Source: Polyangiales bacterium (GTDB lineage: Bacteria; Myxococcota_A; Polyangia; Polyangiales; CBDCBC01). From it: 64,000 nucleotides of DNA. The stretch is taken from NCBI GenBank assembly GCA_044224525.1, contig JBGAKI010000001.1, positions 12,917 through 76,916 on the forward strand. The letters run 5' to 3'. Below the pieces are notes generated by a model, which was given only the letters and a program-made list of their open reading frames with translations, did no database searches and was not told the origin of the DNA. Positions 1 through 64,000 of the stretch are shown here, piece after piece. The position numbers and the translations under genes were made by a program. Numbering within the stretch: position 1 is the stretch's first letter; the number at the start of each line of letters is the position of its first letter.

Positions 1-11
1 TGAGACCAAGC

Positions 12-806
12 TCAAAGCCGAGTACACGCCGAGCGCAGCCCACCAACAAAAGATGACACTGCTTTATCTGGTGCTGCTGGGTTTAGCGCGATCTTTTCGA
101 CGATCGCGCTACCGACCACGACGCCATCTGCAAAACGCGCAAGCTTAGCAACATCGTCCGGTGTCTTAACGCCAAAACCCACCCCAACATGTGGTTGGAT
201 CTGGCTTTTGAGCGCGGCATAGTGCGTTGCAACATCTTGTGCATTGAGCGTCGCTGAGCCCGTGACACCGGTCAATGAAACATAATAAACAAACGATGAG
301 GCCAGTCGATTGGCGTGCTCAATGCGATCAGATGTCGAGGTTGGCGCAACCAGCGGCACATAGTCGAGCCCCTGCGCTCGTAAAAGCGCATGCAACCCGC
401 CCGCTTCTTCAAGCGGCAAGTCGACTAAAAGTACGCCATCCACGCCCGCTTGTTTAGCCGCCCGAACAAAGTTTTCCTCACCCATCGCCAGCACCGGATT
501 GTAATAACCAAAAAGCACAATCGGCACTTGGCTCGTTTTGCGCACTTCAGCGATCGCATCGAGCGTCCCGCGCATCGTGGTGCCAGCTTTCAGCGCTCGC
601 TCACTTGCTTGTTGAATCGTCGGTCCATCGGCTGTGGGATCGCTAAAGGGCACACCCACTTCAACGATATCCGCACCGGCGTCGGCCAGCGCCAAAATCA
701 GCGCCGGGGTCTTCTCAAGCGAAGGATCTCCCGCGCACAAATACGTGATCAAAGCCGCGCGTTTTTCTTGGGCGGCGCGTTCAAAAGCCTGTTGGATGCG
801 ACTCAT
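12..806 (-). CDS. trpA: Tryptophan synthase alpha chain
   Basis: [23 protein letters not shown] and DGVVVGSA motifs; overlaps trpB stop. Confidence 0.97.
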
Positions 807-2002
807 GGTTTTAGTTGCTCTAAAATAGTTTGAAGATCTTTGTCACCACGACCTGATAAACACACCACAATCTGGTCATTCGTTTTCCATGGTTTGTCAG
901 GTTTCAGCACAAAACCAAGCGCGTGGCTCGTTTCAAGGGCAGCCAGGATGCCCTCGGTTTTCGCCAAGGTCTTGAAACCTTCAAGTGCCTCGGCATCGGT
1001 GATCGCGACATAACGCGCGCGCCCCCTGTCTTTGAGCCACGCGTGCTGGGGCCCCACACCCGGATAATCAAGCCCCGCGCTGATCGAATGTGCTTCGGTG
1101 ATCTGGCCATCGGCGTTTTGCAGCACGTAACTTTTTGCGCCGTGCAACACGCCCACGTGGCCCGCGTTGAGCGGGGCACCGTGTTGCCCCGACGCGATGC
1201 CATGTCCACCGGCTTCAACGCCGATCAGCTTCACCTCGTGGTCGCCAATAAACGCGTCAAAAATCCCCATGGCATTCGACCCGCCGCCCACACACGCCAC
1301 CACATGGGTTGGTAAGCTTTTGAGCTGCGCCTGCGCTTGCTCGCGCGCCTCTTGCCCGATCACCGCCTGAAAATCACGCACCATGGTCGGATAAGGATGC
1401 GGCCCCGCAACCGACCCCACGCAATAATATGTATGGGCAACGTTGCCGACCCAATCGCGCAGCGCCTCATTCATCGCATCCTTCAGCGTACGCGATCCCG
1501 ATTCAACCACGCGCACCTTCGCGCCCAAAAGTTTCATGCGTTGCACATTGGGCGCTTGGCGGCGCACATCTTCAGCGCCCATAAAAATCTCACACGCCAC
1601 ATTCAGTAGCGCACATGCTGTCGCTGTCGCAACGCCATGTTGCCCGGCGCCAGTTTCAGCGATCACCCGCGTTTTGCCCATCCGTTTGGCAAGCAACACT
1701 TGCCCCAGGGTATTGTTTACCTTGTGCGCGCCCGTATGACACAAATCCTCGCGCTTCAGCCAAACCTTTGCCCCAGCGACTTCCGAGAAACGCTGCGCGA
1801 AATAAAGCGGCGTTGGGCGCCCAACATAATCTTTGAGCAACCCGGCACACATCGCTTGAAACGTGGGGTCAGCCTTTGCTTCGTCATAGGCTTTGACTAG
1901 CTCGGCAAGCGCGGGCATGAGCGTTTCGCTGACATATTGCCCGCCATAAGGCCCAAATTTACCGTTCTGCGCCTCGCGCAATAAATTAACGTCGATGTTC
2001 AT
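803..2002 (-). CDS. trpB: Tryptophan synthase beta chain
   Basis: [15 protein letters not shown] lysine motif, [20 protein letters not shown]. Confidence 0.98.
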
Positions 2003-2064
2003 GAATCAAACCACCTTAGCACATGCTCGATGACGTTCACCCTGCCGACCAGCCCAACTCCGGA

Positions 2065-2697
2065 CTAGCGGCGCACAGCGCTAACAAAATCGCGCAACAG
2101 TTGTGCATCCTTTTTCCCAGGTTGTGATTCAACACCACTTGCAACGTCGACTGCAAAAGGTCGCGTGGCCTCAATCGCTTGAACGACGTTGCTCGGAGTT
2201 AGCCCTCCAGCAACGATCACCTTGCGTTCGCGCGCCAAATCATGGGCAAGCCGCCATTCAAAGGGTTGCCCTGTGCCACCCGGTACGCCAGGCTCATACC
2301 CATCGACCAGAAGGTAGTCCCCCGGATAAGCGCGCGCCAACTCAAGACTCGTTTCGCTACGCACACGAATCGCCTTATACGCATGCGGAAGCAGTGCCTG
2401 CATGTATTCGGATGTTTCGTAGCCATGTAGCTGCACACAATCAAGGCCCACTTCGTCACGAATGCGCGTCACGTCATCAACGTTCGCGTCGACAAACACG
2501 CCCACGATCCACATCGCATCACCCAATGCTTCAACGATGGCTTTTGCATCCGCAGGTGCACAATAGCGTGGTGATCGTGGATAAAAATTAATTCCAATCG
2601 ACTCCACGCCCAACGTTTCACACAACTTGGCGTCTTCGATGTTTGTGATGCCGCAGATCTTAATCGCGCAGCGTTGCGACTCAGCGCTCAAGCTCAT
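2065..2697 (-). CDS. trpF: Phosphoribosylanthranilate isomerase (start at ATG 2697 inferred)
   Basis: KICGIT, VQLHG, GGTG, AGGL, VDVASGVE motifs; upstream of trpB. Confidence 0.95.
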   Translation of the reverse strand: MSLSAESQRCAIKICGITNIEDAKLCETLGVESIGINFYPRSPRYCAPADAKAIVEALGDAMWIVGVFVDANVDDVTRIRDEVGLDCVQLHGYETSEYMQALLPHAYKAIRVRSETSLELARAYPGDYLLVDGYEPGVPGGTGQPFEWRLAHDLARERKVIVAGGLTPSNVVQAIEATRPFAVDVASGVESQPGKKDAQLLRDFVSAVRR

Positions 2698-3019
2698 CCT
2701 CAGGTTTTGCTGTCTCAAGACGCTTCAGAAAATTAAAACTATAAATCCCCGTCGAGTGACCGTCAGCCCAGGTCAAGCGCAACGCGTAGTTACCCACTTC
2801 GGCCAAATCCGCGAGCTCAGTGTTACCACCCGCTACAAAACGCGCTGGCCCTTGGTGACCCTGGCAGGTGGCGCAAGGGCAAAACCCACGCAAAAGGCTG
2901 TGTGTAAGCGTGGTTTGCTGTCCGTCCGACCACACGATCGTCATTGTGTCGGCGCCTTTAGGCGCGCGTATTTCTACTGGTGTGATTGGCAAGCTCACCC
3001 TATCAGTGTGACCTTGCAC
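2681..3019 (-). CDS. DUF971 / gamma-butyrobetaine hydroxylase N-terminal-like protein
   Basis: LRGFCPCATCQGH and VGNYALRLTWADGHSTGIYSF motifs. Confidence 0.9.
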   Translation of the reverse strand: MQGHTDRVSLPITPVEIRAPKGADTMTIVWSDGQQTTLTHSLLRGFCPCATCQGHQGPARFVAGGNTELADLAEVGNYALRLTWADGHSTGIYSFNFLKRLETAKPEDELER

Positions 3020-3025
3020 AGGCTT

Positions 3026-3862
3026 TTACGCAACCGCATCGATATCAGTCGCGTGCTCAACACACTCTTGCGCGTCCACCACCGGGTTTATCTGCACCCT
3101 AAACGCCAAGCGTGCAAAAAGTTTGAGGCCCTGTAAAGGCTTCTCAAGTTTCGCCTCGGTAAATGCCTCAAGCATTTTGCGCGACTCAGTCCATTGTTGC
3201 GCTGAAAGTTCATGAGCCTCGTTATAAAGGCTCAAGTCACCAAGCGATCGCGCATAAAGACTGCGCAGCAAAAAGCTGCGGCTCGTTGCGCTCAAGGTCA
3301 GTGTTCCGCCCCCACACCCGCGACAACGAATCGCACCAAGTTCAGGGCTAAACAGTGCGCTTTGCTCGGCCTCTGGTTTTTTTTGGCACCCCACACACGC
3401 ATCAAGCCTCGGTGCAAACCCAAGCACGGCCAAAACACGCAGCTGCGTTGTCAAAAGCATGGCTGCCATGCCCGCGCGACTGGTCGCGCTCAACATATCG
3501 AGCGCCGCGCACACTTCGTCAAACAAATGTGCGTCGGGTTGGGCAGCGAGCGTGCCTTCGCGCACCGCCTCAAGCAAGGCCCCCACGGCCGACATCGCCA
3601 AAAGATTGCTAAACAACGCCGACGAAGGATTGTCGACATTGGCTTCGTTGAGGCGCCAAAGCTGCCCTTTGCGCGTGCTTAGACGCACACGGATCTTACC
3701 GCCCGTATCGAGCGCCGCAGTAAAACGTTTGCGGCTTTTACGTGCACCCGCCGCGAACGCGCCAATCTTTCCCAGATCAGGCGTCAGCAGGGTGACGATG
3801 CGATCGCTCTCGCCGTAATCGATGCTGCGAAGGACGATGGCTTCAGTCGAGTGCATAGGCAT
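3026..3862 (-). CDS. recO: DNA repair protein RecO
   Basis: EAIVLRSIDYGESDRIVTLLT, GARKSRKRF, CxxC...CxxC zinc finger. Confidence 0.95.
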   Translation of the reverse strand: MPMHSTEAIVLRSIDYGESDRIVTLLTPDLGKIGAFAAGARKSRKRFTAALDTGGKIRVRLSTRKGQLWRLNEANVDNPSSALFSNLLAMSAVGALLEAVREGTLAAQPDAHLFDEVCAALDMLSATSRAGMAAMLLTTQLRVLAVLGFAPRLDACVGCQKKPEAEQSALFSPELGAIRCRGCGGGTLTLSATSRSFLLRSLYARSLGDLSLYNEAHELSAQQWTESRKMLEAFTEAKLEKPLQGLKLFARLAFRVQINPVVDAQECVEHATDIDAVA

Positions 3863-4290
3863 GTAGTGTTATTATTGGCATCCGAGGCGTCAGAAAGGCG
3901 AAAGCTGTTGACACGATTGCGTGGTGCCCACACCACCGACAATGACAATGCACATAACACAAAAAGCACAATAAAGGCGACAATTAGCCCAAGGCGGTTG
4001 CTGCGCTCAACGCCGCTTGTCATGCCTGGAGGCAATGCCGCAAGCGCCGGGGTCGAACGCAAATCAAAATAACGCTCAAGCATCCACTCGATGTTGAGGC
4101 CAAGACACTGCGCATACGAGCGGACAAACCCTTTGATAAACGCCTCGCCAGGCAGCTCATCAAAACGGCCAGCCTCAATGCGGTTCAATAAATCAAGCGG
4201 GATGCGCGTTAAGCGCGAGATTTCTTGCAACTTCATCCGTCGCTCCCTGCGGGCGCGGCGTAGTACGCTGCCGATCGTCTCTCCAGTCAT
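3784..4290 (-). CDS. RodZ-like HTH membrane protein (short form)
   Basis: IGSVLRRAR...IEAGRFDELPGEAFIKGFVRSYA HTH followed by a TM helix. Confidence 0.85.
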   Translation of the reverse strand: MTGETIGSVLRRARRERRMKLQEISRLTRIPLDLLNRIEAGRFDELPGEAFIKGFVRSYAQCLGLNIEWMLERYFDLRSTPALAALPPGMTSGVERSNRLGLIVAFIVLFVLCALSLSVVWAPRNRVNSFRLSDASDANNNTTCLCTRLKPSSFAASITARAIASSPC

Positions 4291-4425
4291 AGCGAAAAGG
4301 TACTAACACATCTGAATGCCGACGGCTACGCTGAAAAGTGCAAAAAGTCACAGTTTGCAAAAAAAACTAATCATTTCAACGGTTATTCGCGGTCGCCAGC
4401 GTTCACCCCAGCCATCCAAGCGATC

Positions 4426-5238
4426 TTAGCTCTCGCTTGGAGCATTGGGCTCGGGCGGATGCGCCGGGGTAGCGTCGAGCGCTTCCTTGCATTCACTGCC
4501 CACGGGGCTATCAGCATCGACTTCGACGCATTTTTCAAAATCGTCGCGCGCTCGATCGTGCTCGCCTTGCTCAAGGCGCACCTTGCCGCGCATCAGCCAT
4601 GTTTCCTGAAGGCGGCCGCAGCGCTTGTCCGTCGATTCAAGCCCGGCGGTCAGTGCCCTATCAGCTTCCTTGGCCTTACCAAGCTTCATGTACGCCTGGC
4701 CAAGCCGATAATAGCCAACACAAAACCGTGGCTCGTGGCGCACGGCGCGCAAAAGGGCATCGATCGCATCAGGGTAGTTGCGCATCTCCAGGTAAGCCCA
4801 TCCCAGGTTACCCCAGGCCAAATGGGGCTCACGATTCAAAATGTCCGAGGTCGCCTCGCGTAGTTCGCGCACGGCCTGCTCATATCGGCGCTGATTAATA
4901 AAAAGCACGCCCAAACTATTGCGCGCTTCAGGGCTGCGCGTGCGGATGCGCAATACCTCGCGCAGATGCTTTTCGGCCTTTTCATTGTTGCCGCGCATCA
5001 TGAACAGGTTACCTAAAAGCAAGTGTGCGTCCGCGTTGTCGTTATCAAGTTCTGTGGCGCGAAACAAATGATGAAAGGCGCCAGGTAGGTTGTTCTCTTG
5101 CCAAAGCCCGACCGCAAGCTCGTATTCTTTTTGCGAACGGATCACGTCGTCGGCCTGAGGCCCACCGCCGCATGCTACAAAGAGCAGCGACAGCGACAAA
5201 CAGATCATGGATAACCTAGTGGATAACCTAGCGTTCAT
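4426..5238 (-). CDS. tgl: TPR lipoprotein, Tgl/PilF-like type IV pilus secretin assembly factor
   Basis: Lipobox FVAC, tandem TPRs, EARNSLG/AWGNLGW, PRFC motif; next to rodZ-like and recO as in myxobacteria. Confidence 0.75.
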   Translation of the reverse strand: MNARLSTRLSMICLSLSLLFVACGGGPQADDVIRSQKEYELAVGLWQENNLPGAFHHLFRATELDNDNADAHLLLGNLFMMRGNNEKAEKHLREVLRIRTRSPEARNSLGVLFINQRRYEQAVRELREATSDILNREPHLAWGNLGWAYLEMRNYPDAIDALLRAVRHEPRFCVGYYRLGQAYMKLGKAKEADRALTAGLESTDKRCGRLQETWLMRGKVRLEQGEHDRARDDFEKCVEVDADSPVGSECKEALDATPAHPPEPNAPSES

Positions 5239-5256
5239 AGCTCACGATTATCTGCA

Positions 5257-5940
5257 TCAAAGTGGCACATGCGCAAGCCGAATGCTCTCGTTACCCTCGA
5301 GAAGCTTGGCCAGTTCGCGCAGCGGCGCAGCATCAGCGATCACAATGCGATCACTTTCAAGCGTCAGATAGCCCTTGTCGCGCAATTGCCCGACCACCTG
5401 TTTCACCTCATCCACATGCAATACCAAATGGCTCGATAGCTCCACCGGGGTCAAGGTGAGCGCTTGGCCATTGCTAACCTTTTCGGCGGTGTGCAGCATT
5501 TGCACTAAGCCACGCACAATGCGCAGCGACGCATTTTGCACCAACATGTTTTCAAGCTGCTCTTCGGCATAACGCAAGCGCTCCACCAACTGCGACACCA
5601 GCGTCATCGCCACTTCAACGTTGCTCGCCATCAAATCGGTGAGCGTGCTGCGATGCAGCGCCAGCACCGACACATCCGAAAGCGCCACCGCCGAGTTACG
5701 CCGTTTGGCTTCTTCAAACCAAGCCTCGTCACCAAAGAGCTCGCCCGCTTTCAATACGCGCAAGCTATACGTCGAATCGCCATTTTTCACGATCAGCTGC
5801 ACGCGCCCACTTTGCAGCAAAAAACAATCATTCGCCGCATCGCCCTGCTCATAAATGGTCGCTCGCGCTGAAAACGTCTTGCCGTAGCGCCGAATCAGCC
5901 GACTAAGCTCATCGGTTTCGGGGTATTCCGAGACACTCAT
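5257..5940 (-). CDS. Crp/Fnr family transcriptional regulator
   Basis: cNMP-binding domain (GELFGDEA...RRNSAVA) plus C-terminal HTH. Confidence 0.9.
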   Translation of the reverse strand: MSVSEYPETDELSRLIRRYGKTFSARATIYEQGDAANDCFLLQSGRVQLIVKNGDSTYSLRVLKAGELFGDEAWFEEAKRRNSAVALSDVSVLALHRSTLTDLMASNVEVAMTLVSQLVERLRYAEEQLENMLVQNASLRIVRGLVQMLHTAEKVSNGQALTLTPVELSSHLVLHVDEVKQVVGQLRDKGYLTLESDRIVIADAAPLRELAKLLEGNESIRLAHVPL

Positions 5941-5963
5941 GGCTTATTCATAGCGCGGGTCAC

Positions 5964-5994
5964 CCCCAAAAACCAAAGACTTTGTATAAGCCGA
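5964..5994 (+). repeat. 31-bp direct repeat, copy 1 (left island boundary; probable IS4 left-end sequence)
   Basis: ccccaaaaaccaaagactttgtataagccga identical to 12801-12831, similarity continues ~13 bp further. Confidence 0.9.
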
Positions 5995-6074
5995 GGCTTA
6001 AGAAGAATGGTTGCCCATACATCGATTTCAAAAGAAATATCACCAAGAGTCGTTAGGCTGGCTTTTGGTGGGAA

Positions 6075-6428
6075 ACACGTCTAGCCACTGTAATCGCGTC
6101 CGTCGAAACGCTACTGGTGGGCAAGCGGCTTACGCTTACCGCAATCGGCCGCAGTTTAGCGATGCGCTCTGCATGCTTTGCTAAACACAGCATCAAGCGT
6201 ATTGACCGCTTACTTGGCAATCGCCTTTTGCATAAAGAGCTGCCGATGTATTGGAAGTCACGAAGTCATGCACTCATTGCGCAGCAAAGTAGGCCACTTA
6301 TTCTCGTCGACTGGACACAGATAGCGCCTTACAGCGCGCGATGGGCGCTCGTAGCAAGCATCGCATTCAAAGGACGAGCCGCGCCCATCTATGCGCAAGT
6401 GTATCCTGAGCATCGCCAAGCCAAGTAG
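6075..6428 (+). pseudogene. IS4-family (IS10-like) transposase N-terminal fragment
   Basis: RLTLTAIGRS...KHSIKRIDRLLGN...LILVDWT...LVASIAFKGRAAPIY; in-frame stop upstream, truncated at 6428 where MITE-like sequence starts. Confidence 0.85.
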
Positions 6429-6474
6429 TCCCATGATCAAGGTCTGCCCAAGTAGTCCCATGATCGAGGTCTGC
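6421..6474 (+). repeat. 27-bp tandem duplication containing a MITE left end
   Basis: ccaagtagtcccatgatc(a/g)aggtctgc twice. Confidence 0.9.
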
Positions 6475-6617
6475 AAGCGAAATGATATTGGTTGCTTATC
6501 AAGCAGAGCGCTATTTTCCAGGTGGCGCTAGCTCTTCTTTTATCCAAACCAAAAACCGCGCTTAATCTTACAACCTATTGAAATTCTTGGTCCGAAAATG
6601 CCAGACATGGGAGCTAG
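6453..6617. mobile_element. MITE-like element A (TCCCATG...CATGGGA ends)
   Basis: Left end tagtcccatgatc, right end catgggagctag; left portion resembles element at 8006-8150. Confidence 0.6.
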
Positions 6618-6740
6618 TCTTCTTAGCGAAGACAGTAACCACTGAGTTAAGCCTATCGGGCCCGCTTTTCCGCTAATTTTCTGCCTCTGGCTTCCGATCA
6701 ACATTCGGTTTGACCAGGTACCCTGTTCGATACATATTGG

Positions 6741-7994
6741 TTGATGCGCAACTTGGCTTTTTTATGTTTAGGGCTGGTTTTAGGCTGCTCGGCTCAATCA
6801 CAAACGCTTGTCGACAGCCAGGCGCCGGTAAAGGATAAACAAGGCGTTGGTCACGCTAACAGCGTGGCGATTTTCCTTTACGACCTTCATAGCGAGGGCA
6901 TGGCTTCGCCCTTGGTTCCATTAGCATCGGGCACAATTATCGGACACTCGCTTTATACTGCGCGGCACACTGTGAGAGATGTTATCAGTAGCCTGCAAGA
7001 TAACGATTTGTGTTTGGTTTTTAACCAGGCGCCGCAACGCTATTACTGCGTGACGGAGGATGCGATCAACTTTCATTCCCACGTCGCGCAGCGACAAGGG
7101 AAAACAGAGCGCTACTATTATGTGGTGTACGACAACACAGTAACTAGAAACAATCACACAAAAATTTTTTCAGAGCGGGTCACGCTTAGCGATGTTGGCG
7201 ATGTTCGTGTGGTTGACCCGATGGAGAATCACGCCGGCCCACAAAATAATGTTAGTGATGAACAAAGCTACGCTTACGGTGAAAGTTATGATGGGGCGCG
7301 CATTGACTTTGCGCGCGATTGGTCGGATGTGTTAGAGGAAAGTGGGCTCAAAAAGCTGGAGCCCTTAGACCTTGCAGATTCACCACCTGGCGCTGGAGCA
7401 TGGATTAATGGCTCGCGCGACACAAGTACGTACTCCACCACTATCGATTCAGGTAGAACCAAGCCCTTATCAGCCACTGTTCAACAGCCGGTTACCATCG
7501 AGCATTATTCCAGTTCGATGCTAGAGCAGTTTCAAATCTTTTCACTTAAACAAACATTTGACGATTTACTGAACGAAGATGTCAGCGAAGCAACTCAAGA
7601 TGCCTTTTCTGCCTTTACACAAGACGAAGCGAATCTTTTGCCTATCGATGGTGGCGATTCGGGCGGCGGACTACTAATCATAGAAAACGGTATGTGGAAG
7701 CTGGCTGGCATCGTGTCGGGTTTTCCGTGCCTGCCCACAAGCGCCGATCAAGATGCGGTGCCGAACCTTAACCTCTACAAAAAGAAATGGAATGCTCTTA
7801 AGGTTTATCGCCCCACCACATATGCGTATATACAGAACAAGCTAGAAGGGCAAAAAGACGCACAAGGCAAGCTTGATGCAAATACTGTAGTGTGTATGAA
7901 CCAATACACGCGCGCCGATAAGAACAGCGACCTTGGTAAATGGTTTTTGACCATTGAAACTATCTCCCATGATCTACCCGCATTATCTGAATGA
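6741..7994 (+). CDS. Trypsin-like (S1) serine protease lipoprotein
   Basis: Lipobox VLGC; YTARH (His), YDGARI (candidate Asp), GGDSGGGL (Ser), WKLAGIVS. Confidence 0.8.
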   Translation: MMRNLAFLCLGLVLGCSAQSQTLVDSQAPVKDKQGVGHANSVAIFLYDLHSEGMASPLVPLASGTIIGHSLYTARHTVRDVISSLQDNDLCLVFNQAPQRYYCVTEDAINFHSHVAQRQGKTERYYYVVYDNTVTRNNHTKIFSERVTLSDVGDVRVVDPMENHAGPQNNVSDEQSYAYGESYDGARIDFARDWSDVLEESGLKKLEPLDLADSPPGAGAWINGSRDTSTYSTTIDSGRTKPLSATVQQPVTIEHYSSSMLEQFQIFSLKQTFDDLLNEDVSEATQDAFSAFTQDEANLLPIDGGDSGGGLLIIENGMWKLAGIVSGFPCLPTSADQDAVPNLNLYKKKWNALKVYRPTTYAYIQNKLEGQKDAQGKLDANTVVCMNQYTRADKNSDLGKWFLTIETISHDLPALSE

Positions 7995-8005
7995 AACACC
8001 GACTA

Positions 8006-8150
8006 GCTCCCATGATCTAGCCTTAGAAGATCAATGATTTTTGGTGGTTGCAGGCGTAACGCTGTTTAACTGCAAATGCGAAATAACAAGACAGCGTTGC
8101 GCCTGTAAGCTTACCATTTTATTGAGCTAATACGGGTAGATCATGGGAGC
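8006..8150. mobile_element. MITE-like element B, 145 bp with 14-bp perfect terminal inverted repeats
   Basis: gctcccatgatcta ... tagatcatgggagc; an additional copy of its right end lies inverted at 7964-7996. Confidence 0.75.
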
Positions 8151-8206
8151 GTTTTCGCGCTCTATCCGTCTTCGTTATCGTTTGCAATGTCGAGCGCGAA
8201 ACAACG

Positions 8207-9658
8207 CTACTGAACAGCGATTTTGCGTTCGCCTATCGTCTGACGATTTGCGTCAGAGTCGATTGCCACAACTTCTAACAAGTGAGCACACGATGACCAG
8301 TTTGTTGTATCGAGTGTTGCTTTGAACCCTGCGTTCGGGCACCCTTTATAGTTGGGATAAAGAGCACATACATCGCTGCGATTTTCAGTTGGAGCAAGTG
8401 TGTCAATACTCACGCCATCGATCAGCAACTCAAGCCGCACATCGGTGCGATTGTCTAGCACCCAACCTTGTATGTTTAGCGGTTCTCCAGCACCAATGCT
8501 TGTTTCTACAAGTGGACTGTCGAGTTCGCCAAACGGTGCGCGCTTTGCAATCAAGGCGTCAAACCGTTCTTTGATGTGATCGTAATCACCAAGCGCAATA
8601 TATGCGCGTCCTCTCACTGTCGCTTTGCTTGCTAGAGCAAAAGGAAACTGAGGCCTAACGCTATGAAAGTAAGGTGCTTTTGATCCATCACCGCCAATAC
8701 CACGAAACTTGGCGAACATTTGATCCATCGCAATGCCCATGCCGTATTTTTGCGCAGGTTGCGTCCAAGCAACCCAACCGTTCTTTGAGTTGAAGTCGGA
8801 ATATTCTGCGCCACTCTTAGCTTGAGTATTTAGTTCAATGCGTTTTCCTTCTGAATCAAACAATCTGTCTAGGTCTAAACCGCTAGCGTTGTTTGCTACA
8901 TATAGCGTCGGAAACTCTTGCTCTGTTTCGACATGGTTCATGTCTTCATCATTTACAACTTCCATCGAAATCTCAACGACATCTGATTCAACAAAGCGAA
9001 ATCGCAGTTTGAATGTAACACCAACATCTTTTAGTGGTTCGCTGCAACCATCATTCTCGCAAGTTGGCGATTTCCAATCGGGGTTCCACTGCCTCGGTTT
9101 AACAATTATTTCTAAGGCATCGTCATCGCGAACTTCGTCGTTGATATTGCTACCGGTAACTTTGCCACCTCGATTGCACTCGTCGCCACCCTGAACGGGA
9201 TTCCATCCTAAATAGGTAATTGATGCGTCACACACTCTATCAGGCGGTTTGCACGATGCATCATAAGCGCAGCCCTGAAACAAACGACTGTTGTCATAAA
9301 TAGCTATTTGCAGCTCTCTACCTGTGTCGTTTGCATCTATCGTATTTCTTGCCGGTTCATATTTGTCGCCAAAAAAAACCACAGAGCCGCCCCATTCTTT
9401 GCGAATGCCGATTTGCGCATCCGAGATGGGGCTCTTTAAGAAAATATCGGTGAACCCACCACGGTTTCGTTTAATAATTGTGGCGGGGCCAGCACTCGGC
9501 AGTTGCATGCGCCACGCATCAAGTGCCTTAACGGGCTCGCGGGGCAGGCATGATTCGCCTACCTTGTCATCGACCTGGATAACCTTGCTGCTTTCGTTGT
9601 CACAACAGACCCATGTGCAGGCGATATGGAGTGTTAAGAAAAGCCTGATGTAAGCCAC
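8207..9658 (-). CDS. Secreted hypothetical protein with C-terminal Ig-like domain
   Basis: 483-aa ORF, signal/lipobox-like N-terminus, C-terminal PFGELDSP...GWVLD...RSDVC...GF...LEVVAID beta-sandwich pattern. Confidence 0.7.
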   Translation of the reverse strand: MAYIRLFLTLHIACTWVCCDNESSKVIQVDDKVGESCLPREPVKALDAWRMQLPSAGPATIIKRNRGGFTDIFLKSPISDAQIGIRKEWGGSVVFFGDKYEPARNTIDANDTGRELQIAIYDNSRLFQGCAYDASCKPPDRVCDASITYLGWNPVQGGDECNRGGKVTGSNINDEVRDDDALEIIVKPRQWNPDWKSPTCENDGCSEPLKDVGVTFKLRFRFVESDVVEISMEVVNDEDMNHVETEQEFPTLYVANNASGLDLDRLFDSEGKRIELNTQAKSGAEYSDFNSKNGWVAWTQPAQKYGMGIAMDQMFAKFRGIGGDGSKAPYFHSVRPQFPFALASKATVRGRAYIALGDYDHIKERFDALIAKRAPFGELDSPLVETSIGAGEPLNIQGWVLDNRTDVRLELLIDGVSIDTLAPTENRSDVCALYPNYKGCPNAGFKATLDTTNWSSCAHLLEVVAIDSDANRQTIGERKIAVQ

Positions 9659-9783
9659 TAATCTAGTTTAACGCAAAACTGGCAAGCGCAAAGTGATAAA
9701 AAAGCACTCAGCTTCTTGCCAAAGAGCGAGGGCGCCGCTGCTGGCTATACGGGCGCCCAAGACGACAAGCCCCGCCAAAGCTG

Positions 9784-10218
9784 GTGCCTGCGCCGTATTT
9801 TCATATGACCCGCTACTACGGAGTGTTTGCCCCGAACGCCGCGCTGAGAAAGCAGGTCATCTTAAAGCTGGCCACGCAGCAGCCTGTACAACTTGTTTTG
9901 TTTGAAGACGCTACAGAAGGCGAGGGCGCAGCTGGCACTTGTACTGGCGCCCAAGACGACAAGCCTGGCCGCACAAAGCGCCAGCGTATTGCATGGGGCA
10001 AGCTGCTAGCCAGAGTGTTCAAGGTCGATGTGAGCGTGTGCGCTAAGTGCAAGGGTGTGATGCGCATTAGCGAAGTGGTGACTACGCGTGACGACATTGA
10101 GGCTGTGCTTGGTCATAAGGGCAAAGGCGGCAAACACAGCCGCGCTGGGCCAAGCGCGCTGAACTTGCCAAACGCCAGCGATGAGCAAGGCGCGCAGCTG
10201 AGCTTGATGCTGATGTAA
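9784..10218 (+). pseudogene. IS91/ISCR-family transposase C-terminal fragment
   Basis: VPAPYFHMTRYYGVFAPN and WGKLLARVFKVDVSVCAKCKGVMRI motifs; N-terminal and HUH part missing. Confidence 0.85.
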
Positions 10219-10276
10219 GCGCCCCCCAAAGACAGGGCCCGCATAAACAAAAGCGACAAGCCCAAGGGCGGGGTGC

Positions 10277-10444
10277 GTGCAAAACACGAGAAAAAAACGT
10301 CAAAAAAGCTTAGTGCACTGGCCTAAAGTCCATGCAGTGCAAATCGCAACTCACATCGCGCGCTTGAATCCGAAAAACAACGACCCGCCCGGCCGCACGA
10401 ACTGAGCGAAAACTCAAAAAAACCGAGTTTGAACCTCCTATACG
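10277..10444 (+). mobile_element. IS91/ISCR oriIS-like right end, copy 1
   Basis: Downstream of the transposase fragment; ends tttgaacctcctatacg, resembling the ISCR oriIS terminus (TTGAACTTCCTATAC). Confidence 0.75.
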
Positions 10445-10513
10445 CTCCCATCGACATTCATTTGGCGCTTGCAGATGACTTGAACTTCATGACTTATGTG
10501 ATACATCAGAGGA

Positions 10514-11197
10514 GTGAAAAAGAAGCTTGTATTAGGTTTTTGCTTATTTTTATGCGTTGAAGCAAAGCAGTATAGTGTCGCTGCAGGCGGGCCACCTCCA
10601 TCGCCGACAGATCCAGAGCGCAGTTTTTATTGTGGAAAGGTAGGCAATCCATTTCCCGATGAAGGAGGCTGTACGTATTACGTCGCCTTAGATGTAAGCA
10701 GGTTGTGTAAGCAGATTGCTGATGACACTGTTGCGTATCTGCGTGCATCTACCAAGCCGGTGTATGAAGATTCTTCTATCGAAGGAATAGAAAGTTTCTT
10801 TGATGACATACTAACCAATGAAACTGATAGAGTTGAGGTGTATTCGCATAGAGTTCAAACTAGTACCGAGCTTATTGACGTAAATAAGATTGATAACGAC
10901 GGGGCGCTTAAAAAATACTGGCCCGGACCACAAAAGGCATTTGATAACTATACTAAAATACAATCCTTTACTTATGACCCTGTGGGTGGTCGTATGCTTG
11001 CTAGTTTTGGTTTGACGAAAAAGGATCCAAACAAGATGAGCGATTGGACTAATCCAGATGAAGTGGAAGAATGCCCGTCATTTTTTTCAGGTGGAGCTCA
11101 GCTAAGCGGAATTCAAAAGTATATGCTCAAAGAATTTTTTTATGGGCCATATTACACCGCGATGGAATATATCGCTGCGCACTATGCTTGCCAATAG
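10514..11197 (+). CDS. Secreted hypothetical protein with conserved Cys pattern (probable paralog of 50289-50867)
   Basis: GAGGA RBS, signal peptide, AT-rich; lies between two oriIS-like copies. Confidence 0.75.
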   Translation: MKKKLVLGFCLFLCVEAKQYSVAAGGPPPSPTDPERSFYCGKVGNPFPDEGGCTYYVALDVSRLCKQIADDTVAYLRASTKPVYEDSSIEGIESFFDDILTNETDRVEVYSHRVQTSTELIDVNKIDNDGALKKYWPGPQKAFDNYTKIQSFTYDPVGGRMLASFGLTKKDPNKMSDWTNPDEVEECPSFFSGGAQLSGIQKYMLKEFFYGPYYTAMEYIAAHYACQ

Positions 11198-11298
11198 CAC
11201 GATCGATTGAACAATAGGTCAGAGGTCAACTTTCTTGGCATGAAGAAGTCCGTTCTTGAAAACTACAACGCAAGTCTCTTGTATTTACTTTAGGTGCA

Positions 11299-11465
11299 GT
11301 GCAAAACACGAGTAAAAAACGTCAAAAAAGCTTAGTGCACTGGCCTAAAGTCCATGCAGTGCAAATCGCAACGCACATCGTGCGCTTGAATACGAAAAAC
11401 AACGACCCGCCCGGCCGCACGAACTGAGCGAAAACTCAAAAAGCCGTATTTGATTTTCCTATACG
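11299..11465 (+). mobile_element. IS91/ISCR oriIS-like right end, copy 2
   Basis: ~167-bp near-identical direct repeat of 10277-10444, ends tttgattttcctatacg. Confidence 0.8.
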
Positions 11466-11624
11466 TCGACCAAGTGTAACGAGGCTTATGCGAGAGTTAT
11501 GAATGACACGGTGGGCAGCATTTTCTGAAACGCAAGCTACCACACTAAAACACGGCGCCGCTATTGCTGATTCTTAAACAACAGTTAGCGAAGGTGAGGG
11601 CCAAGTCTCAACTTTTAACCCTGC

Positions 11625-12743
11625 TTAGTATGGTTGGGTCTTGAGCATACAGGATGCACTTTCGCAATATGCGAGCTCGAGAAACTCGCGACGCCAAGCG
11701 AGTACATTGGTATAAGTCGATTCCGACGCATAAATATTCGAGAAGTCGGTTACCTTTTTTTGGTCTCGTAGATAATAAAAAACTCGATCGACATATCGAC
11801 TGAGCCTCTCGTCGAGTACACGCCGCGTAATACAAAATAGCTCATTATTTCCAACCAGAATGGTGTCAACATTACTCAGCGTTCCGATGACTTCAATGAC
11901 GCCGTCGCGTGTCGTAAAAAGCGGCCCTCCAGAGTCTCCATGCTGAACAAAAGTGCCCAACTCGGTCAAACAAAGAAAAGATGGCTCGTCTAGTTGATCA
12001 TAAGAAAAAATCCGCAGTGGTGCCCCTGCAAGTTCAAACTCTACGCGAGGGTCAACAAGATCTCCATCATCGAGCGCTCGAGTAAAGGTTGTTTGTCGAT
12101 CATATGGCTGGTTCTCTCCAGCATTATACGTCGCCCCAGCGATCTTATAATCTTGTGATGCATCGTAAGTCTTAAGACTTACATCTAAGAGATTTGTAAG
12201 CGCCGGCGTCCCGTCTTGCAGTTTGATGTTTTGAAATTGCGTTGGCCATACTACAAGACCTTTATCATACCATCCCGACAGTGGAATCACTTCTCCTATA
12301 TCATGCGTAAAATAAGAGGGATCTTTGTACATGTGTGTATCGTCTTTTTCGGAGCAAAAAACCAACTCAGGGTGTTGGTTTGCAGCAAGACAAATGCACG
12401 AAATATTTGCTTCGTTTTCATAGGCCGCAATGACATGCGCAGACGTTAGTAACGATGATCGAGTCGGACCCATCAAAGTGGCTGTTCCTAAAAAGACTGG
12501 AATCTTTTCGACGTTTACTATCTCAGCAACCTCGTCTATTGTAGTCGGGCACGCACCATCGTTCTTTTTTGCAGTTCCGTAGAGTGCAACTACGTTCGCG
12601 AGCGCGGGCTCTGTCGCCAGAGTATCCGAGCTTGGTTTATGGATAGCGCTTTGACGCTCTTGTATCTCGTCATGACCGCTGCAAGCCGCCACAACAAGCC
12701 ACCACGCTGCTAGCGCTGCCGCCCGTAAACTAAGATAAGACAT
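11625..12743 (-). CDS. Trypsin-like (S1) serine protease lipoprotein (start at MSYLSL inferred)
   Basis: Lipobox VAAC; LLTSAH (His), YDKGLV (candidate Asp), HGDSGGPL (Ser). Confidence 0.8.
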   Translation of the reverse strand: MSYLSLRAAALAAWWLVVAACSGHDEIQERQSAIHKPSSDTLATEPALANVVALYGTAKKNDGACPTTIDEVAEIVNVEKIPVFLGTATLMGPTRSSLLTSAHVIAAYENEANISCICLAANQHPELVFCSEKDDTHMYKDPSYFTHDIGEVIPLSGWYDKGLVVWPTQFQNIKLQDGTPALTNLLDVSLKTYDASQDYKIAGATYNAGENQPYDRQTTFTRALDDGDLVDPRVEFELAGAPLRIFSYDQLDEPSFLCLTELGTFVQHGDSGGPLFTTRDGVIEVIGTLSNVDTILVGNNELFCITRRVLDERLSRYVDRVFYYLRDQKKVTDFSNIYASESTYTNVLAWRREFLELAYCESASCMLKTQPY

Positions 12744-12800
12744 AACTAAGGCTAAAATTATAGCTGAAAAAAGAATGCGGTCGAGCGAGAAAATAATTCG

Positions 12801-12831
12801 CCCCAAAAACCAAAGACTTTGTATAAGCCGA
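12801..12831 (+). repeat. 31-bp direct repeat, copy 2 (right island boundary)
   Basis: Identical to 5964-5994. Confidence 0.9.
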
Positions 12832-12872
12832 TGCTCGAGAAGAACGACGGCCTATAGCTTGGTGCACCGCAC

Positions 12873-13850
12873 TTAGCTTGCCAAGTGACACGCGGCAAAA
12901 TGTCCGGGGGTCAGTTCGCGCAGCTCGGGTACTTTGACATCACACAGCCCTTTTTCAGCGATCGGGCAACGCGGATGAAACGTGCAACCAGGTGGCGGTG
13001 AAATGGGGTTGGGAATTTCGCCCGCGATTACCAAACGTTTGCGTTCGGTCGTTGGGTCGGGGATCGGCACCGCATCGAGCAACGCGCGTGTATATGGGTG
13101 CTTAGGTGTGGAATAAAGTGCTTCGGTGGGCCCTTGTTCAACAATGCTGCCCAGATACATCACCGCCACGCGATTGCTAAGATGGTGCACCACGCGCAAA
13201 TCGTGCGAGATAAATACGTAGCTCAAACCAACTTGCTCTTTTAGATCACTCAGCAAATTAATAATTTGCGCCTGAATCGACACATCAAGCGCACTTACCG
13301 CTTCATCCGCGACGATAAGCTCCGGATTCACCGCCAAGGCGCGCGCAATGCCGATGCGCTGGCGTTGCCCGCCGCTGAACGCATGTGGGTAACGCTCCAC
13401 TGTGTCCGCCGCGAGACCCACGCGTTCTAGCAATGACACCGATTTTTCGCGCGCCTCTTTGCGCGACTTCACCAGCTTATGCACAATCAACACTTCGCGC
13501 AGCGTTTGCCCAATGGTCATACGCGGGTTGAGCGACGAATAGGGGTCTTGAAATATGATTTGCGCTTTGCGTCTAAACTTGATCAGTTCTTTTTGACGCT
13601 GCTTGGTAATGTCGGTGCCATCAAAGAGCACTTGCCCGGTGGTGGGTTCATGCAGCCTCAGCGCAACCCGCGCAAACGTGCTTTTGCCGCACCCCGACTC
13701 GCCCACAAGCCCCAGCACTTCGCCGCGCTCAAGCCGCACGTTCACATCTTTCAAGGCGCGCAGCGTCTGCTTGGCGCGGCCAAATAAGTTGCGCTTCACC
13801 ACAAAGGTTTTGCTGAGGCCACGCGTTTCAAGAATTGGCGCTTCAGCCAT
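12873..13850 (-). CDS. Oligopeptide/dipeptide ABC transporter ATP-binding protein (OppF/DppF-like)
   Basis: GESGCGKS, FSGGQRQR, DEAVSALD, C-terminal GCTFHPRCP...ACH. Confidence 0.93.
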   Translation of the reverse strand: MAEAPILETRGLSKTFVVKRNLFGRAKQTLRALKDVNVRLERGEVLGLVGESGCGKSTFARVALRLHEPTTGQVLFDGTDITKQRQKELIKFRRKAQIIFQDPYSSLNPRMTIGQTLREVLIVHKLVKSRKEAREKSVSLLERVGLAADTVERYPHAFSGGQRQRIGIARALAVNPELIVADEAVSALDVSIQAQIINLLSDLKEQVGLSYVFISHDLRVVHHLSNRVAVMYLGSIVEQGPTEALYSTPKHPYTRALLDAVPIPDPTTERKRLVIAGEIPNPISPPPGCTFHPRCPIAEKGLCDVKVPELRELTPGHFAACHLAS

Positions 13851-14877
13851 CGTTCACCTCGTTGTCGGTTTTTGCTGCGCTCACTTCACCATACGGATGA
13901 TGACACGCCACCCAATGGCCGTCTTTAAGCTCGCGCAGCGCCGGATCTTCAGCAATGCATTGCGCGCTAACACGCTCGCATCGGCTCTGAAAACGGCAGC
14001 CTTTGGGTAGCGCATCCAAGCGCGGCACCACCCCCGGAATAGTCTTAAGCTTGTGTTTGCTTTGCCGCTGTCGATCGAAAGTTGGCAAGCTTGCAAGCAA
14101 CCCATGCGTGTAAGGATGCGCGGGCGAAGCAAAGAGCGTGCGCGTCGACGCACGTTCGACCACGCGTCCCGCATACATCACCGCAACATCATCGGCGAAC
14201 TCGGCCACCACGCCCAAGTCGTGCGTGATCAGCAAAATGCTCATGCCTACTTCTTGTTGTGTTTTACGCAAGAGCTCTAAAATCTGCGCCTGCACGGTCA
14301 CATCGAGCGCGGTGGTGGGCTCGTCGGCGATCAACACTTTAGGCGTACACGCAAGCGCCATCGCAATCAACACACGCTGCCGCATTCCGCCTGAAAGCTG
14401 GTGTGGGTAAGCATGCACGCGCGACTCGGCCGCGGGGATGCTGACTTGTTTCAAGAGTTCGATCGCTCGCGCAAGGGCTTCTTGACGTGACATCTTTTGG
14501 TGTACGCGCAGCACCTCGGTGATTTGTGAGCCCACCGAAAGCACGGGGTTCAGCGCGCTCATCGGGTCTTGGAAAATCATCGCCATCTCGCGCCCGCGCA
14601 CGCTGCACATGTCACGTTCTTTCAGTTTGAGCAGGTCGCGATCCTCAAGCTTAACTTCACCTTCCACCACCGAGCCGATATGTGTGGGAATAAGCCGCAT
14701 CATCGAAAGTGCTGTCACACTCTTCCCCGAACCCGACTCGCCCACAAGCCCAAGCGTCTTCTTGCTCGCCAGCGTAAAACTCACTCTATCAACCGCGCGC
14801 ACAGCCTTGCGCTTACCAACGACAAGATTGCCACTGGCGGCGCGAAACTCGGTGCTGAGATGATTCACTTCAAGCAT
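13843..14877 (-). CDS. Oligopeptide/dipeptide ABC transporter ATP-binding protein (OppD/DppD-like)
   Basis: [24 protein letters not shown]. Confidence 0.93.
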
Positions 14878-14897
14878 GTTTGACTTAGCTTACCAGC

Positions 14898-15827
14898 TTA
14901 AGGGTGGGTACAATCCATATAACGCACATCAACGCTCGTGTCGGGTTCTTGCTGAAACGCCCCCTTTGGCAGCGCTCGGTTGAGTTCAATATCTTTGAAA
15001 TTGAACACGGTGTTGATGTCTTCGCTCGGCACCTCTAGCTGAATTTGGGTGGGCATCGCCACGCCTTGCACTTCTTTATGCGAGCCAAGCGGTGCCCGCA
15101 CCACTTCATAATCATCATAGCTCACATGCCACTGCACCTTGCCATCGGCACTGTGCATCGTCGCTTCGCGCAAGCGCAAGCGCTGCTCGTAAGGCTCACG
15201 GTCAACATCCACCTCACGCACATCAAACGCTTGTGTCAGCGTGCGCCCATCCTTGAGCTTGGTTGTGGTTTCATATCCATGTGCACCGCAGCTAGGCGCG
15301 CCCTGACCAAGCTCGCCGCGATAAGGCGCATCCCCAAGCAAAATCATCACCATCTCGCTTGCTGTAAAGGGCACCCCAAGCTTGCGCCCTATCTCGCGCT
15401 CACAATTTTGTCCATACCGATAACGTTTGCGCCCAATATCAAACATCGCAAACACATCACCGTTGTAAGTTGCCGTCATCACCGGCCCAAACTGGGTCGA
15501 CACATCGATGCGAATATGATTGGGTGGCTCAACCATCATCATCAACGTGGCGCGCACGCGCCCACCATCACCACGCTGCTCAACGCGCGCCTCGCCCACA
15601 AACGACGTCACATAAGCGCGCGTCGATCGGTACGCACTCTCAAGCTTCACGCTTTCCACAAACGGCTTGCTCGGACATCGCGCCCCCCCACACCCTACCA
15701 GCATCAAAATCAACAGCAAAGCAAGTACACAAAGCGGAAAGAAAGATTTCTGGAGTGCGCGGGTGCTCCCGCTTTGTCTATCAGATGAACCCATTGACCA
15801 CATCCAACGCAAGTTGATAACGCCCAA
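14898..15827 (-). CDS. Lipoprotein, LolA/LolB/DUF4292-like fold (true start probably downstream of 15827)
   Basis: Lipobox LVGC, beta-rich sequence ending IELNRALPKGAF. Confidence 0.65.
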   Translation of the reverse strand: MGVINLRWMWSMGSSDRQSGSTRALQKSFFPLCVLALLLILMLVGCGGARCPSKPFVESVKLESAYRSTRAYVTSFVGEARVEQRGDGGRVRATLMMMVEPPNHIRIDVSTQFGPVMTATYNGDVFAMFDIGRKRYRYGQNCEREIGRKLGVPFTASEMVMILLGDAPYRGELGQGAPSCGAHGYETTTKLKDGRTLTQAFDVREVDVDREPYEQRLRLREATMHSADGKVQWHVSYDDYEVVRAPLGSHKEVQGVAMPTQIQLEVPSEDINTVFNFKDIELNRALPKGAFQQEPDTSVDVRYMDCTHP

Positions 15828-17631
15828 ACGGAGGCATGATGTATGCTCCCTGCACGCGATGCTTCACAGCATCAAGCATTTCGCGCGCGATCGCAACGCC
15901 TTCTTTGCGACCCAAATCGCTGTTACCCGCGCGCCGCATCCGCTCGCGAATCTCTTCGGGCACTGCCATACCTGGCACTTCATTATGCAAAAATTCCGCA
16001 TTGCGATAGCTCGCAAGCGGCAAAAGCCCAACCAGCACCGGCACTTTCAACGGCGCCACATCGTTCAAGAACCGATCGAGTACCGCGGGATCATATACCG
16101 GCTGCGTCATAATCAGCTCCGCGCCCGCCTGGCATTTCGATTTCAGTCGCGCGATCTCGCGTTGATAATCATGCGCCGCAGGCTCCGCACCCGTTGCACA
16201 CAAAAACTCAGTCGCGTGATCCATCAGCTTGCCGCCGGGGTCCACGCCGTGGTTCAACTCACGCGCCAAACGCAAAAGGCCAATCGAATCCAAATCATAC
16301 ACCGCCGTGGCATCCGGAAAATCACCCATTTTAGGCGGGTCGCCTGTCACCACCACCAAGTTGCGCACACCAAGCTCGTGTGAACACAACAAATGAGCCA
16401 CCAACCCCAGCAGGTTGCGATCGCGCGTCGTCACATGCATCAAGGTTGGCATATCAAATTTTTCTTGAATGCGCGTACACAAGGCAAGGTTACCCATGCG
16501 CGCTGTCGCGCGCGCGCCATCTGCCACATTGATTACGTCCACCCCGCCATCTTTGAGCAATTTCACGCCCGCCATCGTTCGCTCTAAATCAAGCCCCGCC
16601 GGTGGATTCACCTCAACCGACACAATAAACTTATTCGTCGAAAGTTTTGCGCCAAGCACACCTTTTTCATGCGTTGCTTTGACGGTATGATGCGTTTCGA
16701 TCTCAATGCGCGGCGGGTTGCTCTCGCGCATACCGCCGCCGCTTTCATTTCCTGCAGCGCCCATCATGCGCGCCGCTTGCGCAATCTTGCGCACGTGATC
16801 GGGCGTTGTGCCGCAACACCCACCCACGGCATTCACGCCCGCCTTATAAAGGCGCCGCGCATACACCATAAAATACTCAGGCGTCGCAAAATACGCCATG
16901 CGCCCTTCGATGCGCTGCGGAATGCCAGCATTGGGCTGCGCAATCAAGGGCAACTTCGCGCCCTGCATCCGCGTCACCATTTCATACACACCCGCCGGCC
17001 CCGTGGCGCAATTCACCCCTATTGCTTGCACGCCCAAGTTTTTAAGTTGCTCAGCAATCGCTTCGGGCCCCGTGCCATCGGCCATCGTGCCAAACGCATC
17101 AAACGACACCAACGCCAACACGGGGATACGACCCTGCGCCGCCTCTTGCGCTGCTTCAATCGCAAGCTTCAGTTCGCTGGGTTGGCGAAACGTCTCAAGC
17201 ACAAACGCATCGATGCCTTCATCAGCCAACGCGCGACACTGCTCAAGAAAGGTATTCTTAATCTGCTGTTCTTCCTCAGCATTAAGCGCTTTGATAATCA
17301 ACCCCGTTGGCCCAACCGATGCTCCCACAAATGCTTCATCGCGCACCACCTCGCGCGCAAGCTTCACCGCGGCTTGATTAATCAGCACGGTCTTGTCGCC
17401 CAGTCCGTGCACGTTCAGGCGCAGGCGGTTGGCGCCAAACGTGTTGGTTGTGATGAGATTTGCGCCGGCTTGCAAATAACCACGGTGAATTTCCTGCACC
17501 AGTGCCGGGTTCGACAGACACGCTTCTTCAAAGCACTTATTATAAAGCATCCCGCGCTCGTAAAGCTGGGTGCCCACAGCGCCGTCAAAAACCAAAGGTG
17601 TGCTCGAAAGCCGATCAAGAAATGCGTTCAT
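15781..17631 (-). CDS. Bifunctional homocysteine S-methyltransferase / methylenetetrahydrofolate reductase (YitJ-like)
   Basis: DGAVGTQL, GVNC, GGCCGTTP followed by MTHFR domain (VEVNPP, TGDPP, TQPVYD). Confidence 0.93.
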   Translation of the reverse strand: MNAFLDRLSSTPLVFDGAVGTQLYERGMLYNKCFEEACLSNPALVQEIHRGYLQAGANLITTNTFGANRLRLNVHGLGDKTVLINQAAVKLAREVVRDEAFVGASVGPTGLIIKALNAEEEQQIKNTFLEQCRALADEGIDAFVLETFRQPSELKLAIEAAQEAAQGRIPVLALVSFDAFGTMADGTGPEAIAEQLKNLGVQAIGVNCATGPAGVYEMVTRMQGAKLPLIAQPNAGIPQRIEGRMAYFATPEYFMVYARRLYKAGVNAVGGCCGTTPDHVRKIAQAARMMGAAGNESGGGMRESNPPRIEIETHHTVKATHEKGVLGAKLSTNKFIVSVEVNPPAGLDLERTMAGVKLLKDGGVDVINVADGARATARMGNLALCTRIQEKFDMPTLMHVTTRDRNLLGLVAHLLCSHELGVRNLVVVTGDPPKMGDFPDATAVYDLDSIGLLRLARELNHGVDPGGKLMDHATEFLCATGAEPAAHDYQREIARLKSKCQAGAELIMTQPVYDPAVLDRFLNDVAPLKVPVLVGLLPLASYRNAEFLHNEVPGMAVPEEIRERMRRAGNSDLGRKEGVAIAREMLDAVKHRVQGAYIMPPFGRYQLALDVVNGFI

Positions 17632-17703
17632 GGATGTACTTTTGCTGGATAAACCACGCGAAGCATACTCGAAATGTGCTCGAAGGGTAGTTTCCGTTAT
17701 GCG

Positions 17704-18549
17704 TCATGCAAGCGTGATGCTTAGCCCTTCATAGGCCGCAATCGACCCGGCAAACATCTGTTTGGCATGTTTTTCCAATGCCAACACCGCATCGTCGCCG
17801 CGATCGGGATCGTGATGAAAAAGCACCAACTGCTTAGCACCTGACAACTTTGCAAGTTCAATGCTTTGAGTATACGTCGAATGTCCCCAGCCCTTTTTAT
17901 TCGGCCCAACCACGCCGCTGTACTCGTCAGGGGTATACATCGAGTCACAAATCAGCACGTCCGCACCTTTGACAAACTCAACCAGCCCCGGCGCCGGCGT
18001 CGCATCCATCTCATTATCAGTGGCGTAAACCACACTTTTGTTTTTGTAGTCGACGCGGTACAAAAACACCCCACCCGGGTGATTGCCCGCAAACGCGCTG
18101 ATCGTGGCACCATTGTCGAGCGTGATCACTTGCGAAGTATCCATGTCGTGAAACACAAGCGTGCTCGGCAAATCCGCCAGCGTGAGCGGAAAGTTTGCCA
18201 GGTTCATCTGCCCCGCAAGCGACGATTCAACTGAGCCCCAAGCCGTGCTCTGTCCATACATATGAATCGTGTGCACTTTGGCAAAAGCCGGTGCAAAAAA
18301 CGGAAAGCCTTGAATATGGTCCCAGTGCACATGGCTCAAGAACATATGCATCGTCAGCGCCTGCGCGCTTTGTTTCGTCAGCGCATTACCCAGCTCCCGA
18401 ATACCGGTGCCCGCGTCAAAAATCAAACGCGTATCGCCACACAACACTTCAACACAACTCGTGTTGCCGCCAATCTTCAAGGTCGAGGGCCCAGGCACCG
18501 GCACGCTACCGCGCACCCCCCAAAATCGCACCTGCATCGACGAGCTCAT
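17704..18549 (-). CDS. MBL-fold metallo-hydrolase
   Basis: WGVRGS, GGNTSC, SHVHWDHIQG, WGHS, FHHDP. Confidence 0.93.
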   Translation of the reverse strand: MSSSMQVRFWGVRGSVPVPGPSTLKIGGNTSCVEVLCGDTRLIFDAGTGIRELGNALTKQSAQALTMHMFLSHVHWDHIQGFPFFAPAFAKVHTIHMYGQSTAWGSVESSLAGQMNLANFPLTLADLPSTLVFHDMDTSQVITLDNGATISAFAGNHPGGVFLYRVDYKNKSVVYATDNEMDATPAPGLVEFVKGADVLICDSMYTPDEYSGVVGPNKKGWGHSTYTQSIELAKLSGAKQLVLFHHDPDRGDDAVLALEKHAKQMFAGSIAAYEGLSITLA

Positions 18550-18621
18550 GGCCTATACGATACGGTCTGCGTGTCCAACGATCAACAAAGTGTTTTTTTA
18601 CCCCAACTGATCGGACCCAAC

Positions 18622-18786
18622 ATGCGTTTAAGACTCTTTTTTGCCGCATTTCTTTTTTTCCTACTAACCGCGGGTACCTGCGACCCGGTCAACGACGGTT
18701 TTGGCGGCCCCTGCTATACCAAATGCGAAGACGGCGGCCCAAACAACGCCGACGCCGGTGGCTGCCGGAAAGTTTGCCCCGTCTAA
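18622..18786 (+). CDS. Small Cys-rich secreted/lipo-peptide (54 aa)
   Basis: MRLRLFFAAFLFFLLTAGTC signal then CxxxC...CxxxC; fills intergenic gap. Confidence 0.6.
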   Translation: MRLRLFFAAFLFFLLTAGTCDPVNDGFGGPCYTKCEDGGPNNADAGGCRKVCPV

Positions 18787-18899
18787 CAAGCCCACCCATC
18801 CGTTTCACGACAAGGAAGAATATTTACAGCTAAAGAATAATTTAACCTCTCATCATATCGTATTCTGATAGGTACACTTCTTGCTTCAGTTAGCTCGCA

Positions 18900-20264
18900 A
18901 TGTCCTTGCTTACTCCCAAAGCGCCAAACTACTTCCCAGTTTACTGCTCGTTGTTCGCTACTCTGGTTTTGAGTACGGGATGTTCAGTCATCAGCGATCA
19001 GCTCGACTCGAACGCATCGGGTCAGCAAACGATCGCTGCACAAGTGACCGAGTTTAGTTTTCCAGAATGTAGGCCCGATCAACGTGCAGTGATCGCTGCA
19101 GCGAAGTTATCGTTCAAAGGCACAAACCCGCAATCAACTCCGGTGATTCTTGAAATCATGAATGCTTCGGGGTCCTCCATTCATCAACCCATATCACTCA
19201 GTGTCGTTCAGCGCCCAGATCTTTTCGAATACCAAACTCCAACGCTCGATAGTCGCCAGAACGCACTTTCGGGTCGACCGTCTCAAGTTAAGGTGACCTA
19301 TCCCGACACGTTGGTATTTGATCACGTCGATGCTGCCGAAGGCGATCAGCAATGGATTCGATGCGTGAGCAAAGCAGACCTTGACGCCGACGAAACAAAC
19401 TCGCCTTTTGTGGATCAATCCAACACCAGTTCGCAAGCCCTTGGCAACGGGTACTACGCCGAGATTGCCGTGCGTTATCCCAATGCATGCGAACCTCACC
19501 AACAAGAATACGGTTACATTAATTTTTCTGCGCAGAACGCCCTCAAAGGTTCGCTAAGCATCGACGAGCCTCACACCTGGGCGTACTATGCCAACAGTAA
19601 ATCGGAAAAAGCGTGGTTCGATCAGATCTTCGACAGTGCTGACAGCACAAAAATTACGAGCGCGCGTGTGGTTGGGCTTCCCCCCGAAAACATTGGCCTG
19701 CAGGTGCTGATCATGGCCTTCAGACACAGCGACCTACAAGACTTCACTTACGTGCGGCAAAACCTTTCGATCGGACGCTACTGCATCCCGCCCGTTCAAA
19801 TCAAAACCCGCCCCACAACCATGACAAGCACAGCGAGTGGCATCACTGTGTCCACACCCATATCGACCCCGACGTCGCAAGCCATACCAACCGTGTCACC
19901 AGTGGGCGCGCCAGAGCCTCCCCAACAACCCAATCAAACGTGCCTCAATAGCGGCATACCAATCGCGCCCGATCAACTCTGTATCGAGGCCACGCTCGCA
20001 TCGCGCGATCCGATCGTCAAAACCTACGCTTTCTTTTCACACGACAAGATCAAATTCCCCGATGGGTTGACCTTAGAAGCCTCAGACAACACCAAGTTCT
20101 TCTTTTATATTCCGTCACAAGCCTATATCGGCATCAACCGAACACTCGACAACTACAGCCCCGGGCAACGCTTTTTCCTGATCGCGATCAGATACCCTTA
20201 TTTTCAACCCAATCCTGGTACTTCGGAACCCTGGGAACTCGTCAACGTTTTCCCTCGAAACTGA
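18900..20264 (+). CDS. Hypothetical lipoprotein with Pro/Thr linker and C-terminal domain resembling 63433-64000
   Basis: 454-aa ORF, lipobox STGC, PT-rich linker. Confidence 0.75.
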   Translation: MSLLTPKAPNYFPVYCSLFATLVLSTGCSVISDQLDSNASGQQTIAAQVTEFSFPECRPDQRAVIAAAKLSFKGTNPQSTPVILEIMNASGSSIHQPISLSVVQRPDLFEYQTPTLDSRQNALSGRPSQVKVTYPDTLVFDHVDAAEGDQQWIRCVSKADLDADETNSPFVDQSNTSSQALGNGYYAEIAVRYPNACEPHQQEYGYINFSAQNALKGSLSIDEPHTWAYYANSKSEKAWFDQIFDSADSTKITSARVVGLPPENIGLQVLIMAFRHSDLQDFTYVRQNLSIGRYCIPPVQIKTRPTTMTSTASGITVSTPISTPTSQAIPTVSPVGAPEPPQQPNQTCLNSGIPIAPDQLCIEATLASRDPIVKTYAFFSHDKIKFPDGLTLEASDNTKFFFYIPSQAYIGINRTLDNYSPGQRFFLIAIRYPYFQPNPGTSEPWELVNVFPRN

Positions 20265-20371
20265 CCCACTGGATAGCCAGGAGCACGCCAGATTATGCAC
20301 TAATTTCAATGCCTTATGATTATGGGGTGGCGACTTGAAGTTTTTCTGAATCATGTGATATAATCAAAAGC

Positions 20372-20629
20372 GTGAGGGTATCACTCCAAAAGCTCGGTGC
20401 GACCAAGCCGCAGAAAATCGTCGGTAAGCTTTTAAGCCAGCCACGCCTCGGTTCAGTGATCGTAGTTGAGTTCGCCGACGGCCTTCACGAATACGTGACC
20501 ACCCCTGTCAAACGCATCCTCAAACAGGCCGAGGGTGAGGTCTATTATATCGAGACCACCAACAGTCGCTATCGCGTCGAAATCTCCGAAGGCGACGACA
20601 TCGTGCTCGACAACTCCGCCGTACGCTAA
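20372..20629 (+). CDS. Small hypothetical protein
   Basis: 85 aa, host-like codon usage, TATAAT 7 nt upstream of GTG. Confidence 0.75.
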   Translation: MRVSLQKLGATKPQKIVGKLLSQPRLGSVIVVEFADGLHEYVTTPVKRILKQAEGEVYYIETTNSRYRVEISEGDDIVLDNSAVR

Positions 20630-20666
20630 CCGCCGGTTGCACGCCCCATCCCACGCACCGCGTCGG

Positions 20667-21491
20667 TCAGCTTGGTGTCACGGTGCTTAGCTTGGCAACC
20701 AACGCACTCAGTAGGTTTTTCAAATCGCCAAAATTAGGCGTGCGTTTTTCAAACGTTGTCTCGTCCATATACACAGCGCGGTTGATTTCAATTTGAATGG
20801 CATGCTGCTGCTCGACAGGTCTTCCATAAAAACTGGTTGTAAAACCACCTTTATATGGATCGTCGTGTGCGATGCTCAGCCCGGCGCTACGAAAATGCGC
20901 ATCCACCATATCGATAAGCTTTGCACTGGCAGTGCTGCGACCTTGCGTGCCCGGCACAATATCCGCGCGCCTGACGCCAATGTCTTTGTGACCTGCGCGG
21001 CCCACAGACGGCATCGAGTGACCGGCTAAAATCAGCACATATCCAAACACTGCTTTGAGTTCATCGATACGTTGCTGCAACAGTTGATGGTAGGGTCGAT
21101 AATATGTTTTTACACGGTGTTCAAGTTGTTCAGGGGTGAGGGGTCTGGCGAGCACCACATTGCCATCCGTGCTCGTTCGCCAGATCACACCCCGCGGTTG
21201 CCCTGGTTGCGCCATGTGCGCGCCCATCACCGCCAATGGGTCAACATCGCTTTCATTTCGGTTCAAGTCCACCACGTATCGCGAAACGCTGGTTGAAAGC
21301 AAGGTTGCCCCGCTTGAGGGGCTATCGGCATACAGCTCATCAACATACAGGTCCGCGTCGCGCTTAAGCGTTTGCGTGTCGATATTAAGTTCGCTGCCAA
21401 TCTCGCCAGGAACCCACAAACCCGCATGCGGTACTTCCACAATCAACGGACGCGCCACTTGATTGGGTTCTGACAACTCAAGCCACTGCAT
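20667..21491 (-). CDS. N-formylglutamate amidohydrolase family protein
   Basis: VPHAG, DLYVDELY, SRYVVDLNR, HSMPS, PYKGG, QIEINR. Confidence 0.92.
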   Translation of the reverse strand: MQWLELSEPNQVARPLIVEVPHAGLWVPGEIGSELNIDTQTLKRDADLYVDELYADSPSSGATLLSTSVSRYVVDLNRNESDVDPLAVMGAHMAQPGQPRGVIWRTSTDGNVVLARPLTPEQLEHRVKTYYRPYHQLLQQRIDELKAVFGYVLILAGHSMPSVGRAGHKDIGVRRADIVPGTQGRSTASAKLIDMVDAHFRSAGLSIAHDDPYKGGFTTSFYGRPVEQQHAIQIEINRAVYMDETTFEKRTPNFGDLKNLLSALVAKLSTVTPS

Positions 21492-21514
21492 GTGGCTACT
21501 TTACCACACTGGGC

Positions 21515-23494
21515 CTATTCGGCGATCAGCCATTTGCTCGAGGTACCGAGCAACACAGTCCGTGCGATATCGTCTTTACTAAGCTCCGCGCGTTCGCATT
21601 CTTGTGCGCATATCTTTTCAAATGAAACGCCACTGGGTGTGCGCAGCAGCATGTCTTCCCAGGGTTTGGGTAAGTGAAACACATGCAGGGGCACACTGGG
21701 TTCGTTATTCACCTTCAGAATTTTATTGGCAAGCGGCTTCGTCGCCGATTCAAGCTCGGCGCTGTTAAGGGAAATCGCCGCATCCCGCATTAACTCGTGG
21801 GTGCTTTGCCCAAGCGGCAACGCTTCTTCTTGGCTCACCACGCCACGCACAAACGCCCATTCTCCTTCACCCCAGCGGAAGGCTTCAAGATAGCGATGCC
21901 TAAACTGGCGTACCACCGCGTGGAACAACTGCGAGGGACGAATCACGCCTTGACCCACCAATGCGTCACCCATGCGCCCGCCATAATGCGGCAGCACGTC
22001 AAGCGCGAGCCCCAGTTGTTGTTGATCACACACGCCCGTATCGACCAAAAATTGACCGAACATTTCTTTGGGATCGGTCGACGCCACAAACTCAGGTCGC
22101 CCATCAACAAAATAGATCTTCTTGCGGCGCGCCTGGTGATGCAAATAAAGCATGCCTGTTTCGCGGCCAATCGCGAGCTTGTGCGCGATTTCAAACAGCT
22201 TGCCATAGTCAATGCCGCCACGTTCATGCGACTGCGTCAAAATAATTTCGTCATTCCAATGCAGTGCGGGCGAAGTGACAAAACGCGCAAGCTCACTAAT
22301 CTTTTCAGCGGGCTGAGGCGGCGCGTCGTTCACAGAAATAGGCGTGCGTCCATTCACGTGACCGGTCGTGATAAGCTGAACCAGCTCCGGAAAGTTAACT
22401 TCAATAAAAGGCGAGGTCGCGCTAAGTTGCAAACGATAACCTGGCGAGCCGTAAACAGACACGTCGGTGGGCGACGGAATCGTTTGCGTACGATTGACTT
22501 CGCTCGACTCAAATTGCACAAGCCACGTTGGGCGCGTGTTTCGCTTGCGATGAGGCTCTTGGTCTTGCCCAACCGTAATCAGTTCAAGGCGCTCTAGCAG
22601 GCGCGTCAGAGCGTGCGCGCTCTCGGCCTTGGGGTCGCGCGTACGTAAGCTGATCTCAAGCGCCTTGGCATATTCCCCAGCGCTTGGACGTTGCTCGGGG
22701 TCGTGCGTGAGGCCGGCCTTGATTAACGACTTAACATCCTTAGGGATCGTGCGCGAGGTGTTCTCGAGCGCGCTAATGTCCGCATTACGAATGCGCAGCA
22801 GCACTTCGATATCATCACCCCCATTGAACAAGGGTCGCCCCAGAAGCATTTCCGCCAGCACGATGGAAAGGGTGAACACGTCGCTCTTGGGGGTCAGCGG
22901 CAAACCCATCACCTGCTCAGGTGACATATACCCAGGCTTACCGCGCACTTTGCCAGCGCCGGTATAGCGATCGGCGCTGTTGAGGCGGATAATGCCAAAA
23001 TCGCTCAGTTTGATGCGCCCGTCGCGTGAGAGCAGGATATTGGCCGGGCTCACGTCGCGGTGAATCAACCCCAAATGTTTGCCATCGTCGTCGCAGGCCT
23101 CGTGCAAATAGCTCAACGCGTCGGCAGTCTGCTTGGCAATGAACAGAGCGCTTTCCAGTGGCACTGTTTCGCGCCGCGAATGCACCGTGCGCAAAAGCTT
23201 GTTGACCTGCGTGCCGTCGACAAACTCCATCGCCAAATACAGGTGACCTTGTTCCTCACCAAAATCGAACACCTGCACAATCGACGGGTGCTCTAAGCGC
23301 GCGGCTGTGCGTGCTTCTTCGATAAAAAGCGATACGAATTCATTGTCTTGCGCATACTGTGGCAGAATCTGCTTAAGCGCCACGCGTTTAGCAAAGCCGT
23401 AGGGTCCTTTGCGCTTGGCAAGATAAACCTCGGCCATGCCACCCGTGGCTATGCGTCGCTCAATTTCGTATGCGCCTATCTTTGTGAGCGCCAA
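21515..23494 (-). CDS. Ser/Thr protein kinase with C-terminal DUF4388-like domain
   Basis: GGMAEVY, VALK, HRDVSPAN, DFG, GKPGYMSPE; C-terminal ETGMLYL...KIYFVDG...FRWGEGEWAF. Confidence 0.9.
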   Translation of the reverse strand: MALTKIGAYEIERRIATGGMAEVYLAKRKGPYGFAKRVALKQILPQYAQDNEFVSLFIEEARTAARLEHPSIVQVFDFGEEQGHLYLAMEFVDGTQVNKLLRTVHSRRETVPLESALFIAKQTADALSYLHEACDDDGKHLGLIHRDVSPANILLSRDGRIKLSDFGIIRLNSADRYTGAGKVRGKPGYMSPEQVMGLPLTPKSDVFTLSIVLAEMLLGRPLFNGGDDIEVLLRIRNADISALENTSRTIPKDVKSLIKAGLTHDPEQRPSAGEYAKALEISLRTRDPKAESAHALTRLLERLELITVGQDQEPHRKRNTRPTWLVQFESSEVNRTQTIPSPTDVSVYGSPGYRLQLSATSPFIEVNFPELVQLITTGHVNGRTPISVNDAPPQPAEKISELARFVTSPALHWNDEIILTQSHERGGIDYGKLFEIAHKLAIGRETGMLYLHHQARRKKIYFVDGRPEFVASTDPKEMFGQFLVDTGVCDQQQLGLALDVLPHYGGRMGDALVGQGVIRPSQLFHAVVRQFRHRYLEAFRWGEGEWAFVRGVVSQEEALPLGQSTHELMRDAAISLNSAELESATKPLANKILKVNNEPSVPLHVFHLPKPWEDMLLRTPSGVSFEKICAQECERAELSKDDIARTVLLGTSSKWLIAE

Positions 23495-23726
23495 ATTCTA
23501 GACTCCCCTCTAAGTCCCTTATACGCCCGAACCCTTATTCAAGATACAGTTCGGCATTCAATTTAAACGTCATCAAATCCGATTACTTGAGCGTTTTGTA
23601 TTGAAAAAACACGTAACTGAGCGCGAAGTGTCCCTTTTGACGCCAAATGGCCAAAAGGGCACCTATCGCGTTTTACAAAAAGCTGGTCTTTGAAAATGAC
23701 TGTACGGTAGAATCTTAAAACCTACC

Positions 23727-25466
23727 GTGAATCCAGAGCAAGCCGGACAATCCCTAGCTAAAAAAACGAAAAGTTTTCGTCGCGATGAATACCTTGGCCG
23801 CGTCATCGCGGGTCGTTATCGCCTAGAAACCCAACTGGGCGAGGGCGGAATGGGCGTTGTTTATCGCGCGCGTCACGTGCTGATCGATCGCACGGTGGCC
23901 GTGAAACTCATTCGTCCTGACTTGCGCAGTGAAACACATTTGCGCGCCTGGATGCTGCGTGAAGCCCGCGCTGCCAACCGCGTCGATCACGCGCATATCG
24001 TCGACATTCACGACGTAGGCGAAACCGAAGAGGGCGATCTGTATCTGGTGATGGAATACCTGGTCGGCACGTCGCTTGCGAGCGAGTGTGGCAAGGGTCC
24101 GATGCCGATTTCTCGCGCCGTCGACATTCTCGAGCAAATGTGCGCAGCGCTTGCGCGTGCCCACGATCTTGGCGTGGTGCATCGTGATCTAAAAAGCGAC
24201 AACATCATGCTCACCGATCGTGGCGGTCGTCGCGACTTTGTTAAGATTCTCGACTTTGGTTTGGCCGGGCTCGCCCGCGAAGCGCGTCTTGCTCCCAAGG
24301 GCGCCGTTTTTGGCACGCCCGAATACATGTCGCCCGAACAAGCACGTGGCGAAGATGCCAACGCACTGAGTGATCTCTATTCGCTCGGCATCTTGTTTTA
24401 CGAAATGCTCACCGGGCAGCTACCTTTCCGTTCGGGCGATCGCGAAACCTTGCTTGAAATGCAGCGCAGCGCACCATCTCCCAAACCGCGAGCCATTCGC
24501 GCCGACATCCCCGAAACGGCCGAAGGCATTATTCTTAAACTGCTCGAGAAAGACCCGCGTCGCCGCTTTCGTGACGGCCATCATCTTCAAGAAGAGCTCA
24601 AAGCATTTCAGCGTCAGTTGCCTTCAACCGCCGCATGGGAAGGCAAGCTCAGCGAGGTGCCAACCCCACCTTCGCCGCCCCCGGTGCGCACGCCCGATGT
24701 GGTTATTTGGAGCAAACAAGCGTCGCACTATGCACGCATGCTCGCGCGCTCATATCCCAACGGCCAAGCGCCAGTCAACGTGCAACAAGCCAGCGAACGC
24801 CTTTGGCAACTGGCCGCCAGTGCATCGCGTCTTGAGGGCGAGTTATCAAGTCACGCGCGCAAACTCGACGCCGTTGAGCGCCGTGGTCGTGCCCTCAGAG
24901 CTGAAATTGGTCGCCGCGTTGAAGATTTAGCGCAAGAGGAATCACGCGCCTTACGCGAAGCCGCGACCGAACGCGAACGTGAAGCACGCCTGCGCGCCTC
25001 AGTCGAAGAGGCCGAAAAAGTTTACGAGGCCGCTGAACGCAAAGCCACACAGCTCGATCAGCAAGGCAGCACCGATTTACCCACCATTCGCGTTGTGTTC
25101 GAGCAGCGCGGCGCTGCGCGCGCCAACGTGCAGGCGCTGCGCCAAGTGTGCGAAGATTATGAATCGCGTGCGCGTCGCCGTGAAAGTCACGCGCGCAGCC
25201 TGCGCCAGCAAATCGACGATTTGCGCCAACAGCTGCAGCGTTACAGCGAAGCACTTGAAAGTGATTTGGCGCTCGGTCGCGAAAAGATCGCCTCACGTGT
25301 GCAAGAAGCCTTGCAGTTTGAAAGTGGTTTCGCTGAGGGTGCCAAGGTGCTTTTCGAGCATCTGCGCGAACGGCCCGAATGCCGCGATTTGCTCAAAGAG
25401 CTCACCGACGAAAACAACAAAAACAAGCCAATGTCGGAAGTGGCGCCCGCGCGTGCAGCGCAATAA
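23727..25466 (+). CDS. Ser/Thr protein kinase with C-terminal coiled coil
   Basis: GEGGMGVVY, VAVK, HRDLKSDN, DFG, GTPEYMSPE. Confidence 0.93.
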   Translation: MNPEQAGQSLAKKTKSFRRDEYLGRVIAGRYRLETQLGEGGMGVVYRARHVLIDRTVAVKLIRPDLRSETHLRAWMLREARAANRVDHAHIVDIHDVGETEEGDLYLVMEYLVGTSLASECGKGPMPISRAVDILEQMCAALARAHDLGVVHRDLKSDNIMLTDRGGRRDFVKILDFGLAGLAREARLAPKGAVFGTPEYMSPEQARGEDANALSDLYSLGILFYEMLTGQLPFRSGDRETLLEMQRSAPSPKPRAIRADIPETAEGIILKLLEKDPRRRFRDGHHLQEELKAFQRQLPSTAAWEGKLSEVPTPPSPPPVRTPDVVIWSKQASHYARMLARSYPNGQAPVNVQQASERLWQLAASASRLEGELSSHARKLDAVERRGRALRAEIGRRVEDLAQEESRALREAATEREREARLRASVEEAEKVYEAAERKATQLDQQGSTDLPTIRVVFEQRGAARANVQALRQVCEDYESRARRRESHARSLRQQIDDLRQQLQRYSEALESDLALGREKIASRVQEALQFESGFAEGAKVLFEHLRERPECRDLLKELTDENNKNKPMSEVAPARAAQ

Positions 25467-25559
25467 TCGCCCGGTTGCCCTACAAACGCACGACACACTG
25501 GCAGCCTGAGAAAACTTGGCTATAGTAGCCTCGGTTTGCCCATTGGCAGTAAGGTGTAT

Positions 25560-25643
25560 GGCCGAATGGCGGAATTGGCAGACGCGCCGGATTCAAAATC
25601 CGGTGCCCGCAAGGGCGTGTCGGTTCGACCCCGACTTCGGCTA
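25560..25643 (+). tRNA. tRNA-Leu(CAA), CCA not encoded
   Basis: Cloverleaf: GGCCGAA/TTCGGCT acceptor, CCGGA-TTCAAAA-TCCGG anticodon arm, long variable arm. Confidence 0.95.
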
Positions 25644-25652
25644 CTAATAGTT

Positions 25653-25680
25653 GGTGACATGCACTTTAGTGCGTGTCACC
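25653..25680. repeat. 28-bp REP-like palindrome
   Basis: ggtgacatgcactttagtgcgtgtcacc; identical copy at 61883. Confidence 0.9.
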
Positions 25681-25728
25681 AAATCAAGTGGGTGACATAA
25701 ACCTCACCAAAATAAAGGAGTCCAAACC

Positions 25729-26058
25729 ATGGCCAAGCTAGAGAGCTTTCTGAAAGAAAACAAAATCGACACACGCAGAGTGGTCGCTGCATCCAAAGCG
25801 GTCGAGCGTTTTACCCGTGAAGACTACGCGCTCAAGCTCGCCAAGCGCCGCGCCAAAGCCGGTGATGCAAGCGATGCCGACAAAGAAAAAGCGGCTGGCA
25901 AGCCCCATTCAGGCAAACCCGTTTCAGCGCCAGCGATTCAGCGAGCGTTGGCCGGTAAACCTGTCAGTGGCGCCACCAAAACCCGTATTTTGCGCGCTGT
26001 GAATCGGGTGCTTGAGCAAAAGAAAAAAGCGGCTGTTGACTTACGTGCCCTTTGGTAA
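25729..26058 (+). CDS. Small basic (Lys/Ala-rich) protein, possible HTH DNA-binding protein
   Basis: AAGGAG RBS; VSAPAIQRALAGKPVSGATKTRILRA resembles a LacI-type recognition helix region. Confidence 0.75.
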   Translation: MAKLESFLKENKIDTRRVVAASKAVERFTREDYALKLAKRRAKAGDASDADKEKAAGKPHSGKPVSAPAIQRALAGKPVSGATKTRILRAVNRVLEQKKKAAVDLRALW

Positions 26059-26084
26059 GTAATCTGAGGGCTCTGGGTTAAATA

Positions 26085-26411
26085 ATGACAACCAACCGCA
26101 GCAAGCTCTCAAACGAAGACATCCAAAGTGCTCTCAAAGGGTTGCCCAAATGGGCATATGCCAATGGTGTATTATCGCGCCAAGTGCACCTGACATCCTA
26201 CAGACAAGGCTCGCTCTGGCTCGCGCATATTGTCGACGCCGCCGAGCAGCACGATCATCATCCCGACATGACCTTGACCTACAGCGAGCTCGACATTCGC
26301 TTGTCAACGCATGACGCGGGTGGTGTGACGCAGCTTGATTTTCAGATGGCAGCTTTCATCGATGAAATCATCGACGACGAAACCACCATCAAACAAATCA
26401 CCATCCCTTAG
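26085..26411 (+). CDS. Pterin-4-alpha-carbinolamine dehydratase
   Basis: AEQHDHHPDM and LSTHDAGGVTQLD motifs. Confidence 0.93.
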   Translation: MTTNRSKLSNEDIQSALKGLPKWAYANGVLSRQVHLTSYRQGSLWLAHIVDAAEQHDHHPDMTLTYSELDIRLSTHDAGGVTQLDFQMAAFIDEIIDDETTIKQITIP

Positions 26412-26557
26412 CGCTACCCGCCTTGTGAAAACGAGGTGACGTTGTGGCTCCTCACTTGCAGGCGCTAACGCGCATGCTACATTTTAACCGTCAGGGCGCA
26501 ATTAGTTTCTTACTTGTATAACCAAACGCTCGCCCTTGCGTTTGACTTAGCTTAGAT

Positions 26558-27778
26558 ATGCACAAAAAGTGTAATTTACTAATCGTATCCATATGTTGTA
26601 GCCTTTATGCATGTATTTCACACGATGCATTGAGTAGCGATTCCTCGGCCGACGAGGCGCCTCTGCTTTCTGACAATCAATGTCAGCGTTACCGCTTCGA
26701 GGCAGACATTAACGAGCGAGCTACCGATGCAGATTTCTGCAGCGCGCAAGCGTATACGTGCAGCAGCTTCATGAAGTCATCGCAGAGTGCAGATCGCTGT
26801 GGCATTCAGTATAACGAATGTCTAACGGCCACCGTTGCTGACTCGGCACGGCCTTATTTTCTTTACCCTCAAGCGCTCTACTACATCGATGGTGGCAAGT
26901 TCGTTGCGACCTCCTCCGACGCGACAATTTACTACGCAAAGCACGGTATGGATTTGGGCGATGGGTACGCCATCTCCATGGCGAGCGGTAACGGCGTAAA
27001 CTTTGCCACCAAGATCGTTGTCGATGTGAACGGAAATCGTTACGCCCACGCGTGGTTACCTAGCATCGAGAACAATCGGCGATATGAGTTGACAAGTCTG
27101 CTCGAATTCCAACAGGGGGATATCGCTGCACTTGGTGTTACCCCACGTTTAGCGGAAAACAGAACCGACAATCTATTAACAACGGTAAAAGAAGCGGGCA
27201 ATCCACATCAGCTTGGTGACGCGCTCTGGCAACTTCGCGGAAACATTGCCGTGAAGAGATTCTACCAAGGCGATAAACTGCGTATCGTTCATTCGCCGCA
27301 GCTGGTTAGGTTCGCTTCACTAAAAAGCGGGCGTTCCAGTTCAGATGTCTTTCATATTACCACAGTGAATATAGACGACACGTCGCGCAACAGTTTTGGT
27401 CCATCCAATGGCACTTTTTATCCGCCACCAACAATGCCTATCGCATGGCAGCCCCTCCCGCCCAAGGACATTTTGCAGACACCAGTCATAAGTGGTTCCA
27501 GTGATCGTTGGAGCGGTTTGGTGGAACTACCCGTGCCTGGAAATCAACCTATTCAAGAGAATCACGCACTCAGCTACGACTCGCGTCTTTGTCGTATCAA
27601 GGATACAAATACGATCATTGCGGAGATTTATGCTTGCGGCGAGTTACTGCGACCGGAGCACATGGTTACGCCGCTGGTTCGAGATCTCGCGCTCAATATC
27701 GATCAGCTGGCCGGTCAAAATACGACAAGAGTATGTCCAGAAGGTTACCAAGCGTTTAACCGACACAATATTCACTAG
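26558..27778 (+). CDS. Hypothetical lipoprotein
   Basis: 406-aa ORF, lipobox-like LYAC, Cys-rich N-terminal region. Confidence 0.7.
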   Translation: MHKKCNLLIVSICCSLYACISHDALSSDSSADEAPLLSDNQCQRYRFEADINERATDADFCSAQAYTCSSFMKSSQSADRCGIQYNECLTATVADSARPYFLYPQALYYIDGGKFVATSSDATIYYAKHGMDLGDGYAISMASGNGVNFATKIVVDVNGNRYAHAWLPSIENNRRYELTSLLEFQQGDIAALGVTPRLAENRTDNLLTTVKEAGNPHQLGDALWQLRGNIAVKRFYQGDKLRIVHSPQLVRFASLKSGRSSSDVFHITTVNIDDTSRNSFGPSNGTFYPPPTMPIAWQPLPPKDILQTPVISGSSDRWSGLVELPVPGNQPIQENHALSYDSRLCRIKDTNTIIAEIYACGELLRPEHMVTPLVRDLALNIDQLAGQNTTRVCPEGYQAFNRHNIH

Positions 27779-27793
27779 CGCGGCATATAATGC

Positions 27794-28669
27794 TTAGGGT
27801 GCTAGTTCCACCTTAACTTGAGCGTGGATAAGGTCGTGTTTGACAGCCTCGCTGAATAGATGATCGATCGCGCGCAGCACATCCTGCGCAAAAGCAGCTG
27901 TGTCGCGGTTGGCGTACATGTCTAAATAACGCTCCAGGTTCTGGCGGCTCAACGTGAGTGCTTCGCGCGTTTGTTCTGCCAGCATTTCGTCGATAACTTG
28001 GTGCTTATTCGTCATCGCCCAAGCGATGCTTTCTCCCAACAGCTTCGAGACCGCGGCCATATGCGCTTGCCCAAGTTGACGGTTGATGACGTTAACACCA
28101 AGAGGCAGCGGCATGCCGGTCTTACGAAGCCACGCTTCGCCGATATCTAAAATGCAATGCGTATTATAACTATCAAAAAGCAGGCGCCCTTCGTGAATCA
28201 GTAACGCCGCATCGACGTCACCCTTTTTGAGCGCATCAAACACTTTAGAAAAAGGCGTAATTGGCACAATTTTAGCTTGAAAGTTGCCAATTAACAGACG
28301 CAACACAAGATACGCCGTAGTGCGCATGCCCGGCACCGCGATAACGCATTTCTTGAGCATCTCGAGGTCCATTGGCGCGTTGCTGACGACCACGGGTCCG
28401 TAGCCACGCCCCACACTCGCTCCGTGCGGTAAGAGCATATAGTCCTGCGTCAAATACGCATATTGATGCAGCGACACCGCGCACACGTCGGGCGCTTCAA
28501 AGCCCTTATTTTTTGCGCTCAGCGCGGCAAGCTGATTGAGTGCTTCGGTATCGGCCTGGTGATGTTCAAACACATAGTCGCCCGAGGGCACATAGCCTTT
28601 CTTGAGCGCCCAAAACATGAACGCATCGTCCGAATCGGGGCTGTAGTAAAGCTTAATGGTTTTCATCAC
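27794..28669 (-). CDS. mqnD: 1,4-dihydroxy-6-naphthoate synthase (MqnD family)
   Basis: SPDSDDAFMF, GRGYGP, AVPGMRTTA, LIHEG, PLPLG. Confidence 0.88.
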   Translation of the reverse strand: MMKTIKLYYSPDSDDAFMFWALKKGYVPSGDYVFEHHQADTEALNQLAALSAKNKGFEAPDVCAVSLHQYAYLTQDYMLLPHGASVGRGYGPVVVSNAPMDLEMLKKCVIAVPGMRTTAYLVLRLLIGNFQAKIVPITPFSKVFDALKKGDVDAALLIHEGRLLFDSYNTHCILDIGEAWLRKTGMPLPLGVNVINRQLGQAHMAAVSKLLGESIAWAMTNKHQVIDEMLAEQTREALTLSRQNLERYLDMYANRDTAAFAQDVLRAIDHLFSEAVKHDLIHAQVKVELAP

Positions 28670-30033
28670 TCACCGGCAATGATCATGGAGCTCACCCGGA
28701 AAGTGGGCACGGCGACGGAGCTACGAAAATCAAGGTCGCTCGCCACAGCATCAATGCGCTGCCAAAAGTCACTAAAATTGAGCGAGATGGTGACCTCAGA
28801 CACAGGAAACTTAAACTCACCACGTTCCACCCAAAAACCCGATGCCCCTCGACTAAAATCGCCCGTCACCGCATTGAAGCCAAAGCCCATCGTGTCCGTG
28901 ACGTAAAATGCGCGGTCGGTCTTTTTAAGCAACTCGTCGCGTGTAATATTGCCCGGTTGCAAAATAAAGTTGGTCGTTGACACACCCACACTGCCAGCGC
29001 CACCGCGCGATGCGCTTGCGGTGCTCTTCTTGTTGAGTTTGCGCGCGCTGTAGCTATCGAGCAAGAAGGTCTTCAACACCCCTTTATCGACCACCACATT
29101 ACGGCGCGACAAGAGCCCCTCGCCATCGAAAGGTCGTGAACCAGGTGCACGAGGCAAAAGTGGGTCATCGATGATGTTGACGAGTGCACTGGCAATTTTT
29201 GCGCCTTCGCGTTCGGCAAGGTAACTTGATTTACGCCAAACCGCCCCGCCACTGATGCAGCTTGCGAACAAACCAAGCAAACCGCGTCCGGCGTCAGGGT
29301 CAAAAATCACCGCGACTTCTTGCGACGGGATTTTACGCGGCCCAAGCCGCTCCAAAACTTTTTGTGCTGCTTCTTTGCCAACGTCGACTTCATCGCGCAG
29401 ATGCCTTAGATGCCGTTCAGCGGTCCACGCCACATCGCGTCGTTTCTTGCCATCGGCATCGTCGACAACCGGCTGCACACTTAGCGACGCATAGGTGCCT
29501 TGATATGTACCTTCAAAACCGCCCGTTGTCACCAGCGCCGAAGCGCCCTCAACGCGCGAGAAGCTAGCGCCTTCGCTGTTTTTGATGCGCGCATCCGCGT
29601 CAAACGCCGCTTTTTCACCCCGTTTGGCGCGTTCGATGGCTTGCGCGGCATCCACGTCCGCAAGACTTGGATCGTACAAATCAAGGTCTTCAATTTCATC
29701 TTGCGAAGCCAATAAGCTCGCTTCGGGCGGCGCCGCAAAAGGATCGGGCTCGGCAAGCTTCACCAGCTCGAGCGCATCATCAACCAAACGACGAATGCCC
29801 GCGTCCGATAGATCGCTTGTTGCGGTAAGCGCAACGCGCTCGTTTTTGATGACCCTGAGCCCCGCTGATAGCGATCCCGCTTCTTCAACCAACTCGGGTT
29901 CTTGCAGGCGCACTTTGGTCGACAAATGCTGACTTTGACGCACCGCCACTTCGGCAACATCGGCGCCTTTGTTGTGCGCCATGCTCGCAATTTGTTGCCC
30001 CAATACTAAAAGTCGTTCGCTGTCGATGGTCAT
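28666..30033 (-). CDS. pmbA: PmbA/TldE protein
   Basis: SRPFDGEG, NAVTGDFSRG; lacks HExxxH; paired with tldD. Confidence 0.9.
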   Translation of the reverse strand: MTIDSERLLVLGQQIASMAHNKGADVAEVAVRQSQHLSTKVRLQEPELVEEAGSLSAGLRVIKNERVALTATSDLSDAGIRRLVDDALELVKLAEPDPFAAPPEASLLASQDEIEDLDLYDPSLADVDAAQAIERAKRGEKAAFDADARIKNSEGASFSRVEGASALVTTGGFEGTYQGTYASLSVQPVVDDADGKKRRDVAWTAERHLRHLRDEVDVGKEAAQKVLERLGPRKIPSQEVAVIFDPDAGRGLLGLFASCISGGAVWRKSSYLAEREGAKIASALVNIIDDPLLPRAPGSRPFDGEGLLSRRNVVVDKGVLKTFLLDSYSARKLNKKSTASASRGGAGSVGVSTTNFILQPGNITRDELLKKTDRAFYVTDTMGFGFNAVTGDFSRGASGFWVERGEFKFPVSEVTISLNFSDFWQRIDAVASDLDFRSSVAVPTFRVSSMIIAGE

Positions 30034-30036
30034 AAA

Positions 30037-31476
30037 TTAGCCAAGTTGTGTTCCGCCCACGGTCATCGAGCTTATTTTTATGGTCGGGCAACCCACACCT
30101 ACGGGCACCGATTGACCTTGTTTACCACATGTCCACATGCCATCGGACAGCTCAAAATCAGCGCCCAACATACTGACGCGTCGCATCACTTCAGGGCCAT
30201 TGCCGATCAGATTAACATCTTTAAGCGGTGCGGTGATCTTGCCGTTTTCGATCAGATAACTTTCTGTCAACGAGAAGACAAAGTCGCCATTGGAAATATC
30301 AACTTGCCCACCGCCAAAACGTTTGGCGTACACGCCGCGTTCAACACTGCGCACGATGTCTTCGGGGTTATCTTTGCCGGCAAGTAGCAGCGTATTGGTC
30401 ATGCGTGGCATGGGGTGCGAGCGAAAACTTTCACGTCGCCCGTGGCCATTGGGTTGCACCTTAAAATGTTTGGCCGATTGTTTGTCGTGCATGTACTGCT
30501 TGAGCACGCCCTGTTCGATTAGCACGACGCTGCTTGGCACTTGGCCTTCATCGTCGACGTTGATGCTGCCGCGCGAACTCGCAAAGGTGGCATCATCAAC
30601 CACGGTGCACAGTTCGCTCGCTACGTTGTGGCCAATCTGATCGGTGTAGTTGCTGGTGCGCTTGCGATTAAAATCTGCCTCAAGCCCATGGCCCACCGCC
30701 TCATGCAGCAAGATGCCGCTATCGCCGGGTGCCAATATCACAGGCAACTCGCCCGCCGGTGCCTCGCGAGCATCGAGCATTCTAAGTGCATGTTCGGCCG
30801 CTTGTTTGCCATGCCACTCGGGTGACTTGTCATCGAAATAACTCAGATCCATGCGCCCGCCGCCCCCCGATGAACCCGACTGGCGTTTGCCTTGATGTTC
30901 AGCGATGGCGCGCACCCCGATACGCATCAGCGGTTGCACGTCACTCACCCATGCACCATCGCTCGTTGCGATCAATACCTCGCGGTACTCTTCACTGAGC
31001 GACGCTTCAACGCGCACAATGCGGCCATCAACCGCGCGCGCGGCTTTATCCGCACGTTCAAGCAATGCGCGTTTGTCGACGCCGGGCACATCGATCACTT
31101 GACCTCGCAGTGAATAACGATCGGGTGTCGACAATATCTGGAGCGCAACAGGTGCCGTCGCCTGACCACTTTGCGCAATTTGCGCGGCCGTGATTGCAGC
31201 CCGCTTGAGCGAGGCGTGGTCAAGGTCTTCTACGTACGCATAACCGGTAGCGTCGCCGCGCACTACGCGCACCCCAAGGCCAAGCGTGACCGAACGACCC
31301 AGTGTTTTAAGGATGCCCTCATCCCAAACAAAACTGCCACCGATGGCGTATTCAAAATAAAGGTCGGCATATTCGCCGCCTTTTGAAAGGGCCAGAGCCA
31401 AAAGCTCTTGAGCAAGCTTGGGGTCGATGGGACTCGCGCCTTTTTCGTGAAAAGGCGCGCGATATTGATATGCCAC
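30037..31476 (-). CDS. tldD: Metalloprotease TldD
   Basis: LLHEAVGHGLEAD, PRMTNT, CGKQGQSVPVG. Confidence 0.93.
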   Translation of the reverse strand: MAYQYRAPFHEKGASPIDPKLAQELLALALSKGGEYADLYFEYAIGGSFVWDEGILKTLGRSVTLGLGVRVVRGDATGYAYVEDLDHASLKRAAITAAQIAQSGQATAPVALQILSTPDRYSLRGQVIDVPGVDKRALLERADKAARAVDGRIVRVEASLSEEYREVLIATSDGAWVSDVQPLMRIGVRAIAEHQGKRQSGSSGGGGRMDLSYFDDKSPEWHGKQAAEHALRMLDAREAPAGELPVILAPGDSGILLHEAVGHGLEADFNRKRTSNYTDQIGHNVASELCTVVDDATFASSRGSINVDDEGQVPSSVVLIEQGVLKQYMHDKQSAKHFKVQPNGHGRRESFRSHPMPRMTNTLLLAGKDNPEDIVRSVERGVYAKRFGGGQVDISNGDFVFSLTESYLIENGKITAPLKDVNLIGNGPEVMRRVSMLGADFELSDGMWTCGKQGQSVPVGVGCPTIKISSMTVGGTQLG

Positions 31477-31629
31477 GCTATCAGTTTAATCACTGAAACT
31501 CAGAACGCCAAGGACTATCTGCCTGGCGATGAAACCCCTCATGCGCCGTGGCGTCACGCCATGTTCTTATCGCTTTTAGGCCCTTTCGTGCGGTGCTACT
31601 CGCAAACGATTGTATCATGACTTGGGCTG

Positions 31630-31658
31630 TTGACAGCATCGCTAATTCCCACTAACTT
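31630..31658 (+). promoter_or_regulatory. Sigma70-type promoter for tRNA-Ser(GCT)
   Basis: TTGACA-17 nt-TAACTT. Confidence 0.6.
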
Positions 31659-31684
31659 TGCCGCGTCGAAGAGCATTTTCGATG

Positions 31685-31774
31685 GGAGAGATGGCCGAGT
31701 GGTCGAAGGCAGTCGCTTGCTAAGCGACCGTGGGCCTAAAAAGCCTACCGAGGGTTCGAATCCCTCTCTCTCCG
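31685..31774 (+). tRNA. tRNA-Ser(GCT), CCA not encoded
   Basis: GGAGAGA/TCTCTCC acceptor, GTCGC-TTGCTAA-GCGAC anticodon arm, long variable arm. Confidence 0.95.
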
Positions 31775-31783
31775 CTAAAACGG

Positions 31784-31812
31784 GGGGACGCGTACCTCCG
31801 GTACGTGTCCCC
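31784..31812. repeat. REP-like palindrome variant
   Basis: ggggacgcgtacctccggtacgtgtcccc; same GG(T/G)GAC...CGTGTC(A/C)CC frame. Confidence 0.7.
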
Positions 31813-31865
31813 AGATGTCGCCAGAGTGCAAAGCACTCGGCCTATTGAACGACAACCGAACGGAA

Positions 31866-31893
31866 TTGACATACCGTGCAAAACCACTATAGT
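31866..31893 (+). promoter_or_regulatory. Sigma70-type promoter for tRNA-Arg(ACG)
   Basis: TTGACA-16 nt-TATAGT. Confidence 0.7.
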
Positions 31894-31904
31894 TTGGCCG
31901 GCTT

Positions 31905-31981
31905 GCAACCGTAGCTCAGCTGGATAGAGCATCGGTCTACGGAACCGAGGGTCGGAGGTTCGAATCCTCCCGGTTGCGCCA
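31905..31981 (+). tRNA. tRNA-Arg(ACG)
   Basis: GCAACCG/CGGTTGC acceptor, TCGGT-CTACGGA-ACCGA anticodon arm, encoded CCA. Confidence 0.96.
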
Positions 31982-32292
31982 GTTTTATTGCGTTGTTCGG
32001 TGTTTGATCGACGGTCCAAGTTTTCGCGATGATGCGTTTGATTGCGTTTGAGCGCGCGCTCCCGCGTCCATGTGAATGACTGAGTATCGAGGGTGCCCTG
32101 AGTAAGAGCTTCGTTACACCAGATCGCGGTAACTCGATACCAGTGATATGTCGGCGCTGCCTTCTTCTTCGTCTGGGCCATCATCGCTTGTACTCATGAT
32201 GGTATGCACTTCATCCAACGCGACTCATCGGCGAGTGACGCGCCAACGTGTAGACCAGATGTTTATCGCCGAAATCATGTTAGGATTGCCTC

Positions 32293-32766
32293 ATGCAAGT
32301 AGCAAGCGACGAAGATTGGATGCGTCTAGCGCTCGACGAGGCCAGACTCGCCGCACAAAAAGGCGAAGTGCCAGTTGGTGCGGTCGTTGTGCACGGCGGC
32401 GTGGTGATCGGCCGGGGCCATAATCTGCGCGAAACGTTACAGGATCCTACCTTGCACGCTGAGACGATTGCCTTACGCGAGGCGGCGCAGTCCCTAGGCA
32501 GTTGGCGCCTAGAAGACACGACGCTTTACGTCACACTTGAACCATGCGCGATGTGCGCCGGCGCCCTGGTGCTCAGCCGCGTGCCGCGGGTTGTATATGG
32601 CTGTGATGATCCCAAGGCAGGAGCCGTCAAAACGCTTTACACAATTGGCAGCGACGAGCGTCTAAATCATCGCTTCGAGCTCGTGGCCGGCGTGCTCTCG
32701 CAGGAATGCGCCACCATGCTGAGTGCATTTTTTGCGAATATTCGTGCTAGCAAAAGAACGCGCTAA
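32293..32766 (+). CDS. tadA: tRNA adenosine(34) deaminase
   Basis: GEVPVGAV, HAE, TLEPCAMCAGA, DPKAGA. Confidence 0.96.
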   Translation: MQVASDEDWMRLALDEARLAAQKGEVPVGAVVVHGGVVIGRGHNLRETLQDPTLHAETIALREAAQSLGSWRLEDTTLYVTLEPCAMCAGALVLSRVPRVVYGCDDPKAGAVKTLYTIGSDERLNHRFELVAGVLSQECATMLSAFFANIRASKRTR

Positions 32767-32898
32767 AGCATCATCAACCCCTCGAATGGCCGCGGCGCAT
32801 CATGGTTGGTGTCATAGGTCGTGATGACTCGCAACCCGCGCGGCCCAAGCGGCCCAAGCGTACGCAAATGCCAGTCTGTGGGGCCGCTAAGGCTCCGA

Positions 32899-32926
32899 GG
32901 TGACTCGCACGAAAGTGCATGTCACC
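32899..32926. repeat. 28-bp REP-like palindrome
   Basis: ggtgactcgcacgaaagtgcatgtcacc (reverse-orientation variant). Confidence 0.85.
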
Positions 32927-32971
32927 TGACTTAGGTTTGACAGATGAGCCTGCTTTGCTAGTTTGGGCCTC

Positions 32972-33058
32972 GGAGAGCTGGCCGAGTGGTCGAAGGCGCT
33001 TGATTCGAAATCAAGTGTGCCCGTGAGGGTACCATGGGTTCGAATCCCATGCTCTCCG
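32972..33058 (+). tRNA. tRNA-Ser(CGA), CCA not encoded
   Basis: GGAGAGC/GCTCTCC acceptor, CTTGA-TTCGAAA-TCAAG anticodon arm; TTGACA-16 nt-TAGTTT promoter from 32937. Confidence 0.95.
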
Positions 33059-33064
33059 CTAGCC

Positions 33065-33092
33065 GGTGACATGCACTGTGGTGCGTGTCACC
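33065..33092. repeat. 28-bp REP-like palindrome between two tRNA-Ser genes
   Basis: ggtgacatgcactgtggtgcgtgtcacc. Confidence 0.88.
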
Positions 33093-33100
33093 TCCGTTTA

Positions 33101-33191
33101 GGAGAGATGACCGAGCGGTCGAAGGTGCACGACTGGAAATCGTGTGTGCCCCAAAAGGGTACCGAGGGTTCGAATCCCTCTCTCTCCGCCA
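33101..33191 (+). tRNA. tRNA-Ser(GGA)
   Basis: GGAGAGA/TCTCTCC acceptor, CACGA-CTGGAAA-TCGTG anticodon arm, encoded CCA. Confidence 0.96.
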
Positions 33192-33192
33192 G

Positions 33193-33888
33193 ATGCGCTG
33201 GATCGTTATCACAATGGTCGGCTTCGTCAGCACGTGCACACGTGTGGATCAGAACAACTTGCTTGAAACGGCAGTTTACGATGTAGGTGTGGAGTGGCTG
33301 CGCAGCTGCCCAAGCGATGCGCCGCGTTATGCGGCCAAATATCCTGATGGCTGTTACCTTGAGAGATCAGCCCACATCAGAAAGTGCGACACCTTCGCCA
33401 CATTTTTCCAGACCCACGAGATACCTGTCCTCAAGACAGTGATTGCGCGCGCCGAGCAGGATTATCTTTCCAGCTTAGGTGGTGTTGCAGGTCCCCCCAA
33501 GGACCTTTTCCTCAGTGGCCTGATCGATATCGAACACCAAATCATGTATTCGATCTTGCCGCGTCAGATCGATCCGCGCAGCGCATTCTTTCAAAACGTC
33601 GGTCGCCATTCAGGACTGCACTTGGACTGGAACGCGGAACCTGAGGAAGTCTACCGCGATCGTTTATCGTTTCGCGTGTTGCTTCACAAAGGCGAGTGCG
33701 AGCCAACCGACGGCGCATCAAATGCCGCGAACCCTTTTATGACGGGTTCTGAACGTGACCGTTTTGACGAAGCGACGCGTGCTTTCGTTTGGCGATTTTA
33801 TGAACGCGTTTTTGATCGATTGATCGAACAAATCAAAGAGCTTTGCGGTGGCGATGTCGCGATTTCCTATGATCGCTCAGCAACCTAG
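33193..33888 (+). CDS. Hypothetical secreted/lipoprotein (possible paralog of 54926-55732)
   Basis: In-frame ATG just after the tRNA CCA gives an MRWIVITMVGFVSTC signal-like N-terminus. Confidence 0.65.
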   Translation: MRWIVITMVGFVSTCTRVDQNNLLETAVYDVGVEWLRSCPSDAPRYAAKYPDGCYLERSAHIRKCDTFATFFQTHEIPVLKTVIARAEQDYLSSLGGVAGPPKDLFLSGLIDIEHQIMYSILPRQIDPRSAFFQNVGRHSGLHLDWNAEPEEVYRDRLSFRVLLHKGECEPTDGASNAANPFMTGSERDRFDEATRAFVWRFYERVFDRLIEQIKELCGGDVAISYDRSAT

Positions 33889-33932
33889 GACCGCCGCCTC
33901 ACGACCACCACCACCGCACGCTTCTTTATATG

Positions 33933-34466
33933 CTATTTGCGCGGACCTTTTCCGCGTCCCTTACCTGGTTTGGCCTCATCGGACGACTTGTCTTTATCCT
34001 TGTCGTCATCGTGATGATCGTCATCGTGATGATCGTGGCCTTTGCCGCACGCATGCCCTTCACCGCAGGCATGTCCGTCGCCACATGCGTGTCCCTCGCC
34101 ACATGCATGTCCCTCGTGTTCGCACTTACCTTTGTGCTCACACTTATCTTTACAAGGACATTCGCCTTTTTTTGCTAAACCAGGCGGCATACCGTGAGGA
34201 TGTTCGGGGTGACCTTCACCATGTTCACATGCATGCCCTGGGCAGGTCGGCGCAGCGGGTGGAGTCTGTTCGGTTTGAGTAACGGGTGCGGGTGCCGGTG
34301 CAGCGGGTGCCGGCGTGGTCGCAACGGGTGGCGCCGCAGGCGGTGTTGTCGATGGTGACTGTGTTGTTACCGTTCCTCCACATGCGGTGACTGCGAAAAC
34401 AAACAACAGAGTAAGCATTTTGTGCGACTTGAGTGCGCGGATGCGTTTAGCTTGATGTGCTGACAT
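33933..34466 (-). CDS. His/Cys-rich repeat lipoprotein
   Basis: GGAGG RBS before ATG 34466; lipobox VTAC, Pro/Ala linker, PPGLAKK, four (E/D)GHACG repeats, His/Asp tract. Confidence 0.75.
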   Translation of the reverse strand: MSAHQAKRIRALKSHKMLTLLFVFAVTACGGTVTTQSPSTTPPAAPPVATTPAPAAPAPAPVTQTEQTPPAAPTCPGHACEHGEGHPEHPHGMPPGLAKKGECPCKDKCEHKGKCEHEGHACGEGHACGDGHACGEGHACGKGHDHHDDDHHDDDKDKDKSSDEAKPGKGRGKGPRK

Positions 34467-34515
34467 AGACCCTCCGTAACGATGCGTTACACGAGCAGGG
34501 TACATTAAATAGGAA

Positions 34516-34595
34516 GGCCCTGCCACCCCTCAAACACCACTACCGTTGCTCCCTTCCGGGCCTGGCGGGGTTTGCGGGTCGAGGTCGGCAAGGCC
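34516..34595 (-). ncRNA. ffs: Signal recognition particle RNA (small bacterial SRP)
   Basis: CCGCCAGGCCCGGAAGGGAGCAACGG helix-8 motif within a long hairpin closed by GGCC(T/C)TGCC arms. Confidence 0.92.
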
Positions 34596-34631
34596 ACAAC
34601 ACGTTACGAGCGATGATGTAAATCACATTCG

Positions 34632-35582
34632 CTAAACGGCAAGCTTTTTTTCGTCTTGCACGTCTTTGCTCAACTGCGCCATCAGGTCGCTCACGCTGTG
34701 CGCGGGTTGAAAGCCAAGATATTTAACCGCATTTTGCACATCAAACGCGCTATGCCGCATGCGCAGCATATGATCCCTCAATGCCGCCCCCGTAGGCTTT
34801 CGACGAAAAACTGCCATCCAATCGGAGCCGGTTTGCGGTGGCTGCCAGCCGAGCGCCTGACTAAGCGCGCTAAAAAAGTCGACTGCTCGCAGTGGTTCGC
34901 CATCGGTCACATAAAACGCGCGCCCGCCGACATCAAACGCCTTGAGCGCAAGCGTTGTGGCTTCAACAAGGTGATCGATATGCGTTGTCGCGAGCAACGT
35001 TTCGCCGCGCCTCGGTAAAAAAATACCCCGTTGCATTGCCTCACCACGAAGCCCCTCAAGCCACGGCGCATGCAGCCCCCAAACTTGCGCCGGTCTAAGT
35101 GCAACCACCTCGGTGTCGTCGTTACTAAGCGTCAGGGCAATGTCTTCAGCCAACGCTTTGCTGCGCACGAACTCATCGAGCAGGTTACTGGGCTTACGGC
35201 GTTCATCCCAATGTATGCGATCGCAGTTGGCAAGTGTCACATCCGCGCACGACATCACCACCACACGCGCCGCACCCGCGTGTTGCGCGGCTCTGATCAC
35301 ATTTTCGCCGCCCGCGATCAACGTTTGCCGGGTCGCTTCGATCGGCTCGTGCCCCGCGCTCCCTGCACAATGGATCACGGCCTCCACGCCCCGCATTGCC
35401 TGCGCCAAATGCGCCGGATCGCTCAAATCACCCCAAACAACCGTATCGATGTGTCCAAGGTCACCGCCGTGCCGCGAGGATTCGCGCACCAGACCTCGAA
35501 TCTGATAACCGTCACGCTTGAATCGAGCCGCCAAAGCCCGCCCAACATAACCATTCGCACCCGTCAAAAAGAGTTCAGCCAT
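34632..35582 (-). CDS. NAD-dependent epimerase/dehydratase (extended SDR)
   Basis: TGANGYVG, VIHCAG, FVRSKALAE (Tyr of YxxxK replaced by Phe). Confidence 0.88.
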   Translation of the reverse strand: MAELFLTGANGYVGRALAARFKRDGYQIRGLVRESSRHGGDLGHIDTVVWGDLSDPAHLAQAMRGVEAVIHCAGSAGHEPIEATRQTLIAGGENVIRAAQHAGAARVVVMSCADVTLANCDRIHWDERRKPSNLLDEFVRSKALAEDIALTLSNDDTEVVALRPAQVWGLHAPWLEGLRGEAMQRGIFLPRRGETLLATTHIDHLVEATTLALKAFDVGGRAFYVTDGEPLRAVDFFSALSQALGWQPPQTGSDWMAVFRRKPTGAALRDHMLRMRHSAFDVQNAVKYLGFQPAHSVSDLMAQLSKDVQDEKKLAV

Positions 35583-35661
35583 TTTTGGGTTTATTTTAGC
35601 AGGTTTAGCCCAAGCCGGACTGGCTTAATCGGACAAGCTTGCTAATCTATGCACCGATCCC

Positions 35662-36498
35662 ATGGGCTGGTTTGCACGAAACAAGGTTGAGGCCGACGCC
35701 TCGCAGAAACGCACTTTAGGCGAGGGTGTTTTTCGCCGCTGTGATAGCTGCGGGCAAACCATGCTTGCCGAAGAGTTCACCAACAACTACGAAGTGTGCC
35801 CCAATTGTGGGCATCATTATCATCTCAGCGCCGAGGCCTGGATTGATCTCTTGCTCGACCCGGGTTCGTGGGTGGAGCTCGACACGCAATTGGTCGCCAA
35901 AGACCCGCTCAATTTTAAAGATTCTAAGCGCTATCCAGAGCGCATCAAAGCAACCCAAAAGAAAACGGGCCTGCTTGACGCGATGTCGGTTGGCAAAGCC
36001 GCGATCGACGGTCGGCCACTGCAGTTTGGTTGTTTTCGTTTTTCGTTTATGGGCGGCTCGATGGGCTCCGTCGTTGGCGAAAAAATCACACGCATGTTCG
36101 AGCGCGCCGCGGAACTGCGTCAACCCGCCGTGCTGCTTTCAGCATCCGGCGGCGCGCGCATGCAAGAAGGCGCACTTTCACTGATGCAAATGGCAAAAAC
36201 AGTCTCGGCGCTTCGAAAAATGCGCGAAGCGCGAGCGCCCTTCATTAGTGTGATGCTAAACCCAACCACCGGTGGCGTTGCGGCGAGCTATTGCTTTTTG
36301 GGTGATGTCAACATCGCCGAGCCCAAAGCACTGATTGGTTTTGCAGGCCCGCGCGTGATTGAAAACACCATTCGCCAAAAACTTCCGGAGGGCTTTCAAA
36401 CCGCCGAGTTCTTGCTTGATCATGGTATGGTTGACGTGATCGTGGCACGCAACGAAATGCGTGCGACCATTGCGCGGTTACTAAATCACCTTGTCTGA
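35662..36498 (+). CDS. accD: Acetyl-CoA carboxylase carboxyltransferase beta subunit
   Basis: CxxC...CPNC zinc ribbon, FMGGSMGSVVGEK, SGGARMQEG, GFAGPRVI. Confidence 0.97.
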   Translation: MGWFARNKVEADASQKRTLGEGVFRRCDSCGQTMLAEEFTNNYEVCPNCGHHYHLSAEAWIDLLLDPGSWVELDTQLVAKDPLNFKDSKRYPERIKATQKKTGLLDAMSVGKAAIDGRPLQFGCFRFSFMGGSMGSVVGEKITRMFERAAELRQPAVLLSASGGARMQEGALSLMQMAKTVSALRKMREARAPFISVMLNPTTGGVAASYCFLGDVNIAEPKALIGFAGPRVIENTIRQKLPEGFQTAEFLLDHGMVDVIVARNEMRATIARLLNHLV

Positions 36499-37751
36499 AC
36501 AGGCTTTACGCGCTCAAAACACGTGGCATCCGGCCAGGGCTTGAAAGCGTCAGCAAATATCTCGCCCTGCGCGATAACCCTCAGCATGCTGTGCCCACCG
36601 TGCACGTTGCGGGCACCAATGGCAAGGGCAGCACGGCAGCCATGCTTGCCAGCGTTTTGAAGCACGCCGGCTATCGTGTTGGCCTTTATACGTCGCCTCA
36701 TTTGCTTCGCTTTGCCGAACGCATTCAAATCAATGGCGAGCCGCTCAACGACACTGAAGTTGATCAACGCATAAGCGATACGTTAACAACAAGCCGCAGG
36801 CACAATGTGCAGCTCACTTTTTTTGAAGTGTGTACGGTGGTCGCTTACGAGGCCTTTCGCGATCACGCCTGCCATATCGCAGTGATCGAAGTCGGCTTAG
36901 GCGGTCGCTTTGATGCAACCAATGTTATCACGCCCAAAGTATCTGTCATCACCTCGATCGATCTCGATCATACGCACGTGCTCGGTCACGATCTAGCAGC
37001 GATTGCCCAAGAAAAAGCGGGCATTATCAAGCGCCACGTGCCCGTGGTGGTGGGTGAACAAAAACAACCCGCTCGCACTGTGATAGAAAACACTGCTCAC
37101 GAACACGAAGCACCTTGTTATGAACTAGGTCGTGATTTTCACTACCAGTCTCATGCCGACGAATTAAGCATCGTTTTCGCACAAAAGCGCTTCGATCATC
37201 TTGTGTTGGGTTTGCGTGGTGAGCACCAGCGCAGAAACGCCGCGTGTGCGGTCGCCGCGCTGACGATGCTAGAAGAACGCGGCTTTCTAATTGGCGACGA
37301 TGCGCTGCGTCGTGGACTCGAGAATGTGCGCTGGCCAGGTCGCTGCGACCTCGTCGGCGAGAACCCTACATGGTTTCTTGACGCCGCGCATAACGCAGCA
37401 GGCGTGAGCGTGCTTGCACATGAACTAAAAAACATGCCGCGCACAGGCAAACGAGTTCTAATGTTCTCAGCAATGAAAGACAAAGCCGCTGACACGATGT
37501 TAGCCCTGCTGCGCCCATTGGTGGATGAGATCATCGTTGTTCAACTCGATAATGAGCGCGCCATTGACGCAAAGATCCTAGCCAAGGCCGCCCGAGCAAC
37601 CTTCGCGGCAAGCCCTTTGCACGCCATCAACATGGCAAGAGAACTTGCCACCCAAGATGCTCAAATTATAGTGTGCGGCTCGATCTTCTTGTTGTCGCAG
37701 GTTTACGCACACGCGCTGGGCTACGACACCGATCCGCCTATCTTGCTCTAA
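36495..37751 (+). CDS. folC: Folylpolyglutamate/dihydrofolate synthase (probable CTG start at 36495)
   Basis: HVAGTNGKGS, YTSPHL, EVGLGGRFDATN, WPGR, DAAHN; FolC-like residues extend in frame to CTG 36495. Confidence 0.93.
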   Translation: MNRLYALKTRGIRPGLESVSKYLALRDNPQHAVPTVHVAGTNGKGSTAAMLASVLKHAGYRVGLYTSPHLLRFAERIQINGEPLNDTEVDQRISDTLTTSRRHNVQLTFFEVCTVVAYEAFRDHACHIAVIEVGLGGRFDATNVITPKVSVITSIDLDHTHVLGHDLAAIAQEKAGIIKRHVPVVVGEQKQPARTVIENTAHEHEAPCYELGRDFHYQSHADELSIVFAQKRFDHLVLGLRGEHQRRNAACAVAALTMLEERGFLIGDDALRRGLENVRWPGRCDLVGENPTWFLDAAHNAAGVSVLAHELKNMPRTGKRVLMFSAMKDKAADTMLALLRPLVDEIIVVQLDNERAIDAKILAKAARATFAASPLHAINMARELATQDAQIIVCGSIFLLSQVYAHALGYDTDPPILL

Positions 37752-37776
37752 CGATGAGTACGCAGGAAAAGAAAGG

Positions 37777-37864
37777 AGCCGCGTTTGAAAGGGGACGCAA
37801 AGCGAGCGAATTCGCGAAGCGCCAGCGGAGCGCTTAGCGAGCGAGTCCCCTTTCAAACGCGGCT
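37777..37864. repeat. 88-bp palindromic element with 20-bp perfect inverted arms
   Basis: agccgcgtttgaaaggggac ... gtcccctttcaaacgcggct between convergent genes. Confidence 0.85.
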
Positions 37865-37865
37865 T

Positions 37866-38801
37866 TTAAACCGAGGGTGCAGGGTTGATCATGACGCGAT
37901 TGCGGCCTTCGCGTTTTGCGCGATACAGCGCTTCGTCAGCGAGCGCAATAATATCATTCACAGCGTGCACGCGTGAATCGGGCATTGCCGCGACACCGCA
38001 GCTGATCGTGACGGGAATGACCTTGTCTTCGAACTTAAATTCCGTCTTTTCAATAATACTGCGAATGCGTTCAGCAAAGGCTTGCGTCTTATAAATATCA
38101 AGACCGCGGCAAATCAACGCGAACTCTTCACCGCCATAACGTGCGGCGATATCTTCTTTACGAATCGAAAACTGCACACGTTGTGCCAGCGTCGAAAGCA
38201 CCGCATCACCACCAAGGTGGCCATAGGTGTCGTTGATCTTTTTGAAGAAATCAATATCAAACAAAATCAGCGAAAGCATCGAACCATGTCGAAGCGAAAA
38301 CGCTACCTCGGTCTGCAAGCGACCTTCAAAATAGCGCTTGTTGTAAATCTTCGTGAGACCATCGCGCAGCGCCGCTTCAAACATGTTCTGATGAAACTGC
38401 TCTTCAACCTGATCATGCAGGGTGAACTTCAAGATGGTCGTTTCGCCCACTTCAATTTTATCGCCGTCTTTGAGGGGCTGATTGGCAACCTTTTCACCGT
38501 TCACAAACGTGCCATTGGTTGAACCAAGGTCGCTCACAAAAACATCGCCACCTTTAACAGCCACCATCGCATGTTTACGCGACACGCCGTCATCAAGCAC
38601 ACGTACCTCGGCATTTTGAGCGCGACCAATAATCACTTGATCAGACACCCGGTACATTTCACCGACATTCTCGCCGGCGATAACAATTAAGTATGCGCGA
38701 AGTTGTCCTTGATCTTTAGCTGCCGATTGGATGTCTTCGACGCGCATGGCGACCATCGTGCCGCCTTCAGTCTCTTCATCAAACTCGTTGTTATCAGCCA
38801 T
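37866..38801 (-). CDS. FHA-domain diguanylate cyclase
   Basis: FHA motifs IGR, VSRKHA, GSTNGT; GGDEF domain with RYGGEEF and RKED I-site. Confidence 0.93.
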   Translation of the reverse strand: MADNNEFDEETEGGTMVAMRVEDIQSAAKDQGQLRAYLIVIAGENVGEMYRVSDQVIIGRAQNAEVRVLDDGVSRKHAMVAVKGGDVFVSDLGSTNGTFVNGEKVANQPLKDGDKIEVGETTILKFTLHDQVEEQFHQNMFEAALRDGLTKIYNKRYFEGRLQTEVAFSLRHGSMLSLILFDIDFFKKINDTYGHLGGDAVLSTLAQRVQFSIRKEDIAARYGGEEFALICRGLDIYKTQAFAERIRSIIEKTEFKFEDKVIPVTISCGVAAMPDSRVHAVNDIIALADEALYRAKREGRNRVMINPAPSV

Positions 38802-38914
38802 ATCGAGCCTTCAAAATTACTACGGTTCCCACCATTATTGTCAATTTTCGGCAAGATGGGCCAGCGAAAGATCTGCATGCGCCATTTTTTCTGCTCTGTG
38901 ATAAAGTGCCCCCT

Positions 38915-39958
38915 GTGACCGAACCAAAGACTATACCTTTAATGTTGCGCGCGATTCGTCGCGAGAAAACTGAAACAACCCCTATTTGGTTGATGCGCCA
39001 AGCGGGTCGCTACCAGCCCGAGTATCGCGCCATCCGTGAAAAGATGAGCTTTATTGAGCTATGTAAGCGCCCCGAGACCGCCACCGAGGTCACGCTTCTG
39101 GCCGTAAGCCAGCTTGGCGTCGATGCCGCGATCATCTTTGCCGATATCCTGCTCATCCTAGAGGCGCTCGGTGTCGGTTTTGAGTTTACGGGTGATGAGG
39201 GACCGCGCATTCTTGAACCGGTCCGCCAACGCACTCAGGTGGACGCCATGCCTGACAAGATCGATGTAGAAGGCACCTTGGGTTATGTGATGGAGGCGTT
39301 GCGTATGACGCGCGCAGCGCTTGCACCCGAGATTGCGTTAATAGGTTTTGCGGGGGCGCCTTTTACGCTTGCCGCGTATATAGTTGAGGGCGGTGGTTCG
39401 CGTAGCTACGCGCGCACCAAGGCGTTGATGTACTCAGACGAAGGTCTTTGGCGTGCGTTGATGACCAAAGTCTCGAACGCAGTCTTTGAGTATTTACTCG
39501 TGCAAGCGCGCTCTGGTGCACAAGTCGTGCAGCTTTTTGACTCGTGGGTCGGCGCACTTTCGGTGACCGACTATCGGCGTTATGTGCTGCCTTATACAAA
39601 AACCATTTTTGATCGATTGCGTGGCGTGATTCCGACAATTCATTTTGGCACGGGCAACCCGCTACTTTATCCACACATGCGCGAAGCAGGGGGTGACGTG
39701 ATCGGTATCGATTGGCGCGCACCGCTCGGACAAACATGGAGCGCGCTCGATCAACAGGGTGCGGTAGGCCTAATGGGCAACCTCGATCCGGTTGCGCTCT
39801 TGGCACCGCGTGACTACCTTATCAATGCGGCTAAAAGTGTACTTGATGAAGCCAAGGGAAAAGCGGGTCATATCTTTAATCTTGGCCACGGTGTGTTACC
39901 GAGCACGCCCTTTGACAACGTCAAAGCGCTTGTAGACGCGGTTCATTCGTATCGTTAA
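38915..39958 (+). CDS. hemE: Uroporphyrinogen decarboxylase (start at GTG 38915 inferred)
   Basis: PIWLMRQAGRYQPEY, GFAGAPFT, QLFDSW, FNLGHG. Confidence 0.97.
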   Translation: MTEPKTIPLMLRAIRREKTETTPIWLMRQAGRYQPEYRAIREKMSFIELCKRPETATEVTLLAVSQLGVDAAIIFADILLILEALGVGFEFTGDEGPRILEPVRQRTQVDAMPDKIDVEGTLGYVMEALRMTRAALAPEIALIGFAGAPFTLAAYIVEGGGSRSYARTKALMYSDEGLWRALMTKVSNAVFEYLLVQARSGAQVVQLFDSWVGALSVTDYRRYVLPYTKTIFDRLRGVIPTIHFGTGNPLLYPHMREAGGDVIGIDWRAPLGQTWSALDQQGAVGLMGNLDPVALLAPRDYLINAAKSVLDEAKGKAGHIFNLGHGVLPSTPFDNVKALVDAVHSYR

Positions 39959-40005
39959 CAGAGCGCCTTAATCGTTTTGGTCACCTTACGACGCGAAATT
40001 ATCCA

Positions 40006-41451
40006 ATGTCTTACGAGTCACCCGCAGACACACCTCTGTCAAACCAAGCGCCTAGCGTAGTCGTTATTGGCGCTGGCATTTCTGGGCTCAGCGCTGCGTA
40101 CACAATCACACAAACCTTGCCACACGTTCACGTTCATGTGCTTGAAGGTCAAACGCGTGCAGGGGGCTGGGTGCACACAGAACGCGACGACCATCATGTG
40201 ATCGAGCACGGTCCTGATTCGCTTGTGACCGATGATGCCGAGGTATTTGATTTTGTGCGCGAGCTTGGGTTAATGCCCAGCGTTGTGCCCACCAACGCTG
40301 GCATGCGGCGGCTTTACGTAGTCATCAACAAGACCCTCAAACGCGTGCCTGCGGGCTATCATATGGTCGCTCCCAAACAGTTGCCGGGTTTTTTGTCGAG
40401 CGACGTGCTGAGCCTGGGCGCCAAATTGCGCGCCATTGCTGAACCCTTCATCTCGCATAAAGAGATGCTATCAGCTGCCGATGAAAGTGTCGCGAGCTAC
40501 TTGATCGACCGCATGGGTTTAGAACTATACAAGACCTTATCTGAACCGATGATTCGCGGCGTTTATGGTGGTGATCCACGCACCCTTAGCTTGAAAGCCA
40601 TCTTTCCCGACTACGCGCAGCTTCGCGATCGTAAACAAAGTCTTTTGCGTTCGATGTTAAAAACCGAACGCTCAACAGCACACGCCGCGACGGGTGCCAA
40701 CTATGGAAAGTTCATTAGTTTTCGCGCGGGCATGGCAGAATTGATCGAAGCCTTAACGACCCGTCTTGCACGTAACCTTCGTTACGAACAACAGATCGAG
40801 CAAATCGAATACAGCTCAAGCGCGCGCTCATGGAAAGTCCATCTAAACAACGGGCAAACGCTGCACGCGCATGGTCTTGTAGTGGCCACATCAGCTTTTA
40901 CGGCCGCGAATTTGTTAGCGCCTCATGCCCGCGCGTTAAGCGAGCATCTAAACGCCATACCTTACGGCTCGATGCTTGCGGTCAGTTATCTGTATAACAA
41001 CGATGCATTAGATCGTGCGCTTGATGCATTCGGGTTCATTGTGCCCAAGGCCGAAAACCTGCATCTGCTTGCCTCCACCTGGTCAAGTGTGAAATACGCA
41101 GGCCGCGCCGCGCTCCAAGAAAGTTTGTTGCGCGTTTATTTATCCGACCGCGAAAACGAGGCAACGTCGTTATATGACATGAATGATGAGGCCATTGAGG
41201 CACTTGCGCGCAAAGAGCTGAACATGATCATTAACACGCGTGGTGAACCACTACGAAAGCGTGTACTGCGATTTGTCAAAGCCATGCCCCAATATACACT
41301 TGGACATGTCGAACGCGTGCAAGCGATTCATCGCGAACTAGAGGCTTTTCCAACCTTAAAGCTATGTGGCAATGCCTATGAAGGCGTAGGCATTGCAGCA
41401 TCCATTAAACTCGCGCGCCGCGAGGCCAAGGCGCTTTGTGCATCGCTTTAG
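40006..41451 (+). CDS. hemY: Protoporphyrinogen/coproporphyrinogen oxidase (HemY)
   Basis: IGAGISGLSAA, EHGPDS, AMPQYTLGH, GNAYEGVGI; follows hemE. Confidence 0.92.
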   Translation: MSYESPADTPLSNQAPSVVVIGAGISGLSAAYTITQTLPHVHVHVLEGQTRAGGWVHTERDDHHVIEHGPDSLVTDDAEVFDFVRELGLMPSVVPTNAGMRRLYVVINKTLKRVPAGYHMVAPKQLPGFLSSDVLSLGAKLRAIAEPFISHKEMLSAADESVASYLIDRMGLELYKTLSEPMIRGVYGGDPRTLSLKAIFPDYAQLRDRKQSLLRSMLKTERSTAHAATGANYGKFISFRAGMAELIEALTTRLARNLRYEQQIEQIEYSSSARSWKVHLNNGQTLHAHGLVVATSAFTAANLLAPHARALSEHLNAIPYGSMLAVSYLYNNDALDRALDAFGFIVPKAENLHLLASTWSSVKYAGRAALQESLLRVYLSDRENEATSLYDMNDEAIEALARKELNMIINTRGEPLRKRVLRFVKAMPQYTLGHVERVQAIHRELEAFPTLKLCGNAYEGVGIAASIKLARREAKALCASL

Positions 41452-41612
41452 AGCAAAGAGAAATTGAGTTGAGGTGGTCTGGGGGAGGTCAAACAGTAGC
41501 GAACGATTCGCGAAGCCGAAGGCGTAGCGCATCCGCGGCGCGTAGCGGCGCGACAACGAGCGAGCGGGTTTGGCCTGCCCAGACCACCTCAACTCAACTT
41601 CTCTTTGCTCTA
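41449..41612. mobile_element. MITE-like element, 164 bp with ~45-bp near-perfect terminal inverted repeats
   Basis: tagagcaaagagaa(a/g)ttgagttgaggtggtctggg arms; leading TAG is the hemY stop. Confidence 0.8.
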
Positions 41613-41631
41613 CACCAGGCGTAGCTGCCGC

Positions 41632-41667
41632 AAAAAAAAAGGCCCGCTCTGTGCAGAGCAGGCCTTT
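41632..41667 (-). terminator. Intrinsic terminator after atpE
   Basis: aggcctgctctgcacagagcgggcct hairpin followed by a T run on the minus strand. Confidence 0.8.
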
Positions 41668-41685
41668 GGCTTTCGAGCGAGGCTA

Positions 41686-42018
41686 TTAACCTTTGAGCGA
41701 ACCAAAAATCAGGTACGACAAAGCGAACACCACAAGCACAAGTGACTCGATTAGCGCCAGACCCAAAATCAAAGGCGTCTTCATCTGATCAGCTGCCGAT
41801 GGGTTACGTGCAATGCCCTCAAGCGCTGCGGCTGCAGCTTTGCCCTGGCCAAGTGCACCACCTACAGCTGCGATGGCCACTGCCAAACCCGCTGCAAGAT
41901 AGCCATATCCTTTGGCATCAAACTCATTTGCACCAGCACCTGCTTCTTGTGCAAAACCCGTTGCCGAAACCAATAGCGGAGCAAAAAAGCCCACTAACTT
42001 TACCAACTTTGTTTTCAT
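41686..42018 (-). CDS. atpE: ATP synthase F0 subunit c with N-terminal extension
   Basis: GGALGQG...IARNP...LALIESL; GAGG RBS before ATG 42018. Confidence 0.95.
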   Translation of the reverse strand: MKTKLVKLVGFFAPLLVSATGFAQEAGAGANEFDAKGYGYLAAGLAVAIAAVGGALGQGKAAAAALEGIARNPSAADQMKTPLILGLALIESLVLVVFALSYLIFGSLKG

Positions 42019-42081
42019 TTTTTTTGCCTCCTCAATCTGTCCAAAACAAGTGTCCAGGCCTCTGCCCAACACATTAACTTC

Positions 42082-42882
42082 TCAATGCGACTCGTGCTCA
42101 ACAGCCATGCCGATATACATCGTCGACAAGATACAAAACACGAAGGTTTGTAAGACACATACAAAGAGCCCAAACGCCATGAGCACGCTGAGCACCGGGA
42201 TATAAGAGTAGGGTCCCAGAATAGAAAAGAAGCTGCCAAGCACAAGATGATCAGCATACATGTTGATCAGCAAACGCATCGACAAAGAAAGCGGCCGAAT
42301 CAAATGGCTGGCAATCTCGATCAAAAGCAAGAGTGGCGCAAGCCACCACACGGGACCCAAAAAATGCTTAAAATAAGCCGCGCCATGTTCCTTCACACCA
42401 AAGATATGTGTGGCCAAAAATATCACCAGGGCCATCGCGAGGTTGGTGTTGAGGTTATCGGTGGGCGGCGTGAACCCAGGAATCAAGCCGAGCAGATTCG
42501 AAAACAAGATGATGAATCCGCAGGTGCCAATCAAAGGTAGAAAATAACGTGCCGCTTTTTTCCCCATGATGCCCGCCATCATATCAAACACGTTGGTGGC
42601 CAAGAGTTCGACCGTGGTTGCGGTGGTGAGCTTATCTTGCGGAATGATCGCCGTCTTTGTATTGCGCAGCCAGCGATATGACACAAGCGCCATGACGGTA
42701 ATTAAAAAGCACACAAGCAGCGCGCTTAACACGTGTGTGATGTCGACCGATGTGCCCTCGATCCATGTTCCGTCCTCACTGACAAGTTTGGTGGCCGAAT
42801 CCGCAAGCTGAGTGAGCCATGCGTAAAACGCCGGAGCGTGTTTTTTCAATAAGACTGTGAGCCAAGTTTCACCGTGGGGCAT
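42082..42882 (-). CDS. atpB: ATP synthase F0 subunit a
   Basis: NLLGLIPGF, RPLSLSMRL, LQTFVFCILSTMYI. Confidence 0.96.
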   Translation of the reverse strand: MPHGETWLTVLLKKHAPAFYAWLTQLADSATKLVSEDGTWIEGTSVDITHVLSALLVCFLITVMALVSYRWLRNTKTAIIPQDKLTTATTVELLATNVFDMMAGIMGKKAARYFLPLIGTCGFIILFSNLLGLIPGFTPPTDNLNTNLAMALVIFLATHIFGVKEHGAAYFKHFLGPVWWLAPLLLLIEIASHLIRPLSLSMRLLINMYADHLVLGSFFSILGPYSYIPVLSVLMAFGLFVCVLQTFVFCILSTMYIGMAVEHESH

Positions 42883-42895
42883 TCGTTACCTCGCG

Positions 42896-43261
42896 TTACC
42901 TTGATAGTTTAGCAATCAGCCCAATAGGCATGGTCGCAAGACCCAAAAAAAAGCCTGTGGGATTAAGTTTAAGGATGCCAAGACCGAGCCATGGCAGCAC
43001 AATCAACGTCGCCACACGCGCCACGGTGTATCCACCCAGCTTCCACGCGGCAGTCTGGCGACCGACCAATCCATCGACCCATTGCCCCGTAAGCCCAAGC
43101 TCGATCAGCCCAACCATGCTCCCAAACGCCGCCGCCAGCGCCACTGTGGGTAGGCCTGCCAACCAAAGGATGCTGGCAAGCGCCCAGCCCAAAAGCCCGA
43201 CAACCAGCAAAAGCATGGGTACCGCCGAAGGCGTATGCATTCTTTGAAGCGATAGGTTCAC
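42896..43261 (-). CDS. AtpI-like membrane protein
   Basis: Four hydrophobic segments, directly upstream of atpB. Confidence 0.65.
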   Translation of the reverse strand: MNLSLQRMHTPSAVPMLLLVVGLLGWALASILWLAGLPTVALAAAFGSMVGLIELGLTGQWVDGLVGRQTAAWKLGGYTVARVATLIVLPWLGLGILKLNPTGFFLGLATMPIGLIAKLSR

Positions 43262-43405
43262 AGGAAGTTCAGTACGGGGTTAGACAAAAAAGCGGCTTTC
43301 AAAACGGCGTTTTTTGCGTGTTTAACGTAAACCCAAAACCCGGGCTTACGGCGCAGGCTGTAGCATTAAGGCCCCCAAGGTCAAGCTGCCAAGCCGTCGC
43401 CCGGC

Positions 43406-44317
43406 TTAAGACCGCTTACCGCCAAGTGGGTGCGCCTTGCTATAAACTTCCTTAAGCTGATCAAGCCCCAAATGCGTATAACGCTGCGTGGTCGACAGTT
43501 TGGCGTGACCGAGCAGCTCTTGAATGGATCGCAAATCAGCCCCTGCTTCAAGCAAGTGTGTTGCACAGCTATGTCGTAGGGCATGGGGATGTAAGCGCGC
43601 TTCAGGTGTGGCAAGCATGCCGTATTTGCGTACGATATTTTGCACCTGCCGCGGCGAAATGCGTCGACCCTGGGCGCTAAAAAACACAGCATCGTCAAAA
43701 CGCGCGCTGGGTCGTGCTCGCAAATAGCCCATCAACGTTTCACACGCCTTGGAGCCAAGCGGCACCATGCGTTCCTTATGACCTTTTCCAAGCACACGAG
43801 CGCGTCGGCTCGCAAAATCAATATCGCCGACATTAAGTCCGCAGAGTTCAGCAAGGCGAATGCCTGTTCCATAGAGCAGTTCCAAAATCGCGCGGTTGCG
43901 TTCACTTAGATGCACTTGCCGCGCATCGCTTGAGTCATGGGCGCGTGGTGCACTCATTAGTTGCTCGGCACTCGCGGCGCTCAAATAGCGAGGCAGCATC
44001 ACGGGCAGTTTGGCCGAGCGCAACGCTTGCGCTGGGTTGTGTTTGATTAAGCCTTGGCGTTCGAGGTAGCGAAAGAATGTTCGTGTGGCTGCAAGTTTTC
44101 GCGCTCGGCTGGTCGCGGTGTGCGAGCTAAAGATCGACGCAAAGAACGAGCGAAGTGCTTGGGGTGTAAGGTCGTGCCATTCGCTCACGTTCTTTTGTGC
44201 GTTCAAGTAGGCATCGAGCGCATGCAAATCGCGTTCATAGGCATGAGCCGTATGCGCAGACAACCGTCGCTCATGTCGCAGGTGCTTGATAAACGAGTCT
44301 ATTTGTCGCGCCCGCAT
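43406..44317 (-). CDS. xerC: Tyrosine recombinase XerC
   Basis: LELLYGTGIRLAEL, GKGHKER, HPHALRHSCATHLL, LGHAKLSTTQRY; topA-trmFO-xerC synteny. Confidence 0.92.
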   Translation of the reverse strand: MRARQIDSFIKHLRHERRLSAHTAHAYERDLHALDAYLNAQKNVSEWHDLTPQALRSFFASIFSSHTATSRARKLAATRTFFRYLERQGLIKHNPAQALRSAKLPVMLPRYLSAASAEQLMSAPRAHDSSDARQVHLSERNRAILELLYGTGIRLAELCGLNVGDIDFASRRARVLGKGHKERMVPLGSKACETLMGYLRARPSARFDDAVFFSAQGRRISPRQVQNIVRKYGMLATPEARLHPHALRHSCATHLLEAGADLRSIQELLGHAKLSTTQRYTHLGLDQLKEVYSKAHPLGGKRS

Positions 44318-44394
44318 TCTTTAAGCCTGCCATGACGCCGATATTGCAACAAGTTTTTGCGGCCAAAACGCTGGTGAAGCGTTTGTAGTCTGTT

Positions 44395-45366
44395 ATGATT
44401 AATGAGTTGCGGCTTAAGAGGGCACCCTTGTTTTTCCATTCGTCGACTGTCGTCAATGTGTTAGTCGTTCTGTGCATTCATTGGGTTGCATGTGGTCGTG
44501 TGGGCTTTAAGCCACCACCTCTCAAAGGCCCAAGCCCGGGCGTAACCGATGGATCGGTGGCGGCGAGCTGCCTTGATAAGATACTCAACCAAAACGAAGA
44601 GCAAGTGGATTGCGGCGGCGATTGTCCGCCGTGTGCGAACGCCACAAGCTGTTCCGATTTGCTTGCAAAACGACCGAACGCAACGAGCCAAGTTTACGAG
44701 CTCGATATTGATGGTGAGTCTGGTTTACTTGCTCCCTTCTTCGCTTATTGTGAGATGGTTGCAGATGGCGGCGGTTGGACGCTGATAGCAAAAATGGATG
44801 GAGCCAAACAAACGTTCGCATATGACGGCGTGGCATGGACCGACGACAATACTATCAACGAGACGCTGCCTGACCTTGACGACAACGAAGCCAAACTCCG
44901 ATCCTACGCTGTACTACCCTTTAACGACATCCGACTGGGCATGAAAGTAAATGGGGTGCCGCATTGGATTGTGCTTACGGCGTCTCAACTTAGTGGTGCA
45001 GGGGTTGCGCCGTTTTCATCATTCGGTGCATTGATGAGGCTCGGCACCAACGTCGCCACCGCGATTGGACGTGCGCAATGGTTAACATTAATCGGTGCAT
45101 CCGCCATCCAGCTCAACTGTAACCGCGAGGGTTTTAACGTCAACGCCGACAACCAAGGCCACCCTCGCGTGCGTATTGGCATCCTTGGCAATAACGAAAC
45201 GGATTGCATAGCCCCCGATTCGTTTCTTGGCTTTGGCGGTCAAACAGGCCCGTTTACATCGCCCGCGGCCATGTTTGACACGGTTGTTGGTAACGGTGCA
45301 GTGTACAACTCGGCGGGTGGCGGTGACCGCAACACCTACGCCATTGGCTACATCATGGTGCGCTAA
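44395..45366 (+). CDS. Fibrinogen-like (YCxxxxxGGGW) domain lipoprotein
   Basis: Lipobox [20 protein letters not shown]ys repeat, [13 protein letters not shown]. Confidence 0.8.
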
Positions 45367-46721
45367 GGTGTGCTAGGCACCAACTCTTCGATGCCCGCTC
45401 GCCACCGCGTTTGGCTCATCCAGACGTTGTTCGCTTCAAGCGCGCGTTCGGCCATGCGCAAATAGCGGGTGCGTTTATCCAGGCGCTTGTGTGCGCCTTC
45501 AAGTGGCGCAAACATACTCCACAATATATTCGAGGGCTGAAAGTTATCGCGCACCGTGCGCAGATAACCATACAACGCGCCAAGGGCGCTGTTGGCAGCG
45601 GGCGCAAGAAACACGCCACGCTGAATTTTATGTGCAAGCCCAACGCCGACCACAAAACCACAGGCCGCGCTTTCAAGATAACCTTCAACGCCCGTGATTT
45701 GCCCAGCCAGGTGCACGTTGGCCTGTTGATTCAGCGCAAGTTCATCGTTGAGTGCAATGGGCGCATTCACAAACGTGTTGCGGTGCACAGTGCCAAAGCG
45801 CAAAAACTCGGCCTGTTCAAGACCAGGAATCAGCCCAAACACGCGCTTTTGTTCGGCGAACGTCATGCGTGTTTGGAAACCCACCATGTTAAACGCAGTC
45901 TGCGCCTGGTCCTCAGCACGCAATTGAACAACCGCGTGGGCCCAGCGTCCCGTACGCGGGTCGGTCAGGCCCACCGGCTTCATCGGCCCAAACGCCAAGG
46001 TTTGGGGTCCCCGTTCGGCCATCACCTCAACCGGCAAACAGCCTTCAAAATAACGTATCTCTTCAAATTCACGTGGTTTGACTTTGTCCGCTTTGATCAC
46101 TTCATTCACAAAGGTTTCGTATTGCGTCTGATCGAGTGGACAGTTGACATAGGCATCATCGCCGCCTTTGTCATAGCGACTGGCTCGAAACACTTTGTCC
46201 CAATCGATTGAATCTGCGCTAACCACCGGCGCAATGGCGTCGTAATATGCCAGATGGTCTTGGCCCACACATTGCGCAATACGATTAGCCAGCTGTTCAC
46301 TGGTCAAAGGTCCCGTCGCGATCACCATCGTACCGTCATAGGCAAGTGTGTTCACTTCTTCGGCACGCACGTCGATCAGGGGATGGGCTCGCAGGTTTCG
46401 AGTGACTTCCGCTGAAAAGGCCTCGCGATCGACCGCTAGCGCACCGCCCGCCGGCAAGCTGTGCTGATCGGCGCAGCGCATAATCAGCGAACCCGATCGA
46501 CGCATCTCTTCTTTAAGCAGTCCCACCGCGTTATGCAGCGCCGCGCCCCGAAACGAATTCGAGCACACAAGCTCGGCAAAATGATCTGTTTGTTGAGCGG
46601 GCGTGCGTTTAATAGGTTTTTGTTCAATAAGTTCGACGCGCAGCCCGCGCTCGGCCAGTTGCCAGGCGCACTCGCTACCGGCCAAACCCGCTCCAACCAC
46701 CCTGATCGCTTTTTTATTCAT
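45363..46721 (-). CDS. trmFO: Folate/FAD-dependent tRNA U54 methyltransferase
   Basis: [39 protein letters not shown]. Confidence 0.97.
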
Positions 46722-46874
46722 GTTACACGCGTGGCGGAGTTGTAAGCGTTGTCACCGCTTCGTGCAAATCCTCGCCCCGTCCATTACGACAAAGTGACCT
46801 AGCCAACGCACTGCGCCTGCCTTGCACTGCCGCGCGGCATCAGGGATCGCGGAAGGTATCGACGCGCCGGCGTT

Positions 46875-47378
46875 CTAGCTTGCTGCTTGCGCGACGAGCA
46901 CTGGCTGATCAACAGGCGTCAATGTCGACTCAACAAACGACTTAAACTTCAGAAGATCGCGTTCAAAACTGCGCCTTAAACGATTGCCAATAAACCCAGT
47001 AATAAGGCTGGACACGATGCCATGAAGCTGTGCGTCGTAGCGCGCCAGCACAAGCGTGTGATCCGGTTGGTGATACAGTTCGAACTTCAAGAGATGCTCA
47101 CCTGCATCACTATGATCAGGGTCGCGCTCAATGCGAAAGCCAATATGGGTCGGGCTCTCCAGAAAAATCACAGCATACTCGTCCGCAAAAATCTTTGAGC
47201 CGACCTTACCAATGCACGTGAACATCGTTCCCACACTCACTTTGCCCGGCGTCACCTTTTCCACAGCGTCCACGTTGTGTACCCAATGCTTGAAGCTTTC
47301 AACATCGGTGATTGCCGCAAAGATCTGCTCAAGGGGTGCGCTGATTCGAGATGCCGAGACAAAAGATATATGTGCCAT
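46875..47378 (-). CDS. SRPBCC/START-like family protein
   Basis: ISAPLEQIFAAITD...W N-terminus and C-terminal DLLKFKSFVE helix. Confidence 0.8.
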   Translation of the reverse strand: MAHISFVSASRISAPLEQIFAAITDVESFKHWVHNVDAVEKVTPGKVSVGTMFTCIGKVGSKIFADEYAVIFLESPTHIGFRIERDPDHSDAGEHLLKFELYHQPDHTLVLARYDAQLHGIVSSLITGFIGNRLRRSFERDLLKFKSFVESTLTPVDQPVLVAQAAS

Positions 47379-47638
47379 AACGATCTTAGAAAAACTCTAC
47401 ATTTGGGATCCACAAAGGGCAACTAAGCGACGTCGAAATTTAGTCGATATTTTTCATGTTTCAGCGGTGCGCCGAGGGATTTCCCTCGAGTTTTCTCAAA
47501 TCTGCCTTGTTTTCGCCATCGATCCTCGATGGATCACATATTGACCCTAGGATCACCCCGTGAGATACTCCCCGAGCGTTGGCTGCTGCTCATAATATCG
47601 AGTGTCAGCCAACCGTTCAGAAACAAGGAGAACGACCC

Positions 47639-48133
47639 ATGAAGAAACTAAGTGTTGTATTAAGCAGTTTGATCGCCGCCGCTACGTTAATCTCTGCTAC
47701 GCCCGCTGCGCATGCTGAGCACGGTTACGGTGCTGCAGGCTGCGGTTTGGGTTCGATGGTCTTCGGCAGCAAGCCAGGTCTTGTTCAGGTGCTTGCCGCA
47801 ACCACCAACGGCACGCTTGGTAGCCAGACATTCGGCATTACCACCGGCACCAGTAACTGCAAAGCCGCCGATCCAGGCATGGTCGGTGCTCAGGCTTTCA
47901 TTCAAACCAACCGTGAAGCGTTTGCGAAAGACGTATCGCGCGGCCGTGGCGAGACCATCAACAGCTTGAGCAAGCTTGCCGGTTGTGAAGACTCCAAGGC
48001 TGTCGGTAGCGTGCTCCAGAAAGAGTACAAGAGCATCTTCCCGACCTCAAACGCCAGCGACCAGTCAGTGAGCGAGTCAGCGGTCAAGACCCTGAAGAGC
48101 CACTCAGAGCTTTCCTGCCGCAAAGTAGGCTAA
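47639..48133 (+). CDS. DUF3015-like secreted protein
   Basis: GAAGCGLGS...ATTNGT...TFGITTGTSNC, SRGRGE; AGGAG RBS. Confidence 0.88.
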   Translation: MKKLSVVLSSLIAAATLISATPAAHAEHGYGAAGCGLGSMVFGSKPGLVQVLAATTNGTLGSQTFGITTGTSNCKAADPGMVGAQAFIQTNREAFAKDVSRGRGETINSLSKLAGCEDSKAVGSVLQKEYKSIFPTSNASDQSVSESAVKTLKSHSELSCRKVG

Positions 48134-48175
48134 ATCGCTCAGAAATAAAGTGCGTTTCACAACGCGCTTTACAAG

Positions 48176-48214
48176 AAGCGCTGGGTTGCTAAAAGCAACT
48201 CGGCGCTTTTTTTT
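48176..48214 (+). terminator. Intrinsic terminator between DUF3015 and DUF4105 genes
   Basis: aagcgctgggttgct-aaa-agcaactcggcgctt hairpin with T run. Confidence 0.75.
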
Positions 48215-48223
48215 GCTCTCTTT

Positions 48224-50242
48224 ATGACTCCAACCCACCGCACCATTCGTTCATCCCTCACGCTTAGCGGTTTTGTGTTCTTTGTGCTGACGGGTGGATG
48301 TGGCGCCTCAAATCTTTCCGCGCGCATGCCCCGCCAAAGCGTCGTGCCCGCCGAACACGACTATGTTGAGCACTTGGTCGCAGCGGCCAAGAAACGCCGC
48401 CTTGCGTTTTCAACGATGTGGCTGCGTCTAGGTCACTACAAAAAAAGCTCATATAGCGACGACTACACCAGCGAGGCAGACGGTGCGTTGTTCTTTATGG
48501 CCAAAGACGGCAAACACAACCCCGAGGCTGAGCTTACCGAAACCCTGCGTGGTTTTTTTCACGATCCATACGCTTACGACAAGAAACTCAAAGGCGCCGA
48601 AGCGTTCGGCGAGATTCAACATCCAGCCTGTCGTTTTCCAGCGCGCTTGGCGTATCTAACCGAACAGCTCGATATCGACATCGCACGCATCCCGGTGCAA
48701 GCGTGCCCCCGCCTGGCCAAGTTTTGGCAACAGATGAGCCCCAAATCAGCGAGCTTCATTTTTTCGTCTTATTACCTGAACAATCCGGCCTCGGCCTTTG
48801 GTCATGTGTTTTTACGCTTTAACAAAGCAGGCGACGCAGTCACCGGCGAGCGCCAAGAACTGCTCGACTATGGCATCGATTACTCGGCCGATGTCGACAC
48901 CGGCAACGCGATCATCTACGCCTTCAAAGGCATCTTTGGTTTTTTTCCCGGCACCTTCAAACAGATGCCTTTCTATTACAAAGTACGCGCCTACAACGAC
49001 TACGAGTCGCGCGACATGTGGGAGTACGAACTCAACCTTTCCCCCAAAGCGCTCGCCATGTTGGTCGCGCATATTTGGGAGCTTGGGTCGACGTATTTCG
49101 ATTATTACTACATCGATGAAAACTGCGCTTACCACGTGCTTGGTTTGGTAGAGGTTGCCGATCCGAAGCTTGATCTGTCGTCTAAACTTTCCGATCCCGT
49201 GATCCCCGCGCAAACCGTACAGATCCTGAGCGCCACACCTGGGTTGGTGAAACACATACGTTTTCGCCCCTCGCTGCGCAGTCAGTTTCGCGCCCGCGTC
49301 AAAGACTTAAATAGCGACGAGCTCGACATTGTCGATGAACTTGTCGAGGATCCGAACCACACGCTGCCCAGTGCGTGGTCGCTTGAAAAACAAGCGCGTG
49401 TGTTCGATGCCGCAGCAGATTTGGTCGACATCCTCTACGGAAAAAAACTCATTCATCACCAAAGTAAAGAAGCCGCCGAGCTTAAGCAGCGCTTACTTAA
49501 ACGTCGCGCAGCGCTCCTTGTCGCCACCGATGCACCCAAGGTGCCAGTGCCCTGGGACAAAGTGCCAAGCAAGGGTCATGGCGCGCGCCGTTTTGGGTTG
49601 GCCCCCGGGGCCGATTCGAAACACAACGGCTATCTGAGCATCGATTTTCGCTTGGCCTTACATGACTTGGCGGACCCCGCCGAAGGGTTTCCCGACCTAT
49701 CACAAATCGAATTCACCTCGGGTCGCCTGCGCATGGGCTTATGGAACGACACCTTCAAAGTGATGGTCGATGACGCAGCGTTTGTGCGCATTGTGTCATT
49801 GACCTCGATCGATCGCTTCGACCCGCAGTTTTCGTGGAAGTTCAGCGCCGGCGCCACCACCCTGCGCGACAAAAGTTGTGAGTGGTGTTTGGCTGGCAAC
49901 ATCGAAGGCGGCACCGGCTTAGCGCAAGCCTTCTTCAATAAAGGCGTGGTCGTCTATGCCACACTCGATGGTCAAGCACTCTATAGCCCCTCGATCGACA
50001 TGCTTGCTGGTTTTAGGCTCGGCGTCGGACCAGCAGGCGGACTGCGCTTAAAGCTCGACGACAACTTGATCATCCTGAGCTCAGCCAAGTGGCGCTGGAA
50101 CCCCGAGCAAGCGCAGCGCACCTGGTGGCAAGCAGACACCATCCTGCGCTACAGCCCAGTCTACGACTTTGCGCTCAGCCTCGAAGCACGCGCTTATCCG
50201 GGTTTACAAGAACTGCAACTCTTCGCACTCTTTTACCTATAA
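48224..50242 (+). CDS. DUF4105 / Lnb-like outer membrane protein
   Basis: CRFPAR, NNPASAFGHVFLR, YYYIDENCAY, C-terminal beta-barrel-like region. Confidence 0.85.
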   Translation: MTPTHRTIRSSLTLSGFVFFVLTGGCGASNLSARMPRQSVVPAEHDYVEHLVAAAKKRRLAFSTMWLRLGHYKKSSYSDDYTSEADGALFFMAKDGKHNPEAELTETLRGFFHDPYAYDKKLKGAEAFGEIQHPACRFPARLAYLTEQLDIDIARIPVQACPRLAKFWQQMSPKSASFIFSSYYLNNPASAFGHVFLRFNKAGDAVTGERQELLDYGIDYSADVDTGNAIIYAFKGIFGFFPGTFKQMPFYYKVRAYNDYESRDMWEYELNLSPKALAMLVAHIWELGSTYFDYYYIDENCAYHVLGLVEVADPKLDLSSKLSDPVIPAQTVQILSATPGLVKHIRFRPSLRSQFRARVKDLNSDELDIVDELVEDPNHTLPSAWSLEKQARVFDAAADLVDILYGKKLIHHQSKEAAELKQRLLKRRAALLVATDAPKVPVPWDKVPSKGHGARRFGLAPGADSKHNGYLSIDFRLALHDLADPAEGFPDLSQIEFTSGRLRMGLWNDTFKVMVDDAAFVRIVSLTSIDRFDPQFSWKFSAGATTLRDKSCEWCLAGNIEGGTGLAQAFFNKGVVVYATLDGQALYSPSIDMLAGFRLGVGPAGGLRLKLDDNLIILSSAKWRWNPEQAQRTWWQADTILRYSPVYDFALSLEARAYPGLQELQLFALFYL

Positions 50243-50288
50243 ATATCAACACGTTGTCTGAGAGTAGCGGACATGCTACACTTTCAAA

Positions 50289-50867
50289 GTGCGCGTAAAC
50301 TTCGTCTTACTCACCTTATCACTGCTTGCCGGTTGTGATCAGCGCCAAACGCTTGCAGAAGACATAAGCGCTCAGAACGCCGTATTCGCCTGCGGAGCGT
50401 ACAACGAGCGCCTTCAGTTTAATGAGCGACCGAGTGGAGATTGCAGTGTGATCGACCCTGTTGTACTAAGCCATGCATTATGTCCCGAGCTCCTCAAGGA
50501 TCGCGATATTGCTCGAGAACTTGCTCACTTCACCTCGACATATCAACCACCCTGGCAGTTCAACGATGCCATCACAACCATTCTAAATAGAAAGAACCTC
50601 GAAGATAGGAAAGGTCTACTGCTCTCCCTCTACTCGGAAGGTAAAGAAGGGTGGATCTACGATTTGTACTACTCGGGCCCCGAAAGTAGAACCCTAACAC
50701 TTGGTTCGGGCCTTACCCAATACATCTCTCAAACCACCTGCCCAGAATGGTTCAAGGACTCGACCTCCGAGCAGCGCGAAACCTTGGCCAAGGGTTGGCA
50801 CGAACAGAACAACCCCTTCAAAGGTTTGTTCAAACTTCTCGCCGAGCGCGCCTACCTTTGCGACTAA
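50289..50867 (+). CDS. Hypothetical lipoprotein (probable paralog of 10514-11197)
   Basis: Lipobox LAGC; conserved Cys spacing; TGCTACACT extended -10 6 nt before GTG. Confidence 0.78.
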   Translation: MRVNFVLLTLSLLAGCDQRQTLAEDISAQNAVFACGAYNERLQFNERPSGDCSVIDPVVLSHALCPELLKDRDIARELAHFTSTYQPPWQFNDAITTILNRKNLEDRKGLLLSLYSEGKEGWIYDLYYSGPESRTLTLGSGLTQYISQTTCPEWFKDSTSEQRETLAKGWHEQNNPFKGLFKLLAERAYLCD

Positions 50868-50893
50868 CTCAACGATCAGAGTAAACACGTCTG

Positions 50894-53257
50894 CTAAGCG
50901 GCGCGCTCGCCGCCACCAGCGCCATTACTGCTTTCACCGGTTCCACTCGGCCCCATATCAACTTTTTCAAAGCCGCAGCCCTCGGTGACGCAGCGCATCA
51001 TGTCTTGACCGCGCTTTTTTGCTCTCACTAAGAAAGGCGCTTTGCACTTGGGGCAGGGTTCGGCGACGGGCTTGGCCCACACACGAAAATCGCAGGGCTT
51101 TTCGGCTTTGTAGTTTTCACAACCATAGAAGGGCCTGCCGCGTTTGGCGCGCACTTCGATAATATCGCCACCGCATTTGGGGCAAGGAATGCCGATCGGC
51201 ATGTTGCGCGTGCTCTTGCATTCTGGGTATTTCGAACAACCCAAGAACCAACCATTACGCCCCCAACGCTTGAGCATCTTGGCGCCACATACTTTGCAGT
51301 CGTAATCCGTCGGTGTCGCGTCGCGTGCACCTTCTTCTTCGCCGTCTTGCGGGATGCTGCGCGTGTAGCTGCAATCAGGGTAACCGGTACAGCCAATAAA
51401 GGGCCCGTTTTTGCCCCACTTTTCTTCTAAGGGCTTTTTGCATTCGGGGCACGCTTCTTTGATATCGATCGCCGGCGGCCACCACTTGGCTTTGTCTTCG
51501 TTGGCGTGCGCAATCTGCCCCTGCAAACGCTCGTGAAAGGGGCGCAGCACATCAAGGCGCTTGACCTTGGCTTCGGCCACGGCATCAAGATCTTCTTCGA
51601 GCTTGCGCGTAAAGCCGATATCGGCCAGATCAAACTTATCGCGCACCAACCGATCGATCACCAATATGCCCAGCGGCGTGGGCTTCAGCTTATTGTCGAT
51701 CTTGCGCACATAGTCGCGCGCCTGCACCTTGCTGATAATCTCAGCGTACGTGCTGGGGCGACCGATGCCTTCTTCTTCAAGCTTCTTCACCAAGCTTGCT
51801 TCGTTAAAATAGGGCGGTGGTTCGGTTTGTTTGTGCTCGGACACCACGCCAGGCGGATCGATCAGCTTGAGCGCTTCACCTTCGCTAAGCTCAGGCAAGT
51901 TTTTGCCCTCATCATCGTCCTCTTTGGCCTCGGCTTCTTCACCAGCCAAAGGTTCGCTGGTCGCGCCATACACCGCGCGCCAACCGGCGTCTTTCAAAAT
52001 GCTGCCGCTCGCGCGTAGGCCGTATTTTTTACTGCCCGCGTCAGCTTCAATGTCGACGCTGGTTTGGTCATACACCGCAGGCACCATCTGGCACGCAATG
52101 AAACGATCCCAAATCAGTTTATAAAGACGAAACTGTTCGTCTTTGAGGTACCCGCGAATGCTTTCCGGATCAAGCTCAAGGCTGGTCGGGCGAATGGCTT
52201 CGTGAGCATCTTGTGCGTTCTTGCCCGATTTAAATAAATTCGGCTCGCTGGGTACGCTGGCCTTGCCATATTTTTTGGCGATGTATTCACGGCACTCGGT
52301 GATCGCATCGGGTGAAATGCGCGTGCTGTCGGTACGCATATAGGTGATCAAACCGATTTGCTCTGACTTAGCGCCTTTACCGATATGCACACCTTCATAA
52401 AGCCCCTGCGCAATGCTCATCGCGCGTTTAGGCGGCATGCTCAAACGATTCGACGCATCTTGTTGCAGCTTCGACGTGGTGTAGGGTGCGGGAGCTTTAC
52501 GGCGCTGTTCACGGCGCGAGATCTTCGCCACCTTGTACGTGGCTTTCTTCAGTGCCTCAGCAGCATTGCTTGCGTCGATTTCGCTGCCAAGCGACGGACG
52601 CGATGAGACGCGCTCAAGCTTTTCGCCGTTGATGGACTCTAGCGCTGCGGTGAACTGTGGCTTGTTCTTACCAAGCAGCGTGGTTTCAATCAGCCAAAAG
52701 TCTTGCGGCACAAAAGCTTCGATTTCGCGATGACGGTCCACAATGATTCGAAGCGCTGGCGTTTGCACACGACCGGCCGACAACCCATACGCAAGCTTTT
52801 TCCACAGCAAGCTTGAAAGCGGATACCCACCAATGCGATCGAGCACACGGCGAGTGCGCTGCGCCTCGTAAAGATTCTTATCGAGTGCCCGTGGATGTGA
52901 CAACCCTTCGGCGACGCCCTTTTTGGTGATCTCATTAAAAAGCACGCGCTCGACAGGTTTGTCTTTTTCGGCGCCCTTGATCTCTTCATACAAATGCCAT
53001 GCGATCGCTTCACCCTCGCGATCAGGATCGGTAGCGAGCAATACGCGCTCAGCTTGACGGGCTTGTTCACGAATCGCTTTGACGATTTCAGGTTTACCTT
53101 TTTCTTCAAGTACCTTGTAAGTCTCTTGAAAGTCTTTTTCGATGTCAACGCCGCCTGACTTAGGCAAGTCTTTGATATGACCCTTCGACGCAAGGTATTT
53201 TTGGATGGTCTTCGCTTTTGCCGGAGACTCAACAATGAGTAGTGATTTTTTTGCCAT
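50894..53257 (-). CDS. topA: DNA topoisomerase I with C-terminal zinc ribbons
   Basis: IVESPAKAKTI, ATDPDREGEAI, SAGRVQ, ITYMRTDS, GIGRPSTY, C4 zinc ribbons. Confidence 0.97.
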   Translation of the reverse strand: MAKKSLLIVESPAKAKTIQKYLASKGHIKDLPKSGGVDIEKDFQETYKVLEEKGKPEIVKAIREQARQAERVLLATDPDREGEAIAWHLYEEIKGAEKDKPVERVLFNEITKKGVAEGLSHPRALDKNLYEAQRTRRVLDRIGGYPLSSLLWKKLAYGLSAGRVQTPALRIIVDRHREIEAFVPQDFWLIETTLLGKNKPQFTAALESINGEKLERVSSRPSLGSEIDASNAAEALKKATYKVAKISRREQRRKAPAPYTTSKLQQDASNRLSMPPKRAMSIAQGLYEGVHIGKGAKSEQIGLITYMRTDSTRISPDAITECREYIAKKYGKASVPSEPNLFKSGKNAQDAHEAIRPTSLELDPESIRGYLKDEQFRLYKLIWDRFIACQMVPAVYDQTSVDIEADAGSKKYGLRASGSILKDAGWRAVYGATSEPLAGEEAEAKEDDDEGKNLPELSEGEALKLIDPPGVVSEHKQTEPPPYFNEASLVKKLEEEGIGRPSTYAEIISKVQARDYVRKIDNKLKPTPLGILVIDRLVRDKFDLADIGFTRKLEEDLDAVAEAKVKRLDVLRPFHERLQGQIAHANEDKAKWWPPAIDIKEACPECKKPLEEKWGKNGPFIGCTGYPDCSYTRSIPQDGEEEGARDATPTDYDCKVCGAKMLKRWGRNGWFLGCSKYPECKSTRNMPIGIPCPKCGGDIIEVRAKRGRPFYGCENYKAEKPCDFRVWAKPVAEPCPKCKAPFLVRAKKRGQDMMRCVTEGCGFEKVDMGPSGTGESSNGAGGGERAA

Positions 53258-53305
53258 AAATGTTTTCAGACGTTTTGTTGCCTATCGTACGCTAAACCGA
53301 GTTTC

Positions 53306-54247
53306 TCAAACAAAAGAGCGGCCACGCGCTTGCCGGGTGTACTGCCCGGGTAAAGGTTCATGTACATACCCAGCAAGGCTAAGCTCGGTAAGCCCGGCCA
53401 CCGTTTCGCTGATGCCAAGCCCACTGGCTTGCACCAGCTCGTCCACCTGCGCGACACCCTTATTAACAAGTGACAGCAGTTGTTTTGCTTGTGGGCTTAG
53501 CGACACCCGAAGCGCCTGGCGCTTAGGCCGCGTTGGCTCGTCGTGAGCGGTGGCTGAGAGGGTCCTCTGGGGGTTCATTGCCCCAATCGATAAGACATCC
53601 TGAGCACTTGTGCAAATTTGAGCCCCGTGCTTGAGTAGCCCAAGGCTTCCTAAAGCATAATAATTCCATGGACTTGAAGGAACAGAACAAATCGGCAGCC
53701 CAAGCTGCCTCGCCCAGGCCGCGGTCGACAAGGCGCCCGACTTCTCGGGTGCCTCGACAACGATCACAATCTTGGCGAGCGCCGCGATGAGCCGATTGCG
53801 ATTGAGAAAGTTAGAAGCGAACATGGGTGCGTTGGGATCAGGGTATTCACTGACCAGCGCCCCGCGTTCGATGATCTCTTTAAATAGTGTCAGGTGATGT
53901 TTAGGATAGGGCTTTTGTAGTGCGCTACCGAGCACGGCCACCGTCGCTTTGCCAGCATTCAGTGCGCCGCGATGTGCAGCTGCATCGATACCTCGAGCAC
54001 CGCCGGATACGATGGTGCATTCCGCTTGAGCAAGCTCGAATGCCAATGCCTCCGTGAAACTGAGCGCATGCGCCGATGCTGCTCGTGTGCCTACGATCGC
54101 TACCGAGCGCTCGAACGTTGGCAAATCGCCCATGACATTGATCGCCGTCGGCGCGCAGGTGGTCTTAACCTGATCAAGCGCGTTGAGCATCGTCGGCCAG
54201 CGCGGATCGTCGCGCGTGAACTGAATAATAGGTGCTTTGGTCCACAT
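53306..54247 (-). CDS. dprA: DNA-processing protein DprA
   Basis: VAIVGTR, VSGGARGIDAAAH, RNRLIAAL, VVEAPEKSGALSTA, C-terminal winged helix. Confidence 0.94.
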   Translation of the reverse strand: MWTKAPIIQFTRDDPRWPTMLNALDQVKTTCAPTAINVMGDLPTFERSVAIVGTRAASAHALSFTEALAFELAQAECTIVSGGARGIDAAAHRGALNAGKATVAVLGSALQKPYPKHHLTLFKEIIERGALVSEYPDPNAPMFASNFLNRNRLIAALAKIVIVVEAPEKSGALSTAAWARQLGLPICSVPSSPWNYYALGSLGLLKHGAQICTSAQDVLSIGAMNPQRTLSATAHDEPTRPKRQALRVSLSPQAKQLLSLVNKGVAQVDELVQASGLGISETVAGLTELSLAGYVHEPLPGQYTRQARGRSFV

Positions 54248-54318
54248 CTTTTAGATCTCTTAGCGATATCGCGCAGAAAAGGCGCATGTTGCGCGCACGA
54301 GCGATAAACTGAAACAAG

Positions 54319-54873
54319 ATGTCACCCAATCCAGATTCACATGCTCTGTGGTGGTTCTTAGTCGCATGGGCATGTGCGTTTTTAACGTATGTTTTTTTTG
54401 TGCTGCGCAAACGATGGCGCAGCATTCGTGCACGCTACCGCACCAACAAAGGTTTGCGCGCCGAGCGCAACGCCGAGCGCTGGCTTGAACGCTTGGGTTA
54501 TCGCGTGCTCGGTCGGCAAGTTGCACGCGCCTTCGACCTAAGCGTCGACGGCACGCCGATGAGCTTTCCCTTGCGCGCTGACTACGTCGTTGAAGCGCAA
54601 GGCAAACGTTACGTTGCCGAGGTCAAAAGTGGCGTGCTAGGCAGCACACTCACGCACGCTGCGACGCGACGCCAACTTTTAGAATACCGCGTTGCCTATG
54701 ATGTTGACGGCGTGTTATTCGTCGACGCCAAACACGGCCGTGTGCAAGAGGTCACCTTTTCAACCCCGCCCTCGGCCCCGCCTTTTCCTTCGCGCACGCT
54801 GTTTATCGGCCTACTACTTGGTTCGCTCACTACACTGCTCATTATCTTCTTCGCACAATATGTCGCCAAGTAG
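54319..54873 (+). CDS. Membrane-anchored PD-(D/E)xK nuclease-like protein (YraN-like core)
   Basis: GLRAERNAERWLERLGYRVL...ADYVV...AEVKSG flanked by two TM helices. Confidence 0.7.
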   Translation: MSPNPDSHALWWFLVAWACAFLTYVFFVLRKRWRSIRARYRTNKGLRAERNAERWLERLGYRVLGRQVARAFDLSVDGTPMSFPLRADYVVEAQGKRYVAEVKSGVLGSTLTHAATRRQLLEYRVAYDVDGVLFVDAKHGRVQEVTFSTPPSAPPFPSRTLFIGLLLGSLTTLLIIFFAQYVAK

Positions 54874-54925
54874 TCTAGCGCTTCCAAACTCAGTAAGCAT
54901 GCTTGTCTAGATAGAACACTTTTTT

Positions 54926-55732
54926 CTAGTTCGATACACATTCGGCAAGCACGAACGCAAGTACGCGCTCGACATAGGGTTCGAGGATCGCGAGTAACTG
55001 GGTGTGAAAAACGTGCGCAAACGTAACGTTCTCGCGCTGGTCACACAACCGCTTGCGTTCTTGAAATGAGAGCTCATGACCATAACGCGCATTGAAAGGA
55101 ATCGTCGACCATATCGAAGGTGTGATGAGATCACGATCTATGAGTCGGCTGGCGTCCTTAGGGTCTGGCCCCCGAAAAATGTGGTTGCCAATGCGGATGC
55201 GTGCGATGCGTTCGGGTGCAAAAGAAGTATCGGACCCTTTAGGTAGAATATAGATACCGATGTTACCGGGCACAATCACGGCATCGGGCGTCACTGAGTA
55301 GTAGGCGCGCAACACGAACTTGTCGGACACGAACTCTGGCAACGTGGTCAAAAGCTGTTCGAACTCTGGGCTTGCAAGTTTGGCGGTGATCGCTGCGTTG
55401 GACATGGCGCAGTCAAGTTTGAGCCTCTTAATGAACGCTCCTTGTCGTTCATTATAAGAAGGGTTCCCCGAGAAACTATCGTCAGGGATATAATTAAGGT
55501 CAAAGAAACTTTGTGACGCACATGGGTCAGGCTCTCGCTGGGTAAGCCACTTATAGTTGGGCTCGCACTCGGTTGACCACTCGCCACCCAATAAACTGTT
55601 ATCCGGATCCACAGGCGCGTCCTCACCTTGATCAATGCCGGCGAGCGCAGAAGGTTTTGCTTCGCATCCCAACGCACCCAGTAGTGTCATAATGATAAGC
55701 GCTAGGAACTTGCTAATGGGGATCTCTTTCAC
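54926..55732 (-). CDS. Hypothetical lipoprotein (possible paralog of 33193-33888)
   Basis: Lipobox ALGC; TGCTACATT extended -10 6 nt before GTG. Confidence 0.75.
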   Translation of the reverse strand: MKEIPISKFLALIIMTLLGALGCEAKPSALAGIDQGEDAPVDPDNSLLGGEWSTECEPNYKWLTQREPDPCASQSFFDLNYIPDDSFSGNPSYNERQGAFIKRLKLDCAMSNAAITAKLASPEFEQLLTTLPEFVSDKFVLRAYYSVTPDAVIVPGNIGIYILPKGSDTSFAPERIARIRIGNHIFRGPDPKDASRLIDRDLITPSIWSTIPFNARYGHELSFQERKRLCDQRENVTFAHVFHTQLLAILEPYVERVLAFVLAECVSN

Positions 55733-56026
55733 CGCTTAAATGTAGCAAATTATATCCATTCTTCCAGTAGTTCTCGCCCCATAACGTCATTAACAACCCG
55801 TTTTTATTTGCTTTTTTACTTTGAAACACGAAGAACTACTCGCCTCAAAATCGAATGTCGTCGCCTCCAAAGACGGCCTTGCGTAATAGTCGCCATCTGA
55901 ACGCGACATTCTGCAGCGTTTGTCGATGAACACGCAAAGTATATGCGACGATCTTTGGAGCGACTTCGACGCTTCGCTTCTACATCATGTCAGTTGTAAG
56001 CGACGCGCCAACGGCTCGAGTGTGAT

Positions 56027-58420
56027 TTACGGGGCAGCAAAGCCGCTCGGTGTTGAAGGTGCACTCATCGGCTTGGCCTGTGGCGCACCAAAACCAGCAG
56101 GTGCTTTAGGTGCAGCGGGGTTTGCAGGCGCCGGAGGTGGCGTTGTTGCAGGTGCAGCAAAACCTCCCGGGCTTGCAGGTTGCGTCGGCTGAATAGGCTG
56201 CACAGGAGCCGCGGGCACGCCAGCATCAGGCGCGGCGGGCGCCATGGCCGGTGCACCTGGAAGTGGAATCGGAACGCCTGCGTCCGTGTAAGGTTGTGGT
56301 GGAGGCGGCACGGCCACCAGCTGATTGCCGCGCACGACAACGGCGCCACCTTCAGGCGTCATATACGCGCCCCAATCCTGGTTGAACTTTGGAATGGCAA
56401 TGGTGATGGGACTCTTCAACTTACCTTTGATATTGCCCTCGAGCACATTGACCATCATCGGTTGATCAAGTTCATACACATAACCGCCTTCTTTGATCAG
56501 CATGTTATACGTCTCGTCTTCGTGCTCAAGCACGCGTTCGATCACGCGATGCTCTTGCCCAAGGCGATGGTGGGGCTGATGCCGAAGCACAAACGACATC
56601 AAGCGCACCGCTAAATGATTATGCAAGCGATGACAACCGTGTGAATCGCGCCGGCGTATGCTCATGTAGTCAACCGAACCGTGCGTGCGAATGCCCTCAT
56701 CGCCGTAGGGGATGACAAGCCCATTTTTGCGGTAATAGGTGTTGTGATAAGCGATCACAAGACCGTATGCAGACGCGTAACCTGGGCCAATTTCATCATA
56801 GTCAACGACGAAATCAGGATCGCTCGCCTTGCGACGTTTGCCTGGCGGCGGCACATACTTTGTGAGCAAGCTTGCTGGTGGAGTGCTTTCCGGCGGCACC
56901 CAAATCGGCGCTGCCACGATGCGTTTCCACACGCGCTCGCCCACATTCGACTCTTTATAGCGCCACATGGTTTGGCCGTTGGCTGAGCTAAACTCACTGC
57001 GCCAACCGCCGATGGTGGTGCCATAACGCGCAAGCGGTATCCACTGATTGTTATATCGCACCCTCAGCGTGATGCTCGGGTACACTTTTTTAGGTTGCGG
57101 GATTTCGCGTCCGTGATCATCGTAAGGAAAGTCGTAATACACATCGCCGCGATTGATGACGGCATCAAGCTGCATGCTCGACGTGTAGTATTCTGGTAGC
57201 GTTGGTGCTTTGAATGCGATCCAGCGATGGGCGCCATTGTTTTGCGCCGCCTGGTCAAGCCATTTCAACGTTGCCTCGGGATCCGACAACCCAAACGCGG
57301 CAATGATCGATTGACGAATTTCAGCTTCAAGGTTCCTAAGCGCGTGCCGTTTGCCGTCACGGCCAACATACGTGGTGGGCTTTTCCGGTGGGCCTTGTGT
57401 GCTGCCATCCTCAAGCACAGCCATTTCGTGCATGGCGCGTTCTGTTAGCACACGGACCACCGCCTCGTATTCAAGTTGCATCGCCGGAATACGCAACGCA
57501 TCGATCGTCTTTTGCGCGATGAAGCCCCACCCATACACGCGCTGTCGGCGTTCAAACTCAGCCAGGGCTTCGTGTGTGGCCCAATCCATTCCACCCGGTA
57601 TATATTTGCCTTTGCCCTTAAAATAGCCTTCGCATTCTAGTCGTGCTTGTACAGCGCTGATCACAACAAAACGCGTGTGCAAATCTTTATACTGTGTAAG
57701 CCACGGTTTTTCTTTGTCGCTCAGCATCTCTGGCAAAAGGGCATCGATTGAGGCTACTTTGTATTTGCGTGTCAGGTCGCCCAGTTTGTGTTCTAAAAAG
57801 CGATGCTGCTCGGCTGACTTTTTTGCTTGAGGTTGCCCTTTATAAACAATGTTGCCGTCAAAACTCGCAAGCGACGACAAGTCAACAGGTTCTTGGCACA
57901 CAAGCTGCGACACTTCATGCATTCGCGTACGCAAAAGCGTGACCGTTGGCAGAATGCCGTAAAGCTCAAGGTATTTGTCGTAGCGCGCTTTGTCGCCATG
58001 TCGGTCGGGTGGGAACTCACCTTTGGCAAGTTTCAAATAAATCGCGCGATACGTGTTGGGTTCAACCGGATCGTTCGGTGTACTTTGTTCACTAAACACG
58101 TAGGGTGTCCAGTCATCGCCAAGATCAAATAGTGTCAGGCCCTTCTTTTCGGCTTCGACGGGTGAAATATGGGCCACGATCTTCCCGCCTTGCCAAACGG
58201 GTACTTGGCCGGTCTTGGGTGCAGTGGGCTCATGCGGTTGCTCAGGCGTTTTCGGTAGCTGCGTAGACGGTTCTTTCGCGCCAGGTTTGGTCACGTGTTC
58301 ACAGCCGCTAACGCAGCCACCAAAGATCAACGCTGCGGTTACTAAGAGCCCAAGCGCTTTCGAAACGGATCGAATCTGAATCGTCTGATACATCGTCACA
58401 ATGGCAACAACATAACGCAT
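56027..58420 (-). CDS. L,D-transpeptidase family protein with PG-binding-like region and Pro/Ala tail
   Basis: PIWVPP, GIRTHGS...SHGCHRL catalytic motif. Confidence 0.85.
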   Translation of the reverse strand: MRYVVAIVTMYQTIQIRSVSKALGLLVTAALIFGGCVSGCEHVTKPGAKEPSTQLPKTPEQPHEPTAPKTGQVPVWQGGKIVAHISPVEAEKKGLTLFDLGDDWTPYVFSEQSTPNDPVEPNTYRAIYLKLAKGEFPPDRHGDKARYDKYLELYGILPTVTLLRTRMHEVSQLVCQEPVDLSSLASFDGNIVYKGQPQAKKSAEQHRFLEHKLGDLTRKYKVASIDALLPEMLSDKEKPWLTQYKDLHTRFVVISAVQARLECEGYFKGKGKYIPGGMDWATHEALAEFERRQRVYGWGFIAQKTIDALRIPAMQLEYEAVVRVLTERAMHEMAVLEDGSTQGPPEKPTTYVGRDGKRHALRNLEAEIRQSIIAAFGLSDPEATLKWLDQAAQNNGAHRWIAFKAPTLPEYYTSSMQLDAVINRGDVYYDFPYDDHGREIPQPKKVYPSITLRVRYNNQWIPLARYGTTIGGWRSEFSSANGQTMWRYKESNVGERVWKRIVAAPIWVPPESTPPASLLTKYVPPPGKRRKASDPDFVVDYDEIGPGYASAYGLVIAYHNTYYRKNGLVIPYGDEGIRTHGSVDYMSIRRRDSHGCHRLHNHLAVRLMSFVLRHQPHHRLGQEHRVIERVLEHEDETYNMLIKEGGYVYELDQPMMVNVLEGNIKGKLKSPITIAIPKFNQDWGAYMTPEGGAVVVRGNQLVAVPPPPQPYTDAGVPIPLPGAPAMAPAAPDAGVPAAPVQPIQPTQPASPGGFAAPATTPPPAPANPAAPKAPAGFGAPQAKPMSAPSTPSGFAAP

Positions 58421-58536
58421 ATTTGCCGAATGTCTCGCAAGAGTCGCATTTCAATAGCCTTGTAATCCGGGCGAATACCAGGCTGATCCAAGCAAACTAT
58501 TGCCAAATGCTCAACAAGCGCGTAGCCTGAAAAGCC

Positions 58537-60771
58537 ATGCAAAGTCTTGCGCCCATCGCATCAAGTGCGGCGTCCAACCCGTTGCAAAAAACGTCGATCA
58601 CGATAGCGCTTGAGAGCATCGCTGCGTTTGAAGATCTCGCGCCTCATGAAACCTCGGCGGGCATGCTTCATGAGCGTGTGCTTCGTCACTACAGCGAAGG
58701 TTTGCGCCAGTATTTAACTTTGCGTGTGCTCAATGTCGAGGTTGCGCTTGCGCTTGCGGCGAACTTGCGTGAGCAGGTGCTCGCCTGGCCCGCTGAGCGA
58801 CTCACGGCGCCGCCCACCTCGCGCGCGCATCTTTATCAGCTCGCACGCAAGCTCGCCTTTGAAAAACGCGTTCGTAAAGACTTCAAAGAAAGCCCGCGCG
58901 CCGCACTTCCGTGGCGCTCGCTCGCGCAGGGCACTCCGCATACCTATGTACAGGCGCTTAATGCGCTACGCATCACACTTAGCGATCTGGAACTCGAACT
59001 GCTCGAGCTTCGCTACGCCCGCGAGCTCTCACCCGAAGAAATCGCGTGTGTGCTCGATTTAAAAGAAGCCGAAGTGAGCATGGTGCTTGCGCAAGCCCAA
59101 GCACACGCCCAGCAGTTGCTGGGTGATGCGCCCCCCAGTCGCCTTGGCGGTCTCGCCGGTGCACTGGTTGAAGCGTTTGCGCTCAATCCCGACGTATTTG
59201 CGGCACTGACCAAACCCGAGGAAAAGCCTGGCCTTGAAAAGGGCGCAGTGCTTGGCGATCGCTTCGAGATCGAGCGCCGCGTGGGCGAGGGCGCTTTTTC
59301 TGATGTCTACCGTGCACGCGACAAACATGTACCTGGTCACGTGGTGGCGCTCAAACTCTTACATCACGCTTCGCTCTCCGACACCGCCCGCGAATCTGCG
59401 TTGCGCGAATTACATTTGATTGCATCAGTGTTTCATCCTTCGGTGGTGCATTTTAAAGATCACGGCTGGTATGCAGGCCGGCTGTGGTTCACCATGCCAT
59501 GGTACGAAGGCGAAGCGCTTGAAACACGGATTGCGCGCGCGCCGCTGACACGCGTCGAAGCGCGGCGTATTTTTGAGCCACTCGCCAAAGCACTGGCAAC
59601 GCTTCACACCGCCGGTATTCGCCACCAAGACATCAAGCCGGATAATATTTTTCTTGCCCGCATCCGAAGCGACGATGAACAAGACGAAGTGCTGCCTGTG
59701 TTGCTTGATCTGGGCGTAGCCGCGCGCGAAGCCGAGGTATTAATAGCCGGAACGCCGATGTATTTTGCCCCCGAAGTCGCTGCGCGCTTTGCGCGCCTTG
59801 AGCACGCGCCTCCGATCGGCCAAAAGGCCGACGTGTTTGCCCTTGCGCTTTCGCTACGCAACGCACTCGAGCCCGAAACACAAGAAGACATTGCCGCAGC
59901 CGCGGTCGATGCATTCATCGAGCATCGCGCGCTCAACCCGCCTAAGGCTCCAAGCAAAAAGGACTTACATTATCTTGAGCCCTTTTTTCACCGTTGGCTT
60001 GCGCTCGATGCTGACGCGCGTCCCTCGGCCGACGTATTTGCAAAAGAGCTCGCCAAACTTACCGAGCCTGAAGAAAAGCGCGCACGCTTAATCACGGCGC
60101 TCAAGCGCATCGGCCCCATTGCCGCGGCGCTCATGGTGGCAGTATGTGCTGTCGTCTATGTGCTTTGGAAAGAGCGCAACTTACAACAGCTTGAAGCCGA
60201 ACGCGCACGTGGTGAAGCGGCATATGCAAAGGCTGAGCTCAGCCAAGAAGAGGCCAAACTTAAGTCGCTCAGTGCCGGGCACCAAGATCTGCTCGAACAA
60301 TACAAACACGGTAAGCTCACACAAAAGCAGCTCGCCGATCGCTTAAATGCCAGCGAACGTCAAATCCGTTCGCTACTTGAACAGTTGGGTTTTGCGCGTA
60401 CCAAGGCCAACGAGCTTGAAACATCGCTTAAGCAAACGCAGTTATCGTTGGCGCAAGCGCAAGAACAACTCGTCGATGATCGCGAGCGCATCGCACGCCT
60501 CGAAGGTGATCTAAGCGCCTCCAAACAGCTTGTCAGCCAGCTTCAAGATGACCTTGCGGGCGAACGCACAAAAAGCGCCGAAGCCAATGCCACGCTTTCT
60601 ACCGTGCGCGATCAGCTGGGCACCGAGCAACTGCGCGTAAGTGAACTCACACGCAACCTTGACGCGGCCAAAGCCGAACAAGCACGGCTCGAGCGACAGG
60701 TAGCTGATTTACGCCAAAGCCTTGAAGCCAACCGCCAACCGGCGCCCACTGTACCGTCCGAGACGCCCTAA
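58537..60771 (+). CDS. Sigma-factor-like domain fused to Ser/Thr kinase, TM helix and coiled coil
   Basis: LSDLELELLELRYARELSPEEIACVL (sigma region 4-like), GEGAFSDVY, VALK, HQDIKPDN, DLG, GTPMYFAPE. Confidence 0.85.
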   Translation: MQSLAPIASSAASNPLQKTSITIALESIAAFEDLAPHETSAGMLHERVLRHYSEGLRQYLTLRVLNVEVALALAANLREQVLAWPAERLTAPPTSRAHLYQLARKLAFEKRVRKDFKESPRAALPWRSLAQGTPHTYVQALNALRITLSDLELELLELRYARELSPEEIACVLDLKEAEVSMVLAQAQAHAQQLLGDAPPSRLGGLAGALVEAFALNPDVFAALTKPEEKPGLEKGAVLGDRFEIERRVGEGAFSDVYRARDKHVPGHVVALKLLHHASLSDTARESALRELHLIASVFHPSVVHFKDHGWYAGRLWFTMPWYEGEALETRIARAPLTRVEARRIFEPLAKALATLHTAGIRHQDIKPDNIFLARIRSDDEQDEVLPVLLDLGVAAREAEVLIAGTPMYFAPEVAARFARLEHAPPIGQKADVFALALSLRNALEPETQEDIAAAAVDAFIEHRALNPPKAPSKKDLHYLEPFFHRWLALDADARPSADVFAKELAKLTEPEEKRARLITALKRIGPIAAALMVAVCAVVYVLWKERNLQQLEAERARGEAAYAKAELSQEEAKLKSLSAGHQDLLEQYKHGKLTQKQLADRLNASERQIRSLLEQLGFARTKANELETSLKQTQLSLAQAQEQLVDDRERIARLEGDLSASKQLVSQLQDDLAGERTKSAEANATLSTVRDQLGTEQLRVSELTRNLDAAKAEQARLERQVADLRQSLEANRQPAPTVPSETP

Positions 60772-60851
60772 AAGTCGCTTGCGACTTAGCTATTTAGGGC
60801 TAAACCCACTCATCGAAACCGGCGCTGTCGGTCGATGAATAGAGGGAACCC

Positions 60852-61814
60852 ATGGATACACTTTTACTTTCGCAGGGCGATGTTCAATCACTTTTAAGCA
60901 TGGACATGGTTGTTGAAACCGTTGAGCAAGCATTCGCGGCCCACGGTCGTGGCGAGACCTTGATGCCACATAAAATTTATCTAACGCTTACAGAAGGCGA
61001 TTTTCGCGCAATGCCTTCTTATATTGCAGGGTCTGCGGGTATTAAGTGGGTAAGCGTATATCCCAACAATCCAACCAAACACAAAACCCCCAGTGTGCTT
61101 GCACTTTACATCCTGAGCGATCAAGAAACAGGCTTACCTTTGGCCGTGACCGACGCCACTTCAGTGACCGCTTACCGCACAGGCGCTGCAGGCGCTGTGG
61201 CAACCAAGTATCTAGCCCGCCCCAATGCCAAAACACTCGGGTTGGTGGGTTGTGGCATTCAGGCCAAATATTTGCTTGAGGCGCATCGCATTGTGCGCCC
61301 GGACTTACAGGTGCTTGTGACCGACATCTCCAACGAGCGCGCCCAGGCATTCGCCAAAGAGCACGGCGCCAAGGCCGTGTCGATTGAAGAGGCAGCGGGC
61401 TGCGATGTGGTTTGTACGGCAACAACCAGCACATCCATCGTCGTGAAAAAAGAGTGGGTCAAACCGGGCGCGTTGATTAACGCACTGGGCGCTGACGCTG
61501 CAGGAAAACAGGAGCTAGCAACCGACATCATCACAAGCTCACGCGTGGTGATCGACGAACTCGAGCAAGCAACGCACAGCGGCGAAATTAACGTACCTAT
61601 TACAACAGGTGCATTCAGTGCCGACAAAATCGCATCGACCCTGGGCGAGGTCATCGTCAAGCGCACACTCGCCCCCAGCGACACGGCCGTCACAGTCTTC
61701 GATTCCACAGGTCTTGGTATTCAAGACTTGGCCGTCGTGCGCGCACTCTACGAACGCGCCAAGTCGCGTGGCGTAGGTCAAAAATTCGCCTTTGTTCCCT
61801 ACAACAAAACCTAA
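60852..61814 (+). CDS. Ornithine cyclodeaminase / mu-crystallin / alanine dehydrogenase family protein
   Basis: GDFRAMP, TAYRTGAAG, GCGIQA, GADAAGKQEL, FDSTGLGIQD. Confidence 0.92.
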   Translation: MDTLLLSQGDVQSLLSMDMVVETVEQAFAAHGRGETLMPHKIYLTLTEGDFRAMPSYIAGSAGIKWVSVYPNNPTKHKTPSVLALYILSDQETGLPLAVTDATSVTAYRTGAAGAVATKYLARPNAKTLGLVGCGIQAKYLLEAHRIVRPDLQVLVTDISNERAQAFAKEHGAKAVSIEEAAGCDVVCTATTSTSIVVKKEWVKPGALINALGADAAGKQELATDIITSSRVVIDELEQATHSGEINVPITTGAFSADKIASTLGEVIVKRTLAPSDTAVTVFDSTGLGIQDLAVVRALYERAKSRGVGQKFAFVPYNKT

Positions 61815-61841
61815 TTCGTCCTTTTGTCAGCGGATCAATAA

Positions 61842-61910
61842 GGTGACACGCACTAAAGTGCATGTCACCAGAAGGGCGTGAAGGTGACATGCACTTTAGT
61901 GCGTGTCACC
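61842..61910. repeat. Inverted doublet of the 28-bp REP-like palindrome (BIME-like)
   Basis: 61842-61869 is the exact reverse complement of 61883-61910; half-site at 61933-61941. Confidence 0.9.
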
Positions 61911-61992
61911 TCTCTTGCTGTCATCATTCCTACGTGTCACCCTTCTTGACGAATCAGCTGCGCCAAACCACTTTTTGTGAGACACTTTAACA

Positions 61993-63294
61993 ATGTTCGC
62001 TCGTTTTTTCGTTATGATGTCGTTGTTCGTGACATCGCTTGCATACGCCGATGACGGCATTGCCAATACCTTCAAAAGTGCACTCAACTCCGGCAGCTAT
62101 GCGTTGGCCCTTGGTCTAGTTTTTTTAGGCGGCATTGCGACGTCACTCACACCCTGTGTGTATCCGATGATCGCCATCACCGTTAGCGTCTTCGGCGCAC
62201 GTCAGGTTAAGTCGCGCTGGGAGGGCGCAGGTCTCAGCACCGTATTTGTACTTGGCATTGCCGCACTTTTTACGCCGCTGGGGTTGTTCGCCGCTGTCAC
62301 CGGAGATGTGTTCGGTGCTGCATTGGCAAGTCCCGTCGTTCTAATTGGCCTTGCGTTGTTGTTTTTGACCATGGCGGCGTCGATGTTCGGTGCGTTTGAA
62401 CTTAATTTACCACCCGCGCTGCAAAATCGCCTCGCGCAGGTGGGCGGCGTTGGATACAAGGGCGCATTCTTTATCGGCATGGTCAGTGCGTTAATCGCAG
62501 CCCCATGCACTGGTCCAGTGCTTGGCTTCTTGCTCACTTGGGTGGGCACGAGCGGCAACGTCACCTTTGGTGCACTCGCACTGTTTGCCTATTCGCTCGG
62601 ACTGGGTCTTTTGTTTTGGCTGGTTGGCACGTTCTCCGTGAGCTTACCTAAATCAGGGCGCTGGCTTGAATGGATCAAAAGTATCTTTGGCGTAGTCATG
62701 ATTGTCGCCGCGCTTTATTACCTACAAGGCATCATCCCGATCCTGGATGCGATTGGACAAAAAACCTCGCCATTCTTGTTAACGTCATTGGCGCTTATCA
62801 CAGTGGGTGTTGCGCTTGGTGCGATTCATCTCAGCTATCACACGCCCAGTATGAGCGTCCGCATTCGCAAGACGCTTGGTGTGCTTTCAACCGTTGCGGG
62901 TGTTTTTGGCATAATCGCTTACTTACAGGCACTCCCGGCCGGTGCCAAATTAAAGTGGCTCGACAACTACCAAAGCGCCAAGTCGCTCGCGCTCAGCGAA
63001 GGCAAACCACTTTTGGTTGATTTTGGTGCGTCGTGGTGCGGCGCCTGCGGTGAGCTTGACCGACACACCTTTAGCGACCCGCGCGTGGTAAAAGCCGGTC
63101 GCGATTTTGTCGCGGTGCACGTTGATCTAAGCCCCGGCAAAGACACACCCGACAACAAAGCAGCGCTTGCTGGTTATAACCAACGCGGGCTACCGCTGGT
63201 GGTGGTTCACGATCGCAAGGGCAACGAAGTTGGCCGCATCACAGAATTTGTTCCACCTACAGCCATGCTCAAACTGATGCGCGCGGCAAGATAG
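61993..63294 (+). CDS. DsbD/CcdA transmembrane domain fused to thioredoxin
   Basis: SLTPCVYPMI, AAPCTGP, DFGASWCGAC. Confidence 0.92.
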   Translation: MFARFFVMMSLFVTSLAYADDGIANTFKSALNSGSYALALGLVFLGGIATSLTPCVYPMIAITVSVFGARQVKSRWEGAGLSTVFVLGIAALFTPLGLFAAVTGDVFGAALASPVVLIGLALLFLTMAASMFGAFELNLPPALQNRLAQVGGVGYKGAFFIGMVSALIAAPCTGPVLGFLLTWVGTSGNVTFGALALFAYSLGLGLLFWLVGTFSVSLPKSGRWLEWIKSIFGVVMIVAALYYLQGIIPILDAIGQKTSPFLLTSLALITVGVALGAIHLSYHTPSMSVRIRKTLGVLSTVAGVFGIIAYLQALPAGAKLKWLDNYQSAKSLALSEGKPLLVDFGASWCGACGELDRHTFSDPRVVKAGRDFVAVHVDLSPGKDTPDNKAALAGYNQRGLPLVVVHDRKGNEVGRITEFVPPTAMLKLMRAAR

Positions 63295-63309
63295 CGTATC
63301 GCATCGCCA

Positions 63310-63436
63310 CTAGTGCGGTGGTCAGTCGCGTTGAGCGTGGACGCGCCCGCTGCGTGCCACCGGAGCCTACTCAACGTAGGTGAGGATGGCTCGCGAGGAC
63401 TAAAGACACGATCAACGCGGCTGACCACCGCACTAG
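63310..63436. mobile_element. MITE-like element, 127 bp, CTAG at both ends
   Basis: ctagtgcggtggtcag(t/c)cgcgttga(g/t)cgtg 30-bp inverted arms with 2 mismatches. Confidence 0.8.
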
Positions 63437-64000
63437 CCGGCAAGATCGTAAGAATGCACACCGACGATCATATATTCACTCGGGTTGGTTGACGTCTTCT
63501 TAATGATCATCTTAAAGGGCTGCATATAATCTTTTGGTAGTTGTGTATGGTCGACGGTATTGGGTTCTTCAAACTTGAAGAATCGTGGCTGCTCGACGGT
63601 GCTTGGTTCGCCCACCAATGTGTCCCCATCGAATATGAAACCGCTAAGGACGTTGATCCCTTGTGCTTGAGCGCCGTAGCCCGCATAGGAAACAAGCTTA
63701 ACGCGCACGCAAATCCCGCCCGCTCCAATCGGTGAGTCGGCCCAATCACACTCCGCAGCCGCGATCGAACTGCGATGAGCCTCGGGAGTAGTCTCGAGCG
63801 AGATCGACATTTGCGAAGCCGCCGCGCATGTTTGCTCAGTAAACGTGTAGTTGCCAAACGATTTGCGTGGTGTCGTAGCCAGCCCATCATTCTTGAATGT
63901 CGCATAAACCTCTTGACCCAGCGGCGACGTAAACACGGTTTCGCCGTCAACTTCAATGCGGCCTCGCTCAAAATACTGAACACGACGGGTCTTGCCCCCG
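63433..64000 (-). CDS. Hypothetical protein, probably 5'-truncated by the window edge; C-terminus resembles that of 18900-20264
   Basis: ORF track gives 63433-63936; C-x5-PI-x4-[IL]C pattern shared with 18900 protein. Confidence 0.6.
   Translation of the reverse strand, partial: GGKTRRVQYFERGRIEVDGETVFTSPLGQEVYATFKNDGLATTPRKSFGNYTFTEQTCAAASQMSISLETTPEAHRSSIAAAECDWADSPIGAGGICVRVKLVSYAGYGAQAQGINVLSGFIFDGDTLVGEPSTVEQPRFFKFEEPNTVDHTQLPKDYMQPFKMIIKKTSTNPSEYMIVGVHSYDLAG

Follow-up and report, generated by a model that had tools for sequence, protein, structure and literature searches.

A probable remnant of an ISCR-type rolling-circle composite around one foreign-looking secreted-protein gene in a Polyangiales bacterium

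A gene for a predicted secreted protein in a Polyangiales bacterium lies between two co-oriented ends of the oriIS type. We interpret the arrangement, with a probability of about 0.6, as the remnant of an ISCR-type rolling-circle composite that likely once carried the gene into the chromosome and is now probably immobile. This reading builds on the oriIS identity of both repeats, the broken transposase, an island missing from a relative, and foreign composition; capture and transfer would follow from the known behavior of the transposase family. All positions refer to the window, which is the whole stretch of 64,000 nucleotides that was analyzed.

The first-pass annotation had described a near-identical repeat of ~167 bp next to an IS91 transposase fragment, with exactly one gene between its copies. 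The repeat was confirmed and its true extent was slightly longer, 174 to 175 nt, at 10271-10445 and 11292-11466. The copies are spaced 1,022 nt apart and showed 93% identity, with 13 of 175 columns differing (BLAST E of 2e-68 between the copies within the 3.3-Mb genome). The initial 144 nt were 97% identical, the longest exact stretch common to both copies was 59 nt, and 8 of the 13 differences fell in the final 30 columns (hypergeometric p of ~2e-4, for a span picked after looking). Copy 1 starts 53 nt past the stop (10218) of a 144-codon ISCR-type open reading frame, as had been claimed. The sole gene-sized open reading frame between the copies is 10514-11197 (227 aa), overlapped by an 80-aa frame on the opposite strand. 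It lies 69 nt from the tip of copy 1 and 94 nt from copy 2.

In run X1, possibly the source sample, a contig of 953 nt starts within copy 1, covers the whole gene and ends within copy 2, with zero differences from the window. Because this contig crosses both junctions without change, the ori-gene-ori arrangement is real and not an assembly artefact. In contigs from a second study, parts of the cargo gene and the flank of copy 2 were also present and unchanged. The assembly is a short-read one in 146 contigs and a 59-nt identical stretch can mislead assemblers at k = 31, which would allow the second copy to be a product of mis-assembly or of a local tandem duplication. However, 13 columns differ between the copies, the tip of copy 2 resembles a different element (on contig C120), and the junctions or the cargo recur unchanged in the contigs of X1 and the second study. 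An origin by duplication or mis-assembly is thus disfavored and highly improbable.

The open reading frame next to copy 1 is the 3' stub of an ISCR/IS91-family transposase gene (9782-10218, plus strand), comprising the last 144 codons with neither an HUH motif nor a zinc domain. The stub matched positions 387 to 496 of 509 of the ISCR clade Ia model NF052416 (E of 3.8e-17), a score far under the whole-protein cut-off of that model, and it covers only positions 355 to 466 of 469 of a whole-transposase profile. It was 75% identical at the amino acid level to the protein of the C120 element, which itself matched PF04986 (E of 1e-20), thereby indicating homology of the stub to the IS91/ISCR HUH-family transposases. 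The loci of the best transposase matches carry the titles Myxococcales or Polyangiales.

The oriIS region of copy 1 (10219-10445, plus strand) measures 227 nt from stop to tip and contains the repeated part and a subterminal hairpin. Copy 2 (11292-11466, plus strand) is truncated on its 5' side, at a point 53 nt downstream of where the transposase stop would be. The stop-to-tip distance of 227 nt compares with 232 nt in ISCR1 and 235 nt in ISCR2, with near-identical terminal motifs, and the figure of 232 bp for ISCR1 is also given in excerpts of a published account (PMC6218425). In genome G137, five copies of an intact relative shared 182 nt after the stop and then diverged just beyond the terminal motif; in G002, five copies of another shared 216 to 218 nt and diverged at the same point. 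Both genomes belong to the same order, and their elements are ~50% identical to P0002, an intact close homologue. An end at ~180 to 260 nt downstream of tnpA with a conserved terminal motif was thus found here as well. Because the tip motif and the stop distance agree with those of ISCR1, ISCR2 and the intact relatives, both repeat copies are, as judged by sequence, ISCR-type oriIS ends, and the proposal that the repeat is an IS91/ISCR oriIS end was borne out. The exact tip was placed to within a base or two. A hairpin was predicted in both tips, in differing registers. The final 20 nt of copy 2 matched the C120 element at 18 of 20 positions and copy 1 at 14 of 20, and this C120-like tip makes the repeat pair look mosaic. 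The sequences after the six whole ori tips of the genome differed, as did the flanks of the five identical G137 copies. A search for outward promoters found three promoter-like sites in 10200-11640 against 1.8 expected, none of them inside either ori, and an Rfam search of 5900-12900 gave no match.

With regard to a reading as an integron cassette array, the repeat is accounted for as oriIS; two PF00589 matches of ~305 aa were present in the assembly. As a separate observation, the ori regions of one lineage among the outside loci (L032 to L040, L020/L050 and L107) contained attC-like pieces when inspected by eye, and some of these elements carried a tandem copy of the final 42 to 79 nt of the ori end.

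No live element was found in the genome (3.3 Mb, 99% complete). Counted with weaker pieces, the assembly held 11 ISCR relics on six contigs, four of which were weak (E of 1e-7 to 5e-3). On contig C13, a stretch of 25 kb (38954-64420) holds five relics, all on the same strand and with mostly secreted-type orphan genes between them; they form a decayed array. The longest transposase, on C120, lacks profile positions 26 to 160; neither an intact transposase nor a match to the zinc-domain family PF14319 was found in the assembly. At the locus itself, no terIS was found upstream of tnpA: similarity to the C120 element ends at 9782 and 9723, and the 5' region of that element is unmatched. Since the whole transposase and terIS are missing, the locus is a broken, decayed relic and is not counted as an ISCR element. 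A short piece of a second ISCR transposase gene (9723-9792, plus strand) was 89% identical to the C120 element and 80% identical to the neighboring stub. The supply of transposase in trans, which the first-pass annotation had assumed, found no source in the assembly, from which a repeated element could be absent because of the short reads; an unassembled copy is possible. A diverged sister sequence over the stub was present in run X1 and may stem from other organisms. When the locus was searched at the DNA level against 40 relatives, only short transposase matches in three of them came up, and a single-protein scan of the genome contigs gave no match. Traces of other insertion sequences, among the families searched, were few: one IS4 stub, one rve match and two Y1 transposases.

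The unit sits in a low-GC island of 6.9 kb (5964-12856). A repeat search of the window showed that the island is edged by a direct repeat of 44 to 56 nt (left copy 5964-6019, right copy 12801-12856, both plus strand) with no further copy anywhere in the genome; from its place upstream of an IS4 stub, the left copy is possibly an IS4-type left end. In genome G007, the crp-like gene and the ABC gene that flank the island are separated by 25 nt, indicating that the island is missing there. The two flanks did not occur together in the other four genomes compared. The island contains an IS4-family transposase 5' stub (6117-6428, plus strand; positions 1 to 95 of 340 of NF033591, E of 4.6e-21), followed by a low-GC trypsin-like secreted-type gene with a GDSGG motif (6741-7994, plus strand; no Pfam match) and a secreted-type gene of 483 aa (8207-9658, minus strand), in which a weak Ig-like C-terminal match (Big_7, E of 0.042) was below the cut-off. 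A second low-GC trypsin-like secreted-type gene (11625-12806, minus strand; Trypsin_2 at E of 0.0065, below the cut-off) lies 159 nt from copy 2. Between the two is a frameshifted 5' remnant of a GNAT acetyltransferase gene (11467-11577, minus strand), which we take as the insertion flank: its first codons stand directly right of tip 2, as if cut by an insertion end. The remnant showed 72% DNA identity to C5:1907-2020, and 14 of 17 amino acids were identical to the C5 protein, which matched PF13302. The rest of the GNAT gene was not found left of the stub, which counts against a composite.

Minor features were also seen in the island. In run X2, a second strain ~3.5% diverged over 11467-11813 carried one additional base at 11513 in the GNAT remnant. 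A long imperfect hairpin (7959-8150) and short tandem copies (~6425-6470) have a 9-nt motif in common. Pieces related to these two were also present on C13 and C56.

The cargo gene (10514-11197, plus strand) encodes a protein with a six-cysteine pattern and an N terminus that, judged by eye, resembles a signal peptide. No outside homologue was found among 1.84 billion representatives, in Pfam or in NCBIfam, and there was no usable Atlas match. Neither phmmer nor tblastn gave a significant pairwise paralogue; the best credible pairwise match was C5:279-866 (z of 5.2, 0 of 300 shuffles scoring as high). A family profile was iterated over 1,527 open reading frames of 130 to 360 aa, yielding 56 members at E < 1e-3. 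With the cargo and 50289-50867 both held out, these two scored E of 1.9e-6 and 5e-4 against the 56-member family in the last round, in which the best reversed decoy reached 0.083. Across seven rounds, the held-out E ranged from 9.7e-9 to 1.1e-3 for the cargo and moved from 4.4 to 5e-4 for 50289-50867, and the best reversed decoys lay between 0.0029 and 1.1. Several of the seeds had first come to light through profiles that contained the cargo, and a profile led by cysteine spacing can drift; the family size of 58 is therefore approximate. The distant paralogue that had been reported in the window was recovered by profile (50289-50867, plus strand) and not in pairwise comparison, where it gave z of -0.8 and 254 of 300 shuffles scored equally high. 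It lies 39 kb from any ISCR relic.

Members of the family are 180 to 330 aa long, predicted to be secreted, and spread across many contigs (L152 to L190), often as tandem pairs. An alignment of 57 members showed two invariant and three nearly invariant cysteines, with 10 to 23% identity to the cargo. The family profile had no match in 120 relatives and three hits in a set of 5.8 billion, all of them proteins of this genome; one weak Pfam match was found in 1 of 57 members, no PDB sequence scored below E of 0.3, and the Atlas gave leads of less than 0.9 only, for one other member. Structure models of the cargo reached a pLDDT of 38.7 from the single sequence and 57.7 (pTM 0.51) from 57 aligned rows. 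Foldseek found nothing at E ≤ 0.001 and the best VIA-align match had a Z of 5.1 (rmsd 4.1, 74 aligned). Such models and fold searches carry no information on fold novelty and gave no function, and the most that can be inferred is a disulfide-bonded secreted protein of a fast-diverging repertoire. A literature search, with most subscription papers outside its reach, found nothing on this protein family or on ISCR-borne secreted proteins in Myxococcota. Further candidates were seen just under the threshold, such as 33085-33888 with E of 0.005 to 0.024 in the last two rounds.

The cargo had a GC content of 0.423 and a GC3 of 0.368, the lowest of the 58 family members (medians 0.513 and 0.539), and its GC was among the two lowest of 2,138 genes of at least 200 aa. 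The gene is compositionally foreign and likely from another bacterium, low GC being an indirect sign of movement, and its description as cargo-like was upheld.

These observations can be assembled into a capture model that follows the published behavior of the family. According to excerpts of one study (PMC13181058), IS91-type transfer starts at oriIS, ends at terIS with 1 to 14% read-through, and can be driven in trans. Given this direction from oriIS to terIS, transfer from copy 2 would proceed to the left, across the gene and then the first element. Nicking by an HUH transposase at the copy-2 tip would start copying in that direction; since the cut copy 2 has no terIS, transfer would run on past the gene and copy 1 until it met the terIS of the first element, which was then still intact, and the gene outside ori 1 would thus be turned into internal cargo. 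That the hairpin tips differ points to contributions from two sister elements: a second one may have inserted, with a deletion afterwards, or a circle bearing the gene may have been rescued by homologous recombination into the resident ori. Later deletions would have taken terIS and most of tnpA, and the one event still open to the locus would be recombination of the RecA type between the repeats, with loss of the 1,022-nt unit. The oriIS identity of the repeats, the recurrence of the layout at other loci, the composition of the cargo, the island and the GNAT gene cut at tip 2 support this composite, as do two published precedents seen in excerpts, namely capture by two sequential oriIS (PMC12772301) and rescue of a circle by recombination (PMC7707992, on the circle and homologous recombination model of Toleman 2006 for repeated ISCR-gene units). 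Against it, no donor copy of the cargo is known, so that its capture cannot be traced.

The same layout was found elsewhere. We fetched 78 loci with a transposase alignment; 76 had a C-terminal match and 61, which are not independent of one another, offered 1 kb or more of downstream sequence. In 8 of these 61 (7 of 31 non-ISCR2 loci and 1 of 30 ISCR2 loci), that sequence held a direct copy that was 5'-cut or consisted of the ori only, three of the eight being ori-only, and three further loci had a full extra copy. Additional ori-bearing copies were direct in 17 cases and inverted in 2. Locus L091 has the order intact element, two genes, ori, one gene, ori, and suits a test for live ori-gene-ori units better than the window locus does. 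Its two ori-only copies (stop at 11446, +1 to +4622) were 99% identical, each closing one or two whole genes. Separately, a replication-strand rule for orientation was considered and rejected, since the skew signs were opposite inside and outside the genome: the GC skew of the transposase-sense strand was negative on five of the six contigs of this genome and positive in 40 of 49 outside loci, a count inflated by shared cargo around ISCR2.

Both the mechanism and the layout are already known; the host and the type of cargo are new. The layout resembles the ISCR28-armA and ISCR28-sul4 "sandwich". As described in PMC12772301 (citing Yuan 2024), the gene there is flanked by an ISCR28 remnant that contributes an additional oriIS, and capture via the two sequential oriIS is proposed. 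The window locus agrees with that definition, as a single gene is enclosed by two oriIS in the same direction, of which one belongs to a remnant. In contrast to ISCR28, both elements here are broken, terIS is gone, and the cargo is a chromosomal orphan secreted-type gene of a small-genome myxobacterium and not a resistance determinant. ISCR1 of complex class 1 integrons and ISCR2 (ISVsa3) share the terminal motif, the stop-to-tip distance and a gene directly outside the ori end. However, they belong to a separate transposase lineage, the intact close relative P0002 being 37 to 40% identical to both. Also unlike ISCR1, no integron context was seen at the window locus and no outward sigma-70-type promoter was found in its ori region (compared with excerpts of PMC6218425). 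The one-ended elements IS91, IS801 and IS1294 have in common with this locus the HUH family (by PF04986 in the sister element), a subterminal palindrome in oriIS and no terminal inverted repeats, none being seen here. The locus differs from them in its lack of a terIS and may also differ in its target, as no fixed tetranucleotide was visible after the six tips or the five G137 copies.

The first-pass annotation had gone further and proposed a minimal cassette that could be excised or amplified in trans. In such a self-contained cassette, a transposase acting in trans would nick both ori tips and free or amplify a circle of ~1.02 kb with the gene and one ori, which could reinsert beside other ori ends and build arrays. 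Co-oriented ori-gene-ori arrays do exist (L091 and the C13 array), both tips retain a hairpin, a mini-IS91 retaining 82 bp at its ori end is mobile when transposase is given in trans (excerpts of PMC13181058), and one contig lacks the gene. However, it is terIS and not a second oriIS that terminates transfer in the same source, and there was neither an intact transposase nor a second cargo copy in the assembly. The left edges of cut copies varied from -771 to +33 relative to the stop, with +53 for copy 2 here, and hence there is no fixed cassette boundary; a fixed left boundary at a GGTGC-like motif, which the window locus and L102 had suggested, was rejected on the same edges. With regard to amplification, contig depth in X1, which is a poor measure, was similar over the cargo (6.4) and the flanks (7.1 to 8.2).

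The contig without the gene came from one of seven runs compared, six of which were of low depth. This single 448-nt contig of run X3 (depth 2.49) joins 10291 to 11314 with 59 nt fitting both sides, the omitted stretch being exactly 1,022 nt long. After a cut from tip to tip, the tip of copy 1 would remain on the flank, whereas the joined contig keeps the tip of copy 2 and crosses within the 59-nt identical stretch. Its shape agrees with a product of recombination, or with a state that preceded a recombination-type insertion, and not with a two-tip cut. In a read simulation with five settings at low depth, for which read length and insert size were assumed, the join arose in 1.4 to 6.6% of runs without a cargo-less allele, in 1.6 to 6.8% with 20% of it and in 5 to 52% with it alone. 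Because the simulation yields the join without such an allele, the join is not evidence by itself, and the contig was rejected as proof of excision, chimeric assembly explaining it equally well. The predicted circle excised by transposase was therefore not borne out, and we consider the cassette improbable.

Another alternative is that the gene came by a different route and that sister ISCR copies inserted separately on either side of it in a tolerant island and decayed from their 5' ends, the ori ends never having moved the gene. Such a history would fit the other debris of the island (the IS4 stub and the third ISCR piece), as expected of a passive hot spot, as well as the differing tips and the decay of every relic in the genome. 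Independent insertions could be co-oriented by strand bias, which may also explain part of the co-orientation that we attribute to the composite, and 56 of the 58 family members lie farther than 2.5 kb from any relic. However, the first 144 nt of the two copies are more alike (97%) than the other relics of the genome are to this stretch (~68 to 80%), their ends hug one intact gene, the layout recurs beside intact elements, and relics are enriched at the lowest-GC genes. Passive insertion is thus a possible account but an unlikely one, and the decayed composite is preferred.

The enrichment also bears on the claim that rolling-circle transfer had spread the secreted-protein family. Only the cargo among the 58 family members was within 1.5 kb of a relic, compared with 27 of 2,766 genes overall, and the counts within 2.5 kb were 2 of 58 and 42 of 2,766. 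Because only this one member lies within 1.5 kb, ISCR did not spread the cysteine-patterned family, and the claim failed. A weaker form of it is suggested by composition. Among genes of at least 200 aa, 7 of 32 with GC below 0.47 were within 2.5 kb of a relic, compared with 29 of 2,041 with GC of at least 0.49 and 5 of 65 between. The genome also encodes ~17 highly diverged trypsin-like paralogues with the GDSGG motif (in the window, on C13, C120 and C128, and on others); the six near relics had the lowest GC of all. Five of the 17 had a relic within 1.5 kb, compared with 10 of 168 low-GC genes of similar length (p of 0.0025), although all these comparisons were made after the pattern had been seen, with thresholds set after looking, and cover about five loci. 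The relics thus appear to mark the lowest-GC, probably most recently acquired secreted-type genes. Together with the low GC of the cargo, this suggests recent import; the pattern fits import beside ISCR ends and also a shared liking for islands. As a tentative extension, which we consider rather unlikely, the ori ends may serve as a standing entry port for new secreted proteins, at which co-oriented, ori-bounded single-gene units are added and lost by recombination, feeding the ~58-member cysteine and the 17-member trypsin-like repertoires with foreign alleles.

The locus alone is a modest finding, since resistance genes have already been described in this layout, which also occurs fairly often next to ISCR elements from the environment. 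It gives a hint that ISCR capture also feeds secreted proteins other than resistance determinants to an uncultured myxobacterium and that relics tag its most foreign-looking genes. It also provides a minimal natural substrate (a 175-nt ori, a gene and an ori) for asking whether a second oriIS can end transfer. The secreted family of ~58 members, present in this genome and in 0 of 120 relatives, may merit more attention than the repeat.

Two other repeated elements were observed in the window. A palindromic MITE-like element of ~160 nt (41449-41612) occurs at ~89 loci on 56 contigs and flanks some of the family genes. A REP-like palindrome of 28 to 33 nt (25648-25680, 32894-33092 and 61837-61910) occurs at ~66 loci on 37 contigs, and the two Y1 transposases, on C138 and C55, might serve it.

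Follow-up and report, generated by a model that had tools for sequence, protein, structure and literature searches.

The window analyzed here is a 64,000-nt stretch of the genome of a Polyangiales bacterium (GCA_044224525.1, contig JBGAKI010000001.1, positions 12,917–76,916, forward strand). It contains two open reading frames, here called A and B, which the original prediction had linked through eight shared motif pairs. Both frames were confirmed, and all eight pairs are present, each where it had been placed and in the same order. The mature cysteines of A lie at residues 40, 53, 65, 187 and 226, and those of B, besides the lipobox Cys16, at residues 35, 52, 65, 151 and 191; both chains stop one residue beyond their last cysteine. 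The GC content of A (0.423) is the lowest in the family described below, for which the mean is 0.512. The features of the window are listed in Table 1.

Table 1. Features of the 64,000-nt window (coordinates relative to its first nucleotide)
Feature	Position	Strand	Description
Island left direct repeat	5964..6019	+	Left repeat of a 6.9-kb island
IS91-family transposase, 3' fragment	9784..10218	+	33–35% to proteins from plasmids, one of them annotated as 'IS91 family transposase'
End repeat, first copy	10257..10445	+	Downstream of the IS91-type transposase
Weak sigma70-like promoter site of A	10480..10507	+	Score 5.1; ends 6 nt before GTG
Member A	10514..11197	+	N-type, 227 aa; N-terminus resembling a signal peptide; five Cys in the mature part; E-x4-C at E35/C40
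End repeat, second copy	11293..11465	+	Follows A; 93% over 174 nt
Island right direct repeat	12801..12856	+	86% over 56 nt
Third member	33193..33888	+	Held-out score reached by 0/500 Cys-fixed shuffles
DUF3015 gene	47579..48133		Precedes the Lnb_N/DUF7840/DUF7843 gene
Upstream flank of B	48224..50242	+	Lnb_N/DUF7840/DUF7843 protein
Strain-variable slot	50251..50948		B's promoter, B, and the final 18 codons of topA with its stop
Strong sigma70-like promoter site of B	50254..50282	+	-35 TTGTCT, 17 nt, TG-n-TACACT; score 11.7; ends 6 nt before GTG
Member B	50289..50867	+	N-type, 192 aa; five Cys besides that of the lipobox LAG-C16; no E at -5
topA	50894..53257	-	Downstream flank of B, convergent
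Tentative fourth member	54926..55732	-	Lipoprotein with E-x4-C and five Cys in the mature part; promoter site 6 nt upstream of start

A had been assigned to an oriIS cassette, and it does lie between two repeats of 93% identity that follow a fragment of an IS91-type transposase, the first copy being a putative oriIS. IS91/ISCR elements capture genes, and the position of A between two element ends resembles such a capture. This context accounts for A only: no member lies within 2.4 kb of the other two genome matches of the end repeat, and the family is otherwise unlinked to the repeat, so that IS91 ends were rejected as a general dispersal route. The 6.9-kb island contains A and three other exported-protein genes and has a GC content of 46–48%. 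A leaderless transcript is possible for A, judging from its promoter-like site.

B had been described as a leaderless lipoprotein inserted beside topA. The lipobox and the position stand, and the leaderless transcript would follow from the distance between the end of the predicted promoter and the GTG start. Contigs assembled from other runs match the genome up to position 50250 and again from 50949 and diverge in between, and runs from four studies carry differing DNA at this slot. The left end of the second haplotype was not detected in this genome or in JGI metagenome contigs, and a flank search returned no relative.

Compared directly, the two sequences are no more alike than expected by chance. 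The best BLASTP E-value was 3.6, and shuffles under 20 combinations of matrix, gap penalties and mode gave z-scores from -1.10 to 2.45, with 22 of 1000 shuffles equalling the score at the best setting. The score of B against A was equalled by 42 of 1608 genome ORFs and that of A against B by 63 of 1608; ranked mutually among 118 family matches, B was 14th and A 28th. Single-sequence AlphaFold models for the comparison of folds had pLDDT values of 39.1 and 43.6, too low for use, and fold searches with them were uninformative (best Z 4.2, best E 1.2). As far as can be read from sequence, the common ancestry of A and B emerges only via a wider family and not from the pair.

This family is far larger than the few genes implied earlier. 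The pattern of a signal peptide followed by five spaced cysteines occurs in 139 of the 1877 non-shadow ORFs of the genome, compared with 6–10 in five shuffles. With HMM matches added, the family comprises 147 genes, or 4.9% of the 3019 called genes, distributed over 61 of 146 contigs. BLASTP connects only 15 of the 147 with any other member, and identities do not exceed 32%. A signal independent of the cysteines was nevertheless found by leave-one-out scoring (median z 3.1; above 2 in 72 of 95 members). In hhalign comparisons, the N-terminal blocks of N-type and C-type members, which differ in the position of the fifth cysteine (see below), matched with a probability of 88.6 and an E of 2.6e-6, whereas 63 decoy clusters scored at most 0.6; the similarity is confined to blocks, as the whole alignments (A1 vs A2) gave a non-significant E of 0.15. 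The family itself is very probably real; A and B are both likely to be part of this highly divergent group of about 150 genes in the present Polyangiales genome.

The membership of A and B individually has moderate support. Block HMMs were built from 92 members excluding both; among 500 Cys-fixed shuffles, one reached the score of A and five that of B. The C-block of A alone did not exceed its shuffles (156 of 500). Under a stricter scoring, anchored on the cysteines but disregarding them, z was 1.67 for A (44/1000) and 2.10 for B (21/1000), and E-values obtained with a second seed were unstable, ranging from none to 5e-6 for A and from none to 7e-4 for B. The third member in the window likely starts directly past a tRNA-Ser gene (33101–33191). 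The profile score of the tentative fourth was reached by 97 of 500 shuffles, which gives it no profile support.

Genome scans, profiles and database searches together agree with the original prediction of a lineage-specific, fast-evolving, dispersed family of predicted exported proteins lacking a Pfam match. Among 5.8 billion proteins, A and B each found itself alone within a length range of 0.55–1.75x. Family alignments searched against 1.84 billion proteins gave 42 matches, every one from this genome, and the C-type alignment matched three proteins, apparently of this genome as well; the ESM Atlas held no usable match for A, and the best score for B was 0.77. Profile matches were absent from 60 genomes of relatives and from 400 other genomes of the order, the larger search scoring only nine candidates per genome. 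The cysteine pattern was absent from 400-kb samples of each of two comparison genomes, G001 and G038, where 16.8 matches each were expected, and from a 292-kb sample of Polyangia topA loci. Samples of this kind, the profile searches included, do not establish absence. No Pfam family matched A or B, and among 95 members no family of Pfam, NCBIfam or PHROGs was common to more than one (best E 0.0036, 0.034 and 0.0048, respectively). In a search of PDB sequences, alignment A1 had no match and A2 a single unrelated one (E 0.05).

The mature proteins contain five cysteines in 112 cases, seven in 16, four in two and six in eight, against null expectations of 4.6, 4.2, 1.5 and 4.6, respectively; three even-count candidates are C2:2484 with four, C94:18007 with six and the fusion C88:1599 with eight. 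The simple disulfide-paired scaffold proposed earlier does not fit this nearly always odd number, which leaves one thiol without an intramolecular partner, and a single conserved spare thiol is accordingly probable. The fifth cysteine may stand before, after or inside a four-cysteine core. It comes first in the 95 N-type members; the 24 C-type members lack this first cysteine and instead have one at a median of 12 residues past C5; and in two members it is internal, in an E-x4-C motif 15–16 residues past C4. At -5, where the background frequency of glutamate is 6.5%, this residue is found in 60 of the 95 N-type members and in 8 of the 24 members of C-type. In the three-cysteine candidate C51:8711, C2 and C4 are missing together, and C130:13956 retains C3, C4 and C5, a set equally compatible with a C1–C2 pair. 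From spacing and these few hand-picked variants, we lean slightly towards disulfides C2–C4 and C3–C5. In the members, no His, Asp or Ser is conserved at 20% or more near any cysteine, and no residue outside the motif's own neighborhood covaries with the glutamate in 1990 tests. By a crude pattern, 56 of 119 members carry a lipobox, 38 of these 56 with Asp or Glu at +2; the remaining half or so could stay periplasmic.

Members are dispersed among housekeeping genes, although not all as the single-gene units originally envisaged, since 52 of the 147 adjoin another member. Promoter sites were found for 38 of 154 family genes and 129 of 1138 others, an excess that was not significant when four strata, defined by upstream orientation or by gap, were compared at a lower cut-off. 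Leaderless transcription as a family-specific feature was discarded for lack of enrichment (25/152 vs 144/1124, p 0.25), and no convincing shared downstream motif was found. Among 67 neighbors scanned within the fetched loci, 44 had Pfam matches, mostly to housekeeping families, and 23 had none; there was no recurring partner gene. Three loci for secretins occur in the genome, which also encodes a DsbA-family protein of three domains; the gene adjoining one secretin is presumably CpaB-like. Neither FHIPEP nor VipB was detected.

We tentatively favor, at slightly less than even confidence, a reading in which the members form a variable binding repertoire at the cell surface. They would be exported by Sec, about half of them as lipoproteins, with C2–C4 and C3–C5 clamping together an N-block (strand-helix) and a C-block (strand-helix-helix) and the hypervariable middle of 60–170 residues serving as the binding surface. 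A short E-x2-aliphatic-x-C strand would occupy one structural slot at any of its positions in the chain, as in a natural permutation, and its thiol would tether the protein to another copy or to a hypothetical shared carrier. Display would proceed through a secretin system, and contact with prey, grazers or phages would drive diversity. The genes may spread as small units, swapped by recombination within conserved flanks, as could have happened with B, and sometimes carried by IS91-type capture, as may be the case for A. An extended version is unlikely as a whole: an antibody-like repertoire occupying 5% of the genes of a free-living bacterium, with an undescribed fold, a strand permuted over three positions, different members joined by their thiols into a cross-linked, variable coat or into combinatorial heterodimers, and promoter-plus-gene units exchanged between strains.

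The members might instead be a library of periplasmic decoys or immunity proteins whose scaffold binds and neutralizes toxins, lytic enzymes and phage proteins as they arrive in the envelope. The mix of lipoproteins and soluble forms, the acidic +2 residues, the protein size and the strain-variable slot all suit immunity-like proteins. However, orphan immunity genes usually move between taxa, and homologs were found in no other taxon searched; a toxin-system domain (PT-TG) occurs in only one of the 67 neighbors, and the odd cysteine is left unexplained, which makes this reading doubtful. Effectors delivered into prey or a protist host by a type II or Tad system, with the spare cysteine linking cargo to carrier, would agree with the secretins, one of them beside the CpaB-like gene, and with the pattern of the fungal MAX effectors, an expansion within one lineage of sequence-unrelated, disulfide-held proteins as outlined in PMC4624222. 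About half of the proteins are predicted to be lipid-anchored, though, and neither a cognate immunity gene among the scanned neighbors nor a catalytic motif in the members was found. Genes for trp, leu, ilv, pur and bio biosynthesis are present and thus give no sign of host dependence; we regard the effector reading as unlikely.

A chemical role for C1, C2 and C4, gathered at one pole to bind a metal or to bear a lipid or other modification, or for Glu and Cys as an active site, would explain the odd cysteine number and the E-x4-C motif, and PMC11980579 proposes lipidation of a non-lipobox cysteine in the MYXO-CTERM of Myxococcota. Against it, none of 165 candidates has a twin-arginine-like leader by pattern, the glutamate is missing in 35 of 95 members, no membrane helix follows the cysteine, candidates without one or two of the three cysteines occur, and 150 divergent copies are hard to account for by one shared chemistry, so we find it improbable. 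Finally, A or B might fit the spacing of a real family by chance, or the set might combine several unrelated families. The non-significant A–B similarity, leave-one-out z values no higher than about 1 in 8 of 95 members, the false pattern matches expected from shuffling, and the 7 and 4 of 2266 scored non-family genes that equal A and B, respectively, are all compatible with this. Nonetheless, 139 matches against about eight expected correspond to about 94% per match before profile evidence, and together with the held-out tests of A and B this renders the reading very improbable.

Several known systems offer analogies. MAX effectors of Magnaporthe are likewise small and secreted, and they were detected by pattern and HMM, not by BLAST, as here; in the description given in PMC4624222 they are six-stranded beta-sandwiches with one disulfide. 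The present proteins are bacterial, about 190–300 aa long, predicted alpha/beta, half lipoproteins and odd in cysteine number, so the likeness is one of analogy and not of membership. The MAT fiber adhesins of Bdellovibrio, a diversified surface repertoire of a predatory lineage facing many prey epitopes, are our functional model, but they are described in PMC10769870 as trimeric fiber proteins with solved structures, whereas the family profiles match no solved sequence. SitA toxins resemble the family as polymorphic, strain-variable lipoproteins at many Myxococcota loci; according to the account in PMC5562445, they have a cognate sitI per sitA and a toxin domain and are widespread in myxobacteria, whereas the family has no cognate neighbor, no toxin domain and no homolog in 400 genomes of the order. 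For TraA/B outer-membrane exchange, the profile TIGR04566 matched in none of five genomes, nor in any control. The MYXO-CTERM motif of the same phylum, also short and with an invariant non-lipobox cysteine, is the proposed anchor of T2SS-exported proteins; as outlined in PMC11980579, it requires a C-terminal membrane helix and an Arg-rich tail, for which the ends of A and B leave a single residue. The two TIGR03901 matches in this genome lie in 630- and 389-aa frames, neither a family member.

Activated-sludge Myxococcota are described (PMC11495043) as having the largest secreted complements, much of them unlike known proteins. If about 150 apparent orphan genes form one family, much of what is unexplained in the secreted proteome of this small-genome Myxococcota lineage would go back to one origin. 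The pattern of sequence-unrelated proteins on one cysteine scaffold, familiar from fungal effectors, would then occur in a bacterium, as a natural test set for the drift of a disulfide scaffold (below 32% identity) and for strand permutation, and the conserved spare thiol would offer a handle on partner and function. Clustering by BLAST overlooks such families, and pattern-first searches may reveal others in uncultured lineages.

Cysteine spacing and hydrophobic periodicity may point to one fold for all members. A resemblance of the first strand to SRPBCC domains was considered. A relationship to SRPBCC/helix-grip domains (PF10604/PF08327-type) was rejected at the level of profiles, as five alignments of the family, compared by hhalign with a set built from about 60 such domains, gave probabilities of at most 0.15 over one column, with the positive control behaving as it should.

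The original prediction had placed two window genes, A and B, in one family on the basis of a cysteine scaffold seen by aligning the two proteins. Both open reading frames and all eight motif pairs are present, in the same order in A and B. The pairwise similarity is not significant (BLASTP E-value 3.6; shuffle z from -1.10 to 2.45 over 20 scoring settings), and neither protein recovers the other by phmmer among 9442 ORFs at E-values up to 50. Each matches itself alone among 5.8 billion proteins; a Pfam search gave zero matches and an Atlas search no usable match. The conclusion that A and B share a family was right, although the two-sequence evidence offered for it was not itself significant.

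In global-alignment rankings of the genome's ORFs against A or B, the top places are taken by many ORFs of 190–250 aa with a leader and the same cysteine spacing. An HMM built without A and B, from a seed picked for likeness to them, expanded over its iterations from 22 members to 59; its E-values ran from 6e-9 to 1e-4 for A and from 2.9 to 2e-4 for B. Seven BLAST-linked genes, likewise reached by way of the rankings against A or B, served as a second seed and yielded 45 members, 43 of them common to the first list; the best E-values were 5e-6 for A and 7e-4 for B, with unstable scores. A leader followed by five spaced cysteines is present in 139 of 1877 non-shadow ORFs of 140–420 aa, compared with 9, 10, 9, 6 and 6 in shuffles. 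The union of pattern and HMM matches comprises 147 genes on 61 of the 146 contigs (4.9% of 3019 roughly called genes and 3.1% of the DNA), and an extended set of 165 adds 18 candidates, partly truncated or tentative, hand-picked from among the matches listed. BLASTP connects only 15 of the 147 to any other member, with identities no higher than 32%.

Membership of A and B was assessed with HMMs of the aligned conserved ends (N-block and C-block) of 92 members, the window's genes being excluded. Of 500 Cys-fixed shuffles, 1 reached the summed score of A (N-block, 1/500; C-block, 156/500) and 5 that of B; among 2266 scored non-family genes, 7 and 4, respectively, score as high. A Cys-anchored score counting non-Cys residues gave z of only 1.67 for A and 2.10 for B. 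With a prior of roughly 94% from the pattern excess, these held-out block scores make both genes likely members. On sequence comparison they are outlying members and not mutual closest relatives, ranking 14 and 28 of 118 among family matches to each other.

Window features associated with the family and its neighbourhood.
Feature	Position	Remarks
Gene A	10514-11197	227 aa; hydrophobic leader; mature Cys 40, 53, 65, 187, 226
Gene B	50289-50867	192 aa; lipobox Cys16; further Cys 35, 52, 65, 151, 191
Third member	33193-33888	well supported; block score reached by 0/500 Cys-fixed shuffles
Candidate fourth member	54926-55732	no profile support; 97/500 shuffles reach score
Island	5964-12856	56-nt direct repeats at borders
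Transposase fragment in island	6117-6428	42% to plasmid ORFs; presumably IS4/IS10-like
Two exported proteins in island	6741-7994, 8207-9658	no Pfam match
Imperfect inverted repeat in island	7964-8150
Trypsin-like lipoprotein in island	11625-12806	weak Trypsin_2 match
DUF3015 + Lnb_N/DUF7840/DUF7843 pair	47579-50242	between trmFO and topA

The 119 strict five-Cys members fall into two types, in which the fifth cysteine either precedes (N-type, 95) or follows (C-type, 24) a four-Cys core, C2–C5. The N-type median layout is C1-x15-C2-x12-C3-x102-C4-x30-C5, with a middle of 64–171 residues; C-type proteins are without C1 and carry the extra cysteine at a median of 12 residues past C5. By hhalign, the N-blocks of the two types match with probability 88.6 (E-value 2.6e-6; 63 decoy clusters stay below 0.6), and the C-blocks match weakly (E-value 0.006). 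At C51:4385 and C51:6074 (contig and position in the genome), the fifth cysteine is internal, 15–16 residues after C4. Among ORFs with a leader and the C2–C5 core, 112 have five mature cysteines, 16 have seven, 2 have four and 8 have six, the null expectations being 4.6, 4.2, 1.5 and 4.6; an odd count leaves one thiol without an intramolecular partner. Three candidates have even counts.

Among N-type members, 60 of 95 have Glu at position -5 from the fifth cysteine, and among C-type members 8 of 24 (background 6.5%); both internal-Cys members have it too. It is commoner without a lipobox (44/57) than with one (16/38) and is accompanied by an aliphatic residue at -2 (41/60 with Glu versus 3/35 without). 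A lipobox-like site is found in 56 of the 119 strict members, and a Tat-like leader in none of the 165 candidates. Judged by hydrophobic periodicity, the C2–C3 stretch would be a strand, followed by a helix past C3, and the C4–C5 stretch would hold two helices and an N-P-F-like turn. We infer disulfides C2-C4 and C3-C5 and a single movable strand whose end lies at the C2/C4 pole. This pairing is supported by C51:8711, which is without C2 and C4; C130:13956, without C1 and C2, is compatible with either pairing.

Several genes depart from the standard form. G000:C88:1599-2519 (G000 being the whole genome) encodes a 306-aa lipoprotein in which a different Cys-containing domain precedes a fused four-Cys core. 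Members at C14:2846, C9:48155, C69:27597, C134:5851 and C47:177-790 may be truncated or frameshifted; two end where C5 is expected, and the last is split over two frames. C62:26808-27431 and C98:16079-16831 form a separate pair of Cys-rich lipoproteins with different spacing (BLASTP link, 21%).

The best topA matches place the organism in Polyangiales. DNA near-identical to this genome (3.3 Mb, 99% complete) is present in one bioreactor sample, possibly its source, and, as short pieces, in sludge runs. All 42 matches to the N-type profile among 1.84 billion proteins come from the same genome. The same profile found no match in 60 and in 400 other genomes of the order, and the Cys pattern occurs 0 times in 400 kb each of two other genomes, G001 (of the same family) and G038, against 16.8 expected in each at this genome's density. 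Searches of PDB, Pfam, NCBIfam and PHROGs with the family gave no match, and so far it appears restricted to one lineage.

Of the 147 members, 52 adjoin another member. No partner gene recurs among the 67 neighbours that lay inside retrieved loci and were scanned; 44 of these have Pfam matches, mostly to housekeeping genes. A 6.9-kb island with direct repeats at its ends contains A, which is flanked by two copies of a 170–190-nt repeat and lies downstream of an IS91-type transposase fragment. A has the lowest GC content of the 165 candidates (0.423 versus 0.512 ± 0.025), which suggests import from a not-yet-sampled relative. The third member begins right after the second of two tandem tRNA-Ser genes (window 32972-33191); elsewhere, members lie at most 90 nt from tRNA-Gly (C9) and tRNA-Gln (C126). 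On C47 a tRNA-Gln gene is overlapped by one long ORF.

B follows the genes for a DUF3015 and an Lnb_N protein and precedes convergent topA, after which the genes differ in two relatives; neither the Lnb_N protein nor the pair was found in five relatives. Other-strain contigs from sequencing runs X1, X4 and X5 match through 50250 and then diverge for 332, 90 and 134 letters, and contigs of X1, X5 and X6 enter as unlike sequence before 50949. The divergent ends are consistent between runs, both forms are present in X1, and at the right end the topA frame is, in our reading, continued with a similar tail. Taken together, these contigs indicate that the B promoter, B and the topA tail are a slot having a second, diverged version, no single contig crossing it. 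A strong promoter-like site (score 11.7) ends 6 nt upstream of B's start. Across the genome, -10-like boxes are most frequent at 6 nt upstream of the start codon (93 of 1244 cytoplasmic genes; 25–51 at other distances), which suggests that leaderless transcription is common in this organism; the family is not enriched for this spacing. The Lnb_N gene contains a substitution cluster at 49611-49681 (X1 and X4). The window topA (50894-53257) is without a short N-terminal stretch found in the relatives G007 and G015; in G001 (locus L186) dprA and trmFO are direct neighbours, without topA between them, and a search of that genome for topA at an E-value of 1e-100 gave no match.

A binding repertoire under diversifying selection is suggested by the conserved clamp around a freely varying middle, the lack of a catalytic set or cognate partner, the very many copies and the variation between strains. 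Under the reading that we tentatively prefer, though it falls a little short of an even chance, members would be displayed on the surface, each covalently tethered by its spare thiol; that they would be joined covalently in combinations is a bolder proposal, and doubtful. Periplasmic immunity proteins or decoys are unlikely, and it is slightly less probable still that the proteins are delivered effectors. Three secretin loci are present in the genome, one adjoining a CpaB-like gene, which we take to serve the pilus, Tad and type II secretion, and so is a gene for one three-domain DsbA-family protein. Searches for FHIPEP and VipB gave no match.

Use of the cysteines for metal, lipid or catalysis seems quite improbable. 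Chance resemblance, or several families taken for one, is the least credible explanation. Leave-one-out scores with the cysteines fixed have a median z of 3.1 (above 2 in 72 of 95, about 1 or below in eight), so the family signal is more than cysteine alone.

If the model of tethered surface display holds, the family would resemble the Bdellovibrio MAT adhesins in function (PMC10769870); its mode of evolution recalls that of MAX effectors (PMC4624222). The family failed the membership tests for SitA toxins (PMC5562445) on cognate neighbour and toxin domain, for MYXO-CTERM proteins (PMC11980579) and, at profile level, for SRPBCC. Sludge Myxococcota have large, unexplained secreted complements (PMC11495043), and a keyword search of the accessible portion of that article and its supplements revealed no description of the family; sludge Polyangiales have been suggested to be predatory (PMC11821767). 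In full-text searches outside subscription papers and bioRxiv supplements, no report of the family came up among the listings. Variable exported repertoires as such are of an already known kind; the family itself, some 150 genes whose unpaired cysteine shifts in position, had not been recognised before.

Three genes elsewhere in the genome were also noted. G000:C70:16495-18480 (locus L026), adjoining a member, encodes the DsbA-family protein, which is 661 aa long, has three DsbA-like domains and accounts for every one of the genome's four DSBA matches; G000:C93:18908-20560 (locus L012), also adjoining a member, encodes a 550-aa pre-toxin TG domain protein; and G000:C22:31604-32431 matches the TLC ATP/ADP transporter family in part (35 bits).
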